Source of the DNA: a virus
Direction: 5' to 3' (one strand)
IMG/VR virus record: IMGVR_UViG_3300018080_000129
Coordinates: 39,501 to 103,500 of that record
DNA length: 64,000 bases
The notes under the pieces are model-generated. The model was not told the origin of the DNA. It did not search any database and was given only the letters and a program-made list of their open reading frames with translations. Both the position numbers and the translations under genes were made by a program. Numbering within the stretch: position 1 is the first letter of the stretch; each line of letters opens with the position of its first letter. Below are positions 1-64,000 of the stretch, in pieces.

Positions 1-446
1 TTCGGAACCACTGCCAGCGTTATATGAAAATCGTGGTCTCCGTGTACCAAAGGCGTCAATCCGTACTTCTTTCTCAACGCCTCAAGCTCTGGACTCTTAC
101 ACTGGACAAATACGACCTTTTCCATCTCGTCCCAACCTTCAGGGTCGCAAGACTCGATGTTGCCCAATGTGAACCCGAATTCCTGACCATCTTCCTCAAT
201 GTTCTCCTTGCCTACCTCTTCAAGCTCCTCGTCCGTCATCACTGAAATATGAGGAGCATCGTCCGGCTTCTGCATCCCATCTTCCTGAATCGCCTTGTAA
301 ATCGGCTCTACAAAGCCCTCAGGAACCTCCAGAATGGCATACGAACCACCCTTCTGGTTGCAGGTGAACTTCCCTTTCATAGGAATATTCTTATGTTCTA
401 TAATAGTATCGCCAGCTAAGCGTAGGGCAAGCTCATTGACGTTCAT
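1..446 (-). CDS. 2H phosphoesterase family protein (runs off the window edge; not in ORF track)
   Basis: ATG at 446 overlaps the stop of the upstream gene (ATGA). Translation MNVNELALRLAGD...DAPHISVM...DHDFHITLAVVP contains both HxS/T motifs about 70 aa apart. Confidence 0.8.
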   Translation of the reverse strand, partial: MNVNELALRLAGDTIIEHKNIPMKGKFTCNQKGGSYAILEVPEGFVEPIYKAIQEDGMQKPDDAPHISVMTDEELEEVGKENIEEDGQEFGFTLGNIESCDPEGWDEMEKVVFVQCKSPELEALRKKYGLTPLVHGDHDFHITLAVVP

Positions 447-901
447 TTCCGTCTCTCAGCATTTTCCTGAACAATGCCAATATAATCCTCAATCAGTTCT
501 TCCATATCCTTAGCAATGACCTTGGAAGTCCTGTCGGGATTCTTCATCAGCATCTTCTCGTGATAAGTATGGTCGCCATGACCCGCCGTCGAAACGGAAA
601 GGAAATACTCACCATCGTCATCCGTAATGTAGCCACCGGACGCCCGAAGCACTAACGGAATCGTCCCGCCGCCACCATAAGGATTTGGAATGTCCAAAAT
701 GAACTCGACAACACCCGTGTTCTTATCCACGCTGCCTCTGCCTCTCAATTTGGCAGGCTTGAACTTTCTGACAGCAGCAGCCAAGTCTTTGCGAAAATGA
801 GGCAAAATTTCCTTAACAAAGTAATCAGCCGTGCTCCCTGCCTCCACCTTGGCAAGAAGAACACTGGCCGCTACCCGACGAGCTATTTTTGCTTCGTTCA
901 T
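443..901 (-). CDS. hypothetical protein with N-terminal amphipathic leader
   Basis: ORF track 443..928. Likely start MNEAKIARRVAASVLLA at 901, coupled to the upstream stop. Confidence 0.7.
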   Translation of the reverse strand: MNEAKIARRVAASVLLAKVEAGSTADYFVKEILPHFRKDLAAAVRKFKPAKLRGRGSVDKNTGVVEFILDIPNPYGGGGTIPLVLRASGGYITDDDGEYFLSVSTAGHGDHTYHEKMLMKNPDRTSKVIAKDMEELIEDYIGIVQENAERRK

Positions 902-1281
902 TAGATGACTCCCATTACCAACATCCATGAAGGTGAACCATCAGGGCCAAAACCATCCGGCTCCGTCCTCTTGCCGGTAATCGTTTTTGCAATAGCATCG
1001 TTCGACCACTTCTCCATCGTGCGAACCGACGGCGGTTTCGTAAACCCGCGAAGCTTCTTGTAAGCTCCCGACGGATTCAATGAAAGCGTCCTGCCCAATC
1101 CTTCAATGTCCAAAGTCAAAAAGTAAGGATACTTCTCGGAAAAGTCAACCTGTACCCTCGCACCTTTCGGAATCACCGTGCCGTCCTTCAAAGTGCTTTC
1201 CTTGATGGTCGTGGTGCTCTTCCTCGCCAAAAGCCGCTTAGCCCAAACGGAAACGCACTTGGCTATTCTGGCTTCGTTCAC
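901..1281 (-). CDS. hypothetical protein with N-terminal amphipathic leader
   Basis: GTG at 1281 after GGGGGAG RBS, overlapping the upstream TGA. Begins (M)NEARIAKCVSVWAKRLLA. Confidence 0.7.
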   Translation of the reverse strand: MNEARIAKCVSVWAKRLLARKSTTTIKESTLKDGTVIPKGARVQVDFSEKYPYFLTLDIEGLGRTLSLNPSGAYKKLRGFTKPPSVRTMEKWSNDAIAKTITGKRTEPDGFGPDGSPSWMLVMGVI

Positions 1282-1823
1282 TCGTACTCCCCCTTCTGTT
1301 GCTGCTGCTCTGCCCACTCGTAAAAATCTCCCCATGTCGTGAACAGAAACTTCTCATTCGCCGTGTCGTAAACAATCGTGGCATCATACGTGTCGCCCAT
1401 GTTCACAAAAGTGCCCACGGCGTCCTGCCAGAACCTGTCAACATAAGCACCCTCAAGCGTGATTGCCTCGACACCAAAACCGCCAATCAACTTGTCAATC
1501 TCGTGCATAATTCTCTCGGCCCGATTGCGACTGGCCCGACGAGACATCAACTTGAAAACCTGCTTGGCAACATCTTCATCAATTTGAAACTCGCGCATCA
1601 TCTCTTTGATGCTGACACGAGCGAAAACCACCTTCGCCCAAAGCTCGACGTTCGCAACTATGTCTCTCATGTTCTTCTTCTCTCTTTTCCGCATGGGACA
1701 CAAGCCAAGCTTCGTACAAAAATCACCAAGATAATGCCGTCTCCTTTTCGGAACTTTCGTCCCCGTCCCCGGCGTGGGAACTGGAATCACAGCAGTTGGA
1801 GCGGCTTCATCTTGAGCTTTCAT
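1278..1823 (-). CDS. hypothetical protein
   Basis: ORF downstream of a late-promoter-like motif. An alternative start at 1670 gives MRDIVANVELWAKVVFA. Confidence 0.65.
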   Translation of the reverse strand: MKAQDEAAPTAVIPVPTPGTGTKVPKRRRHYLGDFCTKLGLCPMRKREKKNMRDIVANVELWAKVVFARVSIKEMMREFQIDEDVAKQVFKLMSRRASRNRAERIMHEIDKLIGGFGVEAITLEGAYVDRFWQDAVGTFVNMGDTYDATIVYDTANEKFLFTTWGDFYEWAEQQQQKGEYE

Positions 1824-1869
1824 TTTCAGACACTTTTAGCCACAAAATTACAGTACAATCCATCTACAC

Positions 1870-1893
1870 TATAAAGAGAATATAAAAGAATTG
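1870..1893 (-). promoter_or_regulatory. putative phage late promoter (motif copy)
   Basis: CAATTCTTTTATATTCTCTTTATA on the minus strand; the motif recurs 7 times, always intergenic and upstream of a gene block. Confidence 0.65.
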
Positions 1894-1918
1894 TGAATGC
1901 AAGGAAGGAAAGAAAATG

Positions 1919-3919
1919 CTACTTCCGAAAGACGTGAATCGGCTCGTGTTTGAAAGACTTTGAGTAAGGAGATGAAAGTTTCATAAGATGAGTACAAAAA
2001 AGCTGTAAACCTATACCTTTAATGTATTTAAGGAGGTCATCAGAGATTGGATAATGCTTTTTGTCTATTCTGATGTTTGCCACGTTGAGAACCAGATAAG
2101 CACCCTTCCTGAGCAGGTCAAAAGATTTTCTTACCAGCACGAAAAAGAACTTCTCCAACCATTCTTCGTAAGTCTCATATCGCACATCACTGAGCTTCTC
2201 ATCCGTGCCATAAATCTCTTTGCAAAAATACGGAGGAGAAGTAAATACGAGGTCAAATTCCTGCTCCTTTTTCCAGTCTTCAAAGGAGGCATAGACTATC
2301 TTTGCATCTTTCCCTTCGATGTCCCTGCTTAGGATATTCCTCATGTGCTTCAGACCAGCAACAGTATCCGCGTTGGCATCTATACCTACATACGATTTGG
2401 CTTTCTCTGATACAAAGAAGCCAAGCAATCTTCCTCCATAACCACTGCAAGGGTCAAGCACACTGCCGCCATCCGTACAATAAGTATCATAGACTGCCTT
2501 CGCAATTGCAGGACGAAAGGTATGAACTCCCCCACAAATTTGGAGTTCCGCTCTCAAGGCAGCATCCGAAACCGATTGTCTATATTTGATGCAATCTTTG
2601 ATGATGTGTTTCAATCTATTACGATTTCGAAAGACCTGATATGGACTCTGCCCACCCTTCCTCCTTGCCTTCCAAAACTCCGAAAAGTTCGAAACACAGT
2701 AACTGCTTCCCTGCGTATGACCGACTGGCACTTCATCCTCCAGTTTCAGAACTGAACTCTTCAAGGCTCCTATTTCCTTCAATCGTTTCTTTTTCTTGTA
2801 GACAGGATATGGAAAACCCGCTATCTGCCAGTAATCCACAAGGTCATCAATCTGTTTCTCCTTTTCTTCTTCACTCAAAAGAACATGCCTGCTAACGCTA
2901 AAATCCTTCAACACTGTAGCCAATGCCGGTCGAGAAAAGTGAGGAAGCCCAAAACGCAAGCTCAATGGAATTTTGTATGACATGGAAGGATGAACATGTT
3001 TTCCGATAACGGAAAAAAATCTGTCTTTGTTGTGAATCCAGAGAATCGTTATGTTATCTTCTGGTCTTGGACGACATTCAATATCCAGAGAGAAACGCTC
3101 GTTTAGCACATCGGCAATGGCTTCATAATCAGTAAAACATGTAGCCAACGTGAAAACTCCATCCAATGTTGCGTCAGCAAGATGTCCATCGTCCATATAC
3201 CAGACAGCCAAAGAAAGAGGAGTAAGTGTTTCTATCAAGCCTTCCGGTAGTTTCTTTTTGCCATCAGAGTAAAAGGAATGATAGAGTGCTACAAAGACAG
3301 GATGAAAATGGCAACGCAGAGACACACCCTTGGCTACTCGACCATCCTTCAAAATCTTTCCTTCTCTGCCAATCTTTCTTGAGAAAGGATGAAGAACCGA
3401 CTGTTTCCAGCAAAGATACTCTCTTTGCTCCGTAGAATGCGATTCTGAATATCGAGCGGAATCACCTGCCTTGTTCAAAGAAATGCACCCATCTCCCAAA
3501 AGAGAACCCATCAAAACTTCTTTCTGCGCCTGCGTCAGTTCAGAAGGCAGTGATGACCGTTGTCTTGAAGCTTTGCTTATTGGAGCAATTCCAAAATCCT
3601 GTCTCATTCGCCTAATCAGTATTTTACTGCATCCGAACAACTTCGCAAGTTTTCTTTCTCCATCCTTTCGATAAAGCTCCCCAAATTCCTCTGCTGACAC
3701 TTCTCTGATGTCTCTTAAACCCTTCAGCTTTGCTCGTCCTGCAACTCTATCCACAGACTTCATCGTCTGGATACCATACTTCTTCCTGAAATAAGCTACG
3801 CCCTCGCCAGTCAAGCCAAATCTCTTGCCAATCTCGCTGTCACTGAGGAAAAGCTCCAGATAGAGATGCCGAATGGTCTCTTCGTCCAGTCCATGTTCCT
3901 TGTGCGTCAACCTGCCCAT
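1919..3919 (-). CDS. HTH + LAGLIDADG endonuclease fused to an amino-DNA methyltransferase
   Basis: N-terminal HTH-like repeats, LMGSLLGDG and LAVWYMDDG LAGLIDADG motifs, then motif I VLDPCSGYGG and motif IV FTSPPY. Confidence 0.8.
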   Translation of the reverse strand: MGRLTHKEHGLDEETIRHLYLELFLSDSEIGKRFGLTGEGVAYFRKKYGIQTMKSVDRVAGRAKLKGLRDIREVSAEEFGELYRKDGERKLAKLFGCSKILIRRMRQDFGIAPISKASRQRSSLPSELTQAQKEVLMGSLLGDGCISLNKAGDSARYSESHSTEQREYLCWKQSVLHPFSRKIGREGKILKDGRVAKGVSLRCHFHPVFVALYHSFYSDGKKKLPEGLIETLTPLSLAVWYMDDGHLADATLDGVFTLATCFTDYEAIADVLNERFSLDIECRPRPEDNITILWIHNKDRFFSVIGKHVHPSMSYKIPLSLRFGLPHFSRPALATVLKDFSVSRHVLLSEEEKEKQIDDLVDYWQIAGFPYPVYKKKKRLKEIGALKSSVLKLEDEVPVGHTQGSSYCVSNFSEFWKARRKGGQSPYQVFRNRNRLKHIIKDCIKYRQSVSDAALRAELQICGGVHTFRPAIAKAVYDTYCTDGGSVLDPCSGYGGRLLGFFVSEKAKSYVGIDANADTVAGLKHMRNILSRDIEGKDAKIVYASFEDWKKEQEFDLVFTSPPYFCKEIYGTDEKLSDVRYETYEEWLEKFFFVLVRKSFDLLRKGAYLVLNVANIRIDKKHYPISDDLLKYIKGIGLQLFCTHLMKLSSPYSKSFKHEPIHVFRK

Positions 3920-3952
3920 AATTGACCTTTCCTGAATATGTTACGCTATCAT

Positions 3953-3981
3953 ATTATACTCTGAAACCATAGAAAAGTCAA
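3953..3981 (-). promoter_or_regulatory. sigma70-type promoter
   Basis: TTGACT-17 nt-TATAAT upstream of the 3919 start. Confidence 0.75.
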
Positions 3982-4039
3982 GTGGTTTTTCTACAAAAAA
4001 CCAAAAATAGTATTTACCCAAAGAACTGACAAGTTAGAC

Positions 4040-4077
4040 AAAAAAAGAACTCCCCAAGATTTCTCTTGAGGAGTTCT
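4040..4077 (-). terminator. intrinsic terminator after major capsid gene
   Basis: AGAACTCCTCAAGA-GAAA-TCTTGGGGAGTTCT followed by a T run. Confidence 0.8.
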
Positions 4078-4132
4078 AAACTGACGTGAGCTTCTGCTCT
4101 ACAAAGCTTAGTTATTACTCGTCATAAGTATC

Positions 4133-4987
4133 TTATACGCGAGTAATTACAAGTCTCTGAAGAGCGTATGGGTTGTACGCCCCAATCCCAAGATTCTCAA
4201 AGATTGAGAACCCGATGAGACGGTTTTTCGGGTCATCCGCAGACAGAACCGTAAGCTCGGTTCTGACAGGAATGCGTCCGAAGAATTCCGGCTCACCGCA
4301 GACGTACACGGTTCCCTCAGTGACGATACGCGAAACAATGAGCTTCGCGCCCCACAGAGTTGCCATCAAGCCAGTTTTCAGCAAGCTGGCCTGCGTCTCG
4401 ATGTCCAAGGTATCTCTGTCCCACTTACGCAGGTCAGCATAGTCCTTGGCATTCATAAAGACGTTGGCGACTCTCATGTCAGTGCGCTCGACGTTCGCGA
4501 AAGCGTCGGCCAGCGCATTGGCCGTGAGGTTGCCCGTTACCGGAATGTCGGGATTCGGGTTAGTGGGGTCAGCCGCCAGTGCATCCATGACGGCAAAAAC
4601 CTTGCGGTCTTCTTCAGCCTGAATTTCGCTCTTAGCAAGGTCAACGCTTCTCTCGATGAGGTCGAACCGACGAGCCTTGATTTCCGTCAACTGGATTTCA
4701 GGGTTCGAGGCAACTTCAAAGAGCGGGAACAGAACTCTCTTTGGCTTTGCGACTGCGACAATGTTTTCACCCTCTTCACCGACCACATAGGCCGTGATGT
4801 TCGGGTCTTTGTCGTAAATCGGCAGTGCGCCATCGGGAAGCTGTTCGACGTAGAACGCTTTGCGTCCTACGGAAGTGTAGTCCCTGCGCCGACGCAAAGG
4901 CTGAATCATGGAGGCCGCAAGACGCTGCCTACCAGCGGCAGTCTTGATGAACTGACTGATAATCTCCTGCTTCGTCTGATTATCCAT
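4133..4987 (-). CDS. major capsid protein (probable HK97 fold)
   Basis: 284 aa, strong RBS, last gene of the scaffold-decoration-capsid block and followed by a terminator. C-terminal segments (VFMNAKDYADLR, LWGAKLIVSRIVTEGTVY) resemble HK97-type capsids. Confidence 0.8.
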   Translation of the reverse strand: MDNQTKQEIISQFIKTAAGRQRLAASMIQPLRRRRDYTSVGRKAFYVEQLPDGALPIYDKDPNITAYVVGEEGENIVAVAKPKRVLFPLFEVASNPEIQLTEIKARRFDLIERSVDLAKSEIQAEEDRKVFAVMDALAADPTNPNPDIPVTGNLTANALADAFANVERTDMRVANVFMNAKDYADLRKWDRDTLDIETQASLLKTGLMATLWGAKLIVSRIVTEGTVYVCGEPEFFGRIPVRTELTVLSADDPKNRLIGFSIFENLGIGAYNPYALQRLVITRV

Positions 4988-5058
4988 TACTCTTTACCTC
5001 CTTTTTCCAGTTTGCATCTTCTTTCTTCTGTTTCACTGCATTCTTACACACACCTGAC

Positions 5059-5553
5059 TTAGATGCGCATATCCAATCCGAGGGTCGGCGACGTAACGGT
5101 CGGAGCCTTCGTGCAGATACCGATAACGACTTGGCTGGTGCTCACTTCGTTCGTCAGGAAGCCCTGAGCGGACGAGTAGAGTTTCTCACCGACTGCATAG
5201 GTGAGGTCGCCGCTATCATCGTTTTTACGGGTTTCGTACACATCGACTTCAACAGACGCATGCGCCTTCATCACAGTCACCTTGCCAGAAACCACGGCGG
5301 GAGCATTTTCAAAAGCGGCTCCAGCGGCATCATTAACAAAGAGACCGACCGGCATGAGAGTCATGTTACACGGCACGACGGTGTAGTCGTTTCCAGCCGA
5401 CACAGCCGCCACAGAGCCGCCCAACACGCCTCTCGGAGTGTTGACACTCAACGTCGTATTCGTATTGACGCCATAGTTTGCTTTGGTGTAGCAGACATCG
5501 GCCAATACCGGAATCGCGTTGAGATGTCCACGAATAAGAATCGTTAGAGCCAT
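5059..5553 (-). CDS. head decoration/cement protein (probable)
   Basis: Small Gly/Ala/Val-rich beta protein immediately upstream of the capsid gene, with motif YAVGEKLYSSAQGFLT. Confidence 0.6.
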   Translation of the reverse strand: MALTILIRGHLNAIPVLADVCYTKANYGVNTNTTLSVNTPRGVLGGSVAAVSAGNDYTVVPCNMTLMPVGLFVNDAAGAAFENAPAVVSGKVTVMKAHASVEVDVYETRKNDDSGDLTYAVGEKLYSSAQGFLTNEVSTSQVVIGICTKAPTVTSPTLGLDMRI

Positions 5554-5588
5554 CTCAAAACCTCCTTTGTTCGAGAAAACCGTTCACC

Positions 5589-6710
5589 TTACTTGAAGAC
5601 CGAACTCACGTCAGGAGCATCATCCCAAATCTTGCTAATGTCATTGGTGGACATATCGCTGGCAACCTTGACCTGCCCGCCGAGTGACTTAACGCCTTGT
5701 TTCTTTGCAGCCTTTTTGGACTTCTTGGAAGACATTTTGGTATTCTGGTTTTCGTCCTGCGCCTTTTCTTCTTCCTCATCCTGCGCCTTTTCTTCTTCCT
5801 CGTCCTGAGCCGTTTCTTCCTCTTCATCCTGCGAGAAGAGCTTGCCCAAGAGTTTTTCGGATTCGCTGCTGATTTCCTCGCTGCCTTCGGTGATGGAGTT
5901 AAGCTCGATGTCCATATCTACGCTGCTTTTCTTTTCTTCCTCTTCCTGAGCTTCTTCCCCAACATCCTCGTCCTTTTCAACAGCTTCGTCTTCGTCCTGA
6001 GACTTCTTCTTGGACGCTTCCTTCTTCTCTTCTTCGTCCTGAGCAGTCTCTTCTTCCTTCTTCTCTTCTTCATCCTGCGCGGTTTCTTCCTTCTTCTCTT
6101 CTTCGTCCTGAGCAGTCTCTTCTTCCTTCTTCTCTTCTTCGTCCTGAGACTTCTTGGACTTCACGCAGGCTTCTTCATCCTTATCTTCTTCATCTTGAGC
6201 GGTCTCTTCCTTCTTTTCCTCTTCGTCCTGCGCGGTTTCTTCCTTCTTCTCTTCTTCGTCCTGAGCAGTCTCTTCTTCCTTCTTCTCTTCTTCGTCCTGA
6301 GCCGTCTCTTCCTCTTCATCCTGCGAGTAGACGGTTTCGGTTTCAGAGAAGCGTTCCAGCGACTCATTCAGGCCTTTGTTGCCAAGCTTCATAAAGGTAC
6401 GGGCTTGGGCTTCGATAACGTCCTCATCCACCTTATCGCCAAGCAGCAGCACAGCCAGACGTACAGCCTTGGAAGCCGCAGCGCGAATGCTGGCGACGGT
6501 CGGAATACCAAAGCCGATTTCGTCGCGCTTTTCATTCTTCCACTCGTGACGCATGTCGGGGAGCGGATGATTCACGACTTCTTCCCAATTGTCATATTGG
6601 TCACGTTTTTTGAATTTGCGACCGGGCTGATTAACAGTGCCGGGATAAGGAGTGTCGTCTTCGACGGCTCTTCTACGCCGTCTCTGTGTCAGTCTGACTC
6701 TTCTTCCCAT
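5589..6710 (-). CDS. acidic scaffold-like protein
   Basis: Arg-rich N-terminus, long (TAQDEEEKKEEE)n region, C-terminal ISKIWDDAPDVSSVFK; position before decoration and capsid genes. Confidence 0.6.
   Translation of the reverse strand: MGRRVRLTQRRRRRAVEDDTPYPGTVNQPGRKFKKRDQYDNWEEVVNHPLPDMRHEWKNEKRDEIGFGIPTVASIRAAASKAVRLAVLLLGDKVDEDVIEAQARTFMKLGNKGLNESLERFSETETVYSQDEEEETAQDEEEKKEEETAQDEEEKKEETAQDEEEKKEETAQDEEDKDEEACVKSKKSQDEEEKKEEETAQDEEEKKEETAQDEEEKKEEETAQDEEEKKEASKKKSQDEDEAVEKDEDVGEEAQEEEEKKSSVDMDIELNSITEGSEEISSESEKLLGKLFSQDEEEETAQDEEEEKAQDEEEEKAQDENQNTKMSSKKSKKAAKKQGVKSLGGQVKVASDMSTNDISKIWDDAPDVSSVFK
5745..6325 (-). repeat. coding tandem repeat of 24-36 bp units (AQDEEEKKEEET)
   Basis: Imperfect repeats of tcttcgtcctgagcagtctcttcttccttcttc on the + strand. 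Confidence 0.85.
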
Positions 6711-6742
6711 TATCCAATCTCCTTTCACAAGAAACGAGTGTC

Positions 6743-7387
6743 CTACTTCCTCAGGCCGATACTCTTATCCAGAGCATCCGACAGTCTATCAATACGCAAA
6801 GCCAGCCGCTTGTCGCCTTTCTTCTCAAGATAGTCGGCAACTCTGTCCAGCCGTTGCGTGGCAACTTTGACACGGGCCACGAAAGCGTTTTTCGGCTCAA
6901 CGGTTTTCACCTTGGAGCCTGCCGCTTCTTCAACCTCATCGAGATAATCTTGAGTGATTTGGTCTTCAACACCGGGGGATTTTTCGCTGCTGCGCGTCTT
7001 GCGACGTTTTGCGGCTCTGTTCCGTGCGCTACTGATGATGTCTTCAGCTTCTTCCTCATCCTCGACTTCTTCAAGCTCTTGGCTAAGCTCTTCAATCTGA
7101 GAAACCAAGTCTTCGTCCTGACCGACTTCAATCTCTTCCTCTTCTTCGAATTCTTCGTCCTGCGCCTTGATTTCTTCCTCTTCGTCTTGGCCTAATTCGA
7201 TTTCGTCTTCCTCTTCTTCAAGTTCTTCGTCCTGTGCCGTGATTTCTTCCTCTTCTTCTTCTTGAGCCTCAAGTTCTTCTTCTTCGTCGTCTTGTGAGAG
7301 CCTTTTTTCCATTGCCTTGATTTCATGCAGCAGGGAGTCACGCTCATCTTCGTAACTCTCGGTGCTTCTCCGTCTTCTCGGTCTCAT
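6743..7387 (-). CDS. second acidic scaffold-like protein
   Basis: Repeats of (A/S/G)QDEEE, with a C-terminal amphipathic helix pair RLDRVADYLE...LALRIDRLSDAL. Confidence 0.55.
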   Translation of the reverse strand: MRPRRRRSTESYEDERDSLLHEIKAMEKRLSQDDEEEELEAQEEEEEEITAQDEELEEEEDEIELGQDEEEEIKAQDEEFEEEEEIEVGQDEDLVSQIEELSQELEEVEDEEEAEDIISSARNRAAKRRKTRSSEKSPGVEDQITQDYLDEVEEAAGSKVKTVEPKNAFVARVKVATQRLDRVADYLEKKGDKRLALRIDRLSDALDKSIGLRK

Positions 7388-7466
7388 TAAACTACCTCCT
7401 TTTGAACTGCGACAAACAAGAAAGAGACGAATATATTCCGTGTGGAGAAACTACGCTACCCAATAT

Positions 7467-7490
7467 AATAATGAAATGATAAAAAAATTG
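7467..7490 (-). promoter_or_regulatory. putative phage late promoter (motif copy)
   Basis: CAATTTTTTTATCATTTCATTATT upstream of the scaffold/capsid block. Confidence 0.55.
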
Positions 7491-7587
7491 TTCAAAATAA
7501 ATCACAGTGTAAAATACAATGTAAGTTGGTGTGAATAAACACTTTAATGTGTGGAAACCTGCCAAAAATTATCGGTGGCTGGTTTTT

Positions 7588-8046
7588 TTATTTGCAAATT
7601 TTCCTACGGCATCTTCGGCCTGTAAGTTCGTGCAGTTTCACGCCTTCCTGTGCTTCGTTCCACAGGAAGGCACGGTATCCCTCCTCAAGAATCAGCCGCA
7701 GGCCGCTACGAGTGTAGCCTTTTGCAATGGCGACACCTTCCACGTTGTTCCAATGTTTGGTTTGCTTTCCAACTGTCTTCAAAACCTCCACTGCTTTCTT
7801 GATTTGTCCGAGAACGATATGGTCAGCTTCCTCATGGCTCTTGAGTTCGAGAACATAGAGAGTCGTATCCTTCTCAGGACAGGCAAGATTCATCTTATCT
7901 TGGAAGACCAAATCCACACGGTCATCGGAGACAGGACAGACGGGATATTCTGTGCCGCGAATAAATATAGAATTCAACTTAAGAGCGTTTTGAAGAATGT
8001 GAGGATTGCGCCACAGGAGTGTGAGCATTCGCTCATGCTCGGTCAT
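7588..8046 (-). CDS. PD-(D/E)XK nuclease-like protein (NucS-like C-terminal domain)
   Basis: DRVDLVF...YVLELKS...IVLGQI pattern. Confidence 0.6.
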   Translation of the reverse strand: MTEHERMLTLLWRNPHILQNALKLNSIFIRGTEYPVCPVSDDRVDLVFQDKMNLACPEKDTTLYVLELKSHEEADHIVLGQIKKAVEVLKTVGKQTKHWNNVEGVAIAKGYTRSGLRLILEEGYRAFLWNEAQEGVKLHELTGRRCRRKICK

Positions 8047-8279
8047 TACAAACCAATCTCCTTAGGGTTAATTTTGAAACGAGCCATCGACTTCTTGATT
8101 GATTTCATCATGTCCGCATAAACATCCGGCATCGTCTTATGAATGTTGTATTTTTTGGCATCTTCCAACCATTTCTTTATGCCGCGAACATGCCCTTCTT
8201 TCGTGTCATAAGGGTCTGACACTGCTATCAATTCCTTTGCAATCCTCAATAATTCTCTTGCTACTTGCTTATTATTCAT
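8046..8279 (-). CDS. hypothetical protein with N-terminal amphipathic leader
   Basis: MNNKQVARELLRIAKELIA; AGGAG RBS. Confidence 0.75.
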   Translation of the reverse strand: MNNKQVARELLRIAKELIAVSDPYDTKEGHVRGIKKWLEDAKKYNIHKTMPDVYADMMKSIKKSMARFKINPKEIGL

Positions 8280-8290
8280 TGTTTTCTCCT

Positions 8291-8602
8291 CTATACATCC
8301 TCCGCACCATCGAACTCATCCAGCTTCTTCAATTCGGTATAGACAAAGTTCCGGTAATGCACATCCGTCTCGTCAATGGCATAAGAGAAATCGCCAAATG
8401 CGATGAACTCGTTCTGCCCGAACTGGTAATTCTTTACCGTTAGCGGCCTCTTACCGTTCTGCCGAGCGGCTGCATTGTGGTAAACCGCCACCATTATCAT
8501 TCCCTTGGCGTCTGTGTAAATCTGATTGGTTCCAATTATACGCCAGTAAGCTTCGGAATGAGTCACACCAAAATCGTCATCGTAAGAAAGCTGCAAAGCC
8601 AT
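8291..8602 (-). CDS. hypothetical protein
   Basis: RBS plus ORF within the operon. Confidence 0.7.
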   Translation of the reverse strand: MALQLSYDDDFGVTHSEAYWRIIGTNQIYTDAKGMIMVAVYHNAAARQNGKRPLTVKNYQFGQNEFIAFGDFSYAIDETDVHYRNFVYTELKKLDEFDGAEDV

Positions 8603-8615
8603 GTCCTTGTCTCCT

Positions 8616-10904
8616 CTAATAATGTCCGTAAAAGTCTGCGGCTACCCGTTTCGCCATTGCCTGCCTGCGAAGCCGTTTCATTTCCTTCAACGTCACGCGC
8701 AACGCAAGCATTCCACTTTTATCCGCTACTCTCATGTGCTCCAGATTCTCGAATATTTCCTCAATCGTCCTATTTGGAATTGCAAGAATGCTGGCAGCCT
8801 TTTTCTCGTCCTCAAGCTGGCTCACAAAATGATTCAGCACCGCTCCCTTGAAAGCTGGTTTGGCTACCCAGGAAGCTTCAATGAATCTGAGAGACTCAGG
8901 GTCGCCTACCAGTTTGCCAGTCGAATCCTTATACGTCCTGCCGCAAAGCTCCGCAACAATGCGCTTCTTGCCGTCCTTGTCCGTGTAATAAGAAAGAAGC
9001 TCCGTCTTCAAATGGATACAGGTATCATCGTTGTCGGTAAACTCTTTGCCACACTTCGAGCACGTCACAATATGGGCAAGGCAGTTTTCGGCTCCAATAC
9101 CGCCACCAACTGTCAGACTGTGTTCTTCTTCTACTTCAAGACAATACACATACATCTTCTCGTTTACATCACTTATAGGTCGAACCTGTTCCACCTTTTT
9201 GATTCGACACATTACAAAATCATCCGATAATTGTTTGTGGAAACGTTTGTGTATTTTCCTTGGGTCGCCATCTGCCCAACGAGTCGTATATGGCGTTACT
9301 TTGCAAACAACCGAAGAAGGCACCGTGATATAATGTGCGGCTCTGTGCGCAACAATTATATCGCCCTGTTTTGTTTCGTGTGCTTCGTTGACCTTCCAAG
9401 AATGATACACACCTATCCGAGTAAGCATTAAACTCAATTGGCTGGCAAGTTTTGGACTTACAGTGGCACCAACAAGCCGTCCACGATTCTTCTTATCCAA
9501 ACAACCATCGCCATCAAACCAAGCACCTACAAGCGCACGAATAGCTGGAAGAGGCCACGAAACTACATCTTCAGTAACTTCTTTACCCCAAGAATAATGA
9601 CCACCATGATTCTTAAACCAATTCACAACATCTTCATTCCAGGCCGTTCGAATTTGACATTGTTTTGATTTTTTCCGCACATACAAAGAAGCGTTGACGT
9701 TAAATTCCTCCTTCAACAATTTTTGCGTTTCTCTTGCAAGCGTTTCTCTTTCGTCAATACTATAAGAAAATTCAACACAACGATATTTTCCCTTCTGTTT
9801 TACAAGATTTCCTTCGGCAAGATATAATCCCAAAAGCCTTGCTTTACCTGTCGAAATACTCTCCGAAGAAATCTCGTACTTACAAGGCATTGTAAGAAAA
9901 TCGCCTTTTTCAAGTTTACATGCTTCTTTCCAACTGAATTTTGGTTTTAATGCTTCTTTTAATGCTGCTTGACGTTGTTGCTTTTTCTCTGGACTATATG
10001 TAATCATAGGATTAAGAATACGAAGTTGATGTCCAGAAAGAAATGCCGCTTGAATAGTTCTACGAGATTTTTCTGCATTGTCCTCTAAGGGCAAGCCACA
10101 ACCACAACTACATTCATCTCGTCTTGTCAACGCCCAAAACTTATGATTTCCAGTACAAATAATTGGGTCAGGCCTTCCATCTATCCAAATCTTATAAATA
10201 TCACCGAACCAATGCGTTTTAATAGGACGTGTTACTTCACGAGCAAAACCACGATGCGTAATGACCTTCTCGCCCTTTTCAACCGTCTCAATAGACTTTT
10301 GAGTTCCATCAGACATTGTAACTAATGTGCCTCTTTGAAAACAACCCATCGAAAGCGTGTCCATCTCGCTGGACTCTATCCTTCTTATGAGGTCAGAATG
10401 CCTGCGATTCGTAGCGACAAGAATGTCTACATACTTGACATTCGCCTTCTTGCCATTCTTACCGACATAGATAACAGGCCGGACAACGGCATCCAGAATT
10501 TTTCCCTTGGAAAGTTCTGGAACCTGAATATGTTCTTCATAGTTTTCCGCACCAATGAAAGAGCGAAAAGTGGCAAGAAGAACAGGCTCCGTCCAGCCAT
10601 TGCCATTGTTATTGATAAGCTCATCACAGGGAGGAATAATGCGATAGCCGTCATCTTCGACGTTGACCGAACTGATAATCGAACAATGAGTGAAAAGATA
10701 ATCGCTAAGATTATACTTGCTCCAGTCAACTTCTATCTTCCTATCGCTGGCAATGCGCATATTGCCTCTGGTGAGCGCAAGCCAGTCTCTTTCAGGATGC
10801 CGAAGAACCTGAACCACGGGCGCATTGATGTCAAAGGCCCGCGATTTCTGACTGGCAATCAGAAGACATTGGTTGGAAGTGCAGCGTCTTTGCATGTTAT
10901 TCAT
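8616..10904 (-). CDS. probable prohead maturation protease containing an intein
   Basis: Extein has N-x-N-G-N-G-W, EH, GKILDAV, TLSMG|C...TCSKCG...CIHL and FIEASWVAKPAF motifs. Located between portal and scaffold genes. Confidence 0.65.
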   Translation of the reverse strand: MNNMQRRCTSNQCLLIASQKSRAFDINAPVVQVLRHPERDWLALTRGNMRIASDRKIEVDWSKYNLSDYLFTHCSIISSVNVEDDGYRIIPPCDELINNNGNGWTEPVLLATFRSFIGAENYEEHIQVPELSKGKILDAVVRPVIYVGKNGKKANVKYVDILVATNRRHSDLIRRIESSEMDTLSMGCFQRGTLVTMSDGTQKSIETVEKGEKVITHRGFAREVTRPIKTHWFGDIYKIWIDGRPDPIICTGNHKFWALTRRDECSCGCGLPLEDNAEKSRRTIQAAFLSGHQLRILNPMITYSPEKKQQRQAALKEALKPKFSWKEACKLEKGDFLTMPCKYEISSESISTGKARLLGLYLAEGNLVKQKGKYRCVEFSYSIDERETLARETQKLLKEEFNVNASLYVRKKSKQCQIRTAWNEDVVNWFKNHGGHYSWGKEVTEDVVSWPLPAIRALVGAWFDGDGCLDKKNRGRLVGATVSPKLASQLSLMLTRIGVYHSWKVNEAHETKQGDIIVAHRAAHYITVPSSVVCKVTPYTTRWADGDPRKIHKRFHKQLSDDFVMCRIKKVEQVRPISDVNEKMYVYCLEVEEEHSLTVGGGIGAENCLAHIVTCSKCGKEFTDNDDTCIHLKTELLSYYTDKDGKKRIVAELCGRTYKDSTGKLVGDPESLRFIEASWVAKPAFKGAVLNHFVSQLEDEKKAASILAIPNRTIEEIFENLEHMRVADKSGMLALRVTLKEMKRLRRQAMAKRVAADFYGHY
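9084..10343 (-). mobile_element. intein with LAGLIDADG homing endonuclease (420 aa)
   Basis: Starts CFQRGTLVTMSDG, block B CTGNHKF, LGLYLAEG and AWFDGDG motifs, ends VYCLEVEEEHSLTVGGGIGAEN followed by Cys+1. AT-richer than its flanks. Confidence 0.85.
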
Positions 10905-11629
10905 CCCACATAAGCCACTACGTCATAACGAGATAGAGGCTCATCTATCGAACCCGCTCCTCCCGCCACGACCGTTCCATAAAGCTTGTTCTCCCTACCT
11001 CTATTATTCAGAAAGGGAATCTCGAATGTCCAGACCTTTCCGTTCGGCACACCTTGGTCATTGTGTCGGTACTCCGCGCTGGTTACGTAGGAAGGAATGT
11101 CGGCCTTCTCAAGAGCCTTCCAGACTCTTTGGATGCCTTGCCACGACTCATCACTGAAAATACCTCTGGAAACGCTACCAATGAGCCTGTTGACGATGCG
11201 TTTCGCCGTCTGCTTGCTTTTCCCATCAAGAGGATTCGGATTTTCTGCTGCTTTTTTCTGATACTTCTTGGGCAGAAGATGCTCGTACTTTCCTTCTTCC
11301 GCTTCCTCTTCAAATCTGCTTACGAGGTCTTTGGCAAGTTCTGTTCGCGTAGCCTTATCTGCCAATTCATGCCATTTCTGGCCTCTGATTTTGTTCTCTT
11401 CGACGTATTGTTTCGCAGCACGTTCGGTCAGATACATCATCAACTGGACGGCTCTTCTGGAGTCATAAACACCACGGGCCATCTTCGTGATGAGATTCTT
11501 GGCATACTCTTCCCACACCCTCTTGGGCATCTTTCCCCGAATGAAAGCATCGAGTTCGCCTACCATCGGCTTATCAACAGCCAAGATTTCTCGCGCTATC
11601 CTCAGCAGTTCACGCACGTGAAAATTCAT
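10901..11629 (-). CDS. hypothetical protein with N-terminal amphipathic leader
   Basis: Likely start MNFHVRELLRIAREILA after GGGAG RBS. Confidence 0.7.
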   Translation of the reverse strand: MNFHVRELLRIAREILAVDKPMVGELDAFIRGKMPKRVWEEYAKNLITKMARGVYDSRRAVQLMMYLTERAAKQYVEENKIRGQKWHELADKATRTELAKDLVSRFEEEAEEGKYEHLLPKKYQKKAAENPNPLDGKSKQTAKRIVNRLIGSVSRGIFSDESWQGIQRVWKALEKADIPSYVTSAEYRHNDQGVPNGKVWTFEIPFLNNRGRENKLYGTVVAGGAGSIDEPLSRYDVVAYVG

Positions 11630-11645
11630 GTTCGAACTCCCGCTT

Positions 11646-12002
11646 TTAGGGCTGAAAAACATTGGCGGCAACCATATTGCTCATGTTGCCGTATTTTCTG
11701 TTGCCCGTGGCTGTAAAGAGCGTATCACAATAGCCTTTTTCGCAGGCATCTTGAACTGGAATCTTCATCAGGTCGCGTCCGATAATCGAAATCTGTTCCC
11801 CGATGAGTTCGACATTGTTCAGGGTGCCATTGTTCTGGCTGTTACGGGTAAGCGGTTCCTGCAACCAAGTGCGGCTGGTAAGCATGTTCGTCTTGAACGT
11901 GTTTGCCGCTGTCAGTTCAGCACCTGTTGCGGGATTGTAGCGCAGGGAACGGCCAACCGCATACACCCATCTGGCGTATTCCCAATTATCAATGCCCGTC
12001 AT
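11646..12002 (-). CDS. hypothetical virion-associated protein
   Basis: RBS AAGGAGGAG; ORF within the late operon. Confidence 0.65.
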   Translation of the reverse strand: MTGIDNWEYARWVYAVGRSLRYNPATGAELTAANTFKTNMLTSRTWLQEPLTRNSQNNGTLNNVELIGEQISIIGRDLMKIPVQDACEKGYCDTLFTATGNRKYGNMSNMVAANVFQP

Positions 12003-12214
12003 TGAGACTCCTCCTTGTGATTTCCATTCGTTGCTTCAATCTTCTTTTCAAGCTTTTTCACACCCGAACGCAGTGACATTGCCGTGCCGCCGCCGAGAAT
12101 GACCAGCAGCGTTTGAAAAGTCGCATCGTCGATAATCCCGAAATGTTTCAAAACCGCCGCGACTATTACCAGCAATGCCAGAATGTAGGTTCGATAGCCT
12201 GAGAGCTTGTCCAT
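11999..12214 (-). CDS. small two-TM membrane protein (holin-like)
   Basis: LSGYRTYILALLVIVAAVL...TLLVILGGGTAMSLRSGVKK, basic C-terminus. Confidence 0.5.
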   Translation of the reverse strand: MDKLSGYRTYILALLVIVAAVLKHFGIIDDATFQTLLVILGGGTAMSLRSGVKKLEKKIEATNGNHKEESQ

Positions 12215-12250
12215 GTTACACTCTCCCCACATCTTCGTGAGATGTGATTA

Positions 12251-12508
12251 CTAAGAACCAATCTTCGAGTTGTTGGAACCCGGATTGAACGCGCCGAGAA
12301 CGGGAACATTCCGGTTCGTGTTCTTGCCGACGTTTTCTGTTCCGAGATAGTCCTTGTCAATCGTCGGCTGCTTTCTGGCGGCTGCCGGATAAGTCGTAAA
12401 GACATTAGGCGGCAGTGCCACTGCGTTGTTTTTGAAGAATGCCAGTTCGTCTTCACGAACGCGACCGGCAATCACTTGCTGATACCTTCTGCTGTAAGCC
12501 ATTTTCAA
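12251..12508 (-). CDS. hypothetical protein
   Basis: ORF with AAAGGAG RBS. Confidence 0.65.
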   Translation of the reverse strand: MKMAYSRRYQQVIAGRVREDELAFFKNNAVALPPNVFTTYPAAARKQPTIDKDYLGTENVGKNTNRNVPVLGAFNPGSNNSKIGS

Positions 12509-12567
12509 GCTCCTTTCACGTAATCAGAGAAAGAACAATATCACGCTTCATATTGTCCCAACTTACT

Positions 12568-12828
12568 TTAGTTAGGAACACCTTCCTTACGTTTCTTGAT
12601 ATAACCACACATCCGATGCGCGTTTTCCTGAGGAAAACCTTTTTCCTTCATAAAGTAGTTCACGCAGCCACCGAACTTGCTTGGCTTGCCTACGCCCGGA
12701 GCATTCTGGCTCTTGAACTCTTCGGGGCTTTTCATGTATCGCTTGTCAAACGCACCCTTGAGTTCTCTGGCTACGAGCAAATCCTTCGCGATAGCCAGAA
12801 GTGCTCTCGCCACTTTCACCCTGTCCAT
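12568..12828 (-). CDS. hypothetical protein with N-terminal amphipathic leader
   Basis: MDRVKVARALLAIAKDLLVA after AGGAGG RBS. Confidence 0.75.
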   Translation of the reverse strand: MDRVKVARALLAIAKDLLVARELKGAFDKRYMKSPEEFKSQNAPGVGKPSKFGGCVNYFMKEKGFPQENAHRMCGYIKKRKEGVPN

Positions 12829-12839
12829 TGTGCTTCCTC

Positions 12840-13148
12840 CTAATCTATTGAATCTACAGAACCTCTTCGGGTTTTGCACTCTGCTGTTACAACCAGCAGC
12901 TTATCTGTCGTTATCTTCCAGCCGCATTTGGGACAGATGTAGATTTTGTTCTTGCGCGTATAGGGCTGCAAATCCATTTCTTTCTTGCATCGGGGACAGT
13001 TCATAACACCAAGCTCATTCTCCGAGCGAGTTGTCCTGTAGATTCTGTCCCGCTCCGCATGATAAACAGCCCTGCGAGTGCGGAGACTGGCAAAACGGCC
13101 ACCAGAAAGCCTGTTGGTAAGTCTCTGAATTATTTCTCTCTCGTTCAT
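12840..13148 (-). CDS. zinc-ribbon protein
   Basis: CPRC...CPKCGW motifs. Confidence 0.65.
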   Translation of the reverse strand: MNEREIIQRLTNRLSGGRFASLRTRRAVYHAERDRIYRTTRSENELGVMNCPRCKKEMDLQPYTRKNKIYICPKCGWKITTDKLLVVTAECKTRRGSVDSID

Positions 13149-13155
13149 AAAGTCA

Positions 13156-14256
13156 TCAGCCAATATCTTCTGGCGGGTAGTCAAGAGCCTGCTTCACAGT
13201 AGAAAAGAACTCACTTACTTGGCTTACCGGCCCTTTTTTACTTTCGAATTGACCGAATTCTCCCTTGAATTCACCTGACTTCATTTTATCCATAAAACCT
13301 TTTATCTTCGATGTCCAAGGTGCCTTAACGTTCTTGAGGGCCTCGCCAAATTTCTCGAAATTCTTCTTTGTGGGAGACATCTTGGAAATACTCAAAAGCT
13401 TCTTGACATTCGGGTCTTTGTCTACTGTCGCATGTTCTTTCTTACGATGACCAAGAATGCTATCAAAGAAATCATCAGAAGCATCACTGAATTTTTCCTT
13501 CTTTTCAGGAGCCTTCTTTTCTTTTACCTTTTCCTTGACCTTCTCTTTCACCTTCTCCTTGGTCTCTCCCTCTCCTTTTGCGGGAGCTTCTGTCTTCCTG
13601 AACTTCGGCTTTATCTGAGTGCCAGGATGTTCCTTCTTGTATTTCTTCCACTCCTCTTGAGACCACTCATAATCAGGACTGTGCTCCTTCTGAGCATCCC
13701 TTCGGCTCTTCAAAGTTGCGAAACAAGAGCCTGTCTTGGGTTCCTGAACTCCAGCCTCTTCATAACTCTCATCATGCAGGTCATCTGCTAAATCCTGCAT
13801 GATGGAAAAGCCGCCGCCTCTCGGCTCATCCATTCCATGTGTCTCAGGGTCTCCCACATACTCATCCGTTGGAGCACCTTCTTCTTTTTCCTCCGTAGCC
13901 GCCAAAAACTTGCGTCCTCGGCCTGCCATGCGACGATTTCTGTAACCGTAAGTATCTTCAGTTCCGGCAGTCAATCTCTCTTGCAATTCCTTTCTAATTT
14001 CATCTTCGATGTCCAAGGCCAAAAGAACTTCTTCGGGGTCATGTTGTACGACAGGCCCGCCTCCCCACGCAACATAAACCTTGTTCTCTTTCGGTTCGAT
14101 TCTCCTGACGATTCCGTAGAAACTCGAATCGCCTTTGGAGGAAGCGACGAAAGGCTTTACTATATCATCTACTCTAAACGAGTAAATGATGCCAGAAGCC
14201 TCAGAACGAGAGTAACTGCTTCCTCGACGTATTCTCATTTTCCTTCTCCTTGACAA
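13156..14256 (-). CDS. hypothetical protein (SH3-like N-terminal region, charged low-complexity C-terminus)
   Basis: Long ORF downstream of a late-promoter-like motif. Confidence 0.7.
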   Translation of the reverse strand: MSRRRKMRIRRGSSYSRSEASGIIYSFRVDDIVKPFVASSKGDSSFYGIVRRIEPKENKVYVAWGGGPVVQHDPEEVLLALDIEDEIRKELQERLTAGTEDTYGYRNRRMAGRGRKFLAATEEKEEGAPTDEYVGDPETHGMDEPRGGGFSIMQDLADDLHDESYEEAGVQEPKTGSCFATLKSRRDAQKEHSPDYEWSQEEWKKYKKEHPGTQIKPKFRKTEAPAKGEGETKEKVKEKVKEKVKEKKAPEKKEKFSDASDDFFDSILGHRKKEHATVDKDPNVKKLLSISKMSPTKKNFEKFGEALKNVKAPWTSKIKGFMDKMKSGEFKGEFGQFESKKGPVSQVSEFFSTVKQALDYPPEDIG

Positions 14257-14270
14257 ATGCTTTCATACCA

Positions 14271-14294
14271 TATAAGGCATTTATCAAAAAATTA
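14271..14294 (-). promoter_or_regulatory. putative phage late promoter (motif copy)
   Basis: TAATTTTTTGATAAATGCCTTATA. Confidence 0.55.
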
Positions 14295-14301
14295 TCACTC
14301 C

Positions 14302-14712
14302 TCAGGTAATTTCAACCGGATACTTCAGAACAGGATATTTCCTGTCTGTAATAGCTACATTCCTGATATTCCTCAATGCAAAACTCTTCACATGACGAGC
14401 CTTAACATCCTGAGCGTACAGCATTTTTCTCCTGCCAACCTTGAGCTTCCGATACCTCCAACTCATCGGAGCCACAATGTACTTTTTCAACTCTCCCGTG
14501 GTTGTCTTAACGTACTTGATGATAATCTGTCTTTCCCTGAGAGCCGCTTCGCGTATCGCCAGACGCTTATTGCGCATGGCATAAAGAGTGCCACGAACCT
14601 TTACTGGCCTCGTTCTGACTGGCTTTCTTCGAGCAGCTTTTGCTTCCTGTTGCTTGATGAAATCTGCCCGACTAATTCCTGTCTTGATGAATTCCTTGAT
14701 GTCGCGAGGCAT
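14302..14712 (-). CDS. WYL-domain-like protein
   Basis: IIIKY...IVAPMSW...LYAQD...KSFALRNIRNV matches the WYL pattern (I.Y...V.P....L.A....R.F.L.RI). Confidence 0.55.
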   Translation of the reverse strand: MPRDIKEFIKTGISRADFIKQQEAKAARRKPVRTRPVKVRGTLYAMRNKRLAIREAALRERQIIIKYVKTTTGELKKYIVAPMSWRYRKLKVGRRKMLYAQDVKARHVKSFALRNIRNVAITDRKYPVLKYPVEIT

Positions 14713-14732
14713 CTAAAACCCCATCTCATATT

Positions 14733-15035
14733 CTACGAGTCGTGACGATTTGCGTAAGCAGAAGCCATTGGCATTCCAACCTCCACCAGAATCTCCTCTT
14801 CGTTCATCCGCGTGTTTTCCTGATAATCATTCGCGTTCGGATTGGGAATCATGTCGGCAGTATTGGTAGACCATGATGCGCATTGCGTTCCGACATTCGT
14901 GTTCGGCCAATTATTATCCCAACGCATGAACCAGTAAAGTGCTCGGCAGTAACCTTTGTGAACGCAAGTGGTGCAGCCTTGCCCTTGCGGACGTTTCGTT
15001 GTTCCCGTCTCAGGGTAGGGAAATTCGAAGGTCAT
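14733..15035 (-). CDS. hypothetical Cys-motif protein
   Basis: CTTCVHKGYC...C. Confidence 0.6.
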   Translation of the reverse strand: MTFEFPYPETGTTKRPQGQGCTTCVHKGYCRALYWFMRWDNNWPNTNVGTQCASWSTNTADMIPNPNANDYQENTRMNEEEILVEVGMPMASAYANRHDS

Positions 15036-15283
15036 TCCTCAAACGCCTCCAAAGCCTTGGCTACGTCTGCGATGTAAGGAGCAATTGCTGTCTCCATCAA
15101 ATCCTTGACTTTTTCCAAGGCCTGCTTCTCCAATTCGTTTTCCGGCTTGACAAGAGACAGAGACTCATCAATCGCCAAAACAGATGCGATGATGTTATCG
15201 ACCGCTTCATCGACAATCACAAGCGGTTCTTTCTCCTCCTGCGCCAGTTCCGTCGCAATTTTCTCGGCATTATCTGCATCCAT
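15032..15283 (-). CDS. hypothetical protein
   Basis: ORF after a late-promoter-like motif. Confidence 0.65.
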   Translation of the reverse strand: MDADNAEKIATELAQEEKEPLVIVDEAVDNIIASVLAIDESLSLVKPENELEKQALEKVKDLMETAIAPYIADVAKALEAFEE

Positions 15284-15318
15284 AATATTCCCTTTCGTAG
15301 ACTTTCAAGAGCCTACAA

Positions 15319-15342
15319 TATAATGGGAATATAAAAGAATTA
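15319..15342 (-). promoter_or_regulatory. putative phage late promoter (motif copy)
   Basis: TAATTCTTTTATATTCCCATTATA, directly after a terminator. Confidence 0.65.
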
Positions 15343-15346
15343 TCAC

Positions 15347-15374
15347 AAAAAAAGCCCTTGCAAAAGCAAGGGCT
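15347..15374 (-). terminator. intrinsic terminator
   Basis: AGCCCTTGC-TTTT-GCAAGGGCT followed by a T run. Confidence 0.75.
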
Positions 15375-15407
15375 ACCGACAAACGACTACACCCGCAACA
15401 CGAGGGG

Positions 15408-15647
15408 CTAATCAGGCCTGTCGTCGGGGTCTTTCTCTGTATCTAAATCCCTATCTTTTGGGGTTTTACGCTTTGTCCTGTACCGTTCCTTGACATCATC
15501 TCTTGGAGGTTTGAATTCAGGTTCGCGGTCTCTGCCTTTGGAAGCTCCTCCCGTGTCGGACATCAGGTCTTTGTCCTTGCGCTTGACCTGAAGCCCTCTG
15601 ACTGCCCAACGGAGAACTTTCGCTACTATCCTTTTTTCATCTACCAT
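15408..15647 (-). CDS. hypothetical basic protein
   Basis: ORF after the portal gene. Confidence 0.6.
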   Translation of the reverse strand: MVDEKRIVAKVLRWAVRGLQVKRKDKDLMSDTGGASKGRDREPEFKPPRDDVKERYRTKRKTPKDRDLDTEKDPDDRPD

Positions 15648-15656
15648 GACATGTCC

Positions 15657-17780
15657 TTAGCTGAATGCAACGTCTTCTGTTTCCTCATCCACTTCTTCTT
15701 CTGCTGGCTTTTCTTCTTCGGCGGCTGATTCTTCCTCCTCTTCTGGAGGCGTCTCTTCCTTACTTTCTTCTTCGGCGGCTGCTTCTTCGCCTTCTCCTTC
15801 AGCCGGAGCCTGCTCACTCATTTTCTCTTCAATAGCTTGGTCAATTTGTTCATCTGTGGCATCTTCAGGAAGTTCCTCGGCGACTTCTTCGGCTATTTGT
15901 TCCTCATCTGCTGCCGGTTCTTCACCAAAGCCTCCACCGAAACCGCCTCCCATACCTTCTTCTCCCTCAGCAGCTTTGAGTTCCAGCTTGAGATACTTGG
16001 CTGTCTTCTCAACAAGATTACTGCGTTCGCCAAGCTGTGCGCCAACCGCGTCATTCATGGTTTCAACGGCACGATTGAAAGTCGGGTCTTTGACGGTGAA
16101 CAAGTCGTCATAAATCTGGTCATGGATGGCTTCGGTATTGAGATTGAACAACTCATAGATGATGTCGATGGGCAAACTGCCCTTCTGGTAAAGCTGGAAG
16201 AGACTGTCAAAGACTTCCTGATTGTCCCTGATGGTGAGCCTGTTGAACCCAAGCTTCGGATACCAATACTGCTTGATTCCATTGGCGTCTTCCTCATACC
16301 AACCCTTCTTCTCGGCAACAGGCTCGAAGAGATATTTCTCCACAAATCGCTGTAACTGTTCGCGGGTAATCAGGAACATCGTGTTCAGGATTTCCACGGT
16401 AATCTTGTTGCCGCTAAACGTTCCTTCTCCCGTCAGCAATTCCCGCGTTACCCCCAAAGCGGCAAAAACCTGATTCTCGATATTCTCGTATTCGGCAGAA
16501 AGGTCGAGCAGTCTTCCTTCCGCGCCGATTTGTTCCCAATCCCACTCATAGTTCGTAACAATGGAATAATCAGGGTCAAGATAGGAGAGGTCAAGCTGTG
16601 CTCTCAAATCATCAAGCTGGTCGTTCGTCAGCAGCGGAGCCTGCACCTTGTTTTTTGGCGTCATGTTTCGACTCGCCAAGCTCAACTGCGTATAACGATA
16701 ATGCTCCTTCTGAAGCATCGGAACCAGAATTCTTTCAAGAACAGAAGCTCCTAAATCAAGATAAGGAGAACGTCTACGGCCCATGTGATAGACATACGAA
16801 CCAGTAGAAGGGTCGCTGTCCATGACAATACAGCCATGCTTTCTGACCATATCCTTAATCTCTTTTGGGATATGCTCCACAATCTCCGAATAAATGCTGT
16901 TATCGCTGCAAAGGTCTGGATAGCCCTGTCCATTGAAATAATTCTGAATAAGCTGAATAAGTCGTTCCGGTCTGTATTCCACTCTTGCAATTTCAGAGAA
17001 CGGGTACTGAAAAATATCGACTTCTTCAGGCGGCAAAATGGTAATCTTCGACCACATTTCCATCTTGTCGTCCCACTCAATAAAAGCAAATACGTTTCCA
17101 ATCATGTTGTGTTCCCACAACATTTCCTGCAAGCGCGAAAAAAGGTCAATCCGGTCAACCATGTACCGATAGAAATCGTAAATCTGTTGCTTCTTTTTCT
17201 TGCCAATCTTTTCAAGCTTGGGCATATTGAGTGTAATTCTGCTCATCGGCAGGTCAGTCAAAAGCTCCAATGCTCTTCCCACATAAGCGTCAGAACGTGC
17301 CCAATAACGATACCATGAATACTTCTCTTTCAGCGTGACAGGCCAGTACAACACGCCTCCATTTTGCTGATTCATCATCACAAAATAGGGAGGAATATCA
17401 GCCGTGCCTGAAGTCTGATTCAAACCATCTGCATAAGAGGTTCTGTAAGAAGACAAGTAGCCGGTCTGATTATAGCTGGAAAGAGGAGCATTCTGCAACA
17501 TCATGCCTGCGCTTCTCTGCCTGAATCCGAAGCCGCCTGCTCCAGTAGTGATAAACTCTTGCTTCCTCGCCATTATTGTTTTTGTTGTATCCACTTTTCC
17601 CGTAGTGACGCGAGGCCTCTTGACGCCGCCCTTTATAATATCGTTTTGCGTAACAGGCATACGTTGAATAGAAGCCGTTCTCTGACGTTGAACAGGAGCC
17701 GTTTTCTGCCGTTGAACGGAAGCCGTTTTCCGACGGCCTTTCGCAGAAGACTTCTTTTGAGCCGCTTTCTTCTTAGCCAT
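15657..17780 (-). CDS. portal protein (probable)
   Basis: About 700 aa, downstream of terminase. Helical core with GNVFAFIEWD and YHMGRRRSPY..LGASVLERIL, acidic C-terminal tail. Confidence 0.7.
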   Translation of the reverse strand: MAKKKAAQKKSSAKGRRKTASVQRQKTAPVQRQRTASIQRMPVTQNDIIKGGVKRPRVTTGKVDTTKTIMARKQEFITTGAGGFGFRQRSAGMMLQNAPLSSYNQTGYLSSYRTSYADGLNQTSGTADIPPYFVMMNQQNGGVLYWPVTLKEKYSWYRYWARSDAYVGRALELLTDLPMSRITLNMPKLEKIGKKKKQQIYDFYRYMVDRIDLFSRLQEMLWEHNMIGNVFAFIEWDDKMEMWSKITILPPEEVDIFQYPFSEIARVEYRPERLIQLIQNYFNGQGYPDLCSDNSIYSEIVEHIPKEIKDMVRKHGCIVMDSDPSTGSYVYHMGRRRSPYLDLGASVLERILVPMLQKEHYRYTQLSLASRNMTPKNKVQAPLLTNDQLDDLRAQLDLSYLDPDYSIVTNYEWDWEQIGAEGRLLDLSAEYENIENQVFAALGVTRELLTGEGTFSGNKITVEILNTMFLITREQLQRFVEKYLFEPVAEKKGWYEEDANGIKQYWYPKLGFNRLTIRDNQEVFDSLFQLYQKGSLPIDIIYELFNLNTEAIHDQIYDDLFTVKDPTFNRAVETMNDAVGAQLGERSNLVEKTAKYLKLELKAAEGEEGMGGGFGGGFGEEPAADEEQIAEEVAEELPEDATDEQIDQAIEEKMSEQAPAEGEGEEAAAEEESKEETPPEEEEESAAEEEKPAEEEVDEETEDVAFS

Positions 17781-18246
17781 TATCAAATCCTTCGTATTGT
17801 TCAACGTGTCTGCTGTTCAGCTTCGTTTCCAGAAGACCCCTATGAAAGGCCATCATCATGCGTTCAAGCCGCCCTATTCGCGTTCTGACATAGGGATGCT
17901 CTTTGAACTCCGTTTTTATCTTCTCGGTCTCCTGAGCCAACTTGACAACGCCTTGCGCCATTTCGTCCAGACGCTTATTGAGAGAAAGGGCCAGTTCCAT
18001 TTTCTTTTTTAGCTCTTCTTCTTTTTGTTGCTCTTCCGCAGCCTTTTTCCTACTTTTCTTTTTTGACTTCTTTTTGGTTTTTTGTTTTTCTTGTAGTTGT
18101 TTGGCAAGTTCCATCCTTCTTTTGGCTTGCTCGTTGGCAATCAAAATAGGATGACCAGGAGGCAAATCAGGCTCTTTCTTCTCGTTCTCGGCCAGCATTT
18201 CCTCCGCTTGCTTGATGCTCTTGAGCAAATTAACGTCTACTTTCAT
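17773..18246 (-). CDS. hypothetical coiled-coil protein
   Basis: ORF within the operon. Confidence 0.65.
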   Translation of the reverse strand: MKVDVNLLKSIKQAEEMLAENEKKEPDLPPGHPILIANEQAKRRMELAKQLQEKQKTKKKSKKKSRKKAAEEQQKEEELKKKMELALSLNKRLDEMAQGVVKLAQETEKIKTEFKEHPYVRTRIGRLERMMMAFHRGLLETKLNSRHVEQYEGFDNG

Positions 18247-18267
18247 TCGACTATTCCCTTCATATTA

Positions 18268-18879
18268 TCATGTCACTGCCGCACAGCAAATGATGTAGTT
18301 TCCTTCGTCATCCGAGGAATATCGAGCGACAACGTAATTTGTCCATGTATGGCTCACGGTTTCCTTTTCTGAAGTCAAAAGACCATTCTCGCTTACGTAG
18401 AGTTTATCTCCCGGATTATAGACTAATGCGGCTCCAGTCCCAGGATTATGTCTCTCTTGCTTATTATACACTTCAAAGACATAAAACTTGAAAAAACCTG
18501 TAGGAGGCACACACATCGTACAGACGCGACTGCCTATCTTTTGAACAAGACCCTGCTGGTCAAACTCCAAAGACAAGCCCGCGTCCATACCTGTCCAATC
18601 AAAATGAAAATCTCCTCCCGCCCTTTGAAGCTTATCCAACCTCCACATATCGCTCTGAAGTTCTATAGCCTGCTTATGTTGCGGGCCATAAAGCAAGAAA
18701 CCCGCAATCACACCCGTTCCATCGCTTCTTTCGACAGATGCAATGACACCTGTAAAAGTGGGAGCAGTAGAGGAATATTTCACCCATGTTCCTGCAAGCC
18801 ATCCTTGCGCAAAATCGCTTCCGACAGGCTCAACGGGTATATCCTCACCGGACTTGAGAAGATAAACTTGGTCGCCCAT
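18268..18879 (-). CDS. possible second decoration-family protein
   Basis: LVYNPGDKLYVSENGLLTSE resembles LTYAVGEKLYSSAQGFLTNE of 5059..5553. Confidence 0.5.
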   Translation of the reverse strand: MGDQVYLLKSGEDIPVEPVGSDFAQGWLAGTWVKYSSTAPTFTGVIASVERSDGTGVIAGFLLYGPQHKQAIELQSDMWRLDKLQRAGGDFHFDWTGMDAGLSLEFDQQGLVQKIGSRVCTMCVPPTGFFKFYVFEVYNKQERHNPGTGAALVYNPGDKLYVSENGLLTSEKETVSHTWTNYVVARYSSDDEGNYIICCAAVT

Positions 18880-21800
18880 TTATCTGCTAATCCTAACTCT
18901 GCTTCTTGCCAAATGTTTGATTTTATCGGGAATCTTTCTCTTCTCGATTTCTCCATGTTTTCTCATCCTGTCCATTCGGAAAGTGCTCATGGTCGCGTTT
19001 TTAGCCGTCGCACCCATGCCACCATACGTCGAGCCATCCCTGCTGATTCCCAAGCTGACGTACTCAGGCCTTTCTCTTGTGGTGTTGTAGACTTCATAGA
19101 CGGCTCTGACAAAAGCATCCGATATATCGTCATGTGCTCCCCGCTTGTTGGGAGCGCGAACGAGAATTTTGTTTCGACTTTTTTTCTCTGCTTCCAGAGA
19201 GAGCAATTCTGGAACCAGAACAGGATGGTCAAATAGTTCAACCAGACCATCCATGTAAAGCATTTTGACAATCTGGTACATGTCATTGTTCAGCTTGTCC
19301 GTCACGCTCTCCATGCGGAATTGCTTCAAATTCATATTGTGAAGAATCTCAAGCAAACTGTAGCCGTTCCACTGGTCGAACCAACCGCTCTTGCAGGGCC
19401 ACCATTTGCAAAGCTCTTGAATCTCTTTGGCAACTTCCTCGACGCTCAGAATGTCCCTGTTGGACATCCTGCCACAATCTTTGTAGAGAGTTCTTTCGCT
19501 GTCCCAAACATCCGAAGAGGCCGAGTAAAAAACCTCCGCATAGTCTAAAATGACTTTCTTGCTTTTCCTGTCTCGATGAACGATGGTGATTGCCGTGCCG
19601 TCATTCTTCAATCCCATGTCAATGCCCATGAAATATTCTGTACCCGGCACTCCTCTGGTGGGAGGGTTCTTGATAGTGATGCACTTCCTGAAAGCATCCT
19701 CGTCCTCAATCCAAGCAACAATGTTATCGCTGAATTCGCCGCCATACTCGCACATGAACTGATGATTATTTCGCCTTCTCTCGGTCTTCAACAATACGGA
19801 ATCGACCTCTGGATTCATCAGAGCCGAGTAAAATTTCATCATCAGTGTGACATCTGTCTCTTCATAGCTTTGAACGTATCTATCCCAAAACGCGCCATAT
19901 TTCGCGTAAGGAGAAGAAATGCAGATAACCTTGCCGTCCTGCCTGAAAGTAGCCGTAGAAGGCGTCAAAGCCTTGTAAATCTCCTGCCCCGAAAACCGCC
20001 CCGCGTTGCTAATGAAGAACGCCATCTCGTCCATGATAACACAAATGGCGTTATGACCACGTAAACCATTGGAAGCGCAGCCTCCAGCAATGGCAACAAG
20101 GCTGGCTGGCTTCTTAGCTTTAGTTGATTTCAGGTCGGCATCTGTTTGCAGATTGAAATACTGCTGCGTAGCGTTTTTGATACGCCCTCTAAAAAAGCTG
20201 CAAGATGTAGCTGCATTTTGAGCCATACCAAAAAGAATCTGCGCCTGCTCATCCGTAGGAGCGACATTCATCACGGCAATTTTGCTTTCAGGCTGGAAAC
20301 CATAGTATTTTGAAGGGTCTCCACGCTTGAGCAGCTTATAAAGCTCATAATCACTAATCCATGAGCAAAGCGAACTATTATGAGACAACAAATCTCCACC
20401 AATAATATGCGTTCCTTTCACGTTCAAATCAATAGTTGGCAGTTCACCCACGTCTTCTATCTTTTTAACCTTGTCCCAATATACATCGGAAGTTCCAAAT
20501 GAGTAAACAAACTTGTCTCCTAAATTCTGTCCGTACATCGCCACTTTTCTTCTACTCGGTGAATATCCAAGTCTCAACTTTTCCTGCTGATAATGTCCAT
20601 GAAAACCATGCACATCGGCATTCGTTAAGCCTTTTCTTTTTTGAACTTTCTTGATATATTTCCATATTCCTCTTGGCACTGAAAAAAACTCATTCTTAGA
20701 TAACACACGCTTGGAAACAACAGAAAGAACCTTCTGCAAAGCCTTCTCTTTCGTGTAAATACCAATCTCTCGCGCAAAGGTGATTATTGAATCAGAAGAT
20801 TGAATCTCCAAAAAATAACTGTCGAAACTCTTACCATTGCACTTGGTCTTTTTCGGTCTGAGTATAGAATGAATTCCAAATTTCAAAAGCAAATGCCTGA
20901 CATCATCTATGAGCCGGTATGAAGATGAACAATAACCTACACTGACTTTTGAAAGAGAATGACTCTTCCGAGCAACTTTTTCCACGGTAGCCCATCCATC
21001 ACAAGCAAATAAACGCGAAAGAAATGCAGAAATCTCTCCACGACTACCTCTCAAAATACATTTAGGAACTCTTTTCTCCACAGCTTTATGACCATGACAA
21101 TCATGCCTTTTAAGCCATTTTACAAAAAGGTTATCTCTGCTGCCGTCCTGAGCTTTCTTACCTGAATCTTTCACTACCTGATAATGATTGCAGTAGTTTT
21201 TTCTATTGTAAATCTTCAGATGATATTTCGGGAAATTAACAGTAATGAGCTTACCAAATTCCGCAGCCTGTCTCTTACTCGCGCTAACAAATGTTGCCGA
21301 TTCAGTAGTAGCTCCATCTCCCTGTAAATATCCAAGTAATTTTGCTTTGTCGATACCAACATTGCCTTCTCCGAACAAGGAGTTTTCCTTTGCAACCGCT
21401 ATTTTATCGCCAATTTTGACATCAGACAGCTTAACAAATTGAGGTTCTTCCCAATCATCACGCCAAACAAGATAAGGATGATTCAGAGAAGATATTTCCG
21501 CAATGCCTCTCTTTGTTTGAATGCGTCGGCAGGCTCTAATTCCATTGTGCCATATTGAGAAGTCATAGGTAATATTTCGTTTCAGATAACGAGGGTCATA
21601 GGTAATTATTCCAACTCTCTCATTCTTTTGTTTCCTACACAGAAGTTCTCCAAACTCCATAGAACCTTTAGTTGTGGCAACAATATCTTTCTCGTATCGG
21701 CACTTCCCACCGCGCCTGCCCGCTACGAGAATAAGCTGTCTGAAGTTCTTTCCCGACAATTCCGTTGTATTGATTCTGCCTTCATTCCAAAGCCAGTCCA

Positions 21801-22053
21801 AAAACTCGGTTTCAGTGAAACGATAGAGAACCTTGTCATTGACAACATTGGGTACGACAATCGTTTTGTTTTTGTCATCTAACTCCAGACCATAGAATGC
21901 CTTCACAACGAATCCCTGGACTGGACGAGGAGTGACATTCAACCCCCAAGGAGAAGTAATAAAAGTCATCGCATCGACAACATCTTCCGTATTGCCGGAG
22001 AGAAACGACTCGGCAAGCTGTTTCAAGGAATCGTCTTTTTTGGCCGTTACCAT
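18880..22053 (-). CDS. terL: terminase large subunit containing an intein
   Basis: Walker A AGRRGGK|S split by the intein, Walker B VIMDEMA, CISSP motif, nuclease YFMGIDMG...HDDISDA. Confidence 0.92.
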   Translation of the reverse strand: MVTAKKDDSLKQLAESFLSGNTEDVVDAMTFITSPWGLNVTPRPVQGFVVKAFYGLELDDKNKTIVVPNVVNDKVLYRFTETEFLDWLWNEGRINTTELSGKNFRQLILVAGRRGGKCRYEKDIVATTKGSMEFGELLCRKQKNERVGIITYDPRYLKRNITYDFSIWHNGIRACRRIQTKRGIAEISSLNHPYLVWRDDWEEPQFVKLSDVKIGDKIAVAKENSLFGEGNVGIDKAKLLGYLQGDGATTESATFVSASKRQAAEFGKLITVNFPKYHLKIYNRKNYCNHYQVVKDSGKKAQDGSRDNLFVKWLKRHDCHGHKAVEKRVPKCILRGSRGEISAFLSRLFACDGWATVEKVARKSHSLSKVSVGYCSSSYRLIDDVRHLLLKFGIHSILRPKKTKCNGKSFDSYFLEIQSSDSIITFAREIGIYTKEKALQKVLSVVSKRVLSKNEFFSVPRGIWKYIKKVQKRKGLTNADVHGFHGHYQQEKLRLGYSPSRRKVAMYGQNLGDKFVYSFGTSDVYWDKVKKIEDVGELPTIDLNVKGTHIIGGDLLSHNSSLCSWISDYELYKLLKRGDPSKYYGFQPESKIAVMNVAPTDEQAQILFGMAQNAATSCSFFRGRIKNATQQYFNLQTDADLKSTKAKKPASLVAIAGGCASNGLRGHNAICVIMDEMAFFISNAGRFSGQEIYKALTPSTATFRQDGKVICISSPYAKYGAFWDRYVQSYEETDVTLMMKFYSALMNPEVDSVLLKTERRRNNHQFMCEYGGEFSDNIVAWIEDEDAFRKCITIKNPPTRGVPGTEYFMGIDMGLKNDGTAITIVHRDRKSKKVILDYAEVFYSASSDVWDSERTLYKDCGRMSNRDILSVEEVAKEIQELCKWWPCKSGWFDQWNGYSLLEILHNMNLKQFRMESVTDKLNNDMYQIVKMLYMDGLVELFDHPVLVPELLSLEAEKKSRNKILVRAPNKRGAHDDISDAFVRAVYEVYNTTRERPEYVSLGISRDGSTYGGMGATAKNATMSTFRMDRMRKHGEIEKRKIPDKIKHLARSRVRISR
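20377..21702 (-). mobile_element. intein with LAGLIDADG homing endonuclease (442 aa)
   Basis: Starts CRYEKD, block B SLNHPY, LGYLQGDG and LFACDG motifs, ends DLNVKGTHIIGGDLLSHN followed by Ser+1. Confidence 0.9.
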
Positions 22054-22658
22054 TAGCTGCCTACTTTCAAGGCATGTTCAATTTCTTCCTTGACCTCGCG
22101 CTTCCAATCAATCAGTTCATCCCCAAGCATTCGAAAAAACACATCACGCTGCTCGTCTGAATACTTCAAGTGAAAAAGAACTTTTTGCGCTTTTTCCATG
22201 AAGTATTTGAAAATGACAAGCATCGAAGGAGACTCAACATTGACACCGCTCTGGTGCTCTTCCGTTTGTTTCGATTGAACGGTCTTGAAGACCCTCTCAA
22301 GAACCTCGGCTCTTTTGGACGAGATGATAGTCGCATCCCTGAGTGCGCCATTTCTCGTGGCAATAAGCTCATTGCCAAGAAGATTATCTGTCTCCTTAAT
22401 AACCTCTTCGATAATTACTCGGAGGAGACTATTATAATCCTCTTTTCCCTGTTTGTGGAGCCGCTCGATGAGACCTTCGGCTCCCTCATGGTAGTCTCTG
22501 ATGAGCTTTCTTCGATGCTCCAGCATGTTTTCAACAGGGGCGGGCACATTATTGCTCGGCCCTTCTGCCGTAGCGTCCACCTTGACCACATCGAACGTCT
22601 CGTCTGCGTCTACAAATTCATCTTCTTCGGGCATGGGAGATTCCTCATTCAAAATCAA
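22053..22658 (-). CDS. helical protein, candidate terminase small subunit
   Basis: Position (coupled to terL) and size only. Confidence 0.35.
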   Translation of the reverse strand: MILNEESPMPEEDEFVDADETFDVVKVDATAEGPSNNVPAPVENMLEHRRKLIRDYHEGAEGLIERLHKQGKEDYNSLLRVIIEEVIKETDNLLGNELIATRNGALRDATIISSKRAEVLERVFKTVQSKQTEEHQSGVNVESPSMLVIFKYFMEKAQKVLFHLKYSDEQRDVFFRMLGDELIDWKREVKEEIEHALKVGS

Positions 22659-23865
22659 AGCTTGAGGTTATATCCACGTCAACCTCTTTCTGCTTCGCTT
22701 TTTTCTCTTCAAGCCTGAGTTGGTCACTGCCTTCGAATTCTTTTTCCACGAAGACATGAGGTTCAATATCCAAATATTTGCTCGTTTTGGCTGTTTCGTT
22801 CATCTCCTCGTTCGGAATAGTACCAGGCTCGAAGTCCTCGAAATCAAGGTCTTCTTGCGAACCAAAAGTAATGTTTTCATCAGCTACTTGTGGAGCACCC
22901 TCAAACGAATCGAAACCAGATTCTTGCTTGGCTGGAAGCTTGTCCACGTCTTTCAACTGCGATTCCATATCAGCATCCGAAAGCGCAACTTTCACTTCCT
23001 CTTTCTTCTTCCTTGGTGCGTCCAAATCGACACTCATCTCGGACTTGATATGGAATTTCGACGAATCCACCTGTTGCACAACAGGCTTCACTTCAAACTG
23101 TTTCTTATGTATCAACCGAAAAGCTTGGCGCACTTTTTCATAAGCATTCTTGTTTCGTAGAGAACGAACCACCTTCGCTTCTTCTTCCGTAAGCTTGCCG
23201 GTTGTCACCAAGTCCACAAGCGTCTCGTCCATTTCATCATCATGCAAATCTTGCTGGCCGGAAAGCAAGGGTCTTCCAAGCCGGACACAGAACGGACGAA
23301 ACTCTTTCTTCGGGCCTTCATCTGCGAAGAACCCATCAATAGAGGCCGTTTTCATCTCGGACTCGGTATTGATAGCCGTTTTCCCAAGAAAGCTGCAATC
23401 CGCACATCGAGTGTGCATCAGAACAAACTTCAGAAAACGCTTATTCTCCGAAGAAGCGACAACCTTTTTAACCTCACGGCAATCCTTCAAATCGCGACAA
23501 TCCAACGCAACGCAGCCCGTAATGCCTTCCTCGTCAAGCAAGGGCTTCAGTTTGGAAACGGCAGCCTTAATGCTTTGCCTGTCAAATTGTTGAAAGAGCC
23601 GTTTGACAAGTTGCCTCCCCATGTGTCCTTGATTCATCAAGAAACGCGCTGCGACAACAATCGCTGTCGAGGGGTCTTCCTTGGCTTCTTTGAGTATTTC
23701 CTCGTTGTATTTTGGCTCGATGTCTCCATAGCCAAATTCCAATTCGAGGTCATCCTTCTTGTTCCAGTCCTTGCCTGTTGGCTCAAACGTTTCTATGTCA
23801 TCCAGCCAAGTATGGTTGGACACAGAGCCATCTCTCAGCATATCCGTGAGGTTCATGCCGTCCAT
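22645..23865 (-). CDS. hypothetical protein (Cys motifs, acidic C-terminus)
   Basis: 406-aa ORF with AGGAG RBS. Confidence 0.7.
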   Translation of the reverse strand: MDGMNLTDMLRDGSVSNHTWLDDIETFEPTGKDWNKKDDLELEFGYGDIEPKYNEEILKEAKEDPSTAIVVAARFLMNQGHMGRQLVKRLFQQFDRQSIKAAVSKLKPLLDEEGITGCVALDCRDLKDCREVKKVVASSENKRFLKFVLMHTRCADCSFLGKTAINTESEMKTASIDGFFADEGPKKEFRPFCVRLGRPLLSGQQDLHDDEMDETLVDLVTTGKLTEEEAKVVRSLRNKNAYEKVRQAFRLIHKKQFEVKPVVQQVDSSKFHIKSEMSVDLDAPRKKKEEVKVALSDADMESQLKDVDKLPAKQESGFDSFEGAPQVADENITFGSQEDLDFEDFEPGTIPNEEMNETAKTSKYLDIEPHVFVEKEFEGSDQLRLEEKKAKQKEVDVDITSSFDFE

Positions 23866-23874
23866 TTTACTCTC

Positions 23875-24129
23875 CTATTCTTCCAAGTCTTCCTCGGTCA
23901 AAATGTCGCTTCCAAACACCGGCTCGATGGATTTTTCATCCTCCGATATTTTCCAGAGAGCTTGAGTCGCTTTATGAACAAGAAGGTTCTCGCCTGCGGT
24001 AATGAACATGGTTCTGGCCTTCTTGTTATTTGGAAGGCGAGTGACGAATCGTTTGTGATGCTTAATCGTCTCGTCAATTCCAATAGAGCTATGCCACTGA
24101 ATATCATTGAGATTGAAGCCATCAGCCAT
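23875..24129 (-). CDS. hypothetical protein
   Basis: First gene after a late-promoter-like motif. Confidence 0.7.
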   Translation of the reverse strand: MADGFNLNDIQWHSSIGIDETIKHHKRFVTRLPNNKKARTMFITAGENLLVHKATQALWKISEDEKSIEPVFGSDILTEEDLEE

Positions 24130-24180
24130 GAGTATTCTCCCTGTTTCTATGTTCTCGATATAGTATCTATGCTTCTACAT

Positions 24181-24205
24181 AATAATGGCAAATATAAAAG
24201 AATTG
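24181..24205 (-). promoter_or_regulatory. putative phage late promoter (motif copy)
   Basis: CAATTCTTTTATATTTGCCATTATT upstream of the terminase/portal block. Confidence 0.65.
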
Positions 24206-24225
24206 TTGAAAAAGAAGAGGGAGGC

Positions 24226-24804
24226 TCAGGCCTCATAGATGCGCCTGACAATATTGAGATTTTTTCGAATCGCTCTGAATATTTCATAGACATCCCAATG
24301 CCCCAAGGTTTCCATGCGCTTCAAAATCTTCTCAAACCTATATCTGACACGGAGTTGTGGACATTTCAACACGATGGCAGTTTGCGTAAGCGACGTTGTG
24401 TAGAACATGGCCGTCATAATCTCAAGACTATGGGCGTCGTAGTGCTCCGATTTCGTAAGAAGAAAATCCAAGAAAATGTCCGAGACGGAGTGCAGGTAAT
24501 AGATGAATTCCAGCCTGCGCCGAATGCGTTTGATGTCATAACACAGCGATGGCTGGCTGCGCTGGAGAATCTGCTGAACCGCTCGTTGCTTTTTCTTGGC
24601 AACGAATATCAGGTAAAGGATGTCCCTGTCTTTGTCATTCAAGAAACGAAAAATACTGTCGAAATCACTTAACTCATCGGGTTCGAAGACGGGAATGCTT
24701 ACCTTTTCTCGTAACGGTTCTTCTTTTCCAGCGTTTAGCGTCTCTATGTTTTGACCGATGTACTTTATCTTCAGCTTCACGTTCAAGCATCCTGATATAA
24801 GCAT
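24226..24804 (-). CDS. sigma-70 region-4-like tandem HTH regulator (start uncertain)
   Basis: LNDKDRDILYLIF...KQRAVQQILQRSQPSLCYDIKRIRRRL, then a second HTH SLTQTAIVLKCPQLRVRYRF. Confidence 0.5.
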   Translation of the reverse strand: MLISGCLNVKLKIKYIGQNIETLNAGKEEPLREKVSIPVFEPDELSDFDSIFRFLNDKDRDILYLIFVAKKKQRAVQQILQRSQPSLCYDIKRIRRRLEFIYYLHSVSDIFLDFLLTKSEHYDAHSLEIMTAMFYTTSLTQTAIVLKCPQLRVRYRFEKILKRMETLGHWDVYEIFRAIRKNLNIVRRIYEA

Positions 24805-25396
24805 GAACCGCCACCATTGAGAGTGTATCTACCATCACAGGTGTGCGGCCTGTCTTACCCGGCTTTTGAAACTCCAAAACTACAGGCACCCTCAAGTCGG
24901 CGAACAAGCTCTTCTCGAAAACCAAATCATTGCGATGAATAATCTCGGTGAAACATCTGGTATAGAAGCGAAAAAAAACCTTGTATTTGTCATGCTGACG
25001 TTCGCTAACGACAATCCCCCTTAAGCCTTGCAAATAGCCCGACCGGACAATCACAATGTCACAGAAGTGAAGCCTCTGAAAGAATGAACCATCCACAGAA
25101 ACCTGAAATCGCTTGATTTCCTGAGATGGAACAAAATGAGGCTTATCGAAGGATTGAACGACGTTGGCTATGATAGGACTTTGCTTGAGGTCTCTGACAT
25201 GAGAAAAATAGTTCTGGCACTTCAGAAAAACACACAAGGTATGCGAGAATTCTTCTCCCGTATCCTCACCGACAACAATGAGGTCAAGGAAGTCGGAGCC
25301 GAAAATCCTTTCAGCTTCTTTTCCTATCTTCTCTTGAAGACCTGTATATTTCGTTTGCTGTAGATTGACATCTACGCAAATCCACTGTGCTGTCAT
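24674..25396 (-). CDS. NusG-like (NGN + KOW) transcription factor
   Basis: N-terminal W motif, VFL...V...I NGN-like segment, KOW-like DIVIVRSGYLQGLRGIV. Confidence 0.55.
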   Translation of the reverse strand: MTAQWICVDVNLQQTKYTGLQEKIGKEAERIFGSDFLDLIVVGEDTGEEFSHTLCVFLKCQNYFSHVRDLKQSPIIANVVQSFDKPHFVPSQEIKRFQVSVDGSFFQRLHFCDIVIVRSGYLQGLRGIVVSERQHDKYKVFFRFYTRCFTEIIHRNDLVFEKSLFADLRVPVVLEFQKPGKTGRTPVMVDTLSMVAVHAYIRMLEREAEDKVHRSKHRDAKRWKRRTVTRKGKHSRLRTR

Positions 25397-25402
25397 TCGG
25401 TT

Positions 25403-25864
25403 TTACCACCATCCGAAAGCGATAAGGCTTCTGAGACTTCTCAAGCAATTTTGACAGGCTTCCTTTAATCTTTTCAGGCGTTTCTTTTTCTCTGACAATT
25501 GCTTGCCGTCTGCCTGTAGTACCCAAAGCAATACTGCCAGCTTCGGATATTCACTTCCACAGCGGGATGGTTCCCGAATCACTTGCTCAAACTCTCTCCG
25601 AACGGACTCCTCCGTGTTTGCACACTGAAAATGAACGCAATTCTTTGCTGCCTTCTCGTCATTGCAGACGAATACAAACTGCCTGCTTTGTTTTCTGACC
25701 TCTTCATTGTGGCAAAAACCAATATTGCCGCTGCCCTTTACTCGATGCCTTTTGTTATGAATGCAATTCAGATAATTTTTACAGAGATACTTCGCCCTTC
25801 GCTCCCGAAGCCTTCGCTGACACAATTCTTTGAATCGCTCCAGAATTTCCTGATTATTTCGCAT
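25403..25864 (-). CDS. hypothetical Cys-rich protein
   Basis: ORF coupled to its neighbours. Confidence 0.6.
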   Translation of the reverse strand: MRNNQEILERFKELCQRRLRERRAKYLCKNYLNCIHNKRHRVKGSGNIGFCHNEEVRKQSRQFVFVCNDEKAAKNCVHFQCANTEESVRREFEQVIREPSRCGSEYPKLAVLLWVLQADGKQLSEKKKRLKRLKEACQNCLRSLRSLIAFGWW

Positions 25865-26516
25865 CTTGTTCCAACTTCTCTATCATCTCCTCAACGTGCC
25901 GGTTGAGGTATCGCTTTCCTCCGAGCCAGTACACAGCGACATCAATGTGAATGCCACGTTTTTTGCATTGCCCGACAGTCAAATGCCTGCCTTCTTTCAG
26001 TACGGCCTCAATATAGTCTTCAAGCTGCCTTCTGATGTAGAACCTTTTGATAAACTGTCTGATAGGTTTCCAACCGCCAAAATGCTTATGGATTTGCCAA
26101 AAAGATGGGAAAATGTCAGGTCTTTCCTTGTAATGCCTTATGTATTCCTTCTTGCTCTTGATACGCGCTTCGATACACAACCTCGCCAGATATTCCGGCG
26201 TAATACTGCGCATCCTCTTCATAACTTCGTCTGCTGGATTGCCTTCACAAAATGCTATAGCGGTAGCCCTGCCCCACGAACCAAAATGCTTTTGATAGTC
26301 ATAGACTTTTGGTTCTGTGTACTTTGCCCTAAGAACCTTGGAACTCCTGACATTGTTCTCACGAAGAAATTCAATTAGTTCCGCTTTCGTCCATGTCCTT
26401 TCGCGTTGTCGGGAGTGCTTCTTCTTGTTTTTCTTTTGTTTCCTCTTAAGGTACTCCCGTCGCTGCTCAGGAATCATGCCGAGAAGCTTCTCATAATTGA
26501 ACTTAGGCCTCGACAA
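25854..26516 (-). CDS. basic protein with HFG(S/G)W repeats (homing-endonuclease-associated repeat-like)
   Basis: YQKHFGSWGRA and IHKHFGGWKP. Confidence 0.5.
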   Translation of the reverse strand: MSRPKFNYEKLLGMIPEQRREYLKRKQKKNKKKHSRQRERTWTKAELIEFLRENNVRSSKVLRAKYTEPKVYDYQKHFGSWGRATAIAFCEGNPADEVMKRMRSITPEYLARLCIEARIKSKKEYIRHYKERPDIFPSFWQIHKHFGGWKPIRQFIKRFYIRRQLEDYIEAVLKEGRHLTVGQCKKRGIHIDVAVYWLGGKRYLNRHVEEMIEKLEQDAK

Positions 26517-27042
26517 GCTCCTTCTCCTTCACTTCGACATTCTCAATGGACTCCTTTGTTACTGCGCTCCGAGGATGATTCTTTTCACTTTGTTTCTTAG
26601 CCTTCTTTTTCTTGCCCTCAAAAACGTCCTTGGCATCGTCGTTCTCCATCCAATTGGGAACACCCCCCGTGATGGCGAACTCCTCTGCAAAGAGTTCATA
26701 ATCAGGCTTGCGCTTCTTGCCGTATTGCTTCGAGCCTTCGTCAAAACCGCCTTCAGGAATAGAGCACATGACGTGAAAAACAGCCAAGTTTTTCTTCTTC
26801 TGAGAGAGAGCACCCCAAAGCTTCTCAAAAACTTCCACGACATACGTCTTGTCACAGTAAACATCCCTTGGATAGCCCACGGGCACCAGCCGAATTGGTT
26901 TCTTGCTTTTCTTTTTCTTGGTAACGACACAGCCCAATCGGTTCAAATCAAAGCCTGGGAAAATATTCGGGTAAGCCTCAAGAATAGCCTCCATAATGTC
27001 CACAATCTCTGGAGAAACGGTGTAATCCACAAACCTTGCCAT
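26503..27042 (-). CDS. putative phage metallopeptidase-like protein (degenerate motif)
   Basis: W..LS...K.LAVFHVMCSI...PD.E.F.E pattern, with HELxH degenerated. Confidence 0.45.
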   Translation of the reverse strand: MARFVDYTVSPEIVDIMEAILEAYPNIFPGFDLNRLGCVVTKKKKSKKPIRLVPVGYPRDVYCDKTYVVEVFEKLWGALSQKKKNLAVFHVMCSIPEGGFDEGSKQYGKKRKPDYELFAEEFAITGGVPNWMENDDAKDVFEGKKKKAKKQSEKNHPRSAVTKESIENVEVKEKELVEA

Positions 27043-27044
27043 TG

Positions 27045-27413
27045 CTATCTCCTTTTCAATTCGCTCCTTCTCTGAGCTTCCTTGACCATCCCGTCAAAAT
27101 CTTCTTCCTTCCTATTATCCTTGAGCTTCTCCGCATAGGGAAGCTCAACAGTTATCCCCTCTTCAGGCAACATTCTGATTTGGAAGTTTGCCAGCATGGT
27201 ATGGAAAGCAATAGCTGCATCAAGCCACACTTTCACAAGCTTGTTTTCGCCACTGTCCTGATTCCAGAGCCGCCGTATCGCATCCTTGATTCGAACGCTC
27301 CACTCGCCTATGTTCTCCGTCGTGACTTCGACTGGCACTTCCAGTATCTCGTCATACTCCTCGCCCACGTGCTTGTCTCTTGTCATGTCGTTCATAATGA
27401 GAAGCGATTTCAT
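27045..27413 (-). CDS. hypothetical protein
   Basis: AAGGAGG RBS. Confidence 0.7.
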   Translation of the reverse strand: MKSLLIMNDMTRDKHVGEEYDEILEVPVEVTTENIGEWSVRIKDAIRRLWNQDSGENKLVKVWLDAAIAFHTMLANFQIRMLPEEGITVELPYAEKLKDNRKEEDFDGMVKEAQRRSELKRR

Positions 27414-27638
27414 AGTACCCTCCTTGTAGGTATATGCTTTTCAACCTATTATATCACGCAGACAAGCTTTTTTCAAGCTTTTTTGGATTTTTTTGAGGAG
27501 TGTTCTTTTCGCCACCGCTTCAGGAGCCGAGGCTTATAGGCTCCAGCAGCAATGACATCCTGCGGCCTGAAAACGGCATGACATCGAACACAACGCCACA
27601 AACCATGAAACAAAGGCACAGCGAAATGATTGCATTTC

Positions 27639-28856
27639 TTAGGCTGGAACTGCGGTATTGTCTTCAATTTTGATATGTCTCCCCCAGGGATACGGAAATT
27701 CGTGACGACTCAATTCAGTCGTCAAAACCCACAGGATAGGAATACGATACTTTGTCTCGATTTTCGGCGCATAGAAGTCCGTGAAGTAAATCAGGGCATC
27801 ATAGTGGCCCTCTACTTCTTTCAGGACAGGCTCCAAATCGGTGCCGCCACGCCCTGTCACTTCACCCGTAAACTTGCCCTTGAACTTGTAGACCTTGTGA
27901 ATGGCACAATCGCACTCGTAAATCGTTACAAATGCGCCGTTCTTGTGAATCCAACGAATCTCATTGAAGAAAAGAACAAGCTGAGAATCGCTGATGCTGC
28001 CAGAAGTATCCACCCCAACCGCCAGATTCAGAACATCCTCCTTTCGAGTACCCGGTCTCGTCCCGAACCGCTTGCTCTGCCGCTTCATAGTGTAATCCAG
28101 ATTGCTTTCCGTGGCCGTGGCACAGAACATCCGAAGCACCTTCTGCCACGGAACAATTTGTTTGCGCCTCCTGAGAATGTCGTCAATCTGTTCGATGACT
28201 TCTGCGGGAATGTTGCCATATTCCTTGTTGCAAAGCTCCTTGGCCTGCCTCACAATATCCTTCACGAGTTCCTTCAGAATCGGGTCTTTCGCGGCCTCTT
28301 CCCAAATACTGTGCGACTTCATGGCGTCAGAGAACAAACCGCCCAAACCAAAAGCACCCTTGCTGCAATCGTCCTGAAACTGTTTGTTGTCTCTCAAATG
28401 AGAGTAATACCAGTACGCGGATTCGTGCTTCGGAAAGCCATAACGCTGCGGTAGACACGGGCCAGAGTCTTTCATTGACGGCAGATTTTCCTCGCGAATG
28501 CAGGAATTGACCACCAAATCGACCGCAACCGAACCACGAAGATGGTCACTGAAATGTAAGGCCAGATGGTCAAACACGAGATGCAAGACTTCATGCTCCA
28601 ATAGGCCCAAGCTCCAATTCCAAGCCTGCTCCTTGCTGTTGGCTTCCTTGAACATCTTCTGGACATAATCCTCATTCACGAAAAGCTTGACCAGAAGCTC
28701 ATCCCGATTCTTACCTACAGCCATTGTCGGAATCTTCGGGTTCTCGCCTTTGATATAGACCTTGCTAAGTTGCGAGAGAATATGGCCGTAGAAAATCTTG
28801 TGCCGAATCAAATCGACAATGGCATTGACAATAACTTTCTTCACTTCGATTGACAT
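27639..28856 (-). CDS. metallopeptidase + VWA-like protein (DUF2201 family)
   Basis: LEHEVLH, AVDLVVN, DTSGSI MIDAS, GRGGTDL.PV, IYFTD. Confidence 0.85.
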   Translation of the reverse strand: MSIEVKKVIVNAIVDLIRHKIFYGHILSQLSKVYIKGENPKIPTMAVGKNRDELLVKLFVNEDYVQKMFKEANSKEQAWNWSLGLLEHEVLHLVFDHLALHFSDHLRGSVAVDLVVNSCIREENLPSMKDSGPCLPQRYGFPKHESAYWYYSHLRDNKQFQDDCSKGAFGLGGLFSDAMKSHSIWEEAAKDPILKELVKDIVRQAKELCNKEYGNIPAEVIEQIDDILRRRKQIVPWQKVLRMFCATATESNLDYTMKRQSKRFGTRPGTRKEDVLNLAVGVDTSGSISDSQLVLFFNEIRWIHKNGAFVTIYECDCAIHKVYKFKGKFTGEVTGRGGTDLEPVLKEVEGHYDALIYFTDFYAPKIETKYRIPILWVLTTELSRHEFPYPWGRHIKIEDNTAVPA

Positions 28857-29257
28857 CTTGTTTCTCCTAAAGGCAGAATAATGGAACCTCCGCGTTCTTC
28901 CTTAGGCTCCGGCAGCAGTAAAGAGTTCGGTTCCTCACAACGAGCCTTTGCCACTTTGATAACTCTCTCATCCTTGCAACCCATGAGAATCTTGCCCAAA
29001 TCCTCAATAGGTGCCTTCTCAGCCACCACCAGATGATGGCCGGTACGAGCACTCTCTGGTAAAAAATCCTTGTAGTGCTCTGGCGGCAGATGATAATCTT
29101 GTATCATGTCCCAAAAGTCAGCGGCTTCACGAGCCTCTTCTGGAGAAAACTCCTGTCCTCTTACTTCCTTCCAAGCACCCGCGCCTGTAAGATTCTGCAA
29201 TCTCTTTTTGACCTCTTCCTCGATTTGCTGTTGCCGAGAAGGTTGAGACTGGCTCAT
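28841..29257 (-). CDS. hypothetical protein
   Basis: ORF with RBS. Confidence 0.6.
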   Translation of the reverse strand: MSQSQPSRQQQIEEEVKKRLQNLTGAGAWKEVRGQEFSPEEAREAADFWDMIQDYHLPPEHYKDFLPESARTGHHLVVAEKAPIEDLGKILMGCKDERVIKVAKARCEEPNSLLLPEPKEERGGSIILPLGETRCQSK

Positions 29258-29730
29258 GCTTTCTCCTTGAAAAACATCCGGCTCATAATCCGATTCTCGC
29301 CAAACCTGTCCTCAACGAGATATTTGTCATTGAAATGGGGCTGGCCCAAGTATTCACAGTCCACGTCAAAATACTCTTCAAGACCTTGGTTACAAACACA
29401 GATAAGTGCTCTCTGAAGGTTGTTGCGTCCGCGTTTCACAGGCACATGCAGCGACTCGAATGTCTTGCCTTTCTCCTTGCAGAGCCATTCGTATGCCTTA
29501 TCTTTGGCCTTCCATCTGAGTTTGCAAAAGACGCGCTTCCGCACCTTCCATCTCTTACCCCAAAGAGATAAAATGAAAGCTACATATTTTCCATTGCTGC
29601 ATTTCTCAGTTGTGTAGCAGTAATGTTTCTTGCCACTATAGGAGTGCCAGTAACGCCACGCTGGAAGAAAGCCAACATCACAAAAGCCTTCCCGAACTGC
29701 CTGATTCGTTGTATTAAATGCGTCTTTCAT
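29254..29730 (-). CDS. hypothetical protein
   Basis: ORF after a terminator. Confidence 0.6.
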   Translation of the reverse strand: MKDAFNTTNQAVREGFCDVGFLPAWRYWHSYSGKKHYCYTTEKCSNGKYVAFILSLWGKRWKVRKRVFCKLRWKAKDKAYEWLCKEKGKTFESLHVPVKRGRNNLQRALICVCNQGLEEYFDVDCEYLGQPHFNDKYLVEDRFGENRIMSRMFFKEKA

Positions 29731-29773
29731 ACCCCTTTATACGTCATCCGCGAAGATTTTCAGCGGAAAAAAT

Positions 29774-29800
29774 AAAAAAAAGCCGTCTCGAAGGACGGCT
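29774..29800 (-). terminator. intrinsic terminator
   Basis: AGCCGTC-CTTCGA-GACGGCT followed by a T run. Confidence 0.7.
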
Positions 29801-29823
29801 TTAATTTCTTGAAATATAGATAC

Positions 29824-30363
29824 TTACAGCATAGAACTATCCTGAGGGATGATTTCCTTGTTGCTCTCTATCCTCGGTAATCCAAGCGCATCGGCAAATT
29901 CTTCAACCGGAGTCTGCCCCTTGATGAAAACCTCCGCTCCAGGGATTCTTCGCGGAAGTTCCCGCGCCTTATTGATGTGACCTGTCGAAACGATGAATGG
30001 AACCTCCCGACAGTTTGTTCTTATCCAGTCAATCAAGTTCTCGCCACTCTCCCCGTTCTCCAAGCTCAAGTCTATGATAATGACACGAATGTCATCTTTG
30101 CCGCGCCTTTCAATTTCCTTCTTGGCCTCTTCGATAGTGTCAACCGCAACGACAGGAATGTCGGCATGTCTCGATTTCAGCAGATACTCCAATATTGTGA
30201 CCTGCTTTGGTTCGTCATCAACAAACAGTATGATACCTTTTCGTTTTAGTATCTTGTACCGCCTTGACTTTCTGAAGTAATTTTGAAGCTGCCGATTGGC
30301 CTCGACCATCATCTCTCCAGCCCTAAAAAGATTTGTATCTTCCGCTTTCATTTTCGGATTCAT
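29824..30363 (-). CDS. response regulator receiver-domain protein
   Basis: ILFVDDE, IIIDLSL, IVSTG, FIKG. Confidence 0.8.
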   Translation of the reverse strand: MNPKMKAEDTNLFRAGEMMVEANRQLQNYFRKSRRYKILKRKGIILFVDDEPKQVTILEYLLKSRHADIPVVAVDTIEEAKKEIERRGKDDIRVIIIDLSLENGESGENLIDWIRTNCREVPFIVSTGHINKARELPRRIPGAEVFIKGQTPVEEFADALGLPRIESNKEIIPQDSSML

Positions 30364-30367
30364 TTTC

Positions 30368-30736
30368 TCACTCCTTTTCAGGAAGACGTGCATATTTACA
30401 TGCAAGAATCGTCTTATCCATTTCCCTCATTATCCTCTGAGCGTCCTCAAAGACCTTCTGAGCCTCCACACTGGTCTTCGTCATCTCTTCAATCACTTCT
30501 CCGTTATCGCGAAAGAGAGCAATAAACTGCTCGTGTCTCTCTTCCAGCAGTTTTCCGTAAGATGCGCTCTGTGTCCTCAACTCCGTTGTGAATTTCTCCA
30601 CAAGCTTGTCATACTTTCTCGACGAATGAATGTAAAGGGCTACCAGCAATACAAAGAGTATGCCGCAAACACCATACATTCCATAAACTTCGAGAAGTTT
30701 TGAAACAGGAATCACGGCCTCTGTTATGTCAGGCAT
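30368..30736 (-). CDS. single-TM + coiled-coil protein (BhlA-like holin candidate)
   Basis: YGMYGVCGILFVLLVALYI followed by a coiled coil. Confidence 0.45.
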   Translation of the reverse strand: MPDITEAVIPVSKLLEVYGMYGVCGILFVLLVALYIHSSRKYDKLVEKFTTELRTQSASYGKLLEERHEQFIALFRDNGEVIEEMTKTSVEAQKVFEDAQRIMREMDKTILACKYARLPEKE

Positions 30737-30737
30737 T

Positions 30738-31097
30738 TTATTTTCCTTTCTCGCTCAACAGTTGCTTAATTCTCTCAATGAGGTCAAAGAGGTCAAAAGG
30801 TTTCACAATCCTTTCTTCGTGTCGAATATCTTCCGGCACTGTATCGACTGCCGTAAGAAAAATCTTAACAGGAACCGAAGGCAACCTGTCCAATTCCCTT
30901 GCAAAATCATTTCCCAACATCTTCGGCATGAGCAAATCAATGAGAGCCAAATCAAATGGCTCTTTCTGATGCTCTGTAAGAGCTTTATATCCATCATCCG
31001 TGTCAAAAACATCGTAGCCTTTGAGCCTCAACGCTCTGGCTACAATTGCACGATACTTATCTTCGTCGTCAACAAATACGATGCGTGGCTGTTTCAT
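30738..31097 (-). CDS. single-domain response regulator (CheY-like)
   Basis: VFVDDE, DLALIDLLMPKMLG, IFLTA, KPF. Confidence 0.9.
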   Translation of the reverse strand: MKQPRIVFVDDEDKYRAIVARALRLKGYDVFDTDDGYKALTEHQKEPFDLALIDLLMPKMLGNDFARELDRLPSVPVKIFLTAVDTVPEDIRHEERIVKPFDLFDLIERIKQLLSEKGK

Positions 31098-32806
31098 TGC
31101 TGTTTCTGCTTGAGAAGAGATACAATTTTCTCGAACAAATCAAAGAGGTCAAATGGCTTATACATCTTTTCATCACAAGGAAGACCAATCAATTCTTTGC
31201 TTTCCAAGGCTCCCGTGATGACTATTTTTGCGGGAGGATTTGGCAAATTGTTCAGCCTCTTTATGACTTCTTGCCCTGACATTTTGGGCATTGCCAAATC
31301 GACTATTACCAAATCAAACGGCCTCTTGCCGTGCTCTACCAAAGCCTTTTGACCATCATCCGTGACGAAAACATCAAAACCCTTCTGCTCCAACACCATA
31401 GCAATGAGATGCCGAACATCCTCTTCATCATCAGCAATGAGTATCCGCTGCCCATGCCCTTTGAACCTCGCATCATTCAAAAGCCTCTCTCTAAAAACAG
31501 CCTCGGACATCTCAGTTTTCGGAAGCCATATCGTGAAGGATGTTCCTTTGCCCACTTCGCTTACTACTTCTATTTGCCCGTCGTGATGCTTTGTCACAAT
31601 CGTATGAATGACCGCCAGACCCAAGCCTGCTCCGCTTACCTTCGCCTGTTCCTTGTTTCGGGCATAAACTCCTTTTGTCGAGAAAAAGGGTGTGAAAAGA
31701 TGCGGAATATCTTCCTTGGGAATTCCACAACCTGTATCCGTAATTCTGATAAATGCCTTGTCCTCTGTCTCGCCTGTCTCAATAGTAACAAGCTTCTCTT
31801 CTGAATTTATCATAGCATGTTTGGCATTGATAATCAAGTTCACTATCACATGAGAAATCTTCGACGTATTCGCCTTCGCACATGCTTGCTTCATCCGGTA
31901 ATCGACATTGATGTGATTCAGAGAAAGTTCCTTCTTCATCATGTTCATCACTTCAAGCACAAGGTCTGAAAGCATGACTGCCCGCAAGTCATTCTTCGCT
32001 TCACTCGTGAACGTCAGCAAATCCTTCGTGATATTCGCTCCCCTCTCGATAGCCTTCTGAACAATTCTCAATTGCTCTGCAACCTGTGCATCCACTAAAC
32101 CCGGTGTTGCCAGAATGATGTCAATATGACCTTTCGTAATAGCATTGATATTGTTGAACTCGTGAGCTACACCGGCAGAAAGAATGCCCACAGCCGCAAG
32201 CCGCTCGTTTCTTATCATTGTCTCTTCTGCTTCTTTCCTCTGTGTAATGTCTACCATCGTTTCTATCAAGGAAGTCCTGCCTTCTTCGAGTTCGACTCTC
32301 ACTGCGCTTTTCAAGAGACAGACAACGCTGCCGTCAGCCCGAACAATTTGCTGCTCGAAGGCTTCCATCTCTCCATGATTGCCATTTTGATAGTAAGGAC
32401 AAGAATCCTCACTTTTGCAGAATTCACTGCATTGAGAGTGCAACAGTTCGTCTTCCGACACTCCCAACATCTTGCAGGCTGCCGGATTTGCAAAAAGAAC
32501 CGTTTTGTTCCTATCGTCAATAATCATAATGCCCGCCGACAAAGAGTCAAGCGTAAGATGGATTCTCCTATCCTTACTGGAAATCAGATTCTTTATGAAA
32601 CGGGAAAGAATCAAAGTATCGGAATCCCTTTTGGCAGAGACAGAACGTATTCTTGTGAAAAGCCAGAAACTGATGGCACTCCAGAAAACAAAACAAAGCA
32701 ACGCATAGGAAGGATGACAGGTATGAATAGCCAAACCTCCCAAGAAGAGCGTAAACAGTGCAAAATAAGCGAGATAAAGTCGTTTCATAATACATACCAT
32801 TGTCAA
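31094..32806 (-). CDS. hybrid sensor histidine kinase (TM-PAS-HisKA-HATPase-REC)
   Basis: 2 TM; PAS (FANPAACKMLG...DITQRK); H box AGVAHEFNN; N box NLIINAKHA; G1 DTGCGI; F box PFFSTK; G2 GAGLGL; C-terminal REC. Confidence 0.92.
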   Translation of the reverse strand: MTMVCIMKRLYLAYFALFTLFLGGLAIHTCHPSYALLCFVFWSAISFWLFTRIRSVSAKRDSDTLILSRFIKNLISSKDRRIHLTLDSLSAGIMIIDDRNKTVLFANPAACKMLGVSEDELLHSQCSEFCKSEDSCPYYQNGNHGEMEAFEQQIVRADGSVVCLLKSAVRVELEEGRTSLIETMVDITQRKEAEETMIRNERLAAVGILSAGVAHEFNNINAITKGHIDIILATPGLVDAQVAEQLRIVQKAIERGANITKDLLTFTSEAKNDLRAVMLSDLVLEVMNMMKKELSLNHINVDYRMKQACAKANTSKISHVIVNLIINAKHAMINSEEKLVTIETGETEDKAFIRITDTGCGIPKEDIPHLFTPFFSTKGVYARNKEQAKVSGAGLGLAVIHTIVTKHHDGQIEVVSEVGKGTSFTIWLPKTEMSEAVFRERLLNDARFKGHGQRILIADDEEDVRHLIAMVLEQKGFDVFVTDDGQKALVEHGKRPFDLVIVDLAMPKMSGQEVIKRLNNLPNPPAKIVITGALESKELIGLPCDEKMYKPFDLFDLFEKIVSLLKQKQQ

Positions 32807-32821
32807 TATATCTTCCCACTT

Positions 32822-32845
32822 TATAAGGGAATTATCAAGAAAATG
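32822..32845 (-). promoter_or_regulatory. putative phage late promoter (motif copy)
   Basis: CATTTTCTTGATAATTCCCTTATA just upstream of the kinase, after a hairpin. Confidence 0.5.
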
Positions 32846-32914
32846 TAAATGTAAAGGCCCTCTCCAGCATAGCCAGAAAGGGCCTTAACTTGTTGAACGA
32901 AAATGATTTGGTTC

Positions 32915-34033
32915 CTACCCTGTCGGAAGTCCTTTCAAGAAGCCGTCAGCATCACTCTCCAAAAGCTTCACGCCGCCTTCCTTGACAATCCTCTTAAACT
33001 GTTTCCTGAAGACGAAATAGAGCCTGATAACCGCCGATTCTTTCTCTTGCCATCCGTCCAGACCAAGACTATCGGTCTCCAATTCCTGCCTGATTTCAGC
33101 ACCGGCTCCAACAGAAACCGTTTCGCTCTTCGTTTCCTCTGCTGGCTCTTCCATAGAAGAAAGGTCAGCATTGGAGGCATAGACCTGTACTGAATCCTCA
33201 GGAACGCCACCTGCTGACATGCCTCGAATGCCGCTAAGCGAAGAACAGAATATCTGACCCGGTTCCATAGTCGAATTCCACAAGGGAACTTCTCCAGCCG
33301 ATGTACTATCTGTAAGAGAAGCTCCTTTCTTCCAACCAATTTTCTTTGAAACTCCTGCAATCAAATCGCTCCCATAACTACTCTTATAAGTTGCGTAACC
33401 TCTGAGAATAGTCTTCGGTGGAGTGCGCGGGTTCTTCGGCCTGAAAAAAGCAAAACCAAAAGCAGGCACCGTATTCTCTTTGCCGATAACCAGACTGGCA
33501 ATGTCTCTCTCATCTTCATCAGTAAAGAAAAACTGCCTTACCTTGCCATCTGGCTGCCTGAATCCGTCCCACCAGAGCGTATTCGGGTGGCAGACATAGT
33601 TCTGTGGAGGCCATTCGTAGCCACACTCTTCACAAAGACGAGCATGAGAAAAAGGTTTGCCGTGAACAGGGCACTTATCCGCGAACTGCTGAAGCTGCAT
33701 TCCTTCCAACTTCATTCCCGTAATAGGGTTCATGCCTTTGCAGGAAGGCACTACAGCCACATTGTAAGCGTCATTCATTGTCCAGTCAAACCAAAGACCT
33801 TGATTCACTGCTGCTGGTACAACATAAGTTCCCGCCTCTCGAATCCAATCCTTTGGTGCCGCTGGCAAAGCAGCAATCGGAAAAACAGGAATGGGCATAC
33901 CGGGAGGTAGCACATGAGCATTACCTGTGTCCTTAAGCCGTTCTGCGCACATCAATCGAGCTTTGAAACCCGCATGTTCCATTACTTCTACAAATCCTTT
34001 ATCCTTCGTGATTTCTCTTGCATACGAAATCAT
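32915..34033 (-). CDS. hypothetical protein with Zn-binding insert
   Basis: 372 aa; CPVH...CEECG. Confidence 0.7.
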   Translation of the reverse strand: MISYAREITKDKGFVEVMEHAGFKARLMCAERLKDTGNAHVLPPGMPIPVFPIAALPAAPKDWIREAGTYVVPAAVNQGLWFDWTMNDAYNVAVVPSCKGMNPITGMKLEGMQLQQFADKCPVHGKPFSHARLCEECGYEWPPQNYVCHPNTLWWDGFRQPDGKVRQFFFTDEDERDIASLVIGKENTVPAFGFAFFRPKNPRTPPKTILRGYATYKSSYGSDLIAGVSKKIGWKKGASLTDSTSAGEVPLWNSTMEPGQIFCSSLSGIRGMSAGGVPEDSVQVYASNADLSSMEEPAEETKSETVSVGAGAEIRQELETDSLGLDGWQEKESAVIRLYFVFRKQFKRIVKEGGVKLLESDADGFLKGLPTG

Positions 34034-34572
34034 AATTTATTCCTTTCGTTATGAAAAACAATTAGTCTGCAAAATTCAACTAATTGTTCATCTGTGTAAA
34101 TATTCTTAGCCTGATTCACAAAATGCCAAACCAATCTAACATTACCAAGATGATAACCTTTCAAACTATCTATCCTATCAATGGACGGTTTATTGTAAGC
34201 CCTTGAATTGGCAGTATAGTCCATTGGCTGTCCTGTCATTGCACACAAACCCTTTTGCTTGTTCCATAGGCTTATAACATCCTCTTTCGTCAAATTACAC
34301 TCGTATCTCTTTCTACAACCTATCAGAATAACGCTTAACCATCCCTTGAATGTCTTTGTCCATTTCTTATTCCACTTTCGATGATTTTCGTATTCTTTAC
34401 TACCTTTCGGTCTTTTAATGGGTCTGGAAGGATATAATTCTCTTTGTCTCACATTATAACAACTTCTACATTTTGCTCCAAGACCATCCCTATTTCGAGG
34501 GTCTTTTGTAAATAAATCTGCGGACTTTGCAATTCCACATTTCTTGCATATCTTGGTAATGATAGGTGCCAT
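34030..34572 (-). CDS. HNH-like homing endonuclease
   Basis: CKKC...CRSC, then CAMTG...SIDRIDS.KGY..GNVRLV...VN.AK. AT-rich relative to its flanks. Confidence 0.75.
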   Translation of the reverse strand: MAPIITKICKKCGIAKSADLFTKDPRNRDGLGAKCRSCYNVRQRELYPSRPIKRPKGSKEYENHRKWNKKWTKTFKGWLSVILIGCRKRYECNLTKEDVISLWNKQKGLCAMTGQPMDYTANSRAYNKPSIDRIDSLKGYHLGNVRLVWHFVNQAKNIYTDEQLVEFCRLIVFHNERNKL

Positions 34573-34635
34573 CTTTCCTGACCTTTTTTCAAAAAGGAGG
34601 GAGAAGTTTTGAGGCTCCTCCCCCAATCTCATCTC

Positions 34636-35610
34636 TTAGTACCGTCTGCTGCCAGGACGCATCGGGTCGGAAGAACCCGATTCATCCACAGACGTGCGAA
34701 GCTTGAGGCTCGGAAGATTATCTTCCGATTTCAATTCCTCGAAGCGCAAAGCCACCTTTGGATAATCCTCTTTGAGTCCCTGAATCCCATACTGCCTTGC
34801 GTCGTTGATGAATTGGCGCAGATAGGCACCATTGGGAACTTCTCCAGCCTGCTCAACCAAACGAGCGAACTGGAGCACTTCATAGTTGGATATATCCCAA
34901 ACATGACCGCACTCATCGCAATAGCCGTCAATCAGAATGACATCTGGATGAAAAGGACAGCGGAACAGAACCAAAGAAGGAAAGTGACCAGCCTTGTAGA
35001 GTCTTTTCAGGCAGTCACCCACCTTGTAATGAACAGGAGGTTTCCCACGACGAGCATACTTCAACATGCTCAAACTGGCACCCACATCAACGATGCCTTC
35101 TTGCTCGTTCTGGAAAATGATGAACGCAGCACCTTTAGCCCGTTTGTCCAGAGCATCTACAATGCTGGTATCACATACAGGATTGTAAGCTTCAAGCAGT
35201 TCCTTGTCACTCCATTGACCGATAGGACGCTGTGCCTGAATCGCCTCAGCCACCTTGTCCATCGCTGTCTTTGGAGTTTCTTCCCTGCCTTCCTTGCCTT
35301 TGAGAATCGCCCAAATCGCCGCAAAACGGGCTTCGGGAATCTTCGGGTCGCCATCTTCGCAAAAATACTTTCTGGCTGTTCCTTCCTTCGTCGAGTCAGA
35401 AACCAGAAGCTCATGGCTCACATCATCCTGATAAATGCCGAGTTGTGAAAGCCTGTCCCAAATGAGTGTCACGGAATATGCCTCAACGGTCATTACCTTT
35501 TCACCTGACAATCCAGCAGCACATTCTTGCACTTGCGGCACGGCTTCAAGAAGTTTTGCGGCTTCAATGACTTTGGAAACGAGAGCTTCAGAAGTGAGAT
35601 TCGTAGACAT
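34636..35610 (-). CDS. hypothetical protein with Zn ribbon
   Basis: Start after AAAGGAG; CPFH...CDEC. Confidence 0.7.
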   Translation of the reverse strand: MSTNLTSEALVSKVIEAAKLLEAVPQVQECAAGLSGEKVMTVEAYSVTLIWDRLSQLGIYQDDVSHELLVSDSTKEGTARKYFCEDGDPKIPEARFAAIWAILKGKEGREETPKTAMDKVAEAIQAQRPIGQWSDKELLEAYNPVCDTSIVDALDKRAKGAAFIIFQNEQEGIVDVGASLSMLKYARRGKPPVHYKVGDCLKRLYKAGHFPSLVLFRCPFHPDVILIDGYCDECGHVWDISNYEVLQFARLVEQAGEVPNGAYLRQFINDARQYGIQGLKEDYPKVALRFEELKSEDNLPSLKLRTSVDESGSSDPMRPGSRRY

Positions 35611-35785
35611 GATACATACTCCTTTCACGCACTGTTTGTTTTGGCCTCCCCATTCTCCGACCCACAATGGTCAGGAAGGTTCAGCCAAACAGTTTTGCCA
35701 CGTCAAGGCTGTGGCTACGCCTGCATACAAATCTTGTCCAACGGTTTCTCGATAAGCAGCCTCCTTTCTATTAAAGTTCAAACTC

Positions 35786-35813
35786 ATTATACCCTGCAAA
35801 CGACAAATGTCAA
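35786..35813 (-). promoter_or_regulatory. sigma70-type promoter
   Basis: TTGACA-16 nt-TATAAT. Confidence 0.7.
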
Positions 35814-35834
35814 GAACTTTGTTGACAAAATTCC

Positions 35835-35866
35835 AAAAAAATTCCCGCCCATTTCTGAGCGGGAAT
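35835..35866 (-). terminator. intrinsic terminator after TROVE gene
   Basis: ATTCCCGCTCAGAAATGGGCGGGAAT followed by a T run. Confidence 0.75.
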
Positions 35867-35885
35867 CACCGGCAACAGCGTATTT

Positions 35886-37685
35886 TTAGAACTTCTGGCG
35901 AATCTGCTCGATGGTGGGAATCTCTTCCTCAGCCATCACGCCTTCGGTCTGCAACAGCATTTGGATGATTTTCTCGCTGAAACCTCCAACGAGATTGACC
36001 TTCTCCTTCTTTTCATCTACAATACTGTCACCATAACCATGCAGATTGACAGAGTGCAGCCACGTATTGGCAGACTGCTTGCTTCTTTTGTAACGCTGCC
36101 ATGCGTCTGCCACATTGCTGCTGCTGCCACCATACCCATAACCATAACCGTCCGTCCAGCACTGCATATCGCTGAGCAGAATAATTCGGTCAGGATGCGC
36201 ATTCTTCCTAATCAAATACTCAAAGCAAAGATGTCCATTCGTGCTGCATCCATTCGTATTGGCATTCGCCAGCTTCTTTACCATCTCCATCACGCTCGTG
36301 CGCTTCGTGTAGGAAACAGGCGCAACAGCCGTGGCGAATGCGGCCACAATGGACTTCTCCGAACGCTTCGCACAAATTGCCGCCAGTGTGTTCGCAGCGT
36401 TCTTGCAGGACATCTTGCTTCTGTCTGACACAGCAGACTCCATCGAGCCACTGTTATCCGCGAAGACTGCGGTCTCGCCAGTCAGAAAAGGCACGTTCTC
36501 GCAAGCCGCCTCAGCCGCATCCTCGATGGCTTCCAGCACAGTCTTCAGCTTGGAGTCATCAATCGTTTCCCGCTCATCCTCATAGCCGTAACCGTAGCCA
36601 TGCTGAGAGCCAAAACCCTGAAGCATCTCGTAAGCCATCGTGAAACGGAAAGGCAATTGCTTGCTCCGCAGCACTTCTTCCTTGTCCGACAACTTCTTCG
36701 CCACAGCGTCGATGACTTTGGAACTTACATCTGTTTTCATCAAGTTCCGCAGATTCCGCAAAAGGGCCATATACCCGACCAGATTCTTCTCAATCAGGTA
36801 TTCCCATACTTCGCGCTTGGTTTTGTCATCGCGGCCAAACTGAGAAAGCACAACTTCCCAATTCGCCAATGACTTCGCAACAAGCTCCTTGGCCTTTTTG
36901 TCGAATTTCTCCTGCTTCGTCATTTCCCTACGAGCGAAAGCGACAGGAGTTCCCTCTTCGTCCACTTCGCCTTTGATGAAATACTTGCAAACCGCATCAG
37001 GAAGAGGATAATCCTTCTTTCTCTTCCTCACAAGCCGGAGTACATCCTTGAAAGTAGGATAGCCAGGGCTATCATACTTCATCAGGCCGCGCTCATTGAA
37101 CTTGTGAAGAGCGTCTCCAATTCCACGGCTCAAGCAGTTCTTGAGGCTCTTGCTGCCAAAGAAATACTTGTGCAGGGCCACGACCGTCTTGACCTCATCA
37201 GGACGCCGGATAATTTTCGTAGCATACTGGCGCACATACTCCTGACAATTCTCATGGGCCGAAGCCAGCACGAGAAGAACTTGAGGAGTGAGACGAATGT
37301 TCATCTCATTGCGCAGCCAGTTCGCGATTGCCAGCGCGTCACGGGGATTCTCCGTACCCATGATGTCTACCGCCGTAGCGATAACTTCCTGAGCCACGTC
37401 GTCCAAATCACCAGCATCGACAAACTTGGCCTTTTCCCTGACAATGCGCAGCCTCTCAGCCAACTTGGAGTATTTTCCAGCCGCCCCCCTCTTCGCCACA
37501 ACGGAATCACCATTGTAGTATCGAGGTTCGGAAAAAAAGGAGCCTCCCGTCATGGTAATCAGCTTCGTAGCAGGGCACTGAATCTCAAAAGCCACACCGC
37601 CTGCCCTGTTGACTGTGGCATTCGCAGCCTTCGAAGCTTTGTTCTTACCAACTCTCGACTTTAGTTTCTTCTTCATTGTTCCCAT
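35886..37685 (-). CDS. TROVE-domain RNA-binding protein (Ro60/Rsr-like) with vWA domain
   Basis: VNRAGGVAF, LRNEMNIR, IIRRPDE, GYMALLRNLRN, SKQLPFRF, MIDAS DNSGSM, IILLSDMQ, VNLHGYG, GFSEK. Confidence 0.9.
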   Translation of the reverse strand: MGTMKKKLKSRVGKNKASKAANATVNRAGGVAFEIQCPATKLITMTGGSFFSEPRYYNGDSVVAKRGAAGKYSKLAERLRIVREKAKFVDAGDLDDVAQEVIATAVDIMGTENPRDALAIANWLRNEMNIRLTPQVLLVLASAHENCQEYVRQYATKIIRRPDEVKTVVALHKYFFGSKSLKNCLSRGIGDALHKFNERGLMKYDSPGYPTFKDVLRLVRKRKKDYPLPDAVCKYFIKGEVDEEGTPVAFARREMTKQEKFDKKAKELVAKSLANWEVVLSQFGRDDKTKREVWEYLIEKNLVGYMALLRNLRNLMKTDVSSKVIDAVAKKLSDKEEVLRSKQLPFRFTMAYEMLQGFGSQHGYGYGYEDERETIDDSKLKTVLEAIEDAAEAACENVPFLTGETAVFADNSGSMESAVSDRSKMSCKNAANTLAAICAKRSEKSIVAAFATAVAPVSYTKRTSVMEMVKKLANANTNGCSTNGHLCFEYLIRKNAHPDRIILLSDMQCWTDGYGYGYGGSSSNVADAWQRYKRSKQSANTWLHSVNLHGYGDSIVDEKKEKVNLVGGFSEKIIQMLLQTEGVMAEEEIPTIEQIRQKF

Positions 37686-37727
37686 GACTGTCCTCCTTTC
37701 ATCTCATCTCTGGCTATAGTGCCTTCC

Positions 37728-37763
37728 AAAAAAAAATGGGAAACACTCAGAGAATGCTTCCCA
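37728..37763 (-). terminator. intrinsic terminator inside the TROVE 5' leader
   Basis: TGGGAAGCATTC-TCT-GAGTGTTTCCCA followed by T9. Confidence 0.8.
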
Positions 37764-37813
37764 CTGCGTCCCGCCAGCAGACAGAATCTAATGGCGGCAA
37801 TGAAAAGAAATCT

Positions 37814-37881
37814 GAGTACCAATAAGCGCAGTAGCGGTTTCTTTCTCTATGATAGAAGTATGCCACTGCTGGAGCGTACTC
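37814..37881 (-). ncRNA. Y-RNA-like motif, copy in TROVE leader
   Basis: GAGTAC-GCTCCA-GCAGTGGC-ATACTTC...GCTACTGC-GCTTATTG-GTACTC; same scaffold as the three copies at 51874-52439. Confidence 0.7.
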
Positions 37882-37912
37882 TTTTCAATCCACACACTTT
37901 TATAAGTGCGAC
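37882..37912 (-). CRISPR. solitary type I-C-like CRISPR repeat
   Basis: GTCGCACTTATAAAAGTGTGTGGATTGAAAA: 5' GTCGCAC, hairpin, 3' GTGGATTGAAA. Confidence 0.65.
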
Positions 37913-37928
37913 TCTATATTAACGTAAT

Positions 37929-37956
37929 ATTATACAGCAGAGTTCGAACTTTTCAA
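37929..37956 (-). promoter_or_regulatory. sigma70-type promoter
   Basis: TTGAAA-16 nt-TATAAT; predicted start about 10 nt before the repeat. Confidence 0.6.
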
Positions 37957-37976
37957 CAGAAAAAAATCTCTTTTTA

Positions 37977-38867
37977 TCAAATAAACTTCAGCATGTGTTC
38001 TAACCTGTGTGTGTATAGATGCTTATGAATCACATCTTCGTAGCTCTTTTCTGCTAATTTTTCACGCTGCGCTTCGTTCTCAAGATAGAAACGAATTTTT
38101 TCTGCCCATTCCAAAATCACCTGCTCGATGTTTGAACTACTCGGAAGAGTCGTCTCGGCAATGAAATTCGCACCATGAATGTCCTTCAGCCCCTCACGAT
38201 ACGCCTGTATTTGAAAAGCTCCCGTTGCAGGAACATCGAACGTGCGGCACGGACAACCAAAAACCAACGAAGGGTTATATTGGTCTCCATCCTGCATTGG
38301 CGCAATCATTACTCGCGTCTGGTTGTAGAGAAGATTTATCTCGCGGTCGCTCATGCTCATTGAAAAACTGAATCTGCAATTCGGAAAAAAGCGACTGATT
38401 TCCTGAGCAAACCGAACCCTCCAAGGATGTGCGGCTCCAATCATTGCAATGTCATATCGTTTTTTGCATCTCGAAATCTGAAAGTAAGTCATCGGGTCGG
38501 CAGCAAGCGGAAGATACTCAACATGGTCTCCGTAGCCATGCGTTTTTGTATAAGAGAAATGCCTGTCCACCAGTTTCGTAATCCTACCTATTCTCTCTTG
38601 CCAGTGAGGAATCTCGTCATTATGCGTCCAGACAAAGAATTTGCATCGCTTTCTGAACCGTTCGACAAGAGAAGGTGTCAAGCCAAAACCCGCTGAACTG
38701 ATAACTACGTCCAGACCCAAAGGCATTTCTTGCGCTTGAACACCGCCCATAGAACCAATATAAGTCAATTCGTGCCCTTCTACCAGCACCGCATTGCCAA
38801 GAAATTCGGCAACGTAATCGGCACCATTGTTCTCCGTGACACCCGAATACATCACGCCAATTTTCAT
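37977..38867 (-). CDS. GT-B glycosyltransferase (CgeB-like)
   Basis: Start MKIGVMYSG; YLPLAADP, RTFDVPATGAFQI, HLYTHRL. Confidence 0.75.
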   Translation of the reverse strand: MKIGVMYSGVTENNGADYVAEFLGNAVLVEGHELTYIGSMGGVQAQEMPLGLDVVISSAGFGLTPSLVERFRKRCKFFVWTHNDEIPHWQERIGRITKLVDRHFSYTKTHGYGDHVEYLPLAADPMTYFQISRCKKRYDIAMIGAAHPWRVRFAQEISRFFPNCRFSFSMSMSDREINLLYNQTRVMIAPMQDGDQYNPSLVFGCPCRTFDVPATGAFQIQAYREGLKDIHGANFIAETTLPSSSNIEQVILEWAEKIRFYLENEAQREKLAEKSYEDVIHKHLYTHRLEHMLKFI

Positions 38868-39859
38868 AGCAACTCCGAAAGAATCTTGTCTTCCACAAAC
38901 ACATGTTCCATTATCTCGTTCGGCTTGTTCATCACACAGCGGGGGCAATCTTCTATGTCTATCTCCGCAATTGCTCTTTTGTGCTCTTCGCTTCCCCAAA
39001 TGTCCTCCAATGCAAGATGATACAGGTCTCCGAAACGAAGGAACACATCTTGACAGACAATCAGTTCACCTGTTGCTGTCACTACACCATGCAAAGGAGA
39101 AGCTAAGCATTCCCTGTATTGCCTTTCACTCCAGTAACCATCAAACTTCTCTGAAATTGAGAAGAGCTTTACCTTCGTCAGCTTTTTTGCCGCCTCACAA
39201 AGATGATAAGCTGGCTCGATAATAGCCCGTACTTTCTCGTCCTGTCCCTTATCTCGAAAGTAAGCAGGGCGAATGTGAACGAAATCCGCTCCAAGCTCAT
39301 CAGCCAGCTTGCAGAACGAAAAAACATCCTGCCAATTATCATAACTCAAAACAAAGCCGAGTCCAAATGCAAGTCCCTTGCACCACATTCTCACATTGCG
39401 AATGTTTTCGACAATCTTGTGGAAACTATGAGTCCCTGTAATCAACTCGTGTGTTTCGGCGGTTCCGGCATTCAAACTCACACGCACTCGATTGAACATT
39501 GAAGCAATTTCCGGCGTCAATGCAATCCCATTCGTCGATAGCACCTTGAATCCATCAAAATACTTTACGTGAGATAGATAAGGATATAGAGTCGGTTCTC
39601 CTCCCCCGCTGACATGAATCGACTTGATGCCCATTGAATTTGCAGAAGCTATCAATCCCTGAAATACACTATCGCTGAGAGAAAATTCCTTCTTCTGCTC
39701 CTCTTTCATAATACAGAAATTGCAGTTCGAATTGCACCTGTTCGTAGGATAGATATGAAGAACTACAGGCGACTTGAAACGACCTTCCAAAATTGCTCTG
39801 CATTTATCAGCATAGAGCAACGTCTTCCATGAATTGAATTCATCAAACGTGTTGCTCAT
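38864..39859 (-). CDS. radical SAM protein with SPASM/twitch domain
   Basis: CNSNCNFC, SGGGEP, C-terminal C...G.LIVC...CPRC. Confidence 0.9.
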   Translation of the reverse strand: MSNTFDEFNSWKTLLYADKCRAILEGRFKSPVVLHIYPTNRCNSNCNFCIMKEEQKKEFSLSDSVFQGLIASANSMGIKSIHVSGGGEPTLYPYLSHVKYFDGFKVLSTNGIALTPEIASMFNRVRVSLNAGTAETHELITGTHSFHKIVENIRNVRMWCKGLAFGLGFVLSYDNWQDVFSFCKLADELGADFVHIRPAYFRDKGQDEKVRAIIEPAYHLCEAAKKLTKVKLFSISEKFDGYWSERQYRECLASPLHGVVTATGELIVCQDVFLRFGDLYHLALEDIWGSEEHKRAIAEIDIEDCPRCVMNKPNEIMEHVFVEDKILSELL

Positions 39860-42800
39860 TTATCATCCTCTCAAGAAATTCCTTCTGCCCTGAAGTTTCC
39901 GCATTGTAAATCACAGTTGGCAAATGAGTCACAGCCCATCTGACACCAGCATCCAGCCAACGTTTCACGAATTCCCAATCGTGACAATAACCTCCCTCAT
40001 TTCTGTCTTTCCACCAACCGAACCTTTGAATCAGGCTTTTCCTGTGCAGAAGACAAGACGTATCCACTTTGCCAAAAGCTGGCTGCTCAAAAATCAATGG
40101 CTTCCCATCTACTGACATGGAAGAAACAACAAATTCCACATCGTTTGCCTGAGCTATTTGCATAAGGCTTGACAAATGATTCGGCTGCCATTCATTGTCG
40201 TCATCCAGATAAGCTATCCATTGTCCAGCAGCCAGCATGATAGCATAGTTCCTCGGAACTGCGCCACCTGCTCCATGATTCTTTGGCAGATTGAATCGTC
40301 GCTCCGCAGACTCCAATGTTGGACAGTTATCGCCCACCACAACAGTATCAATCGCCAGATAATCCTGTTTTTCGATGGATGCCAGAGCCTTTTCGAGCAG
40401 TTCCTTCCTATTGTATGTCGGCACCACAACGGAAATGAGCGGCCCCAAATAGACCTTCTTGATTCTTTCGTCGTCTCGATGCTCATAGTTCAGGACAGGA
40501 AATCCCTTAGCGTCAGGATGATTCAAAGGAGCATCTTTATCTCCATACTCTCTTGCCTTCTGGTGCCGTCTTTCTTTAGAGTGCAGTTCCAAGATATGCG
40601 TATTCCGAGCATTCATAATAAGGGCCTGAGCATGAGAACCTATCAACTTCTCATGGACTGGAAATACCCATCGTATTTCAGGCTTGCTGCGGAACAAAAA
40701 TGGTTTTGCTACCCACTCCGTTTCCGAGCCGTCATAATTCCTTGACCACAACGGAGCATAATAAATGTCATACGGGGCCTGAAACATTTCCCAAAAATGC
40801 CTGAGCGTGTTCGTGTCAAGACGCTCATCAGGGTCTATCATAACAATCCAGCCAACAGAATCATCACGAAAAATATCAAGTGCCATGTTTCTTCGTTGGC
40901 TATACGATTCAATCTTTCCCTCTTCAACAATTACAGATACACTTAACCCATTGCCGTTCTGCTGCCTCAGCCACTCAACAGTTCCGTCATCCGAACCATT
41001 GTCAAGAAAACAGAAATCATTTGTAATACTCTTGAACTGCTCGATGAACTCCGGCAACGCTTTCTTCTCGTTGTATGTCAAAGCAATCACTCGAACATGA
41101 GAACGCTTTTCACGGTACTTCCTCTTGTTCTCTTTCATAACTTCGAAAACATCCAGTTGATTCTCCTTGAACGAGCTATGTCCTTCGTGATATAGCCAAG
41201 CTCCTCCTATTACACGACATTTCAAGCCAAGATAATGCCGCATCTTGAAACAGAAATCGTCATCCTCAAACGTTGTCAGCCGCGTATCGAAGCCGCCAAT
41301 TTCCTCGAAAGATTGCTTGCGCATCAGCATACAAAAGCCAGAAAGCGTCTCCAAATCGTGCGTTGGTCTGATAACATGCTTTTCAATATTACCTTGCGGA
41401 TATTTGGCCTCATTCGAATAAGGCCCGACCACACCTACATAGGGGTTCTCGACAAGCTCTTTTTCAAGCTTCTCCAGCAACCCTTCTTCCACCACTGTGT
41501 CGCTATTCAGAAGCAACAACAATTCATTACTCGTCTCCATTACGCCACGATTTACACCAGCAGAAAAACCAATGTTCATCTCAAGCTGAATCACCTTATC
41601 AGCTTTCAAGCAGTCAAAATGCTTGCCATTCTGGACAAGTACAACCTCGACATCGGGATAACATTTCTTGAGAGAATCAATGCACTTCTGTGTGTGCTCC
41701 TCTGTATTCCAGTCCAGAATCACAGCAGAAATGCCCTTCTTGAAGGATTCCGTCACAGACTTCTTCTGCGACTGATTCATGCGCTTCGTGTTGAAGTCGA
41801 TAAACTCCTTCTCGTAATTTCTTCTGCCCAATGCCAGATGGTCTTGAATTGACTTATTGCGAGTGAACGTTGTGTTCGACCAACTATCAAGAAAGCGATA
41901 GAGATAGAGCATCCTGTCCAGATGCAGACACTTCGAGTAGAGAAAGAATCTCGCATACACGTCCCAATCATCGGCAATCGGCAAGTTGCGGTTGTAGCCT
42001 CCAAGCCGCTTCAACTCGCTGGCTCGGTAAGCCCGCAAATGATTCGGCCCCACAGTCAGGAACCAGCCGAATTGCTGGAAGTGGTTCGGGCCAAAACGGT
42101 CATAGATGTCTGGATTCATACACTCCAGATACGTCTTTCCCCGATAAACTGTCTCCCGATACCGTGTCTTCCAAAAATCATCCGTGAATTGATGAGGCTT
42201 GCCATCTTGAAAAAATGAGGCGCAGTTCGAATAGACGAAACCGACTTCAGGATTCTCATCAAATGCCTTCCTGACTTCAGCAAGACAATTATCCGTCAGC
42301 ATGTCGTCATGGTCAAGCTCAACAAGATAGACGCCATTCGCAAGGCGCGTAGCAATATCCTTGACGGCTCCTATTTTGCCGCTGTGTTTGATTCTGACAG
42401 GATGCACCCGATGGTCTTCACTGGCAATCTCCATCAATTTTTCCCAAGTGCCATCCGTGCTCTCGTCATCGACAACACTCCACTCCCAATTCGTATAGGA
42501 TTGTTCTTTCAAAGAAACATAAGTATCCCGCAGGAAATCACCCGTATTGTAGCTTCCCGTGTAGACTGTGACAAGCGGATTGGTCTTCTGGTTTGGATGC
42601 TCAGCCCAAAGCAAGGAAGCATAGCAAGATTCTACGGCATTGATTACTTCTTCATCGGTCGCGCCACTCTTGACATGAATCCATCTTTTGCGCAACTCGA
42701 AATCAGCGACGTTGAGCGCACCGGGTATAAAGTCCGAGGAGACAATGACATCCGGCACAAATTGCGCAACATCTGACATGAGACTTGCGATACGATTACA

Positions 42801-42869
42801 GACCCTGACCTCGTAAGGCACATTCCAAGCTTTACCAATGAAATAAACTTTGATTCCCGCTGTAGGCAT
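39843..42869 (-). CDS. multi-domain GT-A (family 2) glycosyltransferase
   Basis: Several GT2 modules: VDDESTD/LDHDD; LLNSD/EDDDF; DNGSDD/IDPDE; VVPTYNR/YLDDD. Confidence 0.9.
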   Translation of the reverse strand: MPTAGIKVYFIGKAWNVPYEVRVCNRIASLMSDVAQFVPDVIVSSDFIPGALNVADFELRKRWIHVKSGATDEEVINAVESCYASLLWAEHPNQKTNPLVTVYTGSYNTGDFLRDTYVSLKEQSYTNWEWSVVDDESTDGTWEKLMEIASEDHRVHPVRIKHSGKIGAVKDIATRLANGVYLVELDHDDMLTDNCLAEVRKAFDENPEVGFVYSNCASFFQDGKPHQFTDDFWKTRYRETVYRGKTYLECMNPDIYDRFGPNHFQQFGWFLTVGPNHLRAYRASELKRLGGYNRNLPIADDWDVYARFFLYSKCLHLDRMLYLYRFLDSWSNTTFTRNKSIQDHLALGRRNYEKEFIDFNTKRMNQSQKKSVTESFKKGISAVILDWNTEEHTQKCIDSLKKCYPDVEVVLVQNGKHFDCLKADKVIQLEMNIGFSAGVNRGVMETSNELLLLLNSDTVVEEGLLEKLEKELVENPYVGVVGPYSNEAKYPQGNIEKHVIRPTHDLETLSGFCMLMRKQSFEEIGGFDTRLTTFEDDDFCFKMRHYLGLKCRVIGGAWLYHEGHSSFKENQLDVFEVMKENKRKYREKRSHVRVIALTYNEKKALPEFIEQFKSITNDFCFLDNGSDDGTVEWLRQQNGNGLSVSVIVEEGKIESYSQRRNMALDIFRDDSVGWIVMIDPDERLDTNTLRHFWEMFQAPYDIYYAPLWSRNYDGSETEWVAKPFLFRSKPEIRWVFPVHEKLIGSHAQALIMNARNTHILELHSKERRHQKAREYGDKDAPLNHPDAKGFPVLNYEHRDDERIKKVYLGPLISVVVPTYNRKELLEKALASIEKQDYLAIDTVVVGDNCPTLESAERRFNLPKNHGAGGAVPRNYAIMLAAGQWIAYLDDDNEWQPNHLSSLMQIAQANDVEFVVSSMSVDGKPLIFEQPAFGKVDTSCLLHRKSLIQRFGWWKDRNEGGYCHDWEFVKRWLDAGVRWAVTHLPTVIYNAETSGQKEFLERMINEQHV

Positions 42870-42938
42870 AACAAAGGCACCTTTCCTCTCAGGTGCCTTA
42901 TTATACCCTGCTTGGCATGATTTTTTGGAAGAAATCTC

Positions 42939-43130
42939 TCAACGCATCATTCCATCAACGGTGCCCTTAACGGCTTTCAGCTTTCCTCCTTCAACTTTCC
43001 ACATAAAGCCAGCAGGAGGCGTAGGCACAACTGCTCCTGAAGGAAGCTTGATTGAAACTGCAATTACATTGCCCTCAAAATTGCTAATCATGTCGATGTC
43101 GGCTTGTTCAGTCGGCACGAACTCAGTCAT
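42939..43130 (-). CDS. hypothetical protein
   Basis: Coupled to the upstream gene. Confidence 0.55.
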   Translation of the reverse strand: MTEFVPTEQADIDMISNFEGNVIAVSIKLPSGAVVPTPPAGFMWKVEGGKLKAVKGTVDGMMR

Positions 43131-43533
43131 TGTCCACCTTTGTTTCTTTCAGTTGACCCCAAAGAAAATGTCCGCAAACCACTCCCACTAACAAAGGGAC
43201 AACGGGATGCGTTTCCAGCCAAGCCCTGAAGATATTTTCGCCTGTCTTCAAGACCGTTACAATATCCCACACGAGCCAACACGCAGTAACAGCAAGGAGG
43301 ATTGGAATTGTCAGCCATCGCGAAGATTTCTTTTCCAATGTCCAAAAGATATGACCCATCAAACCACCAGCAGCAAATGGAACAACACAGAAACGCCCTG
43401 CCCATGAAAGCACTATTTCACTTATTGTGTCTCCAGAAGCATCATTAACAGCCACTACAATATCCCAAGCGATAAGACCAAACAGAAATGCCAGAAAGAT
43501 GTATGCAGTGAGCTTTCTTTTTCCTTCAGCCAT
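43123..43533 (-). CDS. four-TM membrane protein with internal duplication
   Basis: WDIV...PF..G...GHIFW occurs twice. Confidence 0.7.
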   Translation of the reverse strand: MAEGKRKLTAYIFLAFLFGLIAWDIVVAVNDASGDTISEIVLSWAGRFCVVPFAAGGLMGHIFWTLEKKSSRWLTIPILLAVTACWLVWDIVTVLKTGENIFRAWLETHPVVPLLVGVVCGHFLWGQLKETKVDND

Positions 43534-44294
43534 CAGTAGTAATACTCCATAATTACACCTATCTCTTTCCCCTCGCCGCTATTGTTGTTCTTGTACTTCA
43601 CCTGCAAAATCGTATTTGCGGGCCAATAGAATCCTTTGATGGCATTTTCCCCCAACTCAATGATACTATTGTTCACGATTTTGATGAGATGCACAAAGCA
43701 TACCGTCATTTGGACATACGTTGGACTGCTTGCCGAAAACGAATGTGTTGTGGCTGTTTGAACTGTGATTTTGTTTGTGTCAGCATCTACATCCAATACC
43801 ATGCCGCAATTATCCTGATTCACGCCGTCATAGAGTTTAACTTCAGCACCAGTGAAGATGTTATTGATGACAGTTTCCGAAACGCTTATCTCCGTCTCCT
43901 CCGCTGTAACGTCGGAAGTAATGATTCCAATAATCGTGTCCGGCGACATGTGGCAGGACATTTCGTCACCCACACAAGCGTCCTGTAAATACACAGTTCC
44001 TTTTTTGACAGTTACATCCTTTGGCATACTAAAGTTGAATATTTGCCAATCCGCGCCCGTCGTTGGAGTAATGAGAAACTGCTTAGCCTGATACCGTTCC
44101 CCTGTTGGATTGTTTTCTTCAATCACGTTTGCCTTGACAATCTCCTCATCAACATAATCAATGATAGTGACTGAATCAAGGTCGATTTCGTGCTCTGTAT
44201 TATGATAACACGCCGTTGGAGCAATTGTTCCCCAACCCGTGACATTCGTCTCTTCGGTGTAGCAGTAAAGCCGGTATTCGTTGACTCGTGTCAT
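43533..44294 (-). CDS. putative fibre-associated structural protein
   Basis: N-terminal YRLYC.TE...PT.C..N..H.ID..S module shared with 44482..44967. Confidence 0.55.
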   Translation of the reverse strand: MTRVNEYRLYCYTEETNVTGWGTIAPTACYHNTEHEIDLDSVTIIDYVDEEIVKANVIEENNPTGERYQAKQFLITPTTGADWQIFNFSMPKDVTVKKGTVYLQDACVGDEMSCHMSPDTIIGIITSDVTAEETEISVSETVINNIFTGAEVKLYDGVNQDNCGMVLDVDADTNKITVQTATTHSFSASSPTYVQMTVCFVHLIKIVNNSIIELGENAIKGFYWPANTILQVKYKNNNSGEGKEIGVIMEYYY

Positions 44295-44306
44295 CTCTCT
44301 ATTTCC

Positions 44307-44967
44307 TTATGCAAATCCTATAAGAATATCGGTGACATAAGCGGTCTGACCTTCCTGCGCAACCGCCATTTGAACCTCAAGAATCGCTTCCGAGGCAGGC
44401 CAATTGCTTGTCGTTCCATCTGTGTAAATACCCTGAGAAGTAATGTTTGTCTTCGAGGCTATCGTATTGTTGTTTGTCACGTCACGAATACGAATTGCCA
44501 TCGCCCTGACTCGGCCCACAATGAAACTTCACTCCAATGGGCGTTCCTACTCTGTTTGTTCCACAAAAAACTATTGAGCGAATCACAGTGTATGTAGTGG
44601 CATCAGCGACCTTCGAATATTCCTTATCCAATGACCCGCATGGAATGTGAAGTGCTTGTTGAACCTGTAATACCCACCTTGCAGCACCCGACGCATTATC
44701 TGTGCAAATGAACTCCTTGTCATTACTTGTATTCAACCATCTTGAACCAACGCCATAACCGTCATTGATGTCATCATTTACAGTCGGGTCAGTCGTTGCT
44801 TCAAGATTGTCGAGGCATAATTCTTCGAGCACAACTTTGCTATTCGCATCAACTTCATGTGCTGGATTCACAGGACACTCGGTTGGTGGAGTATCGAGAA
44901 TCGTGTAGCCTTCTCGTTGACCAACTTCAGTCTCGCAATAGATTCGATATTTCTTTTTGCAAGCCAT
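44307..44967 (-). pseudogene. fibre-associated gene split by a frameshift near 44480-44525
   Basis: Overlapping ORFs 44482..44967 and 44307..44519 together rebuild a domain homologous to the collagen protein C-terminus (GTN...DVTNNN.IAS...N.PA..AI.E.Q). Confidence 0.6.
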
Positions 44968-44969
44968 GA

Positions 44970-47900
44970 TTAGAAGAACCTAAATGAATGGAGTCTTGCT
45001 TTTGAAGAACCACCAGCATCCTTCATCACCTGAATTTCAAAAATTGCTGCATCTGCTGGCAGGTTCGTCAACGTTGTGTCTTCATAAATTGCCATTACAT
45101 CTGATGTCCAAGAAATACTGGCAATCTCATTGTTATTTGTCACGTCATAAACTCGAAGCGTTACTGTTCCACTTGTTCCATTTCTTGAAGCAATAATGTT
45201 CATCGTAGTTGCTGTAACTTCGTTTGTCCCATTATACCAAAATTCTGCCGCTGCTTGCCATGTTGTAGAATTATACTCAACATAAGCTGTTGATGAAGTA
45301 TAGAACGACGTGCAAAACAAAGCACGTGAGTAAGACAAATCAGTGCCTTGATAACCCTGATTGCCTTGGTTGCCCTGCCAACCCTGATTACCTTGAAATC
45401 CTCTAAAACCTTGCCAACCTTGGAATCCTCTAAAACCTTGCCAACCCTGATTTCCTTGAGGGCCAACAATTCCTTGCCAACCTTGATTCCCCTGATAACC
45501 AATATCACCCTGCCAACCTTGCGCTCCCTGATTTCCAGTCTCACCTACTTCGCCTTGGAAACCTTGCCAACCTTGATTTCCTTGAGAACCCGTATCGCCT
45601 ATATTACCTTGCGGCCCTTGCCAGCCCTGATTACCCTGTACGCCATCAGAGCCTATGTCACCTTGTGGCCCCTGTACGCCATCGGCTCCCACGTCACCCT
45701 GCCAACCCTGATTTCCTTGGACACCAGTGTCACCGATGTCACCCTGATTTCCCTGATAACCAATGTCACCCTGATTTCCTTGAACGCCAGTATCACCAAT
45801 GTCACCTTGCGGCCCTTGTACTCCTATTTCTCCTTGTAAACCTTGCCAGCCTTGATTTCCTTGATTACCCTGAACACCATCAGAACCTATGTCACCCTGT
45901 GGCCCTTGAACACCGTCAACCCCAATGTCGCCTTGTGCGCCTTGATAACCAATATCTCCTTGATTACCTTGATTGCCTTGGACACCGATTTCGCCTACAT
46001 CTCCTTGGAATCCTTGGTCGCCTTGATAACCTATGTCACCCTGCCAACCCTGATTGCCTTGAACCCCCGTATTACCAGTGTCACCCTGAAGTCCTTGCCA
46101 ACCTTGTGGCCCCTGAACACCATCAACACCGATGTCACCTTGCCAACCCTGAACACCTTGTACGCCTGTTTCACCTACATCGCCCTGATTTCCTTGGCGT
46201 CCCTGATTCCCTTGCGTTCCATCAATACCTTGGTCGCCCTGCCAACCCTGATTACCCTGAAAACCAACATCTCCCTGATTTCCTTGGACACCAGTTTCGC
46301 CTATGTCACCTTGCGGCCCTTGAACGCCGTCAACACCAATGTCACCCTGTGGCCCTTGGACGCCAGTATCACCTATATCACCTTGTGGCCCTTGTGTGCC
46401 CGTGTCACCAGTGTCACCCTGAAGCCCTTGCCAACCCTGTGCGCCTTGCAAACCAGTATCGCCAACATTACCCTGATTGCCTTGCGCACCCTGAACACCT
46501 GTATCGCCAGTGTTTCCTACATTTCCTTGTGGGCCTTGAACACCCGTATCACCAGTATTTCCTACTTCACCTTGTGGGCCTTGTACTCCCTGAACACCAT
46601 CAGAACCAATATTGCCTTGCCAACCTTGACTGCCTTGATTTCCTTGTACGCCGTCAGAGCCGATGTCACCTTGTGGGCCTTGAACACCGTCAACACCGAT
46701 GTCTCCCTGCCAGCCCTGATTGCCTTGTACGCCGTCAGCACCAACGTCTCCTTGGAATCCTTGGTCGCCTTGATAACCTATATCACCTTGCCAACCCTGA
46801 TTTCCTTGAACACCCGTATCACCAGTATCACCCTGTAAACCTTGTGGGCCTTGGAAACCAATATCGCCCTGATTGCCTTGGACACCATCTTGTCCTACAT
46901 CACCCTGCCAACCTTGAACACCTTGGAAACCAGTATCGCCCACATCGCCCTGATTTCCCTGTACGCCTTGAACACCGTCAAGACCAATCGCACCTTGAAA
47001 TCCTTGACGACCTTGATTTCCTTGTGGGCCTATATCTCCTATGTCACCCTGATTGCCCTGAACACCGTCATTACCCTGCGGCCCCTGAACACCGTCAGCA
47101 CCGATGTCACCTTGGAATCCTTGTTCGCCTTGCCATCCTTGTGGGCCTTGCCATCCTTGCGGTGAGTAACCCTGTGGCCCCAAGTAACCCTGATTGCCCT
47201 GATAACCTTGAGAGCCAACATCACCCTGAAAACCTTGCGTTCCATCAATACCGGCAGGCCCTTGAGAACCCTGATTTCCCGTCCCTTCAATACCTTGTGG
47301 GCCTATGTCACCCTGCCAGCCCTGATTGCCTTGGACACCCGTATCACCAGTATCACCCTGTAAACCTTGTGGGCCTTGGAAACCAGTATCACCAACATCC
47401 CCCTGATTACCTTGGACACCCTGAATCCCTGTGTCCCCTACCGCACCTTGACTTCCTTGGCGTCCTTGATTTCCTTGAACTCCATCTTGTCCTACATCAC
47501 CCTGCCAACCTTGAACACCTTGTACGCCGTCAGCACCAATATTTCCTTGTGGCCCTTGAACTCCATCAGCACCAACATCACCCTGTGGCCCTTGAACACC
47601 GTCAATACCGATGTCTCCCTGTGGCCCTTGAACCCCGTCAATACCGATGTCACCTTGAGGCCCTTGAACTCCATCGGCACCGATGTCTCCCTGTGGCCCC
47701 TGAACACCGTCAATACCGATGTCTCCCTGTGGCCCCTGAACACCGTCAATACCGATGTCACCTTGATTTCCCTGTGCGCCCTGAACGCCAATTCCAATTG
47801 CGCCTTGCCAACCTTGCCAACCCTGATTACCCTGAACACCATCCTGTCCTACGTCTCCCTGCCAACCTTGAGCACCTTGAAGACCAGCAGAGCCTACATC

Positions 47901-50036
47901 GCCCTGATTTCCTTGGCGTCCCTGATTCCCTTGCGTTCCATCAATACCTTGGTCGCCCTGCCAACCTTGAACACCCTGTACGCCATCAGAGCCTATGTCA
48001 CCTTGTGGCCCCTGTACGCCATCGGCTCCCACGTCACCCTGTGGCCCTTGAACACCGTCAGAACCCGTGTTTCCTTGAAATCCTTGGTCGCCCTGCCAAC
48101 CTTGAACACCCTGTACGCCATCAGAGCCTATGTCACCTTGATTTCCTTGGAAACCAGTCTCTCCTTGCACACCCTGAACACCAGTATCGCCAATGCTACC
48201 TTGAAAACCTTGACGGCCTTGCGCACCTTGGTTTCCAGTAACACCTACAGCACCTTGATTACCTTGCGCCCCTTGTACGCCATCAAAGCCAATGTCACCT
48301 TGGAATCCTTGTGCCCCTTGTACGCCGTCAAAACCTATATCTCCCTGATTGCCTTGGTTGCCCTGAACACCATCAATGCCTTGGTCGCCCTGCCAGCCCT
48401 GTGCGCCCTGAACACCTGTTCCCTGATAGCCCTGTGCTCCTTGGAAACCAATATCACCCGCGACACCCTGATTTCCTTGAACACCATCGACGCCAATATC
48501 TCCCTGCCAACCTTGAACTCCTTGCGCTCCAGTATCGCCAATGGCTCCCTGATTACCCTGACGACCTTGAAAACCATCGGCACCATCTGCACCAATATCT
48601 CCCTGATTACCCTGATTTCCCTGAACACCATCGACACCAATGTCTCCTTGTGGGCCTTGAACACCATCAGAACCGATGTCTCCCTGTACGCCCTGAACAC
48701 CATCGGCTCCGATGTTTCCTTGTGGGCCTTGAACACCATCGGCTCCGATGTCTCCTTGTGGGCCTTGCCTTCCTTGCGCTCCTGTGTCACCCGCGTTACC
48801 CTGAAATCCCTGACGACCCTGATTGCCTTGAACTCCGTCGGCTCCGATATTCCCCTGCGGGCCTTGCCAACCTTGAGGAGAGTATCCTTGTGGCCCTAAG
48901 TAACCCTGATTGCCCTGATAACCTTGTGAACCAACATCGCCCTGAGCACCCTGCGTTCCATCAATACCGGCAGGCCCTTGAGAACCTTGCTGTCCTATGC
49001 CAACATTACCCTGATTTCCCTGTGGGCCAAGGTCGCCAACATCTCCTTGATTTCCCTGTACCCCATCATTACCTTGCGGGCCGACATCTCCAAGACCCTG
49101 CCAACCTTGAGCACCTTGAACTCCATCAACGCCTATATCTCCTTGCGGGCCTTGAACACCGTCAACACCGATGATTCCTTGATTGCCCTGCCAACCTTGA
49201 TTTCCTTGAGCACCTGTCTGCCCGACGTTTCCTTGGCTCCCCTGCCATCCCTGAACACCCGTGTCGCCAATGGCTCCCTGATTGCCTTGCCGTCCCTGAT
49301 TTCCCTGAACACCATCCGCTCCAGTGTTTCCTTGCGGGCCTTGAACGCCATCGACGCCAACCGGCCCCTGCCAACCCTGATTTCCCTGCGCTCCGAGAGT
49401 GCCCGCCCCATAATCGTACCAGATAACATCCAGAAAATGATTCCAATCGAGGTTTTTGAACATCCTCGATACAGCAACAAAAGCAAGGTCGATGTCGGCA
49501 GTCGAAGTGAAATTGTAAGCGGATTCAACACCGCCATTCCACGTGTACCAGCCTATCGTGTAAGTGCCAGCAGCGAAACTCAAACGACCGTAAACCGCAT
49601 TACCGCTGCCGTCGGTTATCGGGTCGCCGGAATCATGGTCTCGAATGAAAATACGATAAGCTCTGGTCGAGTCAACGATGACGCCTTCAACCGTCGAGGA
49701 ACCTTGACCATTGTTATGATTCGTGATGCCTTTAATCGCACCATCAAACACGGTCGTGCTGGTTCCCGCTCCTATCGTGACGTTCTCAAAAGCGGCTTGA
49801 TGCAACGCCTCCATCAGGAACTTGTCAGCCAGTTCCTTCATGGAAAGTTCGGCAGGGTCATACCAATCGGGTTCTCCAATGAGATTTTTCAGGAGTGTGC
49901 GCAAGACATTCAAGTCGCCTTCAATATTGACTTGGCCTTCCGCGACAGCCACAGTATGAACGGCTGCAATCGTGTCATCGTAAGTTGCCGAAGCCGCAAC
50001 CTGAATTGCCTGTCTGAGAATGCTCGTATCACCCAT
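44970..50036 (-). CDS. collagen-like fibre protein (1688 aa)
   Basis: About 1350 aa of near-continuous Gly-X-Y (GxQ alternating with GD[IVT]) between globular N- and C-terminal domains. Confidence 0.9.
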   Translation of the reverse strand: MGDTSILRQAIQVAASATYDDTIAAVHTVAVAEGQVNIEGDLNVLRTLLKNLIGEPDWYDPAELSMKELADKFLMEALHQAAFENVTIGAGTSTTVFDGAIKGITNHNNGQGSSTVEGVIVDSTRAYRIFIRDHDSGDPITDGSGNAVYGRLSFAAGTYTIGWYTWNGGVESAYNFTSTADIDLAFVAVSRMFKNLDWNHFLDVIWYDYGAGTLGAQGNQGWQGPVGVDGVQGPQGNTGADGVQGNQGRQGNQGAIGDTGVQGWQGSQGNVGQTGAQGNQGWQGNQGIIGVDGVQGPQGDIGVDGVQGAQGWQGLGDVGPQGNDGVQGNQGDVGDLGPQGNQGNVGIGQQGSQGPAGIDGTQGAQGDVGSQGYQGNQGYLGPQGYSPQGWQGPQGNIGADGVQGNQGRQGFQGNAGDTGAQGRQGPQGDIGADGVQGPQGNIGADGVQGVQGDIGSDGVQGPQGDIGVDGVQGNQGNQGDIGADGADGFQGRQGNQGAIGDTGAQGVQGWQGDIGVDGVQGNQGVAGDIGFQGAQGYQGTGVQGAQGWQGDQGIDGVQGNQGNQGDIGFDGVQGAQGFQGDIGFDGVQGAQGNQGAVGVTGNQGAQGRQGFQGSIGDTGVQGVQGETGFQGNQGDIGSDGVQGVQGWQGDQGFQGNTGSDGVQGPQGDVGADGVQGPQGDIGSDGVQGVQGWQGDQGIDGTQGNQGRQGNQGDVGSAGLQGAQGWQGDVGQDGVQGNQGWQGWQGAIGIGVQGAQGNQGDIGIDGVQGPQGDIGIDGVQGPQGDIGADGVQGPQGDIGIDGVQGPQGDIGIDGVQGPQGDVGADGVQGPQGNIGADGVQGVQGWQGDVGQDGVQGNQGRQGSQGAVGDTGIQGVQGNQGDVGDTGFQGPQGLQGDTGDTGVQGNQGWQGDIGPQGIEGTGNQGSQGPAGIDGTQGFQGDVGSQGYQGNQGYLGPQGYSPQGWQGPQGWQGEQGFQGDIGADGVQGPQGNDGVQGNQGDIGDIGPQGNQGRQGFQGAIGLDGVQGVQGNQGDVGDTGFQGVQGWQGDVGQDGVQGNQGDIGFQGPQGLQGDTGDTGVQGNQGWQGDIGYQGDQGFQGDVGADGVQGNQGWQGDIGVDGVQGPQGDIGSDGVQGNQGSQGWQGNIGSDGVQGVQGPQGEVGNTGDTGVQGPQGNVGNTGDTGVQGAQGNQGNVGDTGLQGAQGWQGLQGDTGDTGTQGPQGDIGDTGVQGPQGDIGVDGVQGPQGDIGETGVQGNQGDVGFQGNQGWQGDQGIDGTQGNQGRQGNQGDVGETGVQGVQGWQGDIGVDGVQGPQGWQGLQGDTGNTGVQGNQGWQGDIGYQGDQGFQGDVGEIGVQGNQGNQGDIGYQGAQGDIGVDGVQGPQGDIGSDGVQGNQGNQGWQGLQGEIGVQGPQGDIGDTGVQGNQGDIGYQGNQGDIGDTGVQGNQGWQGDVGADGVQGPQGDIGSDGVQGNQGWQGPQGNIGDTGSQGNQGWQGFQGEVGETGNQGAQGWQGDIGYQGNQGWQGIVGPQGNQGWQGFRGFQGWQGFRGFQGNQGWQGNQGNQGYQGTDLSYSRALFCTSFYTSSTAYVEYNSTTWQAAAEFWYNGTNEVTATTMNIIASRNGTSGTVTLRVYDVTNNNEIASISWTSDVMAIYEDTTLTNLPADAAIFEIQVMKDAGGSSKARLHSFRFF
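45345..49400 (-). repeat. collagen Gly-X-Y coding repeat with internal block duplications
   Basis: 9-bp periodicity; the block GSQGPAGIDGTQG...GYLGPQGYSPQGWQGPQG appears twice (about 47140-47280 and 48860-49000). Confidence 0.9.
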
Positions 50037-50039
50037 AGC

Positions 50040-50525
50040 TTATTTCTTCATATAGCCGCACATGACCCAATCACCAGGGCTTGTGTAAGCTTGCTTGAGT
50101 TCAAATGTCTGGTCGTCGAGAATGATAAACCCGTCGTCGTTGTCTTGAGAAAGTGTCAATCCGCGCAAAGCCACCGTCAACGAATCCACGTAGAACTTAT
50201 CGGGAGTCTGGAATCGTTTTCCGGCAATGATAGTCGTCAGTTCGCTCGGCCCAACCCAAACAAGATTGGCTCCAGTAAATCCACCCGGCATCGTATCACC
50301 GCTGACCGACTCAGGAATCGTCTCTTCCAACACACAAAAGCGAGTGAAGACTGTGCCGATTCTGAAATGATAGACTTTGCCGTTAATGATGACTCTATCC
50401 GTATTCTCGGCTTCGTAGATGATTGCTCCCTCGTAGAGCATGAAATTATCTTCATTCGGGTTAATCGCTTTTATCCGTATCGACTCACCGAGATAAAAGT
50501 CCTGAATCACTCGCCATTTTCTCAT
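50040..50525 (-). CDS. hypothetical structural protein
   Basis: First gene of the fibre operon. Confidence 0.65.
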   Translation of the reverse strand: MRKWRVIQDFYLGESIRIKAINPNEDNFMLYEGAIIYEAENTDRVIINGKVYHFRIGTVFTRFCVLEETIPESVSGDTMPGGFTGANLVWVGPSELTTIIAGKRFQTPDKFYVDSLTVALRGLTLSQDNDDGFIILDDQTFELKQAYTSPGDWVMCGYMKK

Positions 50526-50600
50526 AGTTTGGCCGCTCTTTTCCTTCCAAGAGTCTGCCGGTACGGAGACACAGTTTCCCTACACACTATCTCCTTACAA

Positions 50601-50625
50601 TATAAGGTGGAATATAAAAGAATTG
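50601..50625 (-). promoter_or_regulatory. putative phage late promoter (motif copy)
   Basis: CAATTCTTTTATATTCCACCTTATA upstream of the fibre operon. Confidence 0.65.
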
Positions 50626-50694
50626 TGAAAATGGCAGACGGGGAATAGCAAAAATCCCCGTTGCCTAATTGGATGCCTATAGGCGTGTTAGAAC

Positions 50695-50721
50695 AAAAAA
50701 AATCAGGCCGAAGCCTGATTT
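50695..50721 (-). terminator. intrinsic terminator closing the RNA operon
   Basis: AAATCAGGC-TTCG-GCCTGATTT followed by a T run. Confidence 0.8.
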
Positions 50722-50794
50722 AGTTTGGACGAGCAGCCCCAACCATTCGCTCACGTCCTCTCCCGACATTGAACATCGGGTCTTACCACGAAAC

Positions 50795-50887
50795 TGGTAG
50801 CGGAGACAGGAGTCGAACCTGCTATCTTCGGCTTATGAGACCGACATGGTTAGAGGAAATTTCCTCGTTCCGTTCCACTCCTCCGCA
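50795..50887 (-). tRNA. tRNA-Met(CAU), initiator-like, with enlarged D-loop (93 nt)
   Basis: Acceptor TGCGGAG/CTCCGCT plus ACCA, anticodon arm TCGGT-CTCATAA-GCCGA, T arm GCAGG-TTCGACT-CCTGT, 25-nt D-loop. Confidence 0.8.
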
Positions 50888-50893
50888 TCATTG

Positions 50894-51262
50894 TCATTCT
50901 TCCACAACCTTGCAGACTAACTTTTGCACTTTCACTTTGGGAGTCCCTTCCTCACCAAGATACTTCTCTCTCAGTCCTTCCATTTTCGTGCGATACTTAT
51001 AGGCAGGGGCACCGTAGCCTGCATACCTTTCCAATCCCTGCCTGTGTGCGCTTCCTCGAATCTCATGGTAGAAATTGATGAGAGCCGTAATCTCAGCCGC
51101 CATCTCCCAAGGCTGTTGAAACCGATAGCCTTCAATCTTATGCTCTGACTTCTTCGGCTTTACCACAACCACCATGTTATGGAAGCGTATCTTGTTCTCT
51201 TTCTGAAAGAGGGCTGCCTGCTTGATTTCTTCCTTGACCTTCCGAATCGTTTCTCTATCCAT
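50894..51262 (-). CDS. hypothetical helical protein downstream of the Pth-like gene
   Basis: AAGGAG RBS; start MDRETIRKVKEEIK. Confidence 0.7.
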   Translation of the reverse strand: MDRETIRKVKEEIKQAALFQKENKIRFHNMVVVVKPKKSEHKIEGYRFQQPWEMAAEITALINFYHEIRGSAHRQGLERYAGYGAPAYKYRTKMEGLREKYLGEEGTPKVKVQKLVCKVVEE

Positions 51263-51317
51263 GACTTGTCTCCTTATGGAAATTGATTTTGTTCTGACCA
51301 TTACCGCAAGAAACAAA

Positions 51318-51350
51318 TCATGGAGGCGAACGTGTGCATAGCTACAACAT
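51318..51350 (-). other. amber-interrupted mini-ORF M-L-(TAG)-L-C-T-R-S-P-P-stop
   Basis: AAGGAGG 8 nt upstream of ATG TTG TAG CTA TGC ACA CGT TCG CCT CCA TGA. Confidence 0.5.
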
Positions 51351-51353
51351 AGC

Positions 51354-51680
51354 TCAGCCCTCCTTCCATACTTTGAATTTTGAAAGAACATTACGCCTGT
51401 CCGAGTCGATAGGTTCGGTGGCAAGCGCAGTCGCCTGACAATCCAAGTCAGGCTCACAAAACATCACCGTCCTGATGTCTTGATGGCGTAGGTAGTATTC
51501 AATTCTCTTGAGATGTTCTTCGGCCTTTGCCTCGCAGATAACGACCGAAGAGATTGGGTCTGTCTCCTTGCAGAACTTCTTGCCCGATTCGTGCGCTGCA
51601 TGTACCGCTTGGCAAAGCTGAACGGCGACCGGCAGGTCTTTTCGGACAAAGACGAAAAAGTGTTTCTGTACCTACGACAT
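51354..51680 (-). CDS. Pth2-like peptidyl-tRNA hydrolase with in-frame TAG at codon 3 (not in ORF track)
   Basis: AAGGAG RBS, then MS*VQKHFFVFVRKDLPVAVQLCQAVHAAHESG...VVICE...FCEPDLDCQATALATEP...LSKFKVW. VRxDL, QxxHA and EPD...TA are Pth2-fold motifs. Confidence 0.75.
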
Positions 51681-51697
51681 TTTTCTCTCCTTTCAAA

Positions 51698-51774
51698 TGG
51701 TAGCGGGAGTCGGATTCGAACCGACGACCTTGAGGTTATGGGCCTCACGAGCTACCAGACTGCTCCATCCCGCA
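51698..51774 (-). tRNA. tRNA-fMet(CAU)
   Basis: TGCGGGATGGAGCAGTCTGGTAGCTCGTGAGGCCCATAACCTCAAGGTCGTCGGTTCGAATCCGACTCCCGCTACCA; 1:72 mismatch, initiator-type D arm. Confidence 0.92.
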
Positions 51775-51788
51775 CCATTCCAATCAAA

Positions 51789-51862
51789 TCTCTCACTGGC
51801 CGAAGATAACCATCTCAGGCGTGTGAGGAGGACGAAAGAGAGGAGTATCAACCAGTGAGAGA
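51789..51862 (-). ncRNA. stem-loop RNA with pyrimidine-rich loop
   Basis: TCTCTCACTGGTTGA...TCGGCCAGTGAGAGA 15-bp closing stem. Confidence 0.5.
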
Positions 51863-51873
51863 AAGTAAAAGAA

Positions 51874-51969
51874 GATTCAGTACCGATGGTCGAAGAGAGA
51901 ACATACGTGGTAAACCACGTCTCAATATAGATTGAATTGAAGTAACTCTCTTCTGGAGCGTACTGACTC
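51874..51969 (-). ncRNA. Y-RNA-like motif, copy with two small hairpins
   Basis: TCAGTAC-GCTCCA-GAAGAGAG-TTACTTC...CTCTCTTC-GACCATCG-GTACTGA. Confidence 0.7.
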
Positions 51970-52005
51970 CTTTCTTTTCGCTTCACCACACTTTCACTTT
52001 TCTTT

Positions 52006-52037
52006 CTTTCAACCCACACTTTCGCAAGGAAAGTGAA
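52006..52037 (-). CRISPR. solitary type I-C-like CRISPR repeat
   Basis: TTCACTTTCCTTGCGAAAGTGTGGGTTGAAAG: 32 nt, 7-bp hairpin, 3' TGGGTTGAAAG tail. Confidence 0.45.
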
Positions 52038-52043
52038 AAGAAA

Positions 52044-52180
52044 GCCGATACCAATAGTCGCAAAGAGAAATTTTACGTGTGCTATCTTTTACACTACTCC
52101 CCATCAAAGTTGGGGAGGCAGGAGTTGCACCTGCACCACGTCCGTATGATGGAAGTAACTCTTCGCTGGAGCGTATCGGT
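52044..52180 (-). ncRNA. YrlA-like Y RNA with circularly permuted tRNA domain
   Basis: Shared scaffold enclosing T arm GCAGG-TGCAACT-CCTGC, loop-closed acceptor stem CTCCCCA/TGGGGAG, TA linker and D arm GTG...CAC. Confidence 0.8.
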
Positions 52181-52201
52181 TTCCTGTGCTATAAAAGAAC
52201 T

Positions 52202-52439
52202 TTCGATACCTAAGGTCGAATAGAGGATTACGCTACACAGCGTAGTGCCGTCTCTCCAGCAATGTCACCGTTCTTTCACGGTCTGTCGTCGGATACTTTG
52301 ACCCGCAGTCAGCGAAACTTTCCTCGCAGCCATCATGGGTTTTAGCCCATGAGCAAAGCCCGTCTTTCCGAGCATGTCAGGAGTTCCACTCCTTTTCACA
52401 TAATCAATGTGAAGTATCTCTACTCTGGAGCGTATCGAA
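52202..52439 (-). ncRNA. Y-RNA-like motif, copy enclosing nine hairpins
   Basis: TTCGATAC-GCTCCA-GAGTAGAG-ATACTTC...CTCTATTC-GACCTTAG-GTATCGAA. Confidence 0.7.
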
Positions 52440-52489
52440 GCGTTCTTTGTTTTCAAAGAGCGTTTATCCCTCTATCTCTTGTACGTCAT

Positions 52490-52518
52490 ATTATACCATT
52501 TTCGACAGACTTTTTCAA
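52490..52518 (-). promoter_or_regulatory. sigma70-type promoter of the RNA operon
   Basis: TTGAAA-17 nt-TATAAT with extended -10 TG. Confidence 0.75.
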
Positions 52519-52526
52519 GTTTTTTT

Positions 52527-52557
52527 CAAAAAAAACCCCGACTGTGTGTCGGGGTCA
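52527..52557 (-). terminator. intrinsic terminator
   Basis: GACCCCGAC-ACACA-GTCGGGGTT followed by a T run. Confidence 0.8.
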
Positions 52558-52641
52558 TGCTCGGCTTTAGGGGTGGGAACCGAGCAATTGAGAAGGGAGA
52601 AGAGGGTAAAACGCTTTGCTAAAACATGTTATGATTCCTTT

Positions 52642-53706
52642 TCAAGATACAAAACTGACAACTTTAAGCAAGGAAGAACAATCTGCCTTGCCACTAACCC
52701 TGCCACTCTCCCATTGAATAGCATCTGGAAACATCTTCTTCAAACCAAGAAAAACCTTCTTGTTTATCTCGAAGAAGCTCTCATCAGGATACTGCTCATG
52801 GAAAAGTTTCAACTTGGCCGTCTTCTTTGGATGTCTCCAGCCGGTAATCTCGACGTATAGTTCAAAGTCAGGCAAGTAAAGGTCGGGCAAGTATGAATCT
52901 ACTGTTTCCCCCGCTTGCCGCAAATAGAACTTTCTCGGTTCGTAGAGATACTTGATGCCAAAATATTTCAGAAGGCGACAAACATCGGCCTCCCAAGTGG
53001 AGCGAACGAAATGACCAATGTCTAAACGATAGCCTGACTTTCCAACTCCAGAACCCTTAGCTGGCTTGTGACCAACTATCTTTTTCGCTTGCGCTGCTAC
53101 CTTCTTGCTTGTCTCCTTCGTTAAACCTTTATTCCAAGGGCCACCATGCTTTTCAGCATTAACTTTGCCACCTTGAGAAGACCAACGCTTTCGCTGCTCC
53201 TTAGTATATCTCCTGTTAATTGTTTTTCTTGCTTTTCGAGCAGACTCCTTTGTAGTTTTCGGCAAAGAAAGAGCCTGCTGTTTCAACCGTCCAGCATATT
53301 CAGAGTCGTTCTTGATTCTTTCACGTTTTGCCTTGGATATTCTCTCAGCCCAATCCTTGCTCTCTTTCGGGCACTTCTTGTGCCACAACGAGATTTTCTT
53401 ACCTCGCTGCTTTTTCTCCTTCGCGGAGAGTCCAGCATGATACTCCGTCATATACTGGCATCGAATTTCCGCAAGACCCTTATTCATACACTCCGAGGAA
53501 CAATATGTCCTTCCTTTTCTTACCTCACAAGGACGAACCTGAACCATCTTGCCACAATATTTGCAAGTGAATGTCGCTCTCTTAATCTTCGCCAAGCCAG
53601 TGCATTTGAAAGAACAATACTTGCCAAGACCCTTCGCAACTTTGTAACGCAGGGCCTCAAATTCTTTACCGCAATAATGACAGTTGACTTTGACAAGACC
53701 TGACAT
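52642..53706 (-). CDS. putative homing endonuclease (Zn-finger repeats, NUMOD3-like, PD-(D/E)XK)
   Basis: CxxC...YCSxxC twice, PWNKGLTKET, RSTWEA...YEP...YLPDLYL...YVEITG. Confidence 0.75.
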   Translation of the reverse strand: MSGLVKVNCHYCGKEFEALRYKVAKGLGKYCSFKCTGLAKIKRATFTCKYCGKMVQVRPCEVRKGRTYCSSECMNKGLAEIRCQYMTEYHAGLSAKEKKQRGKKISLWHKKCPKESKDWAERISKAKRERIKNDSEYAGRLKQQALSLPKTTKESARKARKTINRRYTKEQRKRWSSQGGKVNAEKHGGPWNKGLTKETSKKVAAQAKKIVGHKPAKGSGVGKSGYRLDIGHFVRSTWEADVCRLLKYFGIKYLYEPRKFYLRQAGETVDSYLPDLYLPDFELYVEITGWRHPKKTAKLKLFHEQYPDESFFEINKKVFLGLKKMFPDAIQWESGRVSGKADCSSLLKVVSFVS

Positions 53707-53721
53707 ATTTTTATCCTGAAA

Positions 53722-54159
53722 CTACTCCTTAATTTTAGGAGTATGAGTCTCAAGCCACTTCTTTGACCTCCACATTGTCGTCATGTAAATTCTGTCGGCC
53801 AGCGACCCGCACACGGCTCCAACATCGTCAAAATGAGGTTTAAGTTTCTTCATACACTCCGTAACCTTATGTTCCGCATTTCCTGTCAGTGTTTTCCAGA
53901 ATTTCACCAGACTTTTCCTCGTCCAGCCCTTCGGCAATTTGCTCCAAGGCTTCTTCGCAGTCCTCACTATCTCATCAATCAACGCATCCTCCTGAGCTTG
54001 AATGATGATGGAAGCTCTCAATCCCTTCCATTTCTTCTGCCGAATTTTCTCAGCGCAGTCAGGGCAGAAAAGCTCAACCTCGTCAGCCGTCAAAAGTCTG
54101 TCAGGGTCGGCCAGAATCAAGTCCTTGGCAATGTCTACGAGTTCCTCAGTTACATTCAT
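53722..54159 (-). CDS. hypothetical protein with N-terminal amphipathic leader
   Basis: MNVTEELVDIAKDLILA; CPDC. Confidence 0.7.
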   Translation of the reverse strand: MNVTEELVDIAKDLILADPDRLLTADEVELFCPDCAEKIRQKKWKGLRASIIIQAQEDALIDEIVRTAKKPWSKLPKGWTRKSLVKFWKTLTGNAEHKVTECMKKLKPHFDDVGAVCGSLADRIYMTTMWRSKKWLETHTPKIKE

Positions 54160-54160
54160 C

Positions 54161-54502
54161 TCATGTCTCCTGACCATTTTTCAATATCAGAAATGGCGTA
54201 TCGTTCAAGGCCACTTCCAATGTTTCCTTGATGGCCTCTTTCAGATTCCAAGCGACCTCTATCGTAACTTCTGCTTTGAAGTTTACGCTATTATCTCTCT
54301 CGTCATAGCCAGCATTCCGAATTCCGTTGACCGTGACTTGAATGCTGTCCATCTCAAGAAGCAGGTCAAAATTAGTGTTGACATAAAGTTGAGCCTGATT
54401 CTTGACCAGCCTGTGAACCAACATCTTCAACATGTTGTCGGGAAGTTCGCCACCCGTTTCAGGAATAGTACCGTTCACTTCCCTCTTCAGTTTTACGTTC
54501 AT
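54161..54502 (-). CDS. hypothetical protein
   Basis: ORF within the operon. Confidence 0.6.
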   Translation of the reverse strand: MNVKLKREVNGTIPETGGELPDNMLKMLVHRLVKNQAQLYVNTNFDLLLEMDSIQVTVNGIRNAGYDERDNSVNFKAEVTIEVAWNLKEAIKETLEVALNDTPFLILKNGQET

Positions 54503-54788
54503 TTGCTAATTTCCTAATCTCTTTCATAGGATTGTATTTTCCTTCGAGTTCAAGGTGGTACTTCTCATCGCGAATAAGCCAGAAATCCTCAGCAATGTAA
54601 GCAAATACCTTGCTGAGCTTCTCGGCTATGTGCTTTGTTATTCTCTCCCTGCCCGTCATAATGGCGCGAAGCTTGCTTGGTTTCATGCCAAGTCTTTTTG
54701 CCAGCATTCTTCCTGAAATCCTCTTGGCTTTCATCTCCTCCTGAATGGTTTCGCCCGGAGGAGATACGTATGTCGGCCTCGCTGCCAT
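54459..54788 (-). CDS. HigA-family XRE HTH (antitoxin-like)
   Basis: SPPGETIQEEM...LAKRLGM...IMTGRERIT..IA.KLSKVF....FWL....KY.L. Confidence 0.8.
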   Translation of the reverse strand: MAARPTYVSPPGETIQEEMKAKRISGRMLAKRLGMKPSKLRAIMTGRERITKHIAEKLSKVFAYIAEDFWLIRDEKYHLELEGKYNPMKEIRKLANERKTEEGSERYYS

Positions 54789-54817
54789 TGTTTGATTCTC
54801 CTATACTAATATAAGCT

Positions 54818-55180
54818 TTATAAAAGATTTGTCAATACTTTTTCCATTCGATTCCAATCGCAAGGCTTGGGTACAACGGATAGAACATTCTTAATCACCT
54901 TTATCCTGCTCTTGTTCCTTTCGTTGACAAATGCAGTAACAAAAACGATGGGAGTCTGATTGCCCTGCCGCCTCAGGTCTTCAGCAAAAGTAATCCCGTC
55001 CTTACCCGGCATATTGATGTCCAGAGAAATCAAGTCAAAACTCGAATCCTCAAGCTTCTTTTCCGCTTCGCTCACAGAATTGACCTCGACTGCCTCCATG
55101 CCAAGAGTTCCAAACTGGTAAGATAATACCTCCGTAATCGAAGGCTCATCATCCACAACAAGAACTTTCTTTGCATCCAT
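54818..55180 (-). CDS. single-domain response regulator
   Basis: VLVVDDE, DLISLDINMPGKDG, IVFVTA, KP. Confidence 0.9.
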   Translation of the reverse strand: MDAKKVLVVDDEPSITEVLSYQFGTLGMEAVEVNSVSEAEKKLEDSSFDLISLDINMPGKDGITFAEDLRRQGNQTPIVFVTAFVNERNKSRIKVIKNVLSVVPKPCDWNRMEKVLTNLL

Positions 55181-55308
55181 GAAAAGCCCCTAACAGTGAA
55201 AGGAAGGGCCTCTCCCTCTACTATTATACACAGACGATAAAGGAAATGTGAAAAGAAAAAGGGAAGCCATTCAAAGCTTCCCAAGGTATGCTTTTAGAAA
55301 AGTAGTGC

Positions 55309-56184
55309 TTAAAAAATTAGAGCACCACTCTTCTGCCAGTCATAGCGCAAGTGATTATCAGGGCAGAAAATCAACTGCCGAATCTCTCCATCCTTGCTCG
55401 GATAGGTCAGGCAATTGTTCAGGCAGACATTCTGGTCGTTCAAGTCATAGACGACGGCTCCATGCGGCAATCGAAGCAACTCCGTCCCTTTCTTGCACAG
55501 AAACTCCTCCAGTCCGGCTTCCGCAGAACAAACCTTATGCTTGTCCACCCATTGTTTGACATGCTGACCTTTCCATGTTTCTTCCGGCTCCCCAAGTTCG
55601 CGCACTGTCAACTGGTCAACCTTCAAATCCCTACAAACCTCAACAAGCTTCTTCAGGCGGTCAACATTGTCCACATGGCCCTTGCAAATGACACAGGAAA
55701 CGCGAACCATGAAACTATGCTGCTTGAGAATTCTGCATGATTCGTTCCAGTTGAATTTCGGTTTGTTGTCCGTCATCAAACGAGCATTGTTCTCAGGCTC
55801 GATGTCTCCTATCGAGAGACACACAGAAGTCAGACCAAAATATTTCCAAGTCTCCAGATAACGATTCTGGAAATCATCATCCTCGAAAACAATGCCATTG
55901 GTCTGCAACTCGATAAGAGGAAACTCATGCTGGCGCAAGACAGAAAGAAATGTCGTAATCTGCTGTGGAAAAAGAGTAGGCTCACCTTTGCCGGTGAAAA
56001 GGGCGGTTGTGATACCATGTGCTCTTGAATACCTACAAGCCGCTTCGAATGCTCTCCAATCGACAACTGGAAGCTCTTTCTCCATGCCAAAGCTTGGCGT
56101 CATCTTCGAGACGCAATAAGGGCATCTGGCGTTACAAGCGCGTGAACCTGTCACAATGGAAAGAGTTGTCGCCTCAATTTTCAT
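55309..56184 (-). CDS. radical SAM protein
   Basis: CNARCPYC, TGKGEP, ELQTNG. Confidence 0.88.
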   Translation of the reverse strand: MKIEATTLSIVTGSRACNARCPYCVSKMTPSFGMEKELPVVDWRAFEAACRYSRAHGITTALFTGKGEPTLFPQQITTFLSVLRQHEFPLIELQTNGIVFEDDDFQNRYLETWKYFGLTSVCLSIGDIEPENNARLMTDNKPKFNWNESCRILKQHSFMVRVSCVICKGHVDNVDRLKKLVEVCRDLKVDQLTVRELGEPEETWKGQHVKQWVDKHKVCSAEAGLEEFLCKKGTELLRLPHGAVVYDLNDQNVCLNNCLTYPSKDGEIRQLIFCPDNHLRYDWQKSGALIF

Positions 56185-56196
56185 TTGCTTCTGCCT

Positions 56197-56484
56197 TTAC
56201 TTCACAAAGCCAATTTTGCCTTTTGGTGCCTCTGGAGTATTCCAAACTCGATGCTCATCCAATTGTGCCTTCATCGGTTTGCGAAGGTCATAAACCTCCA
56301 TGACCCGCTGCATATTCTTGCCATTATATTCTTTTACTTTCTGAAGGCATTCCGCATCGGTAGCCACGTAAGTAGGATAGTCTTCGTGGTCAAAACCATC
56401 ACAGACCACAATCAGGTATGCCTGTTTCTCTTCCTTGCCTCTTTCAAACCAGCCTTGAATATCTTCTCTTGTTGTAGCCATCAT
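56197..56484 (-). CDS. hypothetical protein
   Basis: ORF with RBS. Confidence 0.7.
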   Translation of the reverse strand: MMATTREDIQGWFERGKEEKQAYLIVVCDGFDHEDYPTYVATDAECLQKVKEYNGKNMQRVMEVYDLRKPMKAQLDEHRVWNTPEAPKGKIGFVK

Positions 56485-56505
56485 ATTGTCCTTGTAAGGA
56501 AAACT

Positions 56506-57141
56506 CTAAATCGCAGCCAACAATTTAGCCACTGAGAACCTTGTATTCTTGTTCACCCTGATTCTTACAACCTTCCAGCCTTTTGATTCTGCAAATTCAT
56601 CCTTCTCTGCATCTTTCTGTGCCATAACAGTCCACTCATGGTCTTTGCCGTCAAACTCCAAAAACAATTTCCTATCTGGCAAAGCTAAATCAAAGACATA
56701 TCGACCAAGAGGATACTCTGGCTCGAATCTTTCTCCTCTTGATAGAAAAAATTTCTTCAACTCTTCATACTTCCAAGACTCCCTTGTTCTTAAACCCTTC
56801 GCAATGACAGCTATATCGTTAATTGCTCCAACATTCTGAGAACCCATCTCACGAGCTTTCTCCCTGCGATATTTGGTCACACTACCCGCAGAAGCACACC
56901 CTCTCGAACAAAACGTAGCCTCTGTTTTGCCCGTTCTTGTCTTAAAAGATTTGTCGCAGTAAGGACATGTCTTCTCTATCTCTCTTGTCCTGTTCTCGCG
57001 ATTATCATTACCGTACTTAGCAGAGCAAGAACGAGAACAGAAAAATCTTTCCCTACCTTTTCTTACTTGCCGGTTATATTCTGCCTTGGAAAGAAGAAAA
57101 GGCTTAGAACAATAGCTGCATTCAAGAGGAACACTACTCAT
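56506..57141 (-). CDS. Zn-finger + DUF559/Vsr-like endonuclease
   Basis: CxxC...FCSRxC twice; YVFDLA...LEFDG..H....D..KD......GWKVVRI. Confidence 0.8.
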   Translation of the reverse strand: MSSVPLECSYCSKPFLLSKAEYNRQVRKGRERFFCSRSCSAKYGNDNRENRTREIEKTCPYCDKSFKTRTGKTEATFCSRGCASAGSVTKYRREKAREMGSQNVGAINDIAVIAKGLRTRESWKYEELKKFFLSRGERFEPEYPLGRYVFDLALPDRKLFLEFDGKDHEWTVMAQKDAEKDEFAESKGWKVVRIRVNKNTRFSVAKLLAAI

Positions 57142-57159
57142 CAATTTCTCCAAAGAAAA

Positions 57160-57515
57160 TGGTGGAGGCGGCGAGGAGTCGCACCTCGCGTCCAGTGGTG
57201 CTCTCGATAGGGCGTCTACACGCTTATCCAGTTGATTCTATATCTCGGCTCATCTGGCAAGCCTCAGGCGGCTGTTTACCCGCCACGTCAGGCCGTCTTT
57301 CCAGCCTGCCAACCTGTCTTTCCAAGCTGCCAGCCCTTGTGTCGTACCCTATTCCCGCTTACTAAGGACGAATCTCAACGGTTTTGGGGCTGCCTAAGCA
57401 GCGATTCTGTAGGAGTTGCCAAGTAAATGGCATAGTCGGCTTTTTACGAGGCCAACCGACCAACCTCGACGTGCAGCCATTCTCGATACGCATCCTGTCG
57501 ATACTACGCGCCCCC
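57160..57515 (-). ncRNA. ssrA: tmRNA
   Basis: 5' GGGGGCG...TCGAC; 3' GCGAGG-TGCGACT-CCTCGC-CGCCTCCACCA with G3:U70; internal tag frame GNSYRIAA* at 57394..57420; 356 nt. Confidence 0.92.
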
Positions 57516-57522
57516 AATTGTC

Positions 57523-57551
57523 GTTTCAATCCACGCCCTCACACGGGCGAC
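57523..57551 (-). CRISPR. solitary type I-C-like CRISPR repeat
   Basis: GTCGCCCGTGTGAGGGCGTGGATTGAAAC (29 nt), ending 7 nt before the tmRNA. Confidence 0.65.
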
Positions 57552-57585
57552 TAACGTTTACTCTCACGCGCCTTAAAAAGGAAAA

Positions 57586-57815
57586 GAAAAGTAAGGAAGA
57601 TAGTGGTGTTTCATCATCGACGCATCCGTTGGAGGATTTTCAACCTCTTTTGCTCCATTGCTTTTTTTACTAAATCAATGCCGTCTTTCCGGCTGTCAGC
57701 GAGACTAAATATCTCGCTTACCAATAATTTTTTTAGAGCAATGGAGCTTATTTCACGGATAAGCAAAAGCCCTTCGCTAACTGCTCGAAGCGTCTCCCAC
57801 CTACCCTACACTCTC
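57586..57815 (-). ncRNA. structured RNA resembling the 23S rRNA L1 stalk (H76-H78)
   Basis: GTGTAGGGTAGGTGGGAGAC...GTCGATGATGAAACACCAC flanking nested stems. Confidence 0.6.
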
Positions 57816-57881
57816 CCAACCCACGCTTGCAATCATGGGCTGTCCTTTTCTTACCCCTCTATACGGATTTCTCGACAAATT

Positions 57882-58202
57882 TCAACATCTTTTTTTGATT
57901 TTTTCGAAATCGAACGCTTCAATTTTAGCCTTCAGCCTATGACAGAGCTTCGGGTTCATCTTCCCTTGAAATGCCAGAAGAACCGTTGTCCAAAAGTAAG
58001 TACATTCGTCAAGGGCAAATCCCGAAACATGACAGGTCGCATGAGCCGCCACTTTGTTCCTTTTGCAGAATTGGGAAAGAACTCCCTCCACATGCTTTTC
58101 AATAGCAGCCGTCACCACATGCCTGCAATACGGGCCATTGAGAATACCCGCTATGGTCTCATAAGTTCTGCAAGCTTCGCAGTTTTCGTATTCATTGTTC
58201 AT
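57882..58202 (-). CDS. hypothetical Cys-rich protein
   Basis: ORF coupled to the upstream gene. Confidence 0.55.
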   Translation of the reverse strand: MNNEYENCEACRTYETIAGILNGPYCRHVVTAAIEKHVEGVLSQFCKRNKVAAHATCHVSGFALDECTYFWTTVLLAFQGKMNPKLCHRLKAKIEAFDFEKIKKRC

Positions 58203-58422
58203 TCAACTTGTGCTCCAAGTAAAAAGGACAGTAGTCAGGCGGCTCATTCCGCACCTTCCGCATCTTCTCTCTGATGCTCAACGTTCCATCCCACGGAGGA
58301 CACAGCACAAAACCAAAATTGATTCGACCATGCTTGCCGCTCCACCATCTTTCTTTGTAGCTGTCCCACTGCGCTCGATTCGATTGAGCGAAACAACGAA
58401 CACAAAATTCCTTCGTCAGCAT
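58192..58422 (-). CDS. small Cys-rich protein (paralog of 58416..58673)
   Basis: L.KE.C..C...V.CP...P..CPFYLE. Confidence 0.65.
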   Translation of the reverse strand: MLTKEFCVRCFAQSNRAQWDSYKERWWSGKHGRINFGFVLCPPWDGTLSIREKMRKVRNEPPDYCPFYLEHKLNEQ

Positions 58423-58673
58423 TGCCTTTTAAGCTCCTGCTCCAAGTAAAAGGGGCAATCCAATGGTGTCTCCATGCTGACAGGAATCTCGTCACCTTTG
58501 TCGGGACAGTAAGGGCAATAAACCGCCCCATGCTGTTCATAAAGCATCTCGAAAATCTGTTCATGGTCTTCGTTGGAAATGCCGAATTTTTCTGCAATCT
58601 CGGAATCATCATTGAAGAAATTCCGAGCACAGCAACGGCATATTTCCTTGTCCAGAGCTAATCGACATCCCAT
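58416..58673 (-). CDS. small Cys-rich protein (paralog of 58192..58422)
   Basis: LDKEICRCC...VYCP...PLDCPFYLEQ. Confidence 0.65.
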   Translation of the reverse strand: MGCRLALDKEICRCCARNFFNDDSEIAEKFGISNEDHEQIFEMLYEQHGAVYCPYCPDKGDEIPVSMETPLDCPFYLEQELKRQC

Positions 58674-59284
58674 GTGGAAGGCTCTTTCCTTTTCTCGGAA
58701 TCATAAATTGCATAGAGGTCGTCTTCGCTGCCGCTGACAGGCTTGACCATAACGGATTTGCCCTGCCGATTCAGACGCACCACTTCGAAGTAAATCCAAT
58801 CCTCAGGAAGCTCCTCTCTGCAAAAGCAGGTCATGCCCTTGGTTCCTTCTTCGATAGGTGTGGCGACAGGAAAAGAACTGCCGTTCTCGAATACAGCCTT
58901 GAAAACAAGGTCGCCGGAATCTGTTTCATCGAATACGGAATCGACCAACTTGGAAGGATAGCCGGAAGTATCTACTTCTCTGAGAATCTTCGTGCCGACC
59001 TCAAAACGACTCGGTGGAAATGACCTTCTTTGCTCCCCTCTATCGTCTCTCTGGAATCTTTTCTTGAATCCTGCCTTCAATTCCTCGCTGAAATTCCTGC
59101 ACATAGTTTGAAGCTCTTTTTCCTCCATTGATTCAAACACCATTGCCATGCCATCAAGCTCCGAAGCACGTCGCGCCCGAAATTTACCATATTGCTCTTT
59201 ACCTGCGCGGTACACTCCACTCACCAATTCTCTCAGTTTCTCTTTCTCGCTCATCTGTTTTTCCTTTCCAATAGAACTGTCCAA
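58658..59284 (-). CDS. hypothetical protein
   Basis: 208-aa ORF. Confidence 0.65.
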   Translation of the reverse strand: MDSSIGKEKQMSEKEKLRELVSGVYRAGKEQYGKFRARRASELDGMAMVFESMEEKELQTMCRNFSEELKAGFKKRFQRDDRGEQRRSFPPSRFEVGTKILREVDTSGYPSKLVDSVFDETDSGDLVFKAVFENGSSFPVATPIEEGTKGMTCFCREELPEDWIYFEVVRLNRQGKSVMVKPVSGSEDDLYAIYDSEKRKEPSTWDVD

Positions 59285-59343
59285 TAGGCTCCCTTCCTAT
59301 TATCCGAGCCATTCACAAAAATAGTAAATGTCAAAGAGCGAAA

Positions 59344-59676
59344 TCAATCCAAGGAATAATACGCCATCATGTCATGCGTCTCAGAAATCTCCTCCCGATT
59401 CCACTGGATGTTTATTGCATCCTCATACGGCCTGAAATTCTCTGGAGTCTGCGTTTGAAACACCCATGTCTTCAGTTCTCTGTCAAAAACCCTGAGCGGA
59501 TGCTCATGGACGCCCTTAGGATGGGTCTTACATATCTCCAGAACGGCCAAAGCCGTCTTTTTTGGGCTTCTAAACTCGCATTGATAACCATAATGTGGCA
59601 ACACACTAAGAGGTTGCCAAGGCAGTCGCCCTCTCAGGCTCACCTGCAACTCGTATCTCGGTTGTTTCTTTGCCAT
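59344..59676 (-). CDS. hypothetical protein
   Basis: Likely start MAKKQPRY within ORF 59344..59790. Confidence 0.55.
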   Translation of the reverse strand: MAKKQPRYELQVSLRGRLPWQPLSVLPHYGYQCEFRSPKKTALAVLEICKTHPKGVHEHPLRVFDRELKTWVFQTQTPENFRPYEDAINIQWNREEISETHDMMAYYSLD

Positions 59677-60454
59677 CTTCCTTATTATACCTTTCTTTGG
59701 CTCTTCTTTTCCAGATTTTCTTGAAATGTTTCTTGAGCGACTTATACTCGGCCACGCTGCCACATAACCAGAGATTGTCAGGAGAATCATTAGCTACGTT
59801 TCCATCTTTATGAAAAATGCGTTCCTGTGTCTTGAGCTTCCGCTTTATCATCTGTTCCATGACTTTTCTCGACCGTGACCGATAGCCTTTCTTTCGTTTG
59901 TCAAAAACGAGGACATGCCCTGTCTCTGTCTTGATTGTTCCTCTGGCAAACACCTTTCTGACCTCCAAATTGTCAGACGAATCATCCGTATTGTCGCCGT
60001 TTTTGTGGAACACTCTCTCTTCTTCTATGAGTTTACGACCGAGCTTCTGCTCCATTATCCAGCGGGATTTCATTACCCATTTTCTCCCGACCTTGACATA
60101 CCGATAGCCATGCGACCCAACACGTTCAGAAAGTTCTTCCTTACACTTGACGTGCGGAATGTCGATTTTTAACCGATATGCCAGATTGTAAATAGTCGAA
60201 ACACTATGGCCCATCGCTTCGGCAACTTCCTTAGCTGTCAATCCTTTTGCAATATAGCCCTCGATGAGTTCACGCTTTTGAAGAAGCCTCATTGCCATCA
60301 GCTTCTTCCCATCATAGCCATACTGCGTTGTTATTTGACGCACCCATTCTCTTGTGACGCCAAAATTCCTTGCCGTCTGCGAGTGGCTACAAGTTTCCAT
60401 AAGGTCTTCTATGACAGCTTGATGATACTTTCTCTGCTCCTCACGACTCTTCAT
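59606..60454 (-). CDS. HTH + two degenerate HNH-like domains
   Basis: Two HTH segments; GY..V...R.IMEQ.LGRKL..EERVFHKNGD..DD..DNL occurs twice. Confidence 0.7.
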   Translation of the reverse strand: MKSREEQRKYHQAVIEDLMETCSHSQTARNFGVTREWVRQITTQYGYDGKKLMAMRLLQKRELIEGYIAKGLTAKEVAEAMGHSVSTIYNLAYRLKIDIPHVKCKEELSERVGSHGYRYVKVGRKWVMKSRWIMEQKLGRKLIEEERVFHKNGDNTDDSSDNLEVRKVFARGTIKTETGHVLVFDKRKKGYRSRSRKVMEQMIKRKLKTQERIFHKDGNVANDSPDNLWLCGSVAEYKSLKKHFKKIWKRRAKERYNKEDGKETTEIRVAGEPERATALATS

Positions 60455-60731
60455 TCCGCAGGCTCCAAAGATACTATGCTGCCATCCAGCCCTATGAAAA
60501 ACAGACAGTCAAAACCGCTGGTGCTCAGTTTACCTGCTGGTCGAGAACATTCACGAGAGCCTCAATAGCGCGGCTCACGCTCCTATTTCTCCGAACCTTG
60601 TTCAACTGAGCCTGCTCCAGAATAATGCCTTTGAATCTCGCATACTTGTCTACAGGCACTGGAGACCTTTTCACCTTATTTCTTTTCATATTTTCCCCCT
60701 TCTCATTAAGGCCCCTCTTCGTTTCCCCCTT

Positions 60732-61088
60732 TCATAGCTCAATCTGGTTAGACACGTCAAACACGAAATATATGTGAATGCCAAAGCTGGCTTCGGCTTC
60801 GTACATGACCTGCCTGCCGCACTTCGATTCATACCATGTCTCGTAGACAAAAGTACCCTTCTTGCCCTCCAACTCATCCATTTCTTCAGAGAACAGAAGT
60901 TCTTTGTCTTCGGCCCATACTACTGTTCCGTTGCCTGAGTTCTGAAGCCAGCGAAACATAGTCAGGTCAAGTACCGCGCTGCTCCCAATATGCTCATCTG
61001 ACAAACCAAAACGTTTGAAGATTTCTCCCTTTACATCATCCGAGAAACGAATCAGAGAAGCATCATCCTTAGTCTTGAAACTACTCAT
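60732..61088 (-). CDS. hypothetical protein
   Basis: ORF after a sigma70 promoter. Confidence 0.6.
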   Translation of the reverse strand: MSSFKTKDDASLIRFSDDVKGEIFKRFGLSDEHIGSSAVLDLTMFRWLQNSGNGTVVWAEDKELLFSEEMDELEGKKGTFVYETWYESKCGRQVMYEAEASFGIHIYFVFDVSNQIEL

Positions 61089-61120
61089 GGTGTCTTTCCC
61101 TTCCAAGCCCTCTTGCTGTT

Positions 61121-61148
61121 ATTATACCACTCCCTTCACAATTGTCAA
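61121..61148 (-). promoter_or_regulatory. sigma70-type promoter
   Basis: TTGACA-16 nt-TATAAT with extended -10 TG. Confidence 0.7.
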
Positions 61149-61183
61149 GTCCTTTCTCAACATTTTCCACACTTTTTCCACAG

Positions 61184-61639
61184 TTATTCAACAGCGATTT
61201 TCAGCCCTCGAAATACCGCCGCGAAACCAGCAAAATTGCCTCCATCTGCCTTGTGCTTGCGTAAAAAGGCCGCAATCATCATTCCTCCGTCCGTCATCTT
61301 CACAAACCCATTGATGGTGCTCAGAATCTCCACAAGACCCGCTTCTTCGAGGTCTTCGAGACAATCCCAATCATCATGTTGAGGAAGTCTTCGTGTCTTG
61401 TCGGTTGTATCGTTTTCTTTCCAGTAACCGCCCAGTCTTGTACCATAATCCTCTTCCCAAGCCCCTACGTGACTACGAGCACCGACCGGAAGAGGACAAT
61501 GACTCTCAGACTGCCTGTTGATTCTCATCTTGGCGAAATCAATCTCGCCCACTCCCTTCTTACCATCCACACAAATGCACTCGATGTAGGCCAGTAAGCT
61601 CCAGTGGTCTTTGCCAAAATCCTCAATCTTGACTGCCAT
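61184..61639 (-). CDS. hypothetical protein
   Basis: AAGGAG RBS. Confidence 0.7.
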   Translation of the reverse strand: MAVKIEDFGKDHWSLLAYIECICVDGKKGVGEIDFAKMRINRQSESHCPLPVGARSHVGAWEEDYGTRLGGYWKENDTTDKTRRLPQHDDWDCLEDLEEAGLVEILSTINGFVKMTDGGMMIAAFLRKHKADGGNFAGFAAVFRGLKIAVE

Positions 61640-61650
61640 GATACGCTCCT

Positions 61651-62787
61651 TTAATAGTAAAGCCCAATTCTGCCATATTTTTTTCTCTTTTCCTTGCTTG
61701 GCTCATTATGATGTGCCCACCACCAGAATCCCGTCTGGCTTGCCACCATGACGACAATAAGCACGATATAAGACCAGAGAGGCGGTTCAATGGAAATGTA
61801 ATTGAACTTATCCCATTCCTTGATGATGTAATTCTCGTAAACTTCCTTTTCGATTTTCGGAATAAGCTCCGTATTGACGTTGTTTTGAAGTAGAATTGTT
61901 TCGAGATTCCGCTTGACGATTTCCTGTTCTGTCCAACCAAAGACGTAACTCCATGTGGTTTTGTCGCCATCCGAGCCAAAGCAAAGCACAAGGTCGTTCT
62001 TCTTGCCACCAAACCACGCTGCTTCCTGCCAGAAGCCCATCTGCTTATCCTGATTGCCAAACCCAACCAGTATGACATTGACTTTTTTGGTCGGGCCGAG
62101 CCGTGAATTCATCCTATCCCATTCGAGAAGATTCACACGGCTGGCTGTTCCTAAGAGTCGATTCGAGGCCCTCCAGTCCTTGTTCGCAGGATACCCGTAA
62201 ACCTTGACATCCTTGGGAACCTTGGCAAAGGTAAAGACAGACGGAGCCGCCTTGACTCGATTGTGCCACGTGTAGGTTTCGATAGTAGGATAGACATAGC
62301 CCGTATTGTTGTGGGCAACATAATCGTTTCTATCGCCGCCATCAAAACCAGGGCGGTATCCTTGTACTGTTTCAATCTTATCCCCAAAATTCTTAACTAT
62401 TTCGTCAAAGAAACTCTCAGTTATTTCCTTGACGGCTTCTTTTGTGCCATAGCTAATGTCACACGTCCAGTGTTTCCGATGAGTCCTGTGCTCCGTCGTG
62501 TAGTAAATCTCCGTCCGCTGATTTTTTCCACTACCGACCGTGCGCATGTGCATCTCCTGATATTCCTCAATCCATTTCGGATGATGAGTCGTTTTCACAA
62601 TCTGGCCCGACCATGTTTCCACGTCGGTCGTCAAACCATGAAAGGCAATCAGATGGCAGATGCCCGACACCGCAAAACCGACAACACTGCCAGCCACCCA
62701 TTCCCACCAGACAACTTCCTTGCTGCGTATCCAGCAGAACGCTCCGACCGCAAGAGGAATACAAGCGAACAGGTAAAAGAAAAGCAT
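61651..62787 (-). CDS. membrane protein (2 N-terminal TM, large soluble domain, C-terminal TM)
   Basis: Hydrophobic segments at both ends. Confidence 0.7.
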   Translation of the reverse strand: MLFFYLFACIPLAVGAFCWIRSKEVVWWEWVAGSVVGFAVSGICHLIAFHGLTTDVETWSGQIVKTTHHPKWIEEYQEMHMRTVGSGKNQRTEIYYTTEHRTHRKHWTCDISYGTKEAVKEITESFFDEIVKNFGDKIETVQGYRPGFDGGDRNDYVAHNNTGYVYPTIETYTWHNRVKAAPSVFTFAKVPKDVKVYGYPANKDWRASNRLLGTASRVNLLEWDRMNSRLGPTKKVNVILVGFGNQDKQMGFWQEAAWFGGKKNDLVLCFGSDGDKTTWSYVFGWTEQEIVKRNLETILLQNNVNTELIPKIEKEVYENYIIKEWDKFNYISIEPPLWSYIVLIVVMVASQTGFWWWAHHNEPSKEKRKKYGRIGLYY

Positions 62788-62788
62788 C

Positions 62789-63115
62789 CTACTGTCCTTT
62801 CTCGAACCCTGTTTTCTTGCCTTCAGCATCAACAGGGTCGCCACTATCGCTCAAACGACATTCGTTTGGATTATGACCCTTCACGATGAAAAGACTTCTC
62901 AGCACCCTCAACAGATGAAAGCGAGGGTCATTTGACTTCAAATCCGTATTTGTCATTATGTAGTAAATGACCGCACAAAAATCATCCATCGTGAAAGAAA
63001 CTTCCACCTGACTGTCTGGAATGTTCAGAGTAATATCGGGCATTCCTACAATCCCTCCCCAACTCTTGAATTCCATGCCGTCAGGCTTGCTTCCCATCAC
63101 CAGAGTCAGACTCAT
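62789..63115 (-). CDS. hypothetical protein
   Basis: Coupled ORF. Confidence 0.55.
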   Translation of the reverse strand: MSLTLVMGSKPDGMEFKSWGGIVGMPDITLNIPDSQVEVSFTMDDFCAVIYYIMTNTDLKSNDPRFHLLRVLRSLFIVKGHNPNECRLSDSGDPVDAEGKKTGFEKGQ

Positions 63116-63681
63116 TTCTTTTCGTCCTTTTTCTGAAATACCTCTGTGTCATCGTCTACGCCCGTCTGCATAGCTGCCTTAGCACGGGTCGAAGTAACAA
63201 TGGTAATCGAAATCTTCTGCCTTCCGAGGATGCCGCAAACCATGCTCGAAGGAAACTTGTCCAGCAGATTGTCGTGCTCTCGTTTCAAATCGACAAGTTC
63301 CTTCTGACGCATTGTCCAACGGTCGCGAGAGCCGGTAATGATGTTCTGGAGATTGTTGAACGTGCTCGTGTCCACGTTCGGCACGGACTCCTTAATCCAA
63401 AGAGCCAAAGAGCCTCCAGACTGGCTACCGCCACGGGCCTTTGCGTGTTCATTGAAGATTTCCTTGAGCGATTCGACCTGTTTGTCCGTCACCTGAGCCG
63501 ATTGCCCAATTTTCTTGACCATGTTGTCGAACTCACTCTCGTTGTCCGTGTGCTTCGCGCTGATGGTATTGCGAAGCCCCACTTCCCTGTTGTGGACACT
63601 GACACCATAGATGCCACAAATGAGAACCGTAATTACCAGCACAACCACAACACCGGCTGCTACCATACATCCTTTGCTCAT
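63112..63681 (-). CDS. LemA-like single-TM helical protein
   Basis: N-terminal TM, then N.EV.L...I...KR.H.NLL..FPS. Confidence 0.5.
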   Translation of the reverse strand: MSKGCMVAAGVVVVLVITVLICGIYGVSVHNREVGLRNTISAKHTDNESEFDNMVKKIGQSAQVTDKQVESLKEIFNEHAKARGGSQSGGSLALWIKESVPNVDTSTFNNLQNIITGSRDRWTMRQKELVDLKREHDNLLDKFPSSMVCGILGRQKISITIVTSTRAKAAMQTGVDDDTEVFQKKDEKK

Positions 63682-63704
63682 TTTCTTGCTCCTTTCTAAT
63701 AGTT

Positions 63705-63944
63705 TCATTCTTCTGAATACACTTCGTCAAGATACTCCTGCCAACATCTTTCTTCTTCCTCGGACAACTTGAACCCAAGAGCTTCAATGTCCTTTTTCAT
63801 TTGCAACATGCCTTCCTTCGCTTGCTGCTCATAATCCCTGACTTCGAAAGGACTCATGTCCAGCACAAGATAGCCAATGCCACGAAAGCTTTCTGTTAGC
63901 TGGAGAATGTCCTTCCATGACTTGGGAGCAGGCATCTCGACCAT
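63705..63944 (-). CDS. hypothetical protein
   Basis: ORF. Confidence 0.55.
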   Translation of the reverse strand: MVEMPAPKSWKDILQLTESFRGIGYLVLDMSPFEVRDYEQQAKEGMLQMKKDIEALGFKLSEEEERCWQEYLDEVYSEE

Positions 63945-64000
63945 TTTGTCTTTCTTCGGGTCATACGAAGAGACACAGCTTATCTTTCCCGCATCGTAGA

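What the first reader, a model, noticed from the sequence alone, without database searches (positions are those of the whole stretch)
37728..37956. Probable Ro60 autoregulatory attenuator
Seen: promoter, CRISPR-like repeat, minimal Y-like motif, hairpin, strong intrinsic terminator, then the TROVE RBS and ATG. The sequence CGCAGTGG (37761-37768) duplicates the 5' strand of the motif's stem2 and overlaps the first 3 nt of the terminator stem. It can pair with stem2' (CTACTGCG, 8 bp), so the two folds are mutually exclusive. Inference: free Ro60 stabilises the Y-like fold and allows termination. When Ro60 is titrated by the Y RNAs, the antiterminator forms and the gene is read. The overlap with the terminator is short, so the switch strength is uncertain.
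Basis: partly seen in the sequence, partly recalled or inferred. Interest (0 to 1): 0.8.

Follow-up and report, generated by a model that had tools for sequence, protein, structure and literature searches.

The report
Y-like RNA and terminator before phage Ro60
Just upstream of a large phage's Ro60 gene lies a small Y-RNA-like gene that ends in a strong transcription stop signal and shares the Ro60 gene's only recognisable promoter. The layout is real and interesting, but the RNA switch proposed for it does not hold up in folding calculations.

Summary
Everything lies on the minus strand. All the described elements are present:
- a near-consensus promoter (37956-37929)
- a CRISPR-repeat-like hairpin (37912-37882)
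- a minimal Y-like module (core 37881-37814)
- a hairpin (37797-37770)
- a 14-bp/U9 terminator (37765-37728)
- the ribosome-binding site and ATG (37685) of a 599-aa Ro60 homologue.

The Y-like module is one of six copies in this phage. The copies share invariant loops and a covarying stem.

The proposed antiterminator (CUACUGCG with CGCAGUGG) costs 11-21 kcal/mol at every transcript length and has zero ensemble probability. Its 7-nt repeat arises in 2.9% of shuffles. An alternative 11-bp pairing is energetically feasible but no better than chance (10-15%).

No close relative with the same layout could be fetched, so conservation could not be tested.

About 50 of 60 distinct leaders (59 from relatives plus this window's own) carry a different element next to the ribosome-binding site. 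It is a covarying hairpin flanked by both loop strands of their own Y-like RNAs, which suggests that Ro60 binds its own mRNA. This scan had noted such copies before on other DNA. This phage lacks that element.

Best reading (confidence 0.55): a Y-like small-RNA gene with a leaky terminator, in one operon with the Ro60 gene. Ro60-responsive attenuation is possible (about 0.2) but unshown.

The parts
37929..37956 (-). Sigma-70-like promoter: TTGAAA (37956-37951), 16-nt spacer, TATAAT (37934-37929). The inferred start is near 37922.
   Evidence: 11 of 12 matches; one of 5 sites with at most 1 mismatch, against 0.47 expected.
37882..37912 (-). Hairpin plus GUGUGGAUUGAAAAG, a solitary CRISPR-repeat-like unit. 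Its 3' part is the 5' strand of the long Y stem.
   Evidence: It shares GUGUGGRUUGAAA with 52037-52006 and 57551-57523. The copy before the tmRNA scores 21.4 bits with Rfam CRISPR-DR9, below threshold. This copy gets no Rfam repeat hit.
37814..37881 (-). Minimal Y-like RNA module: stem 1 GAGUAC/GUACUC, 5' loop GCUCCA, stem 2 GCAGUGGC/GCUACUGC, AUACUUC plus a 19-nt cargo loop, 3' loop GCUUAUUG. The long stem extends to about 37893 and about 37800.
   Evidence: It is one of six copies in the genome with invariant loops and a different, complementary stem 2 in each copy.
37770..37797 (-). GC-rich hairpin between the Y module and the terminator, about -15 kcal/mol.
37728..37765 (-). Intrinsic terminator: 14-bp stem (37765-37735), 3-nt loop, nine U (37736-37728), -18.3 kcal/mol.
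   Evidence: pair probabilities 0.96-1.0 for all pairs but the outermost, which is 0.67.
37761..37768 (-).
   Evidence: the forced pairing costs +11 to +21 kcal/mol; the 7-mer repeat occurs in 2.9% of shuffles.
37797..37807 (-). CUUUUCAUUGC, the 3' end of the long Y stem. It can instead pair with GCAGUGGGAAG (37767-37757), extending the middle hairpin by 11 bp. This is an alternative candidate antiterminator.
   Evidence: probability about 0.95 in transcripts ending at 37757-37749, and only 2-4 kcal/mol better than the long-stem state; not better than chance (10-15%).
37686..37727 (-). Spacer with a weak 3-bp hairpin (GGC/GCC, 37723-37712), a GAGAU tandem, and AAGGAGG at 37698-37692. It has no promoter and no copy of the handle seen in relatives.
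   Evidence: model R1 gives no hit at E <= 10..
35886..37685 (-). Ro60 (TROVE + Ro60-type vWA) gene, 599 aa.
   Evidence: TROVE 1.3e-24, vWA_Ro60 1.9e-11; the family profile hits Ro60 structure 1yvp at 4e-17 and Rsr structure 2nvo at 1.7e-14; hundreds of homologues.
35840..35867 (-). Terminator that closes the Ro60 transcription unit. The next consensus promoter is at 35813-35786.

Best explanation
The region is a small transcription unit nested in the leader of the phage's Ro60 gene.

Shown in the sequence:
- One near-consensus promoter drives, in order, a solitary CRISPR-repeat-like hairpin, a minimal member of the phage's own Y-RNA-like family, a stable hairpin and a strong intrinsic terminator.
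- The Ro60 gene follows 42 nt later, with a good ribosome-binding site and no promoter of its own.

Inferred:
- Most transcripts stop at the terminator and give a primary RNA of about 195 nt.
- This RNA is trimmed, like its five paralogues, to a long-stemmed Y-like RNA that is the presumed partner of Ro60.
- A minority of transcripts read through and make Ro60.
- One promoter thus couples the two products, and the terminator sets an excess of RNA over protein.
- No RNA switch is needed for this.
For: - Promoter, terminator, ribosome-binding site and absence of an internal promoter.
- The unit is closed downstream by its own terminator and followed by the next promoter.
- The module belongs to a six-copy family with invariant loops, a covarying stem 2 and the same long-stem flanks (GAAAAG / UUCUUUUCA). 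Another minimal copy sits in an RNA array far from the Ro60 gene, so minimal copies exist as independent RNAs.
- All elements coexist in one minimum-energy fold (-70.5 kcal/mol, z = -5.5).
- A strong terminator within 130 nt upstream of the Ro60 start, often with no room for a promoter, recurs in 16 of 60 distinct leaders. It usually follows a tRNA-Met.
- A minimal Y-like module is the nearest upstream RNA in 10 loci. In five of them its closing stem is followed by 7-9 U.
Against: - A 14-bp/U9 terminator should leave little read-through, so Ro60 supply would be very low unless something relieves termination. That is exactly the argument for regulation.
- A phage-specific promoter type that the sigma-70 scan cannot see is not excluded.
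- No expression data exist.
- Binding of the module to Ro60 is inferred from adjacency and family resemblance only.
- Rfam Y RNA models do not match.
Confidence: 0.55

Rival explanations
1. Without Ro60, stem 2' (CUACUGCG, 37834-37827) leaves the Y fold and pairs with CGCAGUGG (37768-37761), which removes the base of the terminator. Ro60 locks the Y fold and restores termination.
For: The 8-bp complementarity exists and overlaps 5 nt at the base of the terminator stem. Losing the base of the stem would indeed weaken termination.
Against: - The forced pairing costs +10.7 to +21.1 kcal/mol at every transcript length tested.
- Its ensemble probability is 0.0, against 0.99 or more for stem 2.
- Stem 2 is local and is complete about 60 nt before the competitor is transcribed.
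- The 7-nt repeat occurs in 2.9% of shuffles.
- No relative shows it.
Confidence: 0.03
2. Ro60-responsive attenuation by another route. The 3' strand of the long Y stem (37807-37797) can instead extend the middle hairpin by pairing with the terminator's 5' arm (37767-37757). Ro60 bound to the handle would hold the long stem closed, free the terminator arm and raise termination. When Ro60 is scarce, the extended hairpin would delay the terminator. In relatives where the Y module's own stem abuts a U-run, Ro60 could stabilise that stem directly.
For: - The topology is that of a classical 1:2 / 2:3 / 3:4 attenuator.
- The extended hairpin has probability about 0.95 in transcripts ending at 37757-37749, and is only 2-4 kcal/mol better than the long-stem state, so a modest protein contribution could flip it.
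- This is the only recognisable promoter for the gene.
- Relatives keep a handle copy in the Ro60 leader, which argues that Ro60 binds its own message in this family.
Against: - The 11-bp pairing is no better than chance. 15% of shuffled flanks and 10% of genomic 16-mers do as well.
- The arm is the family-wide U-rich 3' tail of the Y modules, not a feature special to this copy.
- Five loop-proximal nucleotides of the terminator stay free as a toehold, and the terminator fold is 10 kcal/mol better overall, so displacement should be fast.
- There is no comparative support.
Confidence: 0.2
3. The unit is chiefly a CRISPR-repeat decoy or mini-CRISPR transcript. The solitary repeat-like hairpin at 37912-37882 would be recognised by a host type I-C-like nuclease. 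That would either define the 5' end of the downstream RNA or soak up Cas proteins. The Y-like module would be the passenger.
For: The copy before the tmRNA gives a weak CRISPR-DR9 match of 21.4 bits.
Against: There is no Rfam repeat match at this copy. The resemblance to I-C repeats rests partly on memory. This reading explains neither the terminator nor the link to Ro60. It can coexist with the main explanation.
Confidence: 0.07
4. The Y module acts only in cis on read-through mRNAs. Ro60 bound to the leader would change the stability or translation of its own message, for example by bringing an exonuclease, and no free small RNA matters.
For: The module persists in the predicted fold of the read-through leader. 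Y RNA tethers Rsr to PNPase in Deinococcus (abstract of PMC4201824).
Against: The module lies 116 nt (its 3' end at 37814) to 183 nt (its 5' end at 37881) upstream of the ribosome-binding site, which stays unpaired. Most transcripts should end at the terminator.
Confidence: 0.1

Closest known systems
Bacterial and phage Y RNAs next to rsr (Deinococcus Yrn1/Yrn2, Salmonella and Mycobacterium YrlA/YrlB; Chen et al. 2014, PMC4201824)
   Same: - Small RNAs encoded beside a Ro60 orthologue, in some species upstream of it and cut from a common precursor.
- A long stem made from the 5' and 3' ends, carrying a conserved motif on the 5' strand.
- Several copies per genome, some with a tRNA-like domain.
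   Different: - The handle here is GCUCCA (RCUUCA in relatives) opposite GMYUWUYG, not GNCGAAN0-1G or GGUCCGA.
- Rfam Y RNA and YrlA models give no match.
- This copy has only a 19-nt cargo loop and no tRNA-like part.
- It shares the Ro60 gene's only promoter and is cut off from the gene by a strong terminator.
Autogenous control by target mimicry in ribosomal-protein leaders (for example the L20 and L10 leaders, S15, S8)
   Same: The messenger's leader carries a copy of the RNA that the encoded protein normally binds. In Firmicutes, some of these leaders act through a terminator.
   Different: No binding is shown here. No statistically supported or conserved antiterminator was found. The copy here is a complete, typical family member rather than a partial mimic.
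Handle copy next to the Ro60 ribosome-binding site in relatives
   Same: It lies in the leader of the same gene family and uses the same two loop strands as the phage's Y-like RNAs.
   Different: In relatives the two strands flank a short covarying hairpin 0-40 nt before the ribosome-binding site. This window has no such element. Instead it has a full module about 130 nt upstream, behind a terminator.

Membership tests
Ro60-associated Y RNA | Encoded next to a Ro60 (TROVE) orthologue | tested here: met
   The module's 3' end (37814) lies 129 nt upstream of the ATG of a TROVE + Ro60-vWA protein. The family profile hits Ro60 and Rsr structures.
Ro60-associated Y RNA | Long stem formed by the 5' and 3' ends, with a large internal loop or cargo beyond it | tested here: met
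   Stem 2 covaries in the six copies of this genome, and both stems are complementary in about 70 modules of relatives.
Ro60-associated Y RNA | Conserved 5'-strand motif of the Ro60 site (GGUCCGA in animals, GNCGAAN0-1G in bacteria; PMC4201824) | tested here: inconclusive
   The invariant 5' loop is GCUCCA here and RCUUCA in relatives. It is alike in place and partly in letters, but not the published motif.
Ro60-associated Y RNA | Match to Rfam Y RNA / YrlA covariance models | tested here: not met
   No such match at gathering score or at E <= 10 in the window or in 18 related loci.
Ro60-associated Y RNA | Bound by the Ro60 protein | not testable with these tools
   Needs pull-down or gel shift.
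Transcription attenuator (protein-responsive leader) | Promoter, then a leader with an intrinsic terminator, then the gene, with no promoter in between | tested here: met
Transcription attenuator (protein-responsive leader) | An antiterminator that excludes the terminator and can compete with it energetically | tested here: not met
The other candidate (37807-37797 with 37767-37757) is feasible during transcription but no better than chance, so it is inconclusive.
Transcription attenuator (protein-responsive leader) | Alternative pairing kept, with compensating changes, in relatives | not testable with these tools
The relatives that were fetched have other leader layouts.
Handle copy by the ribosome-binding site (model R1) | WUYG, a covarying hairpin, then (R)CUUCA within 70 nt before the Ro60 start | tested here: not met
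   No hit at E <= 10 with filters off. No pattern hit with either the CUUCA or the CUCCA variant.
Type I-C-like CRISPR repeat | Repeat hairpin followed by a GGAUUGAAAN tail, recognised by CRISPR repeat models | tested here: inconclusive
   The shape and tail are present and shared by three copies. Rfam gives no hit for this copy, and the sub-threshold CRISPR-DR9 match of 21.4 bits is for the copy at 57551-57523.

The most novel reading that the evidence does not exclude
In this family of large phages, Ro60 would measure its own level through copies of its partner-RNA handle placed in its messenger. Most members put a circularly permuted handle against the ribosome-binding site, giving a translational brake. 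This phage has instead moved a whole minimal Y-like module in front of a terminator. Ro60 binding to the nascent module would then decide between the long Y stem (termination) and an extended hairpin (read-through). That would be the first Ro60-dependent transcription attenuator, and a direct test-bed for how Ro60 recognises RNA.
Probability: 0.17. Interest if true: 0.75.

Novelty: new variant of a known kind. Interest (0 to 1): 0.45.

Why it matters
Ro60 and Y RNAs are conserved from bacteria to humans, yet how cells or phages balance the protein against its RNA partners is unknown.

Here the only recognisable promoter of a phage Ro60 gene first makes a partner-like RNA and then meets a strong stop signal. 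In most relatives, the Ro60 messenger carries a copy of the partner's handle at its ribosome-binding site. Together these give simple, testable constructs for Ro60-RNA recognition and for possible feedback control.

They also add an uncatalogued Y-like RNA family with a different handle. If the terminator is merely leaky, the locus is an ordinary small-RNA/protein operon.

Tried and rejected
- Rfam at gathering score and at E <= 10 on the region, its surroundings and 18 related loci gave no Y RNA, YrlA or leader family.
- blastn of the leader against phage records gave no match. tblastn found only homologues of 30% identity or less.
- The strict Y pattern in IMG/VR gave 19 hits, none of them a Y-like RNA: 17 copies of one gene-like stretch and 2 unrelated sequences, taken as chance matches and discarded.
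- The search for related loci with the single protein found nothing. With an alignment it worked.
Relatives cannot be drawn for a virus record, and the scan index holds no look-alike.
- CACTATAG in the spacer was tested as a possible phage-type promoter core. There are only two copies in the window, so it was dropped.
- Sequestration of the ribosome-binding site in the read-through leader is not seen.
- My first two motif finders used the wrong register and were corrected.
- Matching between each phage's Y loop variant (CUUCA or GCUUCA) and its leader variant was seen by eye in some loci and not in others. It was never tallied and is not used as evidence.

Full report
**Setting**

The window is part of a 103.5-kb IMG/VR virus record estimated at 31% complete, so the phage is probably large. 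All features discussed lie on the minus strand. The ORF at 37685-35886 encodes 599 aa with a TROVE domain (1.3e-24) and a Ro60-type vWA domain (1.9e-11). A profile of it and 25 homologues hits the solved Ro60 structures of Xenopus (1yvp, 4e-17), human (9nen) and Deinococcus Rsr (2nvo, 1.7e-14). It is a Ro60 orthologue.

**Observation**

Read 5' to 3', the region holds:
- TTGAAA-16-TATAAT at 37956-37929, 11 of 12 matches. It is one of five such sites with at most one mismatch in the window, against 0.47 expected.
- A hairpin followed by GUGUGGAUUGAAAAG (37912-37882).
- A module with stem 1 GAGUAC/GUACUC, loop GCUCCA, stem 2 GCAGUGGC/GCUACUGC, AUACUUC plus a 19-nt loop, and 3' loop GCUUAUUG (37881-37814). 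Its stem 1 extends to about 37893 and about 37800.
- A GC-rich hairpin (37797-37770).
- A 14-bp terminator with nine U (37765-37728).
- A 42-nt spacer, AAGGAGG (37698-37692) and ATG (37685).

No promoter-like site lies between the terminator and the ATG. The gene is followed by its own terminator (35867-35840) and a consensus promoter for the next gene (35813-35786). The unit is therefore well bounded. The 195-nt RNA folds at -70.5 kcal/mol (z = -5.5), with all elements coexisting.

**The module is a genuine family member**

The pattern TACGCTCCAG-N7-WTACTTC occurs six times in the phage. Four copies are in the window and two lie outside it. The copies share the invariant loops, and each has a different, complementary 8-bp stem 2. 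Four have the same long-stem flanks and U-rich 3' tail. One of the outside copies is also minimal and sits in an RNA array with a tRNA-like copy and a tRNA, far from the Ro60 gene. About 70 modules of the same scaffold occur in related loci. They carry RCUUCA where this phage has GCUCCA. Rfam recognises none of them. The scaffold fits the general description of Y RNAs: a long terminal stem, a conserved 5'-strand motif and adjacency to rsr. However, it does not carry the published GNCGAAN0-1G motif (PMC4201824).

**Test of the proposed switch**

CUACUGCG (37834-37827) and CGCAGUGG (37768-37761) can form 8 pairs. Enforcing them costs 10.7 to 21.1 kcal/mol at every transcript length from 37761 to 37728. 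Their ensemble probability is 0.0, against 0.99 or more for stem 2. Stem 2 is local and is finished about 60 nt before its supposed competitor is made. The model needs the Y fold to open when Ro60 is absent, and the calculation says it will not. The shared 7-mer arises in 2.9% of shuffles of the downstream sequence, without correction for the many coincidences one could have noticed.

**A better candidate, also unproven**

Step-wise folding showed another possible pairing. CUUUUCAUUGC (37807-37797) is the 3' strand of the long Y stem. It can pair with GCAGUGGGAAG (37767-37757), extending the middle hairpin by 11 bp (-23.1 against -15.0 kcal/mol for the two hairpin segments folded on their own, the second slightly shorter). 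In transcripts ending at 37757-37749 this has probability about 0.95. It is only 2-4 kcal/mol better than keeping the long stem. That gives a classical 1:2 / 2:3 / 3:4 topology, in which a protein holding the long stem could favour termination.

Three points count against it:
- 15% of shuffled flanks and 10% of genomic 16-mers pair as well.
- The arm is the family-wide U-rich tail, not a feature special to this copy.
- Five loop-proximal terminator nucleotides remain free as a toehold, and the full-length terminator fold wins by 10 kcal/mol.

I treat it as possible, not supported.

**Relatives**

The protein has hundreds of homologues at 43-90% identity, several on contigs of 250-345 kb. An alignment-based scan gave 15 viral and 61 metagenomic loci at 44-73% identity. 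Together with this window's own leader they make 60 distinct leaders.

Three findings bear on the question.

1. A handle copy sits by the ribosome-binding site.
   - About 50 of the 60 leaders carry WUYG, a 5-9-bp hairpin, then (R)CUUCA, 0-40 nt before the ribosome-binding site.
   - The hairpin covaries strongly: 89.9% of cells paired against 66.6% in shuffles, 75 double changes, and score 0.673 against 0.221, exceeded by 0 of 500 shuffles. All slid controls are lower.
   - A strict pattern hits 29 of the 59 relatives' distinct loci within 70 nt of the start. It gives only 27 hits in the other 538 kb, and several of those are junctions between tandem Y modules.
   - The two flanks are the 3' loop end and the 5' loop of these phages' own Y modules, and the hairpin corresponds to stem 1. 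The element is thus a circularly permuted handle.
   - This suggests that Ro60 binds its own messenger there. No binding is shown. Other agents of this scan noted similar copies on other genomes.
2. The window lacks this element. The covariance model finds nothing at E <= 10 with filters off, and neither pattern variant hits. Only UUUUGG and a 3-bp hairpin remain.
3. A strong terminator recurs upstream of the Ro60 gene.
   - One lies within 130 nt upstream of the start in 16 of 60 leaders, often too close for a promoter, and usually after a tRNA-Met.
   - A minimal module is the nearest upstream RNA in 10 loci. In five of them its closing stem is followed by 7-9 U.
   - Read-through from an upstream RNA gene is thus a common way of expressing Ro60 in this family, and in those loci no alternative pairing is evident.

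**Conclusion**

What is shown is a promoter, a family-typical Y-like module, a strong terminator and a promoterless Ro60 gene, all in one bounded unit. What is inferred is that most transcripts end as a Y-like RNA and a minority make Ro60. I put 0.55 on this plain operon reading.

No paper in the library describes Ro60 autoregulation through a Y-like leader.

The locus is a new variant of the known Ro60/Y RNA arrangement. The regulatory claim awaits the experiments listed under the next steps.

Noticed in passing
L026-L101, 0-70 nt upstream of each TROVE start (e.g. L037:2949-2983, L062:2447-2483, L078:2454-2486): A conserved element sits by the ribosome-binding site: WUYG, a covarying 5-9-bp hairpin, then (R)CUUCA. 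It is a circularly permuted copy of these phages' Y-module handle, is present in about 50 of 60 distinct leaders, and is absent from Rfam. It probably marks Ro60 binding to its own mRNA.
   Followed up: yes
window 37882-37912, 52006-52037, 57523-57551 (all minus strand): Three solitary hairpin units end in GUGUGGRUUGAAA, and each sits directly 5' of a non-coding RNA (two Y-like modules and the tmRNA). They look like type I-C CRISPR repeats. Only the tmRNA copy gets a weak CRISPR-DR9 score.
   Followed up: partly
window 51698-57515 versus 37685: In many relatives tmRNA, Y-like RNAs, tRNA-Met and TROVE lie within 1-2 kb in that order. Here the same order and strand are kept, but about 14 kb (collagen-like and glycosylation genes) separates the tRNA-Met from TROVE, and a single minimal module remains at the gene.
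   Followed up: partly
G000:C1:22143-22253 (minus strand; L001): Two further Y-like copies lie outside the window: one minimal and one with a tRNA-like T-arm. They are in tandem and are followed by what looks like a tRNA.
   Followed up: partly
window (six copies) versus L026-L101: All six modules of this phage have GCUCCA in the 5' loop, whereas about 70 modules in relatives have CUUCA. This is a lineage-wide change of the presumed Ro60 contact site.
   Followed up: partly
L078:2300-2450 and L101:650-800: The closest fetched relatives have no Y module before TROVE. After a promoter-like site they have two hairpins with CUCCAA(A) loops, followed by the handle by the ribosome-binding site.
   Followed up: no
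L031, L032, L058, L094, about 60-90 nt upstream of TROVE: A palindrome CAATGTTC-N6-GAACATTG next to a -10-like GATAAT lies between the terminator and the handle. It may be an operator-controlled promoter.
   Followed up: no
window 37700-37711 (minus strand): A tandem GAGAU GAGAU sits just before the ribosome-binding site, where relatives have the 3' half of the handle. It may be a slippage scar.
   Followed up: no
window 52165-52217 (minus strand): The junction between two tandem Y modules weakly matches the leader-handle model (E = 5.5). This hints that the leader handle arose from such a junction.
   Followed up: no

Follow-up and report, generated by a model that had tools for sequence, protein, structure and literature searches.

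Cas5c, the endoribonuclease of type I-C CRISPR systems, reads the hairpin of the repeat, chiefly its 3' arm, together with the single-stranded 3' flank. CRISPR repeats are also found singly in viral genomes; the first list of such viral solitary repeat units (SRUs) is credited to Faure et al. 2019 in PMC10651486. They are frequently placed just after promoters (PMC10651486). The closest described element is RacrIC1, a type I-C SRU that is co-transcribed with acrIC5 and blocks I-C interference (PMC10651486).

Here we describe a contig of a very large sediment phage that carries four single type I-C-like CRISPR repeats, SRU1 to SRU4, of two sub-kinds. The contig (103.5 kb), a virus record that includes tail-fibre genes, represents, by CheckV estimate, ~31% of the phage genome. 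The window is a stretch of 64,000 nucleotides, positions 39,501 to 103,500 of that record, and coordinates refer to the window unless the contig is named. The four SRUs are spread over 62 kb, and all of them are intergenic and lie on the transcribed (minus) strand. A sequence-only reading of the window had reported three repeats, at 37882-37912, 52006-52037 and 57523-57551; the three sequences are as it quoted them, confirmed as reverse complements of the + strand, and their transcribed orientation was borne out. The exact motif GTGGRTTGAAA occurs three times, on the minus strand only, against 0.16 occurrences expected, and 0 of 100 shuffles reached three. The same reading had placed each repeat 5' of a noncoding RNA, which holds for SRU1, SRU2 and SRU3 (followed by a Y-like motif, a Y-like motif and a tmRNA respectively, in predicted small-RNA transcription units) and does not extend to SRU4, which precedes a protein gene, a 111-aa ORF.

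Natural I-C repeats have a 5' GTCGC, a 6-7-bp stem and a 3' end of the form GTGGATTGAAA[C/T]. A covariance model of 43 such repeats (R1) was searched over both strands of the whole 103.5-kb contig, and the only significant matches were SRU3 (33.6 bits, E 1.8e-6) and SRU1 (25.3 bits, E 3.5e-4). SRU2 scored 12.2 bits over its full length and in register, while SRU4 scored 10.5 bits at model positions 4-24 only; these scores equal about E 1-4 across the contig and each is alone below genome-wide significance. Compared position by position, SRU1 is identical to natural repeats at 26-27 of 32-33 positions and both SRU2 and SRU4 at 24-25 of 32-33. SRU2 and SRU4 are identical to each other at 25/32 positions and have in common with SRU1 a derived ..AGTGTGTGG.. 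junction. The identification of solitary type I-C-like repeats is firm for two copies, SRU3 and SRU1, and plausible for SRU2 and SRU4, which could be diverged sister copies that have retained the I-C-register hairpin and the handle. The SRUs most likely derive from bacterial type I-C repeats. Under the SRUFinder criterion, which asks for 41.1 bits or more in a BLAST search of its repeat database, SRU3, with exact runs of ~25 nt shared with natural repeats, might pass, and SRU1, SRU2 and SRU4 would probably fail.

A scan of genome contigs found natural bacterial arrays with nearly identical repeats, and a scan of metagenome contigs for arrays ending in GTGGGTTGAAAG gave mostly 36-37-nt repeats of other types, plus one I-C array. 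The spacers of all fetched arrays gave zero matches to the phage. SRU3 itself (GTCGCCCGTGTGAGGGCGTGGATTGAAAC, 57523..57551, minus strand) is a near-natural I-C repeat from whose 5' arm 3 nt are missing. It is identical at 29/29 aligned positions to a variant repeat copy at L111:424-455, and at 28 positions both to the commoner repeat of the L111 array and to the L112 repeat. It is also the only SRU to match the Rfam CRISPR-DR families (CRISPR-DR9, 21.4 bits, below the gathering score of 45). The stem that the earlier reading described as kept does form in SRU3, in a shifted register of 4-5 bp, shortened by the 3-nt deletion relative to natural repeats. The tmRNA reported to begin 7 nt downstream is there as described (57160..57515, minus strand; Rfam RF00023, 88.4 bits, E 6e-33). 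The reported degenerate half-repeat (GGCGCGTGAGAGTAAAC, 57556..57572, minus strand), which lies 4 nt upstream of SRU3, may be a remnant, its resemblance to SRU3 being weak and confined to 10-12 nt (~8/10 plus AAAC), with no model match reported. The handle TTGAAA was also considered as a -35 box and rejected: SRU3 alone matches the consensus and its start would be inside the tmRNA. Promoter scans showed no usable -10 element downstream of the TTGAAA of SRU1, SRU2 or SRU4.

SRU1 (GTCGCACTTATAAAAGTGTGTGGATTGAAAA(G), 37882..37912, minus strand) resembles type I-C repeats, stands alone and has a 6-bp stem; its hairpin folds independently within the predicted transcript. A predicted sigma-70-type promoter, TTGAAA-16-TATAAT (37929..37956, minus strand; 11/12 matches in a consensus scan), would place the transcription start ~10 nt upstream of the repeat. 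SRU1 directly adjoins a Y-like motif, TACGCTCCAG..TACTTC, found by motif search at 37869-37878. The stretch 3' of SRU1 (37735..37881, minus strand; motif search and terminator scan) comprises the Y-like RNA, one more hairpin and, at 37735-37765 with a T run, an intrinsic terminator; its fold z-score is -5.5. Directly after the SRU1-Y RNA unit comes a Ro60/TROVE gene (35886..37685, minus strand; Pfam TROVE E 1.3e-24, vWA_Ro60 E 1.9e-11).

SRU2 (TTCACTTTCCTTGCGAAAGTGTGGGTTGAAAG, 52006..52037, minus strand) is an I-C-like unit that has diverged and has a stem of 7 bp; its handle variant GTGGGTTGAAAG is also found in the natural I-C array L242. It lies between two Y-like RNAs, 36 nt upstream of a Y-like motif copy, inside an ncRNA cluster delimited by promoter scan, motif search, ARAGORN and Rfam (51698..52518, minus strand). 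The cluster consists of a predicted promoter (52490-52518; 11/12 consensus with TG), three Y-like RNAs (motifs at 52425-52434, 52166-52175 and 51953-51962) and a tRNA-Met (51698-51774; ARAGORN and Rfam tRNA). A partial copy of the 3' arm and handle start of SRU2, GAAAGTGTGGTGAAGCG (51979..51995, minus strand), lies 10 nt downstream; it has no hairpin, repeats exactly 10 nt of SRU2 (GAAAGTGTGG) and is clearer than the half-repeat proposed beside SRU3.

SRU4 (TTCACACTCTGCATGAGTGTGTGGGATGAAAG, contig 34997-35028, minus strand) is located outside the window, 4.5 kb before it, in the 5' leader of the 111-aa ORF (ORF111), and its handle overlaps the ribosome-binding region of that ORF. Searches of Pfam, PHROG and PDB with ORF111 gave zero matches and the Atlas model was poor; no recognisable acr gene was found near the SRUs. 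In a related phage a weakly I-C-like element (L269:1501-1530, 16.2 bits) lies directly upstream of the GGAGG site of an ORF.

The hairpin is kept in spite of the differing stems, as the sequence-only reading had noted: pairing in the natural I-C register is found in 97.7% of cells, a pairing score reached by no shuffle, and changes on both sides have occurred at 3/6 pairs. Natural repeats close the stem with a G-C pair, SRU1 with G.U and both SRU2 and SRU4 with A-U; these differences look like compensatory change following capture. In all SRUs the best-kept portions are the 3' arm and the handle, with a common 3' flank of ..GTGG(A/G)(T/A)TGAAA in which the handles of SRU2 and SRU4 depart from the consensus. 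The handle is partly paired with upstream sequence in the predicted folds of SRU2, SRU3 and SRU4, and with the Y RNA tail in that of SRU1, pairing that could be an obstacle to Cas5c binding.

The solitary state of the SRUs is directly apparent. No second repeat was found 33-37 nt away from any copy; the R1 matches are isolated and their flanks hold only the abutting partial copies. The earlier observation that the window has no array and no cas gene extends to the contig for Cas5d, Csd1 and DevR, and the same three were missing from four related records, of which one is complete, with the caveat that for Csd1 the control search was empty in every control genome. No cas5, cas7 or cas8c was found on the contig; this is only ~31% of the phage genome, and the remainder could encode a cas operon of the phage's own that works with these repeats.

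The surrounding module is more widely distributed than the repeats. An alignment-based TROVE search of viral contigs, for which a single-protein query returned zero, gave 15 related phage loci; the tmRNA / Y RNA / tRNA / Ro60 module is present there with no R1 match at E <= 10, in a comparison that leaves out the closest TROVE relatives, P0002 (90% identity, 3.7-kb contig) and P0003 (61%). Across four related records taken whole (140-253 kb), R1 likewise gave no significant match. Contigs of sediment and seawater sequencing runs provided no relatives that usefully spanned the repeat sites. Because the 15 related loci have the module without the repeats, the repeats appear to be lineage-specific add-ons that lie outside ncRNA biogenesis. 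The sequence-only reading had named an absence of conservation in related phages as a point that would tell against it, and at ~50% protein identity that absence is what we find; it counts against an intrinsic RNA-processing role and not against a host-specific anti-CRISPR add-on. Pattern searches of viral contigs, with the Y motif alone or with handle and Y motif together, returned only coding or chance matches. Two candidates for conserved SRU remnants, TGGATTGA (L051, upstream of a Y RNA) and TTGAATTGAAAC (L054), were rejected as both are without a hairpin or model match.

The sequence-only reading had offered two interpretations, use of Cas5c to process phage ncRNAs or RNA anti-CRISPRs fused to ncRNAs, and the latter is the better supported, by analogy with RacrIC1 (PMC10651486). 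We favour, at about an even chance of being right, a reading in which the SRUs are Racr-like decoys for host Cas5c that are expressed within abundant ncRNA precursors. Carried as passengers on these precursors the SRUs would be made in large amounts, and maturation of the neighbouring RNAs by RNase P and other enzymes would free or expose them. The SRU RNAs may then bind host Cas5c, and possibly Cas7 and Cas8c as well; these dead-end complexes would lower the number of functional Cascades. We infer transcription of the SRUs, binding of Cas5c, inhibition of interference and a type I-C system in the host.

It is unlikely, if deserving of some weight, that the SRUs are neutral relics, either recombination scars from host arrays or decayed captured repeats, that are functionless and tolerated in non-coding DNA. 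The truncation of SRU3, the divergence of SRU2 and SRU4, the half-copies adjoining SRU2 and perhaps SRU3, and the related phages that do without the repeats are what such decay would leave. However, all four of the four copies are on the sense strand of intergenic sequence that is predicted to be transcribed, their hairpin has been maintained through both-sided changes, and the parts read by Cas5c, the 3' arm and handle, are the best preserved in every copy.

We give only a small chance to Cas5c-dependent processing or sensing, in which Cas5c, of the host or encoded in the missing two thirds of the phage genome, would cleave at the base of the hairpin and the 11-nt handle would stay on the Y RNA, the tmRNA precursor or the ORF111 leader, the cut setting the 5' end or stability of the RNA or switching translation according to the presence of Cas5c. 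The positions of SRU1 to SRU3, only 0-36 nt upstream of structured ncRNAs, would suit such a role, as would the overlap of the SRU4 handle with the ORF111 ribosome-binding region and the similar placement of the related-phage element before a GGAGG site, and just ~31% of the genome is assembled. Against this, related phages have the same module without repeats, the contig and four related records are without Cas5d, Csd1 and DevR, the tmRNA would retain 18 nt after the cut for RNase P to trim, and reliance on a host immune enzyme would confine the phage to I-C hosts. The proposal that Cas5c is a processing nuclease for phage ncRNAs is unsupported, given a repeat-free module in the relatives, a protein gene after SRU4 and a contig without Cas5.

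There is a slim chance that the SRUs form functional fusions and not free decoys, in which host Cas5c would cut the precursors and then stay on an 11-nt handle joined to the Y-like RNA, itself bound by the phage Ro60, to the tmRNA leader or to the mRNA leader. The phage might in this way trap the single-copy Cascade subunits on bulky RNPs; alternatively, it might sense the CRISPR status of the host and so tune ncRNA maturation and ORF111 translation. Should lone repeats recur in many huge-phage tRNA/tmRNA islands, this could be a general means of delivering anti-CRISPR RNA through RNase P-processed operons.

We consider it very doubtful that each SRU is a mini-CRISPR array cut down to one repeat, with the downstream phage sequence as a crRNA-like guide by which host I-C Cascade would attack insert-free sibling phages or a host locus. 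The type I-C PAM is TTC, and related phages have a TTC inside the conserved GTTCTTTGA, 9-13 nt upstream of the tmRNA and near the position of SRU3 here, although this TTC and the SRU3 junction are not exactly aligned. In addition, a downstream repeat at spacer distance or other 3' boundary is absent at every copy, RNase P cleavage 7 nt past SRU3 would leave zero guide, and SRU1 is followed by a tightly folded Y-like RNA. It is highly improbable that the SRUs, mainly SRU2 and SRU4 with their low model scores, are ordinary phage stem-loops (stabilisers or RNase sites) of chance I-C likeness whose TTGAAA doubles as the -35 hexamer of the predicted phage promoters, since SRU3 and SRU1 are significant one by one, SRU3 equals natural repeats at each aligned position, SRU2 and SRU4 keep the I-C register and the junction shared with SRU1, and the TTGAAA of SRU1, SRU2 and SRU4 has no -10 element after it.

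If the SRUs are active as decoys, RNA anti-CRISPRs of this kind would be largely missed by published similarity searches, owing to the shortening of one copy and the divergence of the others, and huge phages would be loading decoy RNAs onto the tmRNA, Y RNA and tRNA operons that they express strongly. The I-C parts that are constant across the four copies, the 3' arm and handle, give a natural map of possible Cas5c needs, and the four short RNAs are directly testable in existing type I-C interference assays.

Compared with natural I-C arrays (those of an Acutalibacteraceae MAG, L112/L113, and L111 and L242), the SRUs have the same stem register, the 5' GTCGC in SRU1 and SRU3, and a 3' end that is either GTGGATTGAAAC or the GTGGGTTGAAAG variant, but they are dispersed over the contig and have no spacers, leader, cas genes or repeat at array distance. 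Cracrs and crlRNA mimics (bioRxiv 10.1101/2024.10.29.618823) and virus mini-arrays are likewise CRISPR-like phage RNAs that make use of host Cas proteins, with I-C examples among them, but in these a repeat-flanked spacer has its match in a cas or creT promoter or in a rival virus, whereas the SRUs have no second repeat at spacer distance. The transcripts that carry the SRUs correspond to the Ro60 (Rsr) and Y RNAs of bacteria and phages and to the tmRNA/tRNA islands of huge phages (PMC7162821; PMC12135203). This module is unrelated to CRISPR and conserved in related phages, with repeats added in the present lineage only.

The nearest likeness is to RacrIC1 and the viral SRUs (Camara-Wilpert et al. 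2023, PMC10651486). As in those cases there is a lone intergenic phage repeat, free of array and cas genes and of type I-C, with hairpin and handle kept, and one copy (SRU1) lies right after a predicted promoter. Co-transcription with a neighbour, which for RacrIC1 is acrIC5, is expected here too, as far as the sequence alone can tell. Unlike known SRUs and Racrs there are four copies of two sub-kinds on one contig, of which one is 3 nt shorter and two have diverged beyond the reach of plain similarity searching, and unlike RacrIC1 three of them are embedded in ncRNA units (Y-like RNA/Ro60, Y RNA/tRNA and tmRNA) and not beside acr genes. RNA decoys against host CRISPR systems are an already known phage strategy, and by this analogy the SRUs described here are most likely a further instance of it.

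The three solitary repeat units (SRUs, lone CRISPR repeats resembling type I-C) quoted in the sequence-only reading are all present exactly, and on the minus strand: SRU1 at 37882-37912, abutting a Y-like motif; SRU2 at 52006-52037, with a Y-like motif 36 nt downstream; and SRU3 at 57523-57551, with the tmRNA 7 nt downstream. The motif GTGGRTTGAAA occurs three times, always on the minus strand, against 0.16 occurrences expected. A search of the whole contig added a fourth unit outside the window, SRU4 (TTCACACTCTGCATGAGTGTGTGGGATGAAAG, contig positions 34997-35028, minus strand), which has an 890-aa gene of coiled-coil, structural type on one side and a 111-aa reading frame, ORF111, on the other. 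The SRU4 handle, the single-stranded 3' end of the repeat, reaches the ribosome-binding region of ORF111. The proposal that each copy lies directly 5' of a noncoding RNA thus stands for the three window copies and fails for the whole set, since SRU4 precedes ORF111.

The contig that carries these repeats is one linear virus record of 103.5 kb, of which the window covers bases 39501-103500. Its tail-fibre genes (collagen-like and others), its tRNAs (29 upstream of the window, one within it), a tmRNA (57515-57160, minus strand, 88.4 bits), a Ro60/TROVE gene and six copies of the Y-RNA-like motif TACGCTCCAG-N6-8-TACTTC identify it as a piece of a huge-phage genome well equipped with RNA functions. 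Nearly all long reading frames and all RNA genes are on the minus strand. Completeness is approximately 31% (CheckV, whole record), two thirds of the phage genome being missing, and the only public run with a near-complete copy is a sediment metagenome. Other minus-strand genes encode a 1688-aa collagen-repeat tail-fibre protein (44970-50036), where GC is higher and which contigs from other samples join in many different ways, the expected behaviour of a fibre gene that is repetitive and variable; a stand-alone response-regulator receiver domain (54818-55180); two radical SAM proteins (38864-39859 and 55309-56184); and a protein of 1008 aa that has several matches to GT2 glycosyltransferases (39843-42869). 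Two minus-strand genes are nuclease-like, a Zn-finger/DUF559 gene that begins 7 nt past the tmRNA (56506-57153) and a resolvase/endonuclease-like gene adjoining the ncRNA cluster (52642-53706); the N-terminal part of both matches HNH-endonuclease phrog_1271, and they may be homing-type elements.

Neither an array nor a second repeat at spacer distance is present on the contig, which represents about 31% of the phage. The profiles Cas5d, Csd1 and DevR also found nothing there, the Csd1 negative being weak because its control search matched no control genome, so that the earlier observation of no array and no cas gene can be extended to the contig for these three profiles. None of the spacers in the natural arrays retrieved with matching repeats matches the phage, and those arrays come from unrelated settings.

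The repeat kind at issue is the GTCGC..GTGGATTGAAAC type I-C repeat. Among the Rfam CRISPR families SRU3 matched only CRISPR-DR9, at 21.4 bits and below the threshold of 45, and natural repeats were therefore gathered for comparison. Scanning bacterial genomes with the SRU3 core revealed real arrays of GTCGCCCTCCGTGTGAGGGCGTGGATTGAAAT, with approximately 80 repeats in an Acutalibacteraceae MAG, and of GTCGCTCCCCGTGTG(A/G)GGGCGTGGATTGAAAC; SRU3 agrees with these natural repeats at every aligned position, although 3 nt are missing from its 5' arm. Viral contigs yielded 88 different natural I-C repeats (comparison set n = 116), and a covariance model, R1, was built from an alignment of 43 of those collected. 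Over both strands of the whole contig R1 found SRU3 (33.6 bits, E 1.8e-6) and SRU1 (25.3 bits, E 3.5e-4), with no further significant match. Scored singly, neither of the other two is significant: SRU2, which aligns in register over its full length, has 12.2 bits, and SRU4 has 10.5 bits. These two are alike at 25 of 32 positions, with a common frame TTCAC-stem-loop-stem-GTGTGGGWTGAAAGAAA, and each is alike to SRU1 at 23; the handle variant GTGGGTTGAAAG is present in a natural I-C array (L242). In the natural register of the 6-bp stem 97.7% of cells pair, with changes on both sides in three pairs. Natural repeats close the stem with G-C, SRU1 with G.U, and both SRU2 and SRU4 with A-U, which suggests that the copies kept evolving under a pairing constraint after capture. 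The derivation of SRU1 and SRU3 from I-C repeats is beyond reasonable doubt. SRU2 and SRU4 probably descend, with divergence, from the same stock.

A predicted promoter, TTGAAA-16-TATAAT, matching the consensus at 11 of 12 positions, ends 16 nt before SRU1, which is followed by a Y-like RNA, a strong predicted intrinsic terminator and the Ro60 gene. The predicted transcript of approximately 190 nt has a fold z of -5.5, and the SRU hairpin forms independently within it. In the predicted minus-strand fold (37842-37893 with 37795-37815) the Y-like RNA has its 3' tail (UUUC..UUCAU) paired to the handle of SRU1 (GUGGA..GAAA), which lengthens the terminal stem of the Y RNA into the repeat. SRU2 lies in a cluster with a consensus promoter at its start, three Y-like RNAs and tRNA-Met. 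SRU3 is flanked by the tmRNA and by a putative ncRNA region, a non-coding stretch at 57586-57815 (minus strand) between SRU3 and a promoter-like site at about 57855-57885; if this stretch were a structured ncRNA, SRU3 would sit between two ncRNAs of one precursor. The TTGAAA of SRU3 itself, the sole consensus match there, was discounted as a promoter element because the start would fall inside the tmRNA.

Cas5c is known to recognise the repeat hairpin together with the 3' single-stranded flank, and to cut at the stem base, retaining an 11-nt 5' handle. All four units retain the 3' arm and handle and are in the right orientation. They would be carried in transcripts of expected high abundance, and RNase P, in trimming the 5' end of the tmRNA, would free a leader fragment that ends in SRU3 plus 7 nt, potentially a minimal Cas5c ligand unable to grow a Cas7 filament. 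Phage SRUs have been shown to prevent interference through binding to Cas proteins, among them the I-C unit RacrIC1, which is co-transcribed with acrIC5; SRUs are often positioned just after a promoter (PMC10651486). On the strength of this precedent, the kept arm and handle, the orientation, the expected abundance and the fragment that RNase P would release, we rank first a decoy of the Racr (RNA anti-CRISPR) type, on which our judgement is close to evenly balanced. In predicted folds parts of the handle pair with flanking sequence, and this may limit access by Cas5c.

The repeats could instead be neutral relics, as their truncation, divergence and partial half-copies would allow, but their orientation, position and compensatory changes speak against this and we consider it unlikely.

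Ro60 homologues number in the hundreds, on phage-like contigs of up to approximately 340 kb, and we compared 15 IMG/VR loci with 44-53% Ro60 identity. Of the 12 loci scanned with Rfam, 10 have a tmRNA at 1-3 kb on the upstream side of Ro60, most also with a tRNA, and a Y motif precedes the Ro60 gene in 9 of 15. On these huge-phage contigs (L043-L057) tmRNA, Y-like RNA, tRNA and Ro60 (TROVE) form a tight module, as in L056 (tmRNA 2405-2758, tRNA 3829-3903, TROVE 4001-5785); in the SRU-bearing phage about 20 kb separate the tmRNA and the Ro60 gene, compared with 1-3 kb in relatives. Twister-P5 ribozyme matches above the Rfam gathering score lie upstream of the module in two relatives (L049:128-216, 48.6 bits; L045:1400-1476, 38.0 bits).

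Conservation in relatives, a check set by the sequence-only reading, was not borne out, as none of the 15 loci has an R1 match at E <= 10. Whole records of four relatives, one complete, contain no significant R1 match and no Cas5d, Csd1 or DevR, and a fifth, searched for Cas5d only, had no match. No repeat-like hairpin precedes any of ten relatives' tmRNAs; five (L048, L049, L054, L044 and L045) have a GTTCTTTGA motif 9-20 nt before the tmRNA, which is absent from the corresponding place in the SRU-bearing phage, where SRU3 sits. A weak I-C-like element in the whole record of L054, GTCGCTCCATAAGGGCGCGTGAGTTGAAAT (L269:1501-1530, minus strand, 16.2 bits, E 0.16), is intergenic and sits immediately ahead of a 178-aa reading frame with its GGAGG and ATG, resembling SRU4, and is a lead only. 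With the module present and the repeats absent in these relatives, the repeats are additions, in this lineage, to a conserved RNA module, with no part in making these RNAs. Processing or sensing through Cas5c is thereby weakened, as it is by the position of SRU4 and by the continuing need for RNase P; we regard it as somewhat less probable than relics, a sensing role for SRU4 being conceivable. A one-repeat guide aimed at sibling phages is more doubtful again, because the 3' boundary is absent and the SRU3 junction is not exactly aligned with the TTC of relatives. Chance hairpins, an explanation mainly concerning the low-scoring SRU2 and SRU4, are very improbable.

Both the occurrence of solitary I-C units in phage genomes and an anti-CRISPR role for them are already in the literature. 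Less usual here are the four copies of two sub-kinds within one contig, their embedding in Y RNA/Ro60, tRNA and tmRNA transcripts, and the occurrence of one shortened and other diverged forms that the published search rule would probably miss.

What the first reader, a model, noticed from the sequence alone, without database searches (positions are those of the whole stretch)
51354..51690. Hidden Pth2-like peptidyl-tRNA hydrolase gene gated by an amber codon at position 3
Seen: AAGGAG-N7-ATG TCG TAG, followed in frame by 105 open codons with Pth2-fold motifs (FVFVRKDL, QAVHAAHE, EPDL..QATALAT). No in-frame ATG precedes the first motif. TAG is a normal stop elsewhere in this genome (e.g. at 1919), so this is not genome-wide recoding. 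Known: AUG-NNN-stop minigenes promote peptidyl-tRNA drop-off and depend on Pth. Inference: the gene is expressed only when RF1 termination fails or a suppressor is present, acting as a sensor that supplies Pth under translation stress.
Basis: partly seen in the sequence, partly recalled or inferred. Interest (0 to 1): 0.87.

Follow-up and report, generated by a model that had tools for sequence, protein, structure and literature searches.

The report
Amber-gated phage Pth2-like gene
A large phage keeps the stop codon UAG as the third codon of a small tRNA-hydrolase-like gene; about 84 diverged phage relatives do the same and most carry a matching stop-reading tRNA nearby, so the enzyme is probably made only when such a tRNA overrides the stop, although that tRNA is not on the third of this genome that is held.

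Summary
On the minus strand, AAGGAG-N6-ATG TCG TAG (51692..51672) is followed in frame by 105 sense codons and TGA (51354). The next canonical start is 68 codons downstream.

The TAG is not an error. Contigs from three runs of three studies carry it. Among 90 distinct homologous loci, 84 have a start codon, 0-7 sense codons and then an in-frame stop.

The stop type tracks the neighbouring suppressor tRNA. It is TAG in 82 loci, and 54 of these hold a tRNA(CUA). It is TGA in 2 loci, and both hold a tRNA(UCA). Two ungated homologues in complete genomes have no suppressor tRNA.

The product has a confident Pth2 fold (pLDDT 96, TM about 0.75). It lacks the canonical lysine, so its activity is unproven.

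This phage uses the standard code; TAG ends 26 of 104 genes. No tRNA(CUA) lies on the 103.5-kb record, which CheckV rates 31% complete, so here the lock is seen but not the key.

Best reading (0.6): translation is gated by a phage suppressor tRNA.

This scan has found the same gate repeatedly on other DNA. I found no paper describing it. Papers on XacN1, RsoM2USA and phiKp24 leave the targets of their suppressor tRNAs unidentified.

The parts
52490..52518 (-). sigma-70-like promoter match (TTGAAA-17-TATAAT with TG, 11 of 12); possible start of the transcription unit
   Evidence: This is a consensus match only; 3 were found against 2.3 expected in shuffles.
51698..51774 (-). tRNA(CAU), initiator-like. 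It has a U1.U72 mismatch, C33 and an encoded CCA, and its 3' end lies 5 nt before the SD of the gated gene.
   Evidence: ARAGORN; Infernal RF00005 58.6 bits. It does not resemble the CUA tRNAs of relatives.
51687..51692 (-). Shine-Dalgarno AAGGAG, 6 nt before the ATG
   Evidence: sequence
51675..51680 (-). two-codon leader ATG TCG (Met-Ser)
   Evidence: Homologues have a start codon plus 0-7 sense codons here.
51672..51674 (-). in-frame amber codon TAG (the gate), followed by G
   Evidence: TAG is conserved in 82 of 84 gated homologues, and the next base is a purine in 81 of 84.
51354..51671 (-). body of the Pth2-like ORF (105 codons) plus the TGA stop
50894..51262 (-). ORF-X, 122 aa of unknown function, conserved downstream neighbour of the gated gene
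   Evidence: tblastn finds it downstream of the gene in 18 relatives' loci. No Pfam or PHROG family matches.
50795..50887 (-). degenerate tRNA-like element. It has a CAU anticodon arm, T arm, U1.U72 acceptor and CCA, but about 17 extra nt in the D region. It lies about 785 nt past the first codon after the TAG (its Infernal-matched core starts at +808), close to where several relatives have their tRNA(CUA) (+767 to +816).
   Evidence: Infernal 20.2 bits, below the 29-bit cut-off; sequence; fold; offsets in relatives
50700..50721 (-). terminator-like hairpin plus T run; possible end of the unit
   Evidence: consensus match only

Best explanation
This is a Pth2-fold gene of a large, tRNA-rich phage whose translation is gated by an early in-frame UAG. 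Ribosomes start at the SD-ATG and decode one Ser codon, then meet UAG. Without a UAG-reading tRNA, RF1 ends translation after a dipeptide. With a suppressor tRNA(CUA), they read on and make a 108-residue Pth2-like protein. That tRNA is phage-encoded in nearly all relatives; in this phage it is presumed to lie in the roughly two thirds of the genome that is not held. Production of the enzyme is thus coupled to the presence and activity of the suppressor tRNA. Shown here: the gate, its conservation, its covariation with suppressor anticodons in relatives, the Pth2 fold, and standard-code use in this phage. Inferred: that a suppressor exists in this phage, that read-through occurs, which residue is inserted (Gln is hinted), and that the protein hydrolyses peptidyl- or acyl-tRNA, perhaps to clear by-products of suppression.
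For: The gate is real: sequence and identical contigs in 3 runs.

It is conserved. Of 90 distinct homologous loci, 84 have a start codon, 0-7 sense codons and then an in-frame stop directly before the conserved strand. The leader codons vary, including all four ACN codons, while the TAG does not. Cultured phages are among these loci: ME3, Arash, fHe-Yen9-04, XacN1 and IkeLoa. By record length, Serratia BF, CBB and GAP32 are also included.

The key matches the lock. A matching suppressor tRNA lies in 56 of 84 gated loci, and in 10 of 12 loci with at least 9 kb of flank on both sides. The two TGA-gated loci (L071, L031) carry tRNA(UCA) and no CUA. No locus has only a mismatched suppressor.

The converse also holds. 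Ungated RaK2 (complete genome) and the record behind L015 (100% complete) have no suppressor tRNA.

The base after the stop is a purine in 81 of 84 loci, against a 0.57 baseline. From my own knowledge, this context favours suppression in E. coli.

Ungated family members often begin M-x-Q (14 of about 59). That is CAG where gated members have TAG.

The fold is Pth2: pLDDT 96.3, and the top 13 Foldseek hits are twelve Pth2-family chains at TM 0.72-0.77 (normalised by the query) plus Atu0240. The family profile hits PDB Pth2 at E 9e-6.

The record is about 31% complete, so a missing tRNA is expected to be possible.
Against: No tRNA(CUA) was found on the 103.5 kb held, which carries 30 other tRNAs. 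ARAGORN at two thresholds, a loop-and-stem regex and Infernal all agree. In 15 of 19 relatives that have a tRNA directly upstream of the gate, that tRNA is the suppressor; here it is a CAU tRNA.

TAG ends about a quarter of this phage's genes, so a strong suppressor would lengthen many proteins.

Nothing is experimental. There is no RNA, ribosome or protein evidence, and the tRNA's charging identity is unknown. The canonical Pth2 lysine is not conserved (V17 here), so the enzyme activity is uncertain. The loci are related sequences, so the counts are not independent events.
Confidence: 0.6

Rival explanations
1. The gate is an RF1-competition or stress sensor with no dedicated tRNA. Near-cognate read-through of the early UAG rises when RF1 is limiting or termination on the very short nascent chain is slow, and this supplies the enzyme under translation stress.
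For: No tRNA(CUA) is on the held record. The stop is always RF1-specific UAG, or in 2 loci UGA, and never UAA. The stop sits 1-4 codons from the start in most loci; from my own knowledge, termination is inefficient and drop-off frequent there.
Against: The stop type covaries with the anticodon of a neighbouring suppressor tRNA, and ungated homologues in complete genomes lack suppressors. A tRNA-independent sensor does not predict this. The record is only 31% complete.
Confidence: 0.14
2. The lock is a relic. This lineage lost its suppressor tRNA, the gene is now silent or nearly so, and it has not yet decayed. The degenerate tRNA-like element near the position where several relatives keep their suppressor could be a remnant of a reshuffled tRNA slot.
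For: No tRNA(CUA) was found on 103.5 kb. A sub-threshold tRNA-like element with an abnormal D region lies close to where relatives have tRNA(CUA).
Against: The ORF has 105 codons with no further stop and keeps every invariant family residue (R10, Q21, H24, E73). The SD and ATG are intact. The tRNA-like element has a CAU, not a CUA, anticodon and resembles the upstream tRNA(CAU), not the relatives' suppressors. About two thirds of the genome is unseen.
Confidence: 0.12
3. The mechanism is termination-reinitiation, or non-canonical initiation just after the TAG. The ATG-NNN-TAG would be a tiny upstream ORF that loads ribosomes, and they restart on the next codons.
For: In 13 of 84 gated loci a canonical start lies between the stop and the conserved strand, for example IkeLoa ATG TAG GTG and L018 GTG CGT TAG ATG.
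Against: In 71 of 84 loci, and in this window, there is no ATG, GTG or TTG there. The codon after the stop varies (GTA here; ATT, AAC, AAT, GAA, GGG, ACC in others). This model explains neither why the stop is never TAA nor why it matches the local suppressor anticodon.
Confidence: 0.08
4. The TAG is a sequencing or assembly error, or a recent pseudogene.
For: None beyond the stop itself.
Against: Three runs give identical contigs. The same feature occurs in 84 of 90 distinct homologous loci, cultured phages included.
Confidence: 0.02

Closest known systems
Archaeal/eukaryotic peptidyl-tRNA hydrolase Pth2 (Pfam PF01981; e.g. M. jannaschii MJ0051 2zv3, human Bit1/PTRH2 1q7s, S. solfataricus 1xty)
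   Same: It has the same alpha/beta fold (TM 0.72-0.77, normalised by the query). The family profile hits Pth2 chains, and 41 of 70 family members match PF01981. The R-x-D-L and Q-x-x-H-A motifs are shared. PTH2 is already noted in jumbo phages (PMC7824862).
   Different: The window protein scores below the Pfam cut-off (16.4 against 23 bits). The 'GK' insertion that carries the canonical lysine is missing (V17 here, Q in the family consensus). The loop after the acidic residue is shorter. No activity data exist.
Stop-codon-recoded phages with phage-encoded suppressor tRNAs (TAG read as Gln; crAss-like, Lak and others; bioRxiv 10.1101/2021.08.26.457843, PMC7886860)
   Same: A phage tRNA that reads a stop codon is needed to translate phage genes, and timing control by that tRNA has been proposed.
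   Different: There, many genes (often late or lytic ones) hold in-frame stops and TAG is not used as a terminator. Here the code is standard, TAG ends about 25% of genes, and a single small gene carries one stop at codon 3.
prfB (RF2) autoregulation through an early in-frame UGA (own knowledge)
   Same: An early in-frame stop in a translation-factor-type gene makes its output depend on how well that stop is recognised.
   Different: prfB needs a +1 frameshift at a slippery site with an internal SD, and it senses its own product. Here the frame continues in phase, and the partner appears to be a tRNA.
Lambda bar-type minigenes, AUG-NNN-stop (own knowledge)
   Same: An SD-AUG-one codon-stop unit, of the kind that releases dipeptidyl-tRNA and loads Pth.
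   Different: bar minigenes stand alone and are not followed in frame by an ORF. Here the leader length varies from 0 to 7 codons, and the stop type follows a suppressor tRNA.
Engineered suppressor-tRNA feed-forward gates (PMC7969014, seen)
   Same: An amber codon in the target gene plus an inducible suppressor tRNA removes leaky expression, which is the same logic.
   Different: That system is synthetic. This would be a natural counterpart, kept across many phage lineages.

Membership tests
PTH2 (PF01981) | Sequence match above Pfam's gathering score | tested here: inconclusive
   The window protein scores 16.4 bits (E 0.011) against a cut-off of 23. However, 41 of 70 aligned family members match at E<0.01, the best at 6e-8, and the family profile hits PDB Pth2 at E 9e-6.
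PTH2 (PF01981) | Pth2 alpha/beta fold | tested here: met
   The AF2 model has pLDDT 96.3 and pTM 0.88. The top 13 Foldseek PDB hits are twelve Pth2-family chains (TM 0.72-0.77, normalised by the query, probability 1.0) plus Atu0240.
PTH2 (PF01981) | Catalytic Lys and Asp (K18 and D86 in S. solfataricus numbering, recalled from memory) | tested here: inconclusive
   In the HMM alignment the lysine of the 'GK' insertion falls on V17 (Q in the family consensus), so it is not kept. An invariant acidic residue, E73, and the nearly invariant D75 lie at the end of the equivalent strand. No residue-level structural superposition was available.
PTH2 (PF01981) | Hydrolysis of peptidyl-tRNA | not testable with these tools
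   This needs an enzyme assay or complementation of a pth(ts) strain.
Suppressor-tRNA-gated phage Pth2-like gene (the class seen by this scan) | SD and start codon, a few sense codons, an in-frame stop, then the Pth2-like ORF with no other start | tested here: met
   the same layout occurs in 84 of 90 homologous loci
Suppressor-tRNA-gated phage Pth2-like gene (the class seen by this scan) | Matching suppressor tRNA in the same genome | tested here: inconclusive
   None was found on the 103.5-kb record, but CheckV completeness is 31% and the tRNA array begins 478 nt from the record's end.
Stop-codon-recoded phage (TAG as sense, code 15) | TAG avoided as a terminator, and many genes open only when TAG is read as sense | tested here: not met
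   TAG ends 26 of 104 genes. Coverage by long ORFs is 0.823 under code 11 and 0.847 with TAG as sense, no better than with TGA as sense (0.849).
prfB-type programmed +1 frameshift | The downstream ORF lies in the +1 frame behind a slippery site | tested here: not met
   The ORF continues in the zero frame directly after TAG.

The most novel reading that the evidence does not exclude
Suppressor tRNAs of standard-code jumbo phages, whose targets published genome papers could not identify, have a conserved dedicated target: a Pth2-fold gene locked by an early stop of the matching type. tRNA and gene would form a natural translational switch or feed-forward circuit. The enzyme would be made in proportion to suppressor activity, perhaps to clear peptidyl- or acyl-tRNA by-products of read-through. 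In this phage the cassette has moved away from the tRNA array and sits between two initiator-like tRNA(CAU) elements.
Probability: 0.35. Interest if true: 0.85.

Novelty: new variant of a known kind. Interest (0 to 1): 0.72.

Why it matters
Papers on XacN1, RsoM2USA and phiKp24 each report a suppressor tRNA in a standard-code phage and either could not name a target or left one unidentified (PMC5852040, PMC8504454, PMC8386662). A conserved stop-gated gene whose stop matches the tRNA's anticodon gives that question a concrete answer that can be tested in cultured phages.

There is also a practical point for annotation. Gene callers miss or truncate this gene: it has no CDS in many GenBank records, it is split or shortened in Arash and ME3, and many database proteins for it begin inside the first strand.

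If the circuit works as inferred, it is a natural version of the amber-gate designs used in synthetic biology.

Tried and rejected
- **The search for related loci** with the single window protein found no relative in viral contigs. Alignment A1 was too diverse to search with.
- **Near-identity DNA search** of the phage collection matched only the tRNA. No locus shares more than two genes with this record, so no close, more complete relative was available to infer the missing tRNA.
- **Inserted amino acid:** guessing it by nearest-neighbour comparison of 55 suppressor tRNAs with 224 other tRNAs gave scattered, low-scoring isotypes and was dropped.
- **RnaseA match:** the Pfam RnaseA match (E 0.0013, below cut-off) is contradicted by the fold search and was set aside.
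- **The upstream tRNA(CAU) as a mutated suppressor, or TAG as an initiation codon read by an initiator tRNA(CUA):** rejected. The relatives' CUA tRNAs are ordinary elongator-like sequences unlike it, and the SD spacing fits the ATG.
- **Expression:** no RNA holder was listed among the sequencing runs, so nothing can be said about expression.
- **Strain variant:** one contig in X3 has 9 differences over 242 nt. It was too short to use for a selection test.
- **Literature:** five searches found no description of the gate. The library lacks most subscription journals.

Full report
**Observation**

The feature lies on the minus strand. The sequence reads CCA (3' end of a tRNA), TTTG, AAGGAG, AGAAAA, ATG TCG TAG GTA CAG AAA. 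The ATG is at 51680..51678 and the TAG at 51674..51672. After the TAG come 105 sense codons, then TGA at 51356..51354. The spacer between the SD and the ATG is 6 nt, not 7. There is no canonical start until codon 68 after the TAG.

**The TAG is neither an error nor recoding**

Contigs from three public runs of three studies (two sediment, one seawater) cover 51647-51957 with no differences. X1 may be the source sample, and X2 and X3 look alike, so this amounts to one or two independent confirmations.

The record uses the standard code. Long ORFs cover 82% of the coding strand under table 11. Reading TAG as sense helps no more than reading TGA as sense. TAG ends 26 of 104 genes of 100 aa or more, with a median of 12 open codons behind it. 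A scan of the whole 103.5-kb record for start-(0-3 codons)-stop followed by a long open frame found only this gene with an SD and no nearby start.

**Conservation**

tblastn against GenBank phages found 40 records, mostly jumbo phages, at 28-38% identity. Many have no CDS annotated under the match. Reading the DNA of six of them showed the same device:

| Phage | Start of the gene |
|---|---|
| Acinetobacter phage ME3 | ATG ACT TAG |
| Salmonella phage Arash | ATG CTG TAG |
| Yersinia phage fHe-Yen9-04 | ATG TCT CAC TAG |
| Xanthomonas phage XacN1 | ATG AAG TAG, in front of a longer fused ORF |
| Mycobacterium phage IkeLoa | ATG TAG GTG |
| Klebsiella phage RaK2 | ordinary ATG start |

I then collected 102 more loci from IMG/VR and metagenomes. 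I analysed all of them the same way: tblastn to fix the frame, a walk upstream to the first stop, and ARAGORN for tRNAs.

- Of 90 distinct loci with upstream sequence, 84 have a start codon (ATG 75, TTG 6, GTG 3), then 0-7 sense codons (one codon in 54), then an in-frame stop directly before the conserved first strand.
- The stop is TAG in 82 loci and TGA in 2. It is never TAA.
- The leader codons vary freely. With one codon, ACG occurs 22 times, ACT 7, ACA 5, ACC 5 and CTG 7. The stop does not vary.
- The base after the stop is a purine in 81 of 84 loci, against 0.57 for first codon positions in these ORFs. The sequences are related, so the nominal P of 1e-16 overstates the case.

**Lock and key**

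A suppressor tRNA whose anticodon matches the gate lies within the fetched flank in 56 of 84 gated loci. It lies there in 10 of 12 loci with at least 9 kb of flank on both sides. The two exceptions are XacN1-like, and the XacN1 paper reports two CUA tRNAs elsewhere in that genome, in the terminal repeats.

Both TGA-gated loci carry tRNA(UCA) and no CUA. L071 has ATG GGC GGA TGA, with the tRNA starting 127 nt before the first codon after the stop. L031 has a nine-codon leader, with the tRNA 4.6 kb upstream. No locus has only a mismatched suppressor.

The converse also holds. All tRNA matches in the complete RaK2 genome and in the 100%-complete record behind L015 were fetched, and neither record has a suppressor tRNA. 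These are the two best-sampled ungated homologues. This covariation is the main argument that the stop is decoded by a dedicated tRNA.

**The wider family**

A full HMMER scan finds 763 cluster representatives at E<=1e-3. Many predicted proteins start inside the first strand (MLVCGDL, VLVRQDL). That is what a gene caller produces when the true start is hidden behind a stop.

Others have ordinary N-termini, so gating is common but not universal. Of about 59 such ungated representatives, 14 begin M-x-Q (MTQ, MSQ, MDQ and so on). This mirrors the ATG-ACN/TCN-TAG of gated members, one transition away from CAG. It is a hint, not proof, that Gln is the residue inserted.

**What the protein is**

On its own the window protein misses the PF01981 cut-off (16.4 against 23 bits). 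The family evidence is stronger:

- 41 of 70 aligned family members match PF01981.
- The family profile hits solved Pth2 chains at E 9e-6.
- An AlphaFold model built on 70 sequences has pLDDT 96.3.
- Its top 13 PDB matches are twelve Pth2-family chains at TM 0.72-0.77 (normalised by the query), including human Bit1, plus Atu0240.

So the fold is Pth2. The two-residue 'GK' insertion that carries the lysine I recall as catalytic in archaeal Pth2 is absent (V17 here, Q in the consensus). An invariant Glu (E73) and the nearly invariant D75 occupy the place of the catalytic acid. I therefore call the protein Pth2-like and treat hydrolase activity as inferred.

**This window in particular**

The held record is an IMG/VR virus contig. 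It is linear, has no end repeats, and CheckV rates it 31% complete. It carries 29 tRNAs at C1:478-22786 plus one next to the gated gene, and none has a CUA, UCA or UUA anticodon. This holds for ARAGORN at default and relaxed thresholds, a regex for CUA loops with flanking stems, and Infernal. The array starts 478 nt from the record's end, so it may continue beyond it. Absence of the key is therefore uninformative, but it is the weakest point of the case for this phage.

The gene sits in what looks like a self-contained unit:

1. A strong promoter-like match (52518-52490).
2. About 700 nt without a convincing ORF, containing a long hairpin (about 51989-52055).
3. An initiator-like tRNA(CAU) with a U1.U72 mismatch and C33 (51774-51698).
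4. The gated gene.
5. ORF-X of 122 aa, a conserved downstream neighbour in 18 relatives' loci and of unknown function.
6. A degenerate tRNA-like element, also with a CAU anticodon, the same odd acceptor stem and CCA, but about 17 extra nt in the D region (50887-50795).
7. A terminator-like hairpin (50721-50700).

The degenerate element lies about 785 nt past the first codon after the TAG, and its Infernal-matched core starts at +808. Several relatives keep their tRNA(CUA) at +767 to +816. It does not resemble those tRNAs.

**Mechanism and rivals**

The best-supported reading is gating by a suppressor tRNA (0.6). A gate placed in the first few codons wastes only a di- or tripeptide when closed, and the purine after the stop fits efficient suppression.

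Why a Pth2-like enzyme should be the gated product is inference. A suppressor drives ribosomes past normal stops, and in this phage a quarter of genes end in TAG. That should create stalled complexes and released peptidyl-tRNA. Making a hydrolase in proportion to suppressor activity would be a feed-forward remedy.

The rivals are:

- A tRNA-independent RF1 or stress sensor (0.14). It fails to predict the covariation.
- A relic lock after loss of the tRNA (0.12). The ORF and all invariant residues are intact.
- Termination-reinitiation (0.08). In 71 of 84 loci no start codon is available.
- Error or pseudogene (0.02).

**Known or new**

Jumbo-phage PTH2 genes are known (PMC7824862), as are suppressor tRNAs in standard-code phages. 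But the XacN1 authors state they could not find the targets. They tested only read-through of terminal ambers. The RsoM2USA and phiKp24 papers leave the question open.

Five full-text searches found no description of an early-stop-gated Pth2 gene.

This scan has reported the same device many times on other DNA. My survey was run independently and agrees with those notes. What this window adds is a case where the lock is present without a visible key on a partial genome, in a cassette flanked by two CAU tRNA elements.

Noticed in passing
window 50795-50887 (-): A degenerate tRNA-like element. It has a CAU anticodon arm, a good T arm, a U1.U72 acceptor stem and an encoded CCA, but about 17 extra nt (including a GAGGAAAUUUCCUC hairpin) where the D arm should be. 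Infernal gives only 20 bits and ARAGORN misses it. It lies close to the offset downstream of the gated gene where several relatives have their tRNA(CUA).
   Followed up: partly
window 51698-51774 (-): The tRNA(CAU) whose 3' end lies 18 nt upstream of the gene's ATG (5 nt before the SD) resembles bacterial initiator tRNA. It has a 1:72 mismatch, but as U.U rather than C.A, only two of the three G:C pairs in the anticodon stem, and C33 instead of U33. The same record has a third CAU tRNA at C1:2051-2129.
   Followed up: partly
window 44970-50036 (-): A 1688-aa ORF made almost entirely of collagen-like G-x-x repeats (GVQGxQGxxG...) with a non-repetitive C-terminal domain. It is probably a fibre. 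GC rises to 0.54 across it.
   Followed up: no
window 52642-53706 (-): A 354-aa protein with several CxxC zinc-knuckle motifs at the N-terminus and a C-terminal match to phage endonuclease / Holliday-junction-resolvase PHROGs (phrog_9019, E 5e-18). It may be a homing-type endonuclease just upstream of the cassette.
   Followed up: partly
window about 51989-52055: A long near-perfect inverted repeat (CACTTTCACTTTTCTTTC ... GAAAGTGAAAAGAAAG) in the roughly 700-nt ORF-poor stretch between the promoter-like site and the tRNA. It produced only spurious Rfam hits.
   Followed up: no
L071 (9868-9990) and L031: Opal versions of the gate. L071 has ATG GGC GGA TGA with a tRNA(UCA) starting 127 nt before the first codon after the stop. 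L031 has a nine-codon leader ending in TGA with a tRNA(UCA) 4.6 kb upstream. L031's N-terminus (AQKHFFVFVR) is the closest to this window's.
   Followed up: yes
L002 (Salmonella phage Arash, OQ632216.1) 2807-2881 and 1325-1821: The GenBank record labels the tRNA here tRNA-Phe, but ARAGORN reads a CUA anticodon. The gated gene is annotated as two unrelated CDSs, with only the last 50 codons called peptidyl-tRNA hydrolase.
   Followed up: partly
L028 4047-4974: One IMG/VR jumbo-phage contig carries two tRNA(CUA) and one tRNA(UUA) within 1 kb, about 1-2 kb downstream of its amber-gated gene.
   Followed up: no
L004 / L037 / L040 / L090 (XacN1-like): In XacN1-like phages the Pth2-like domain is the C-terminal third of a 283-aa protein, and the gate (ATG AAG TAG, or ATG plus three codons plus TAG) sits at the start of the whole fusion. 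The N-terminal 180 aa were not examined.
   Followed up: no
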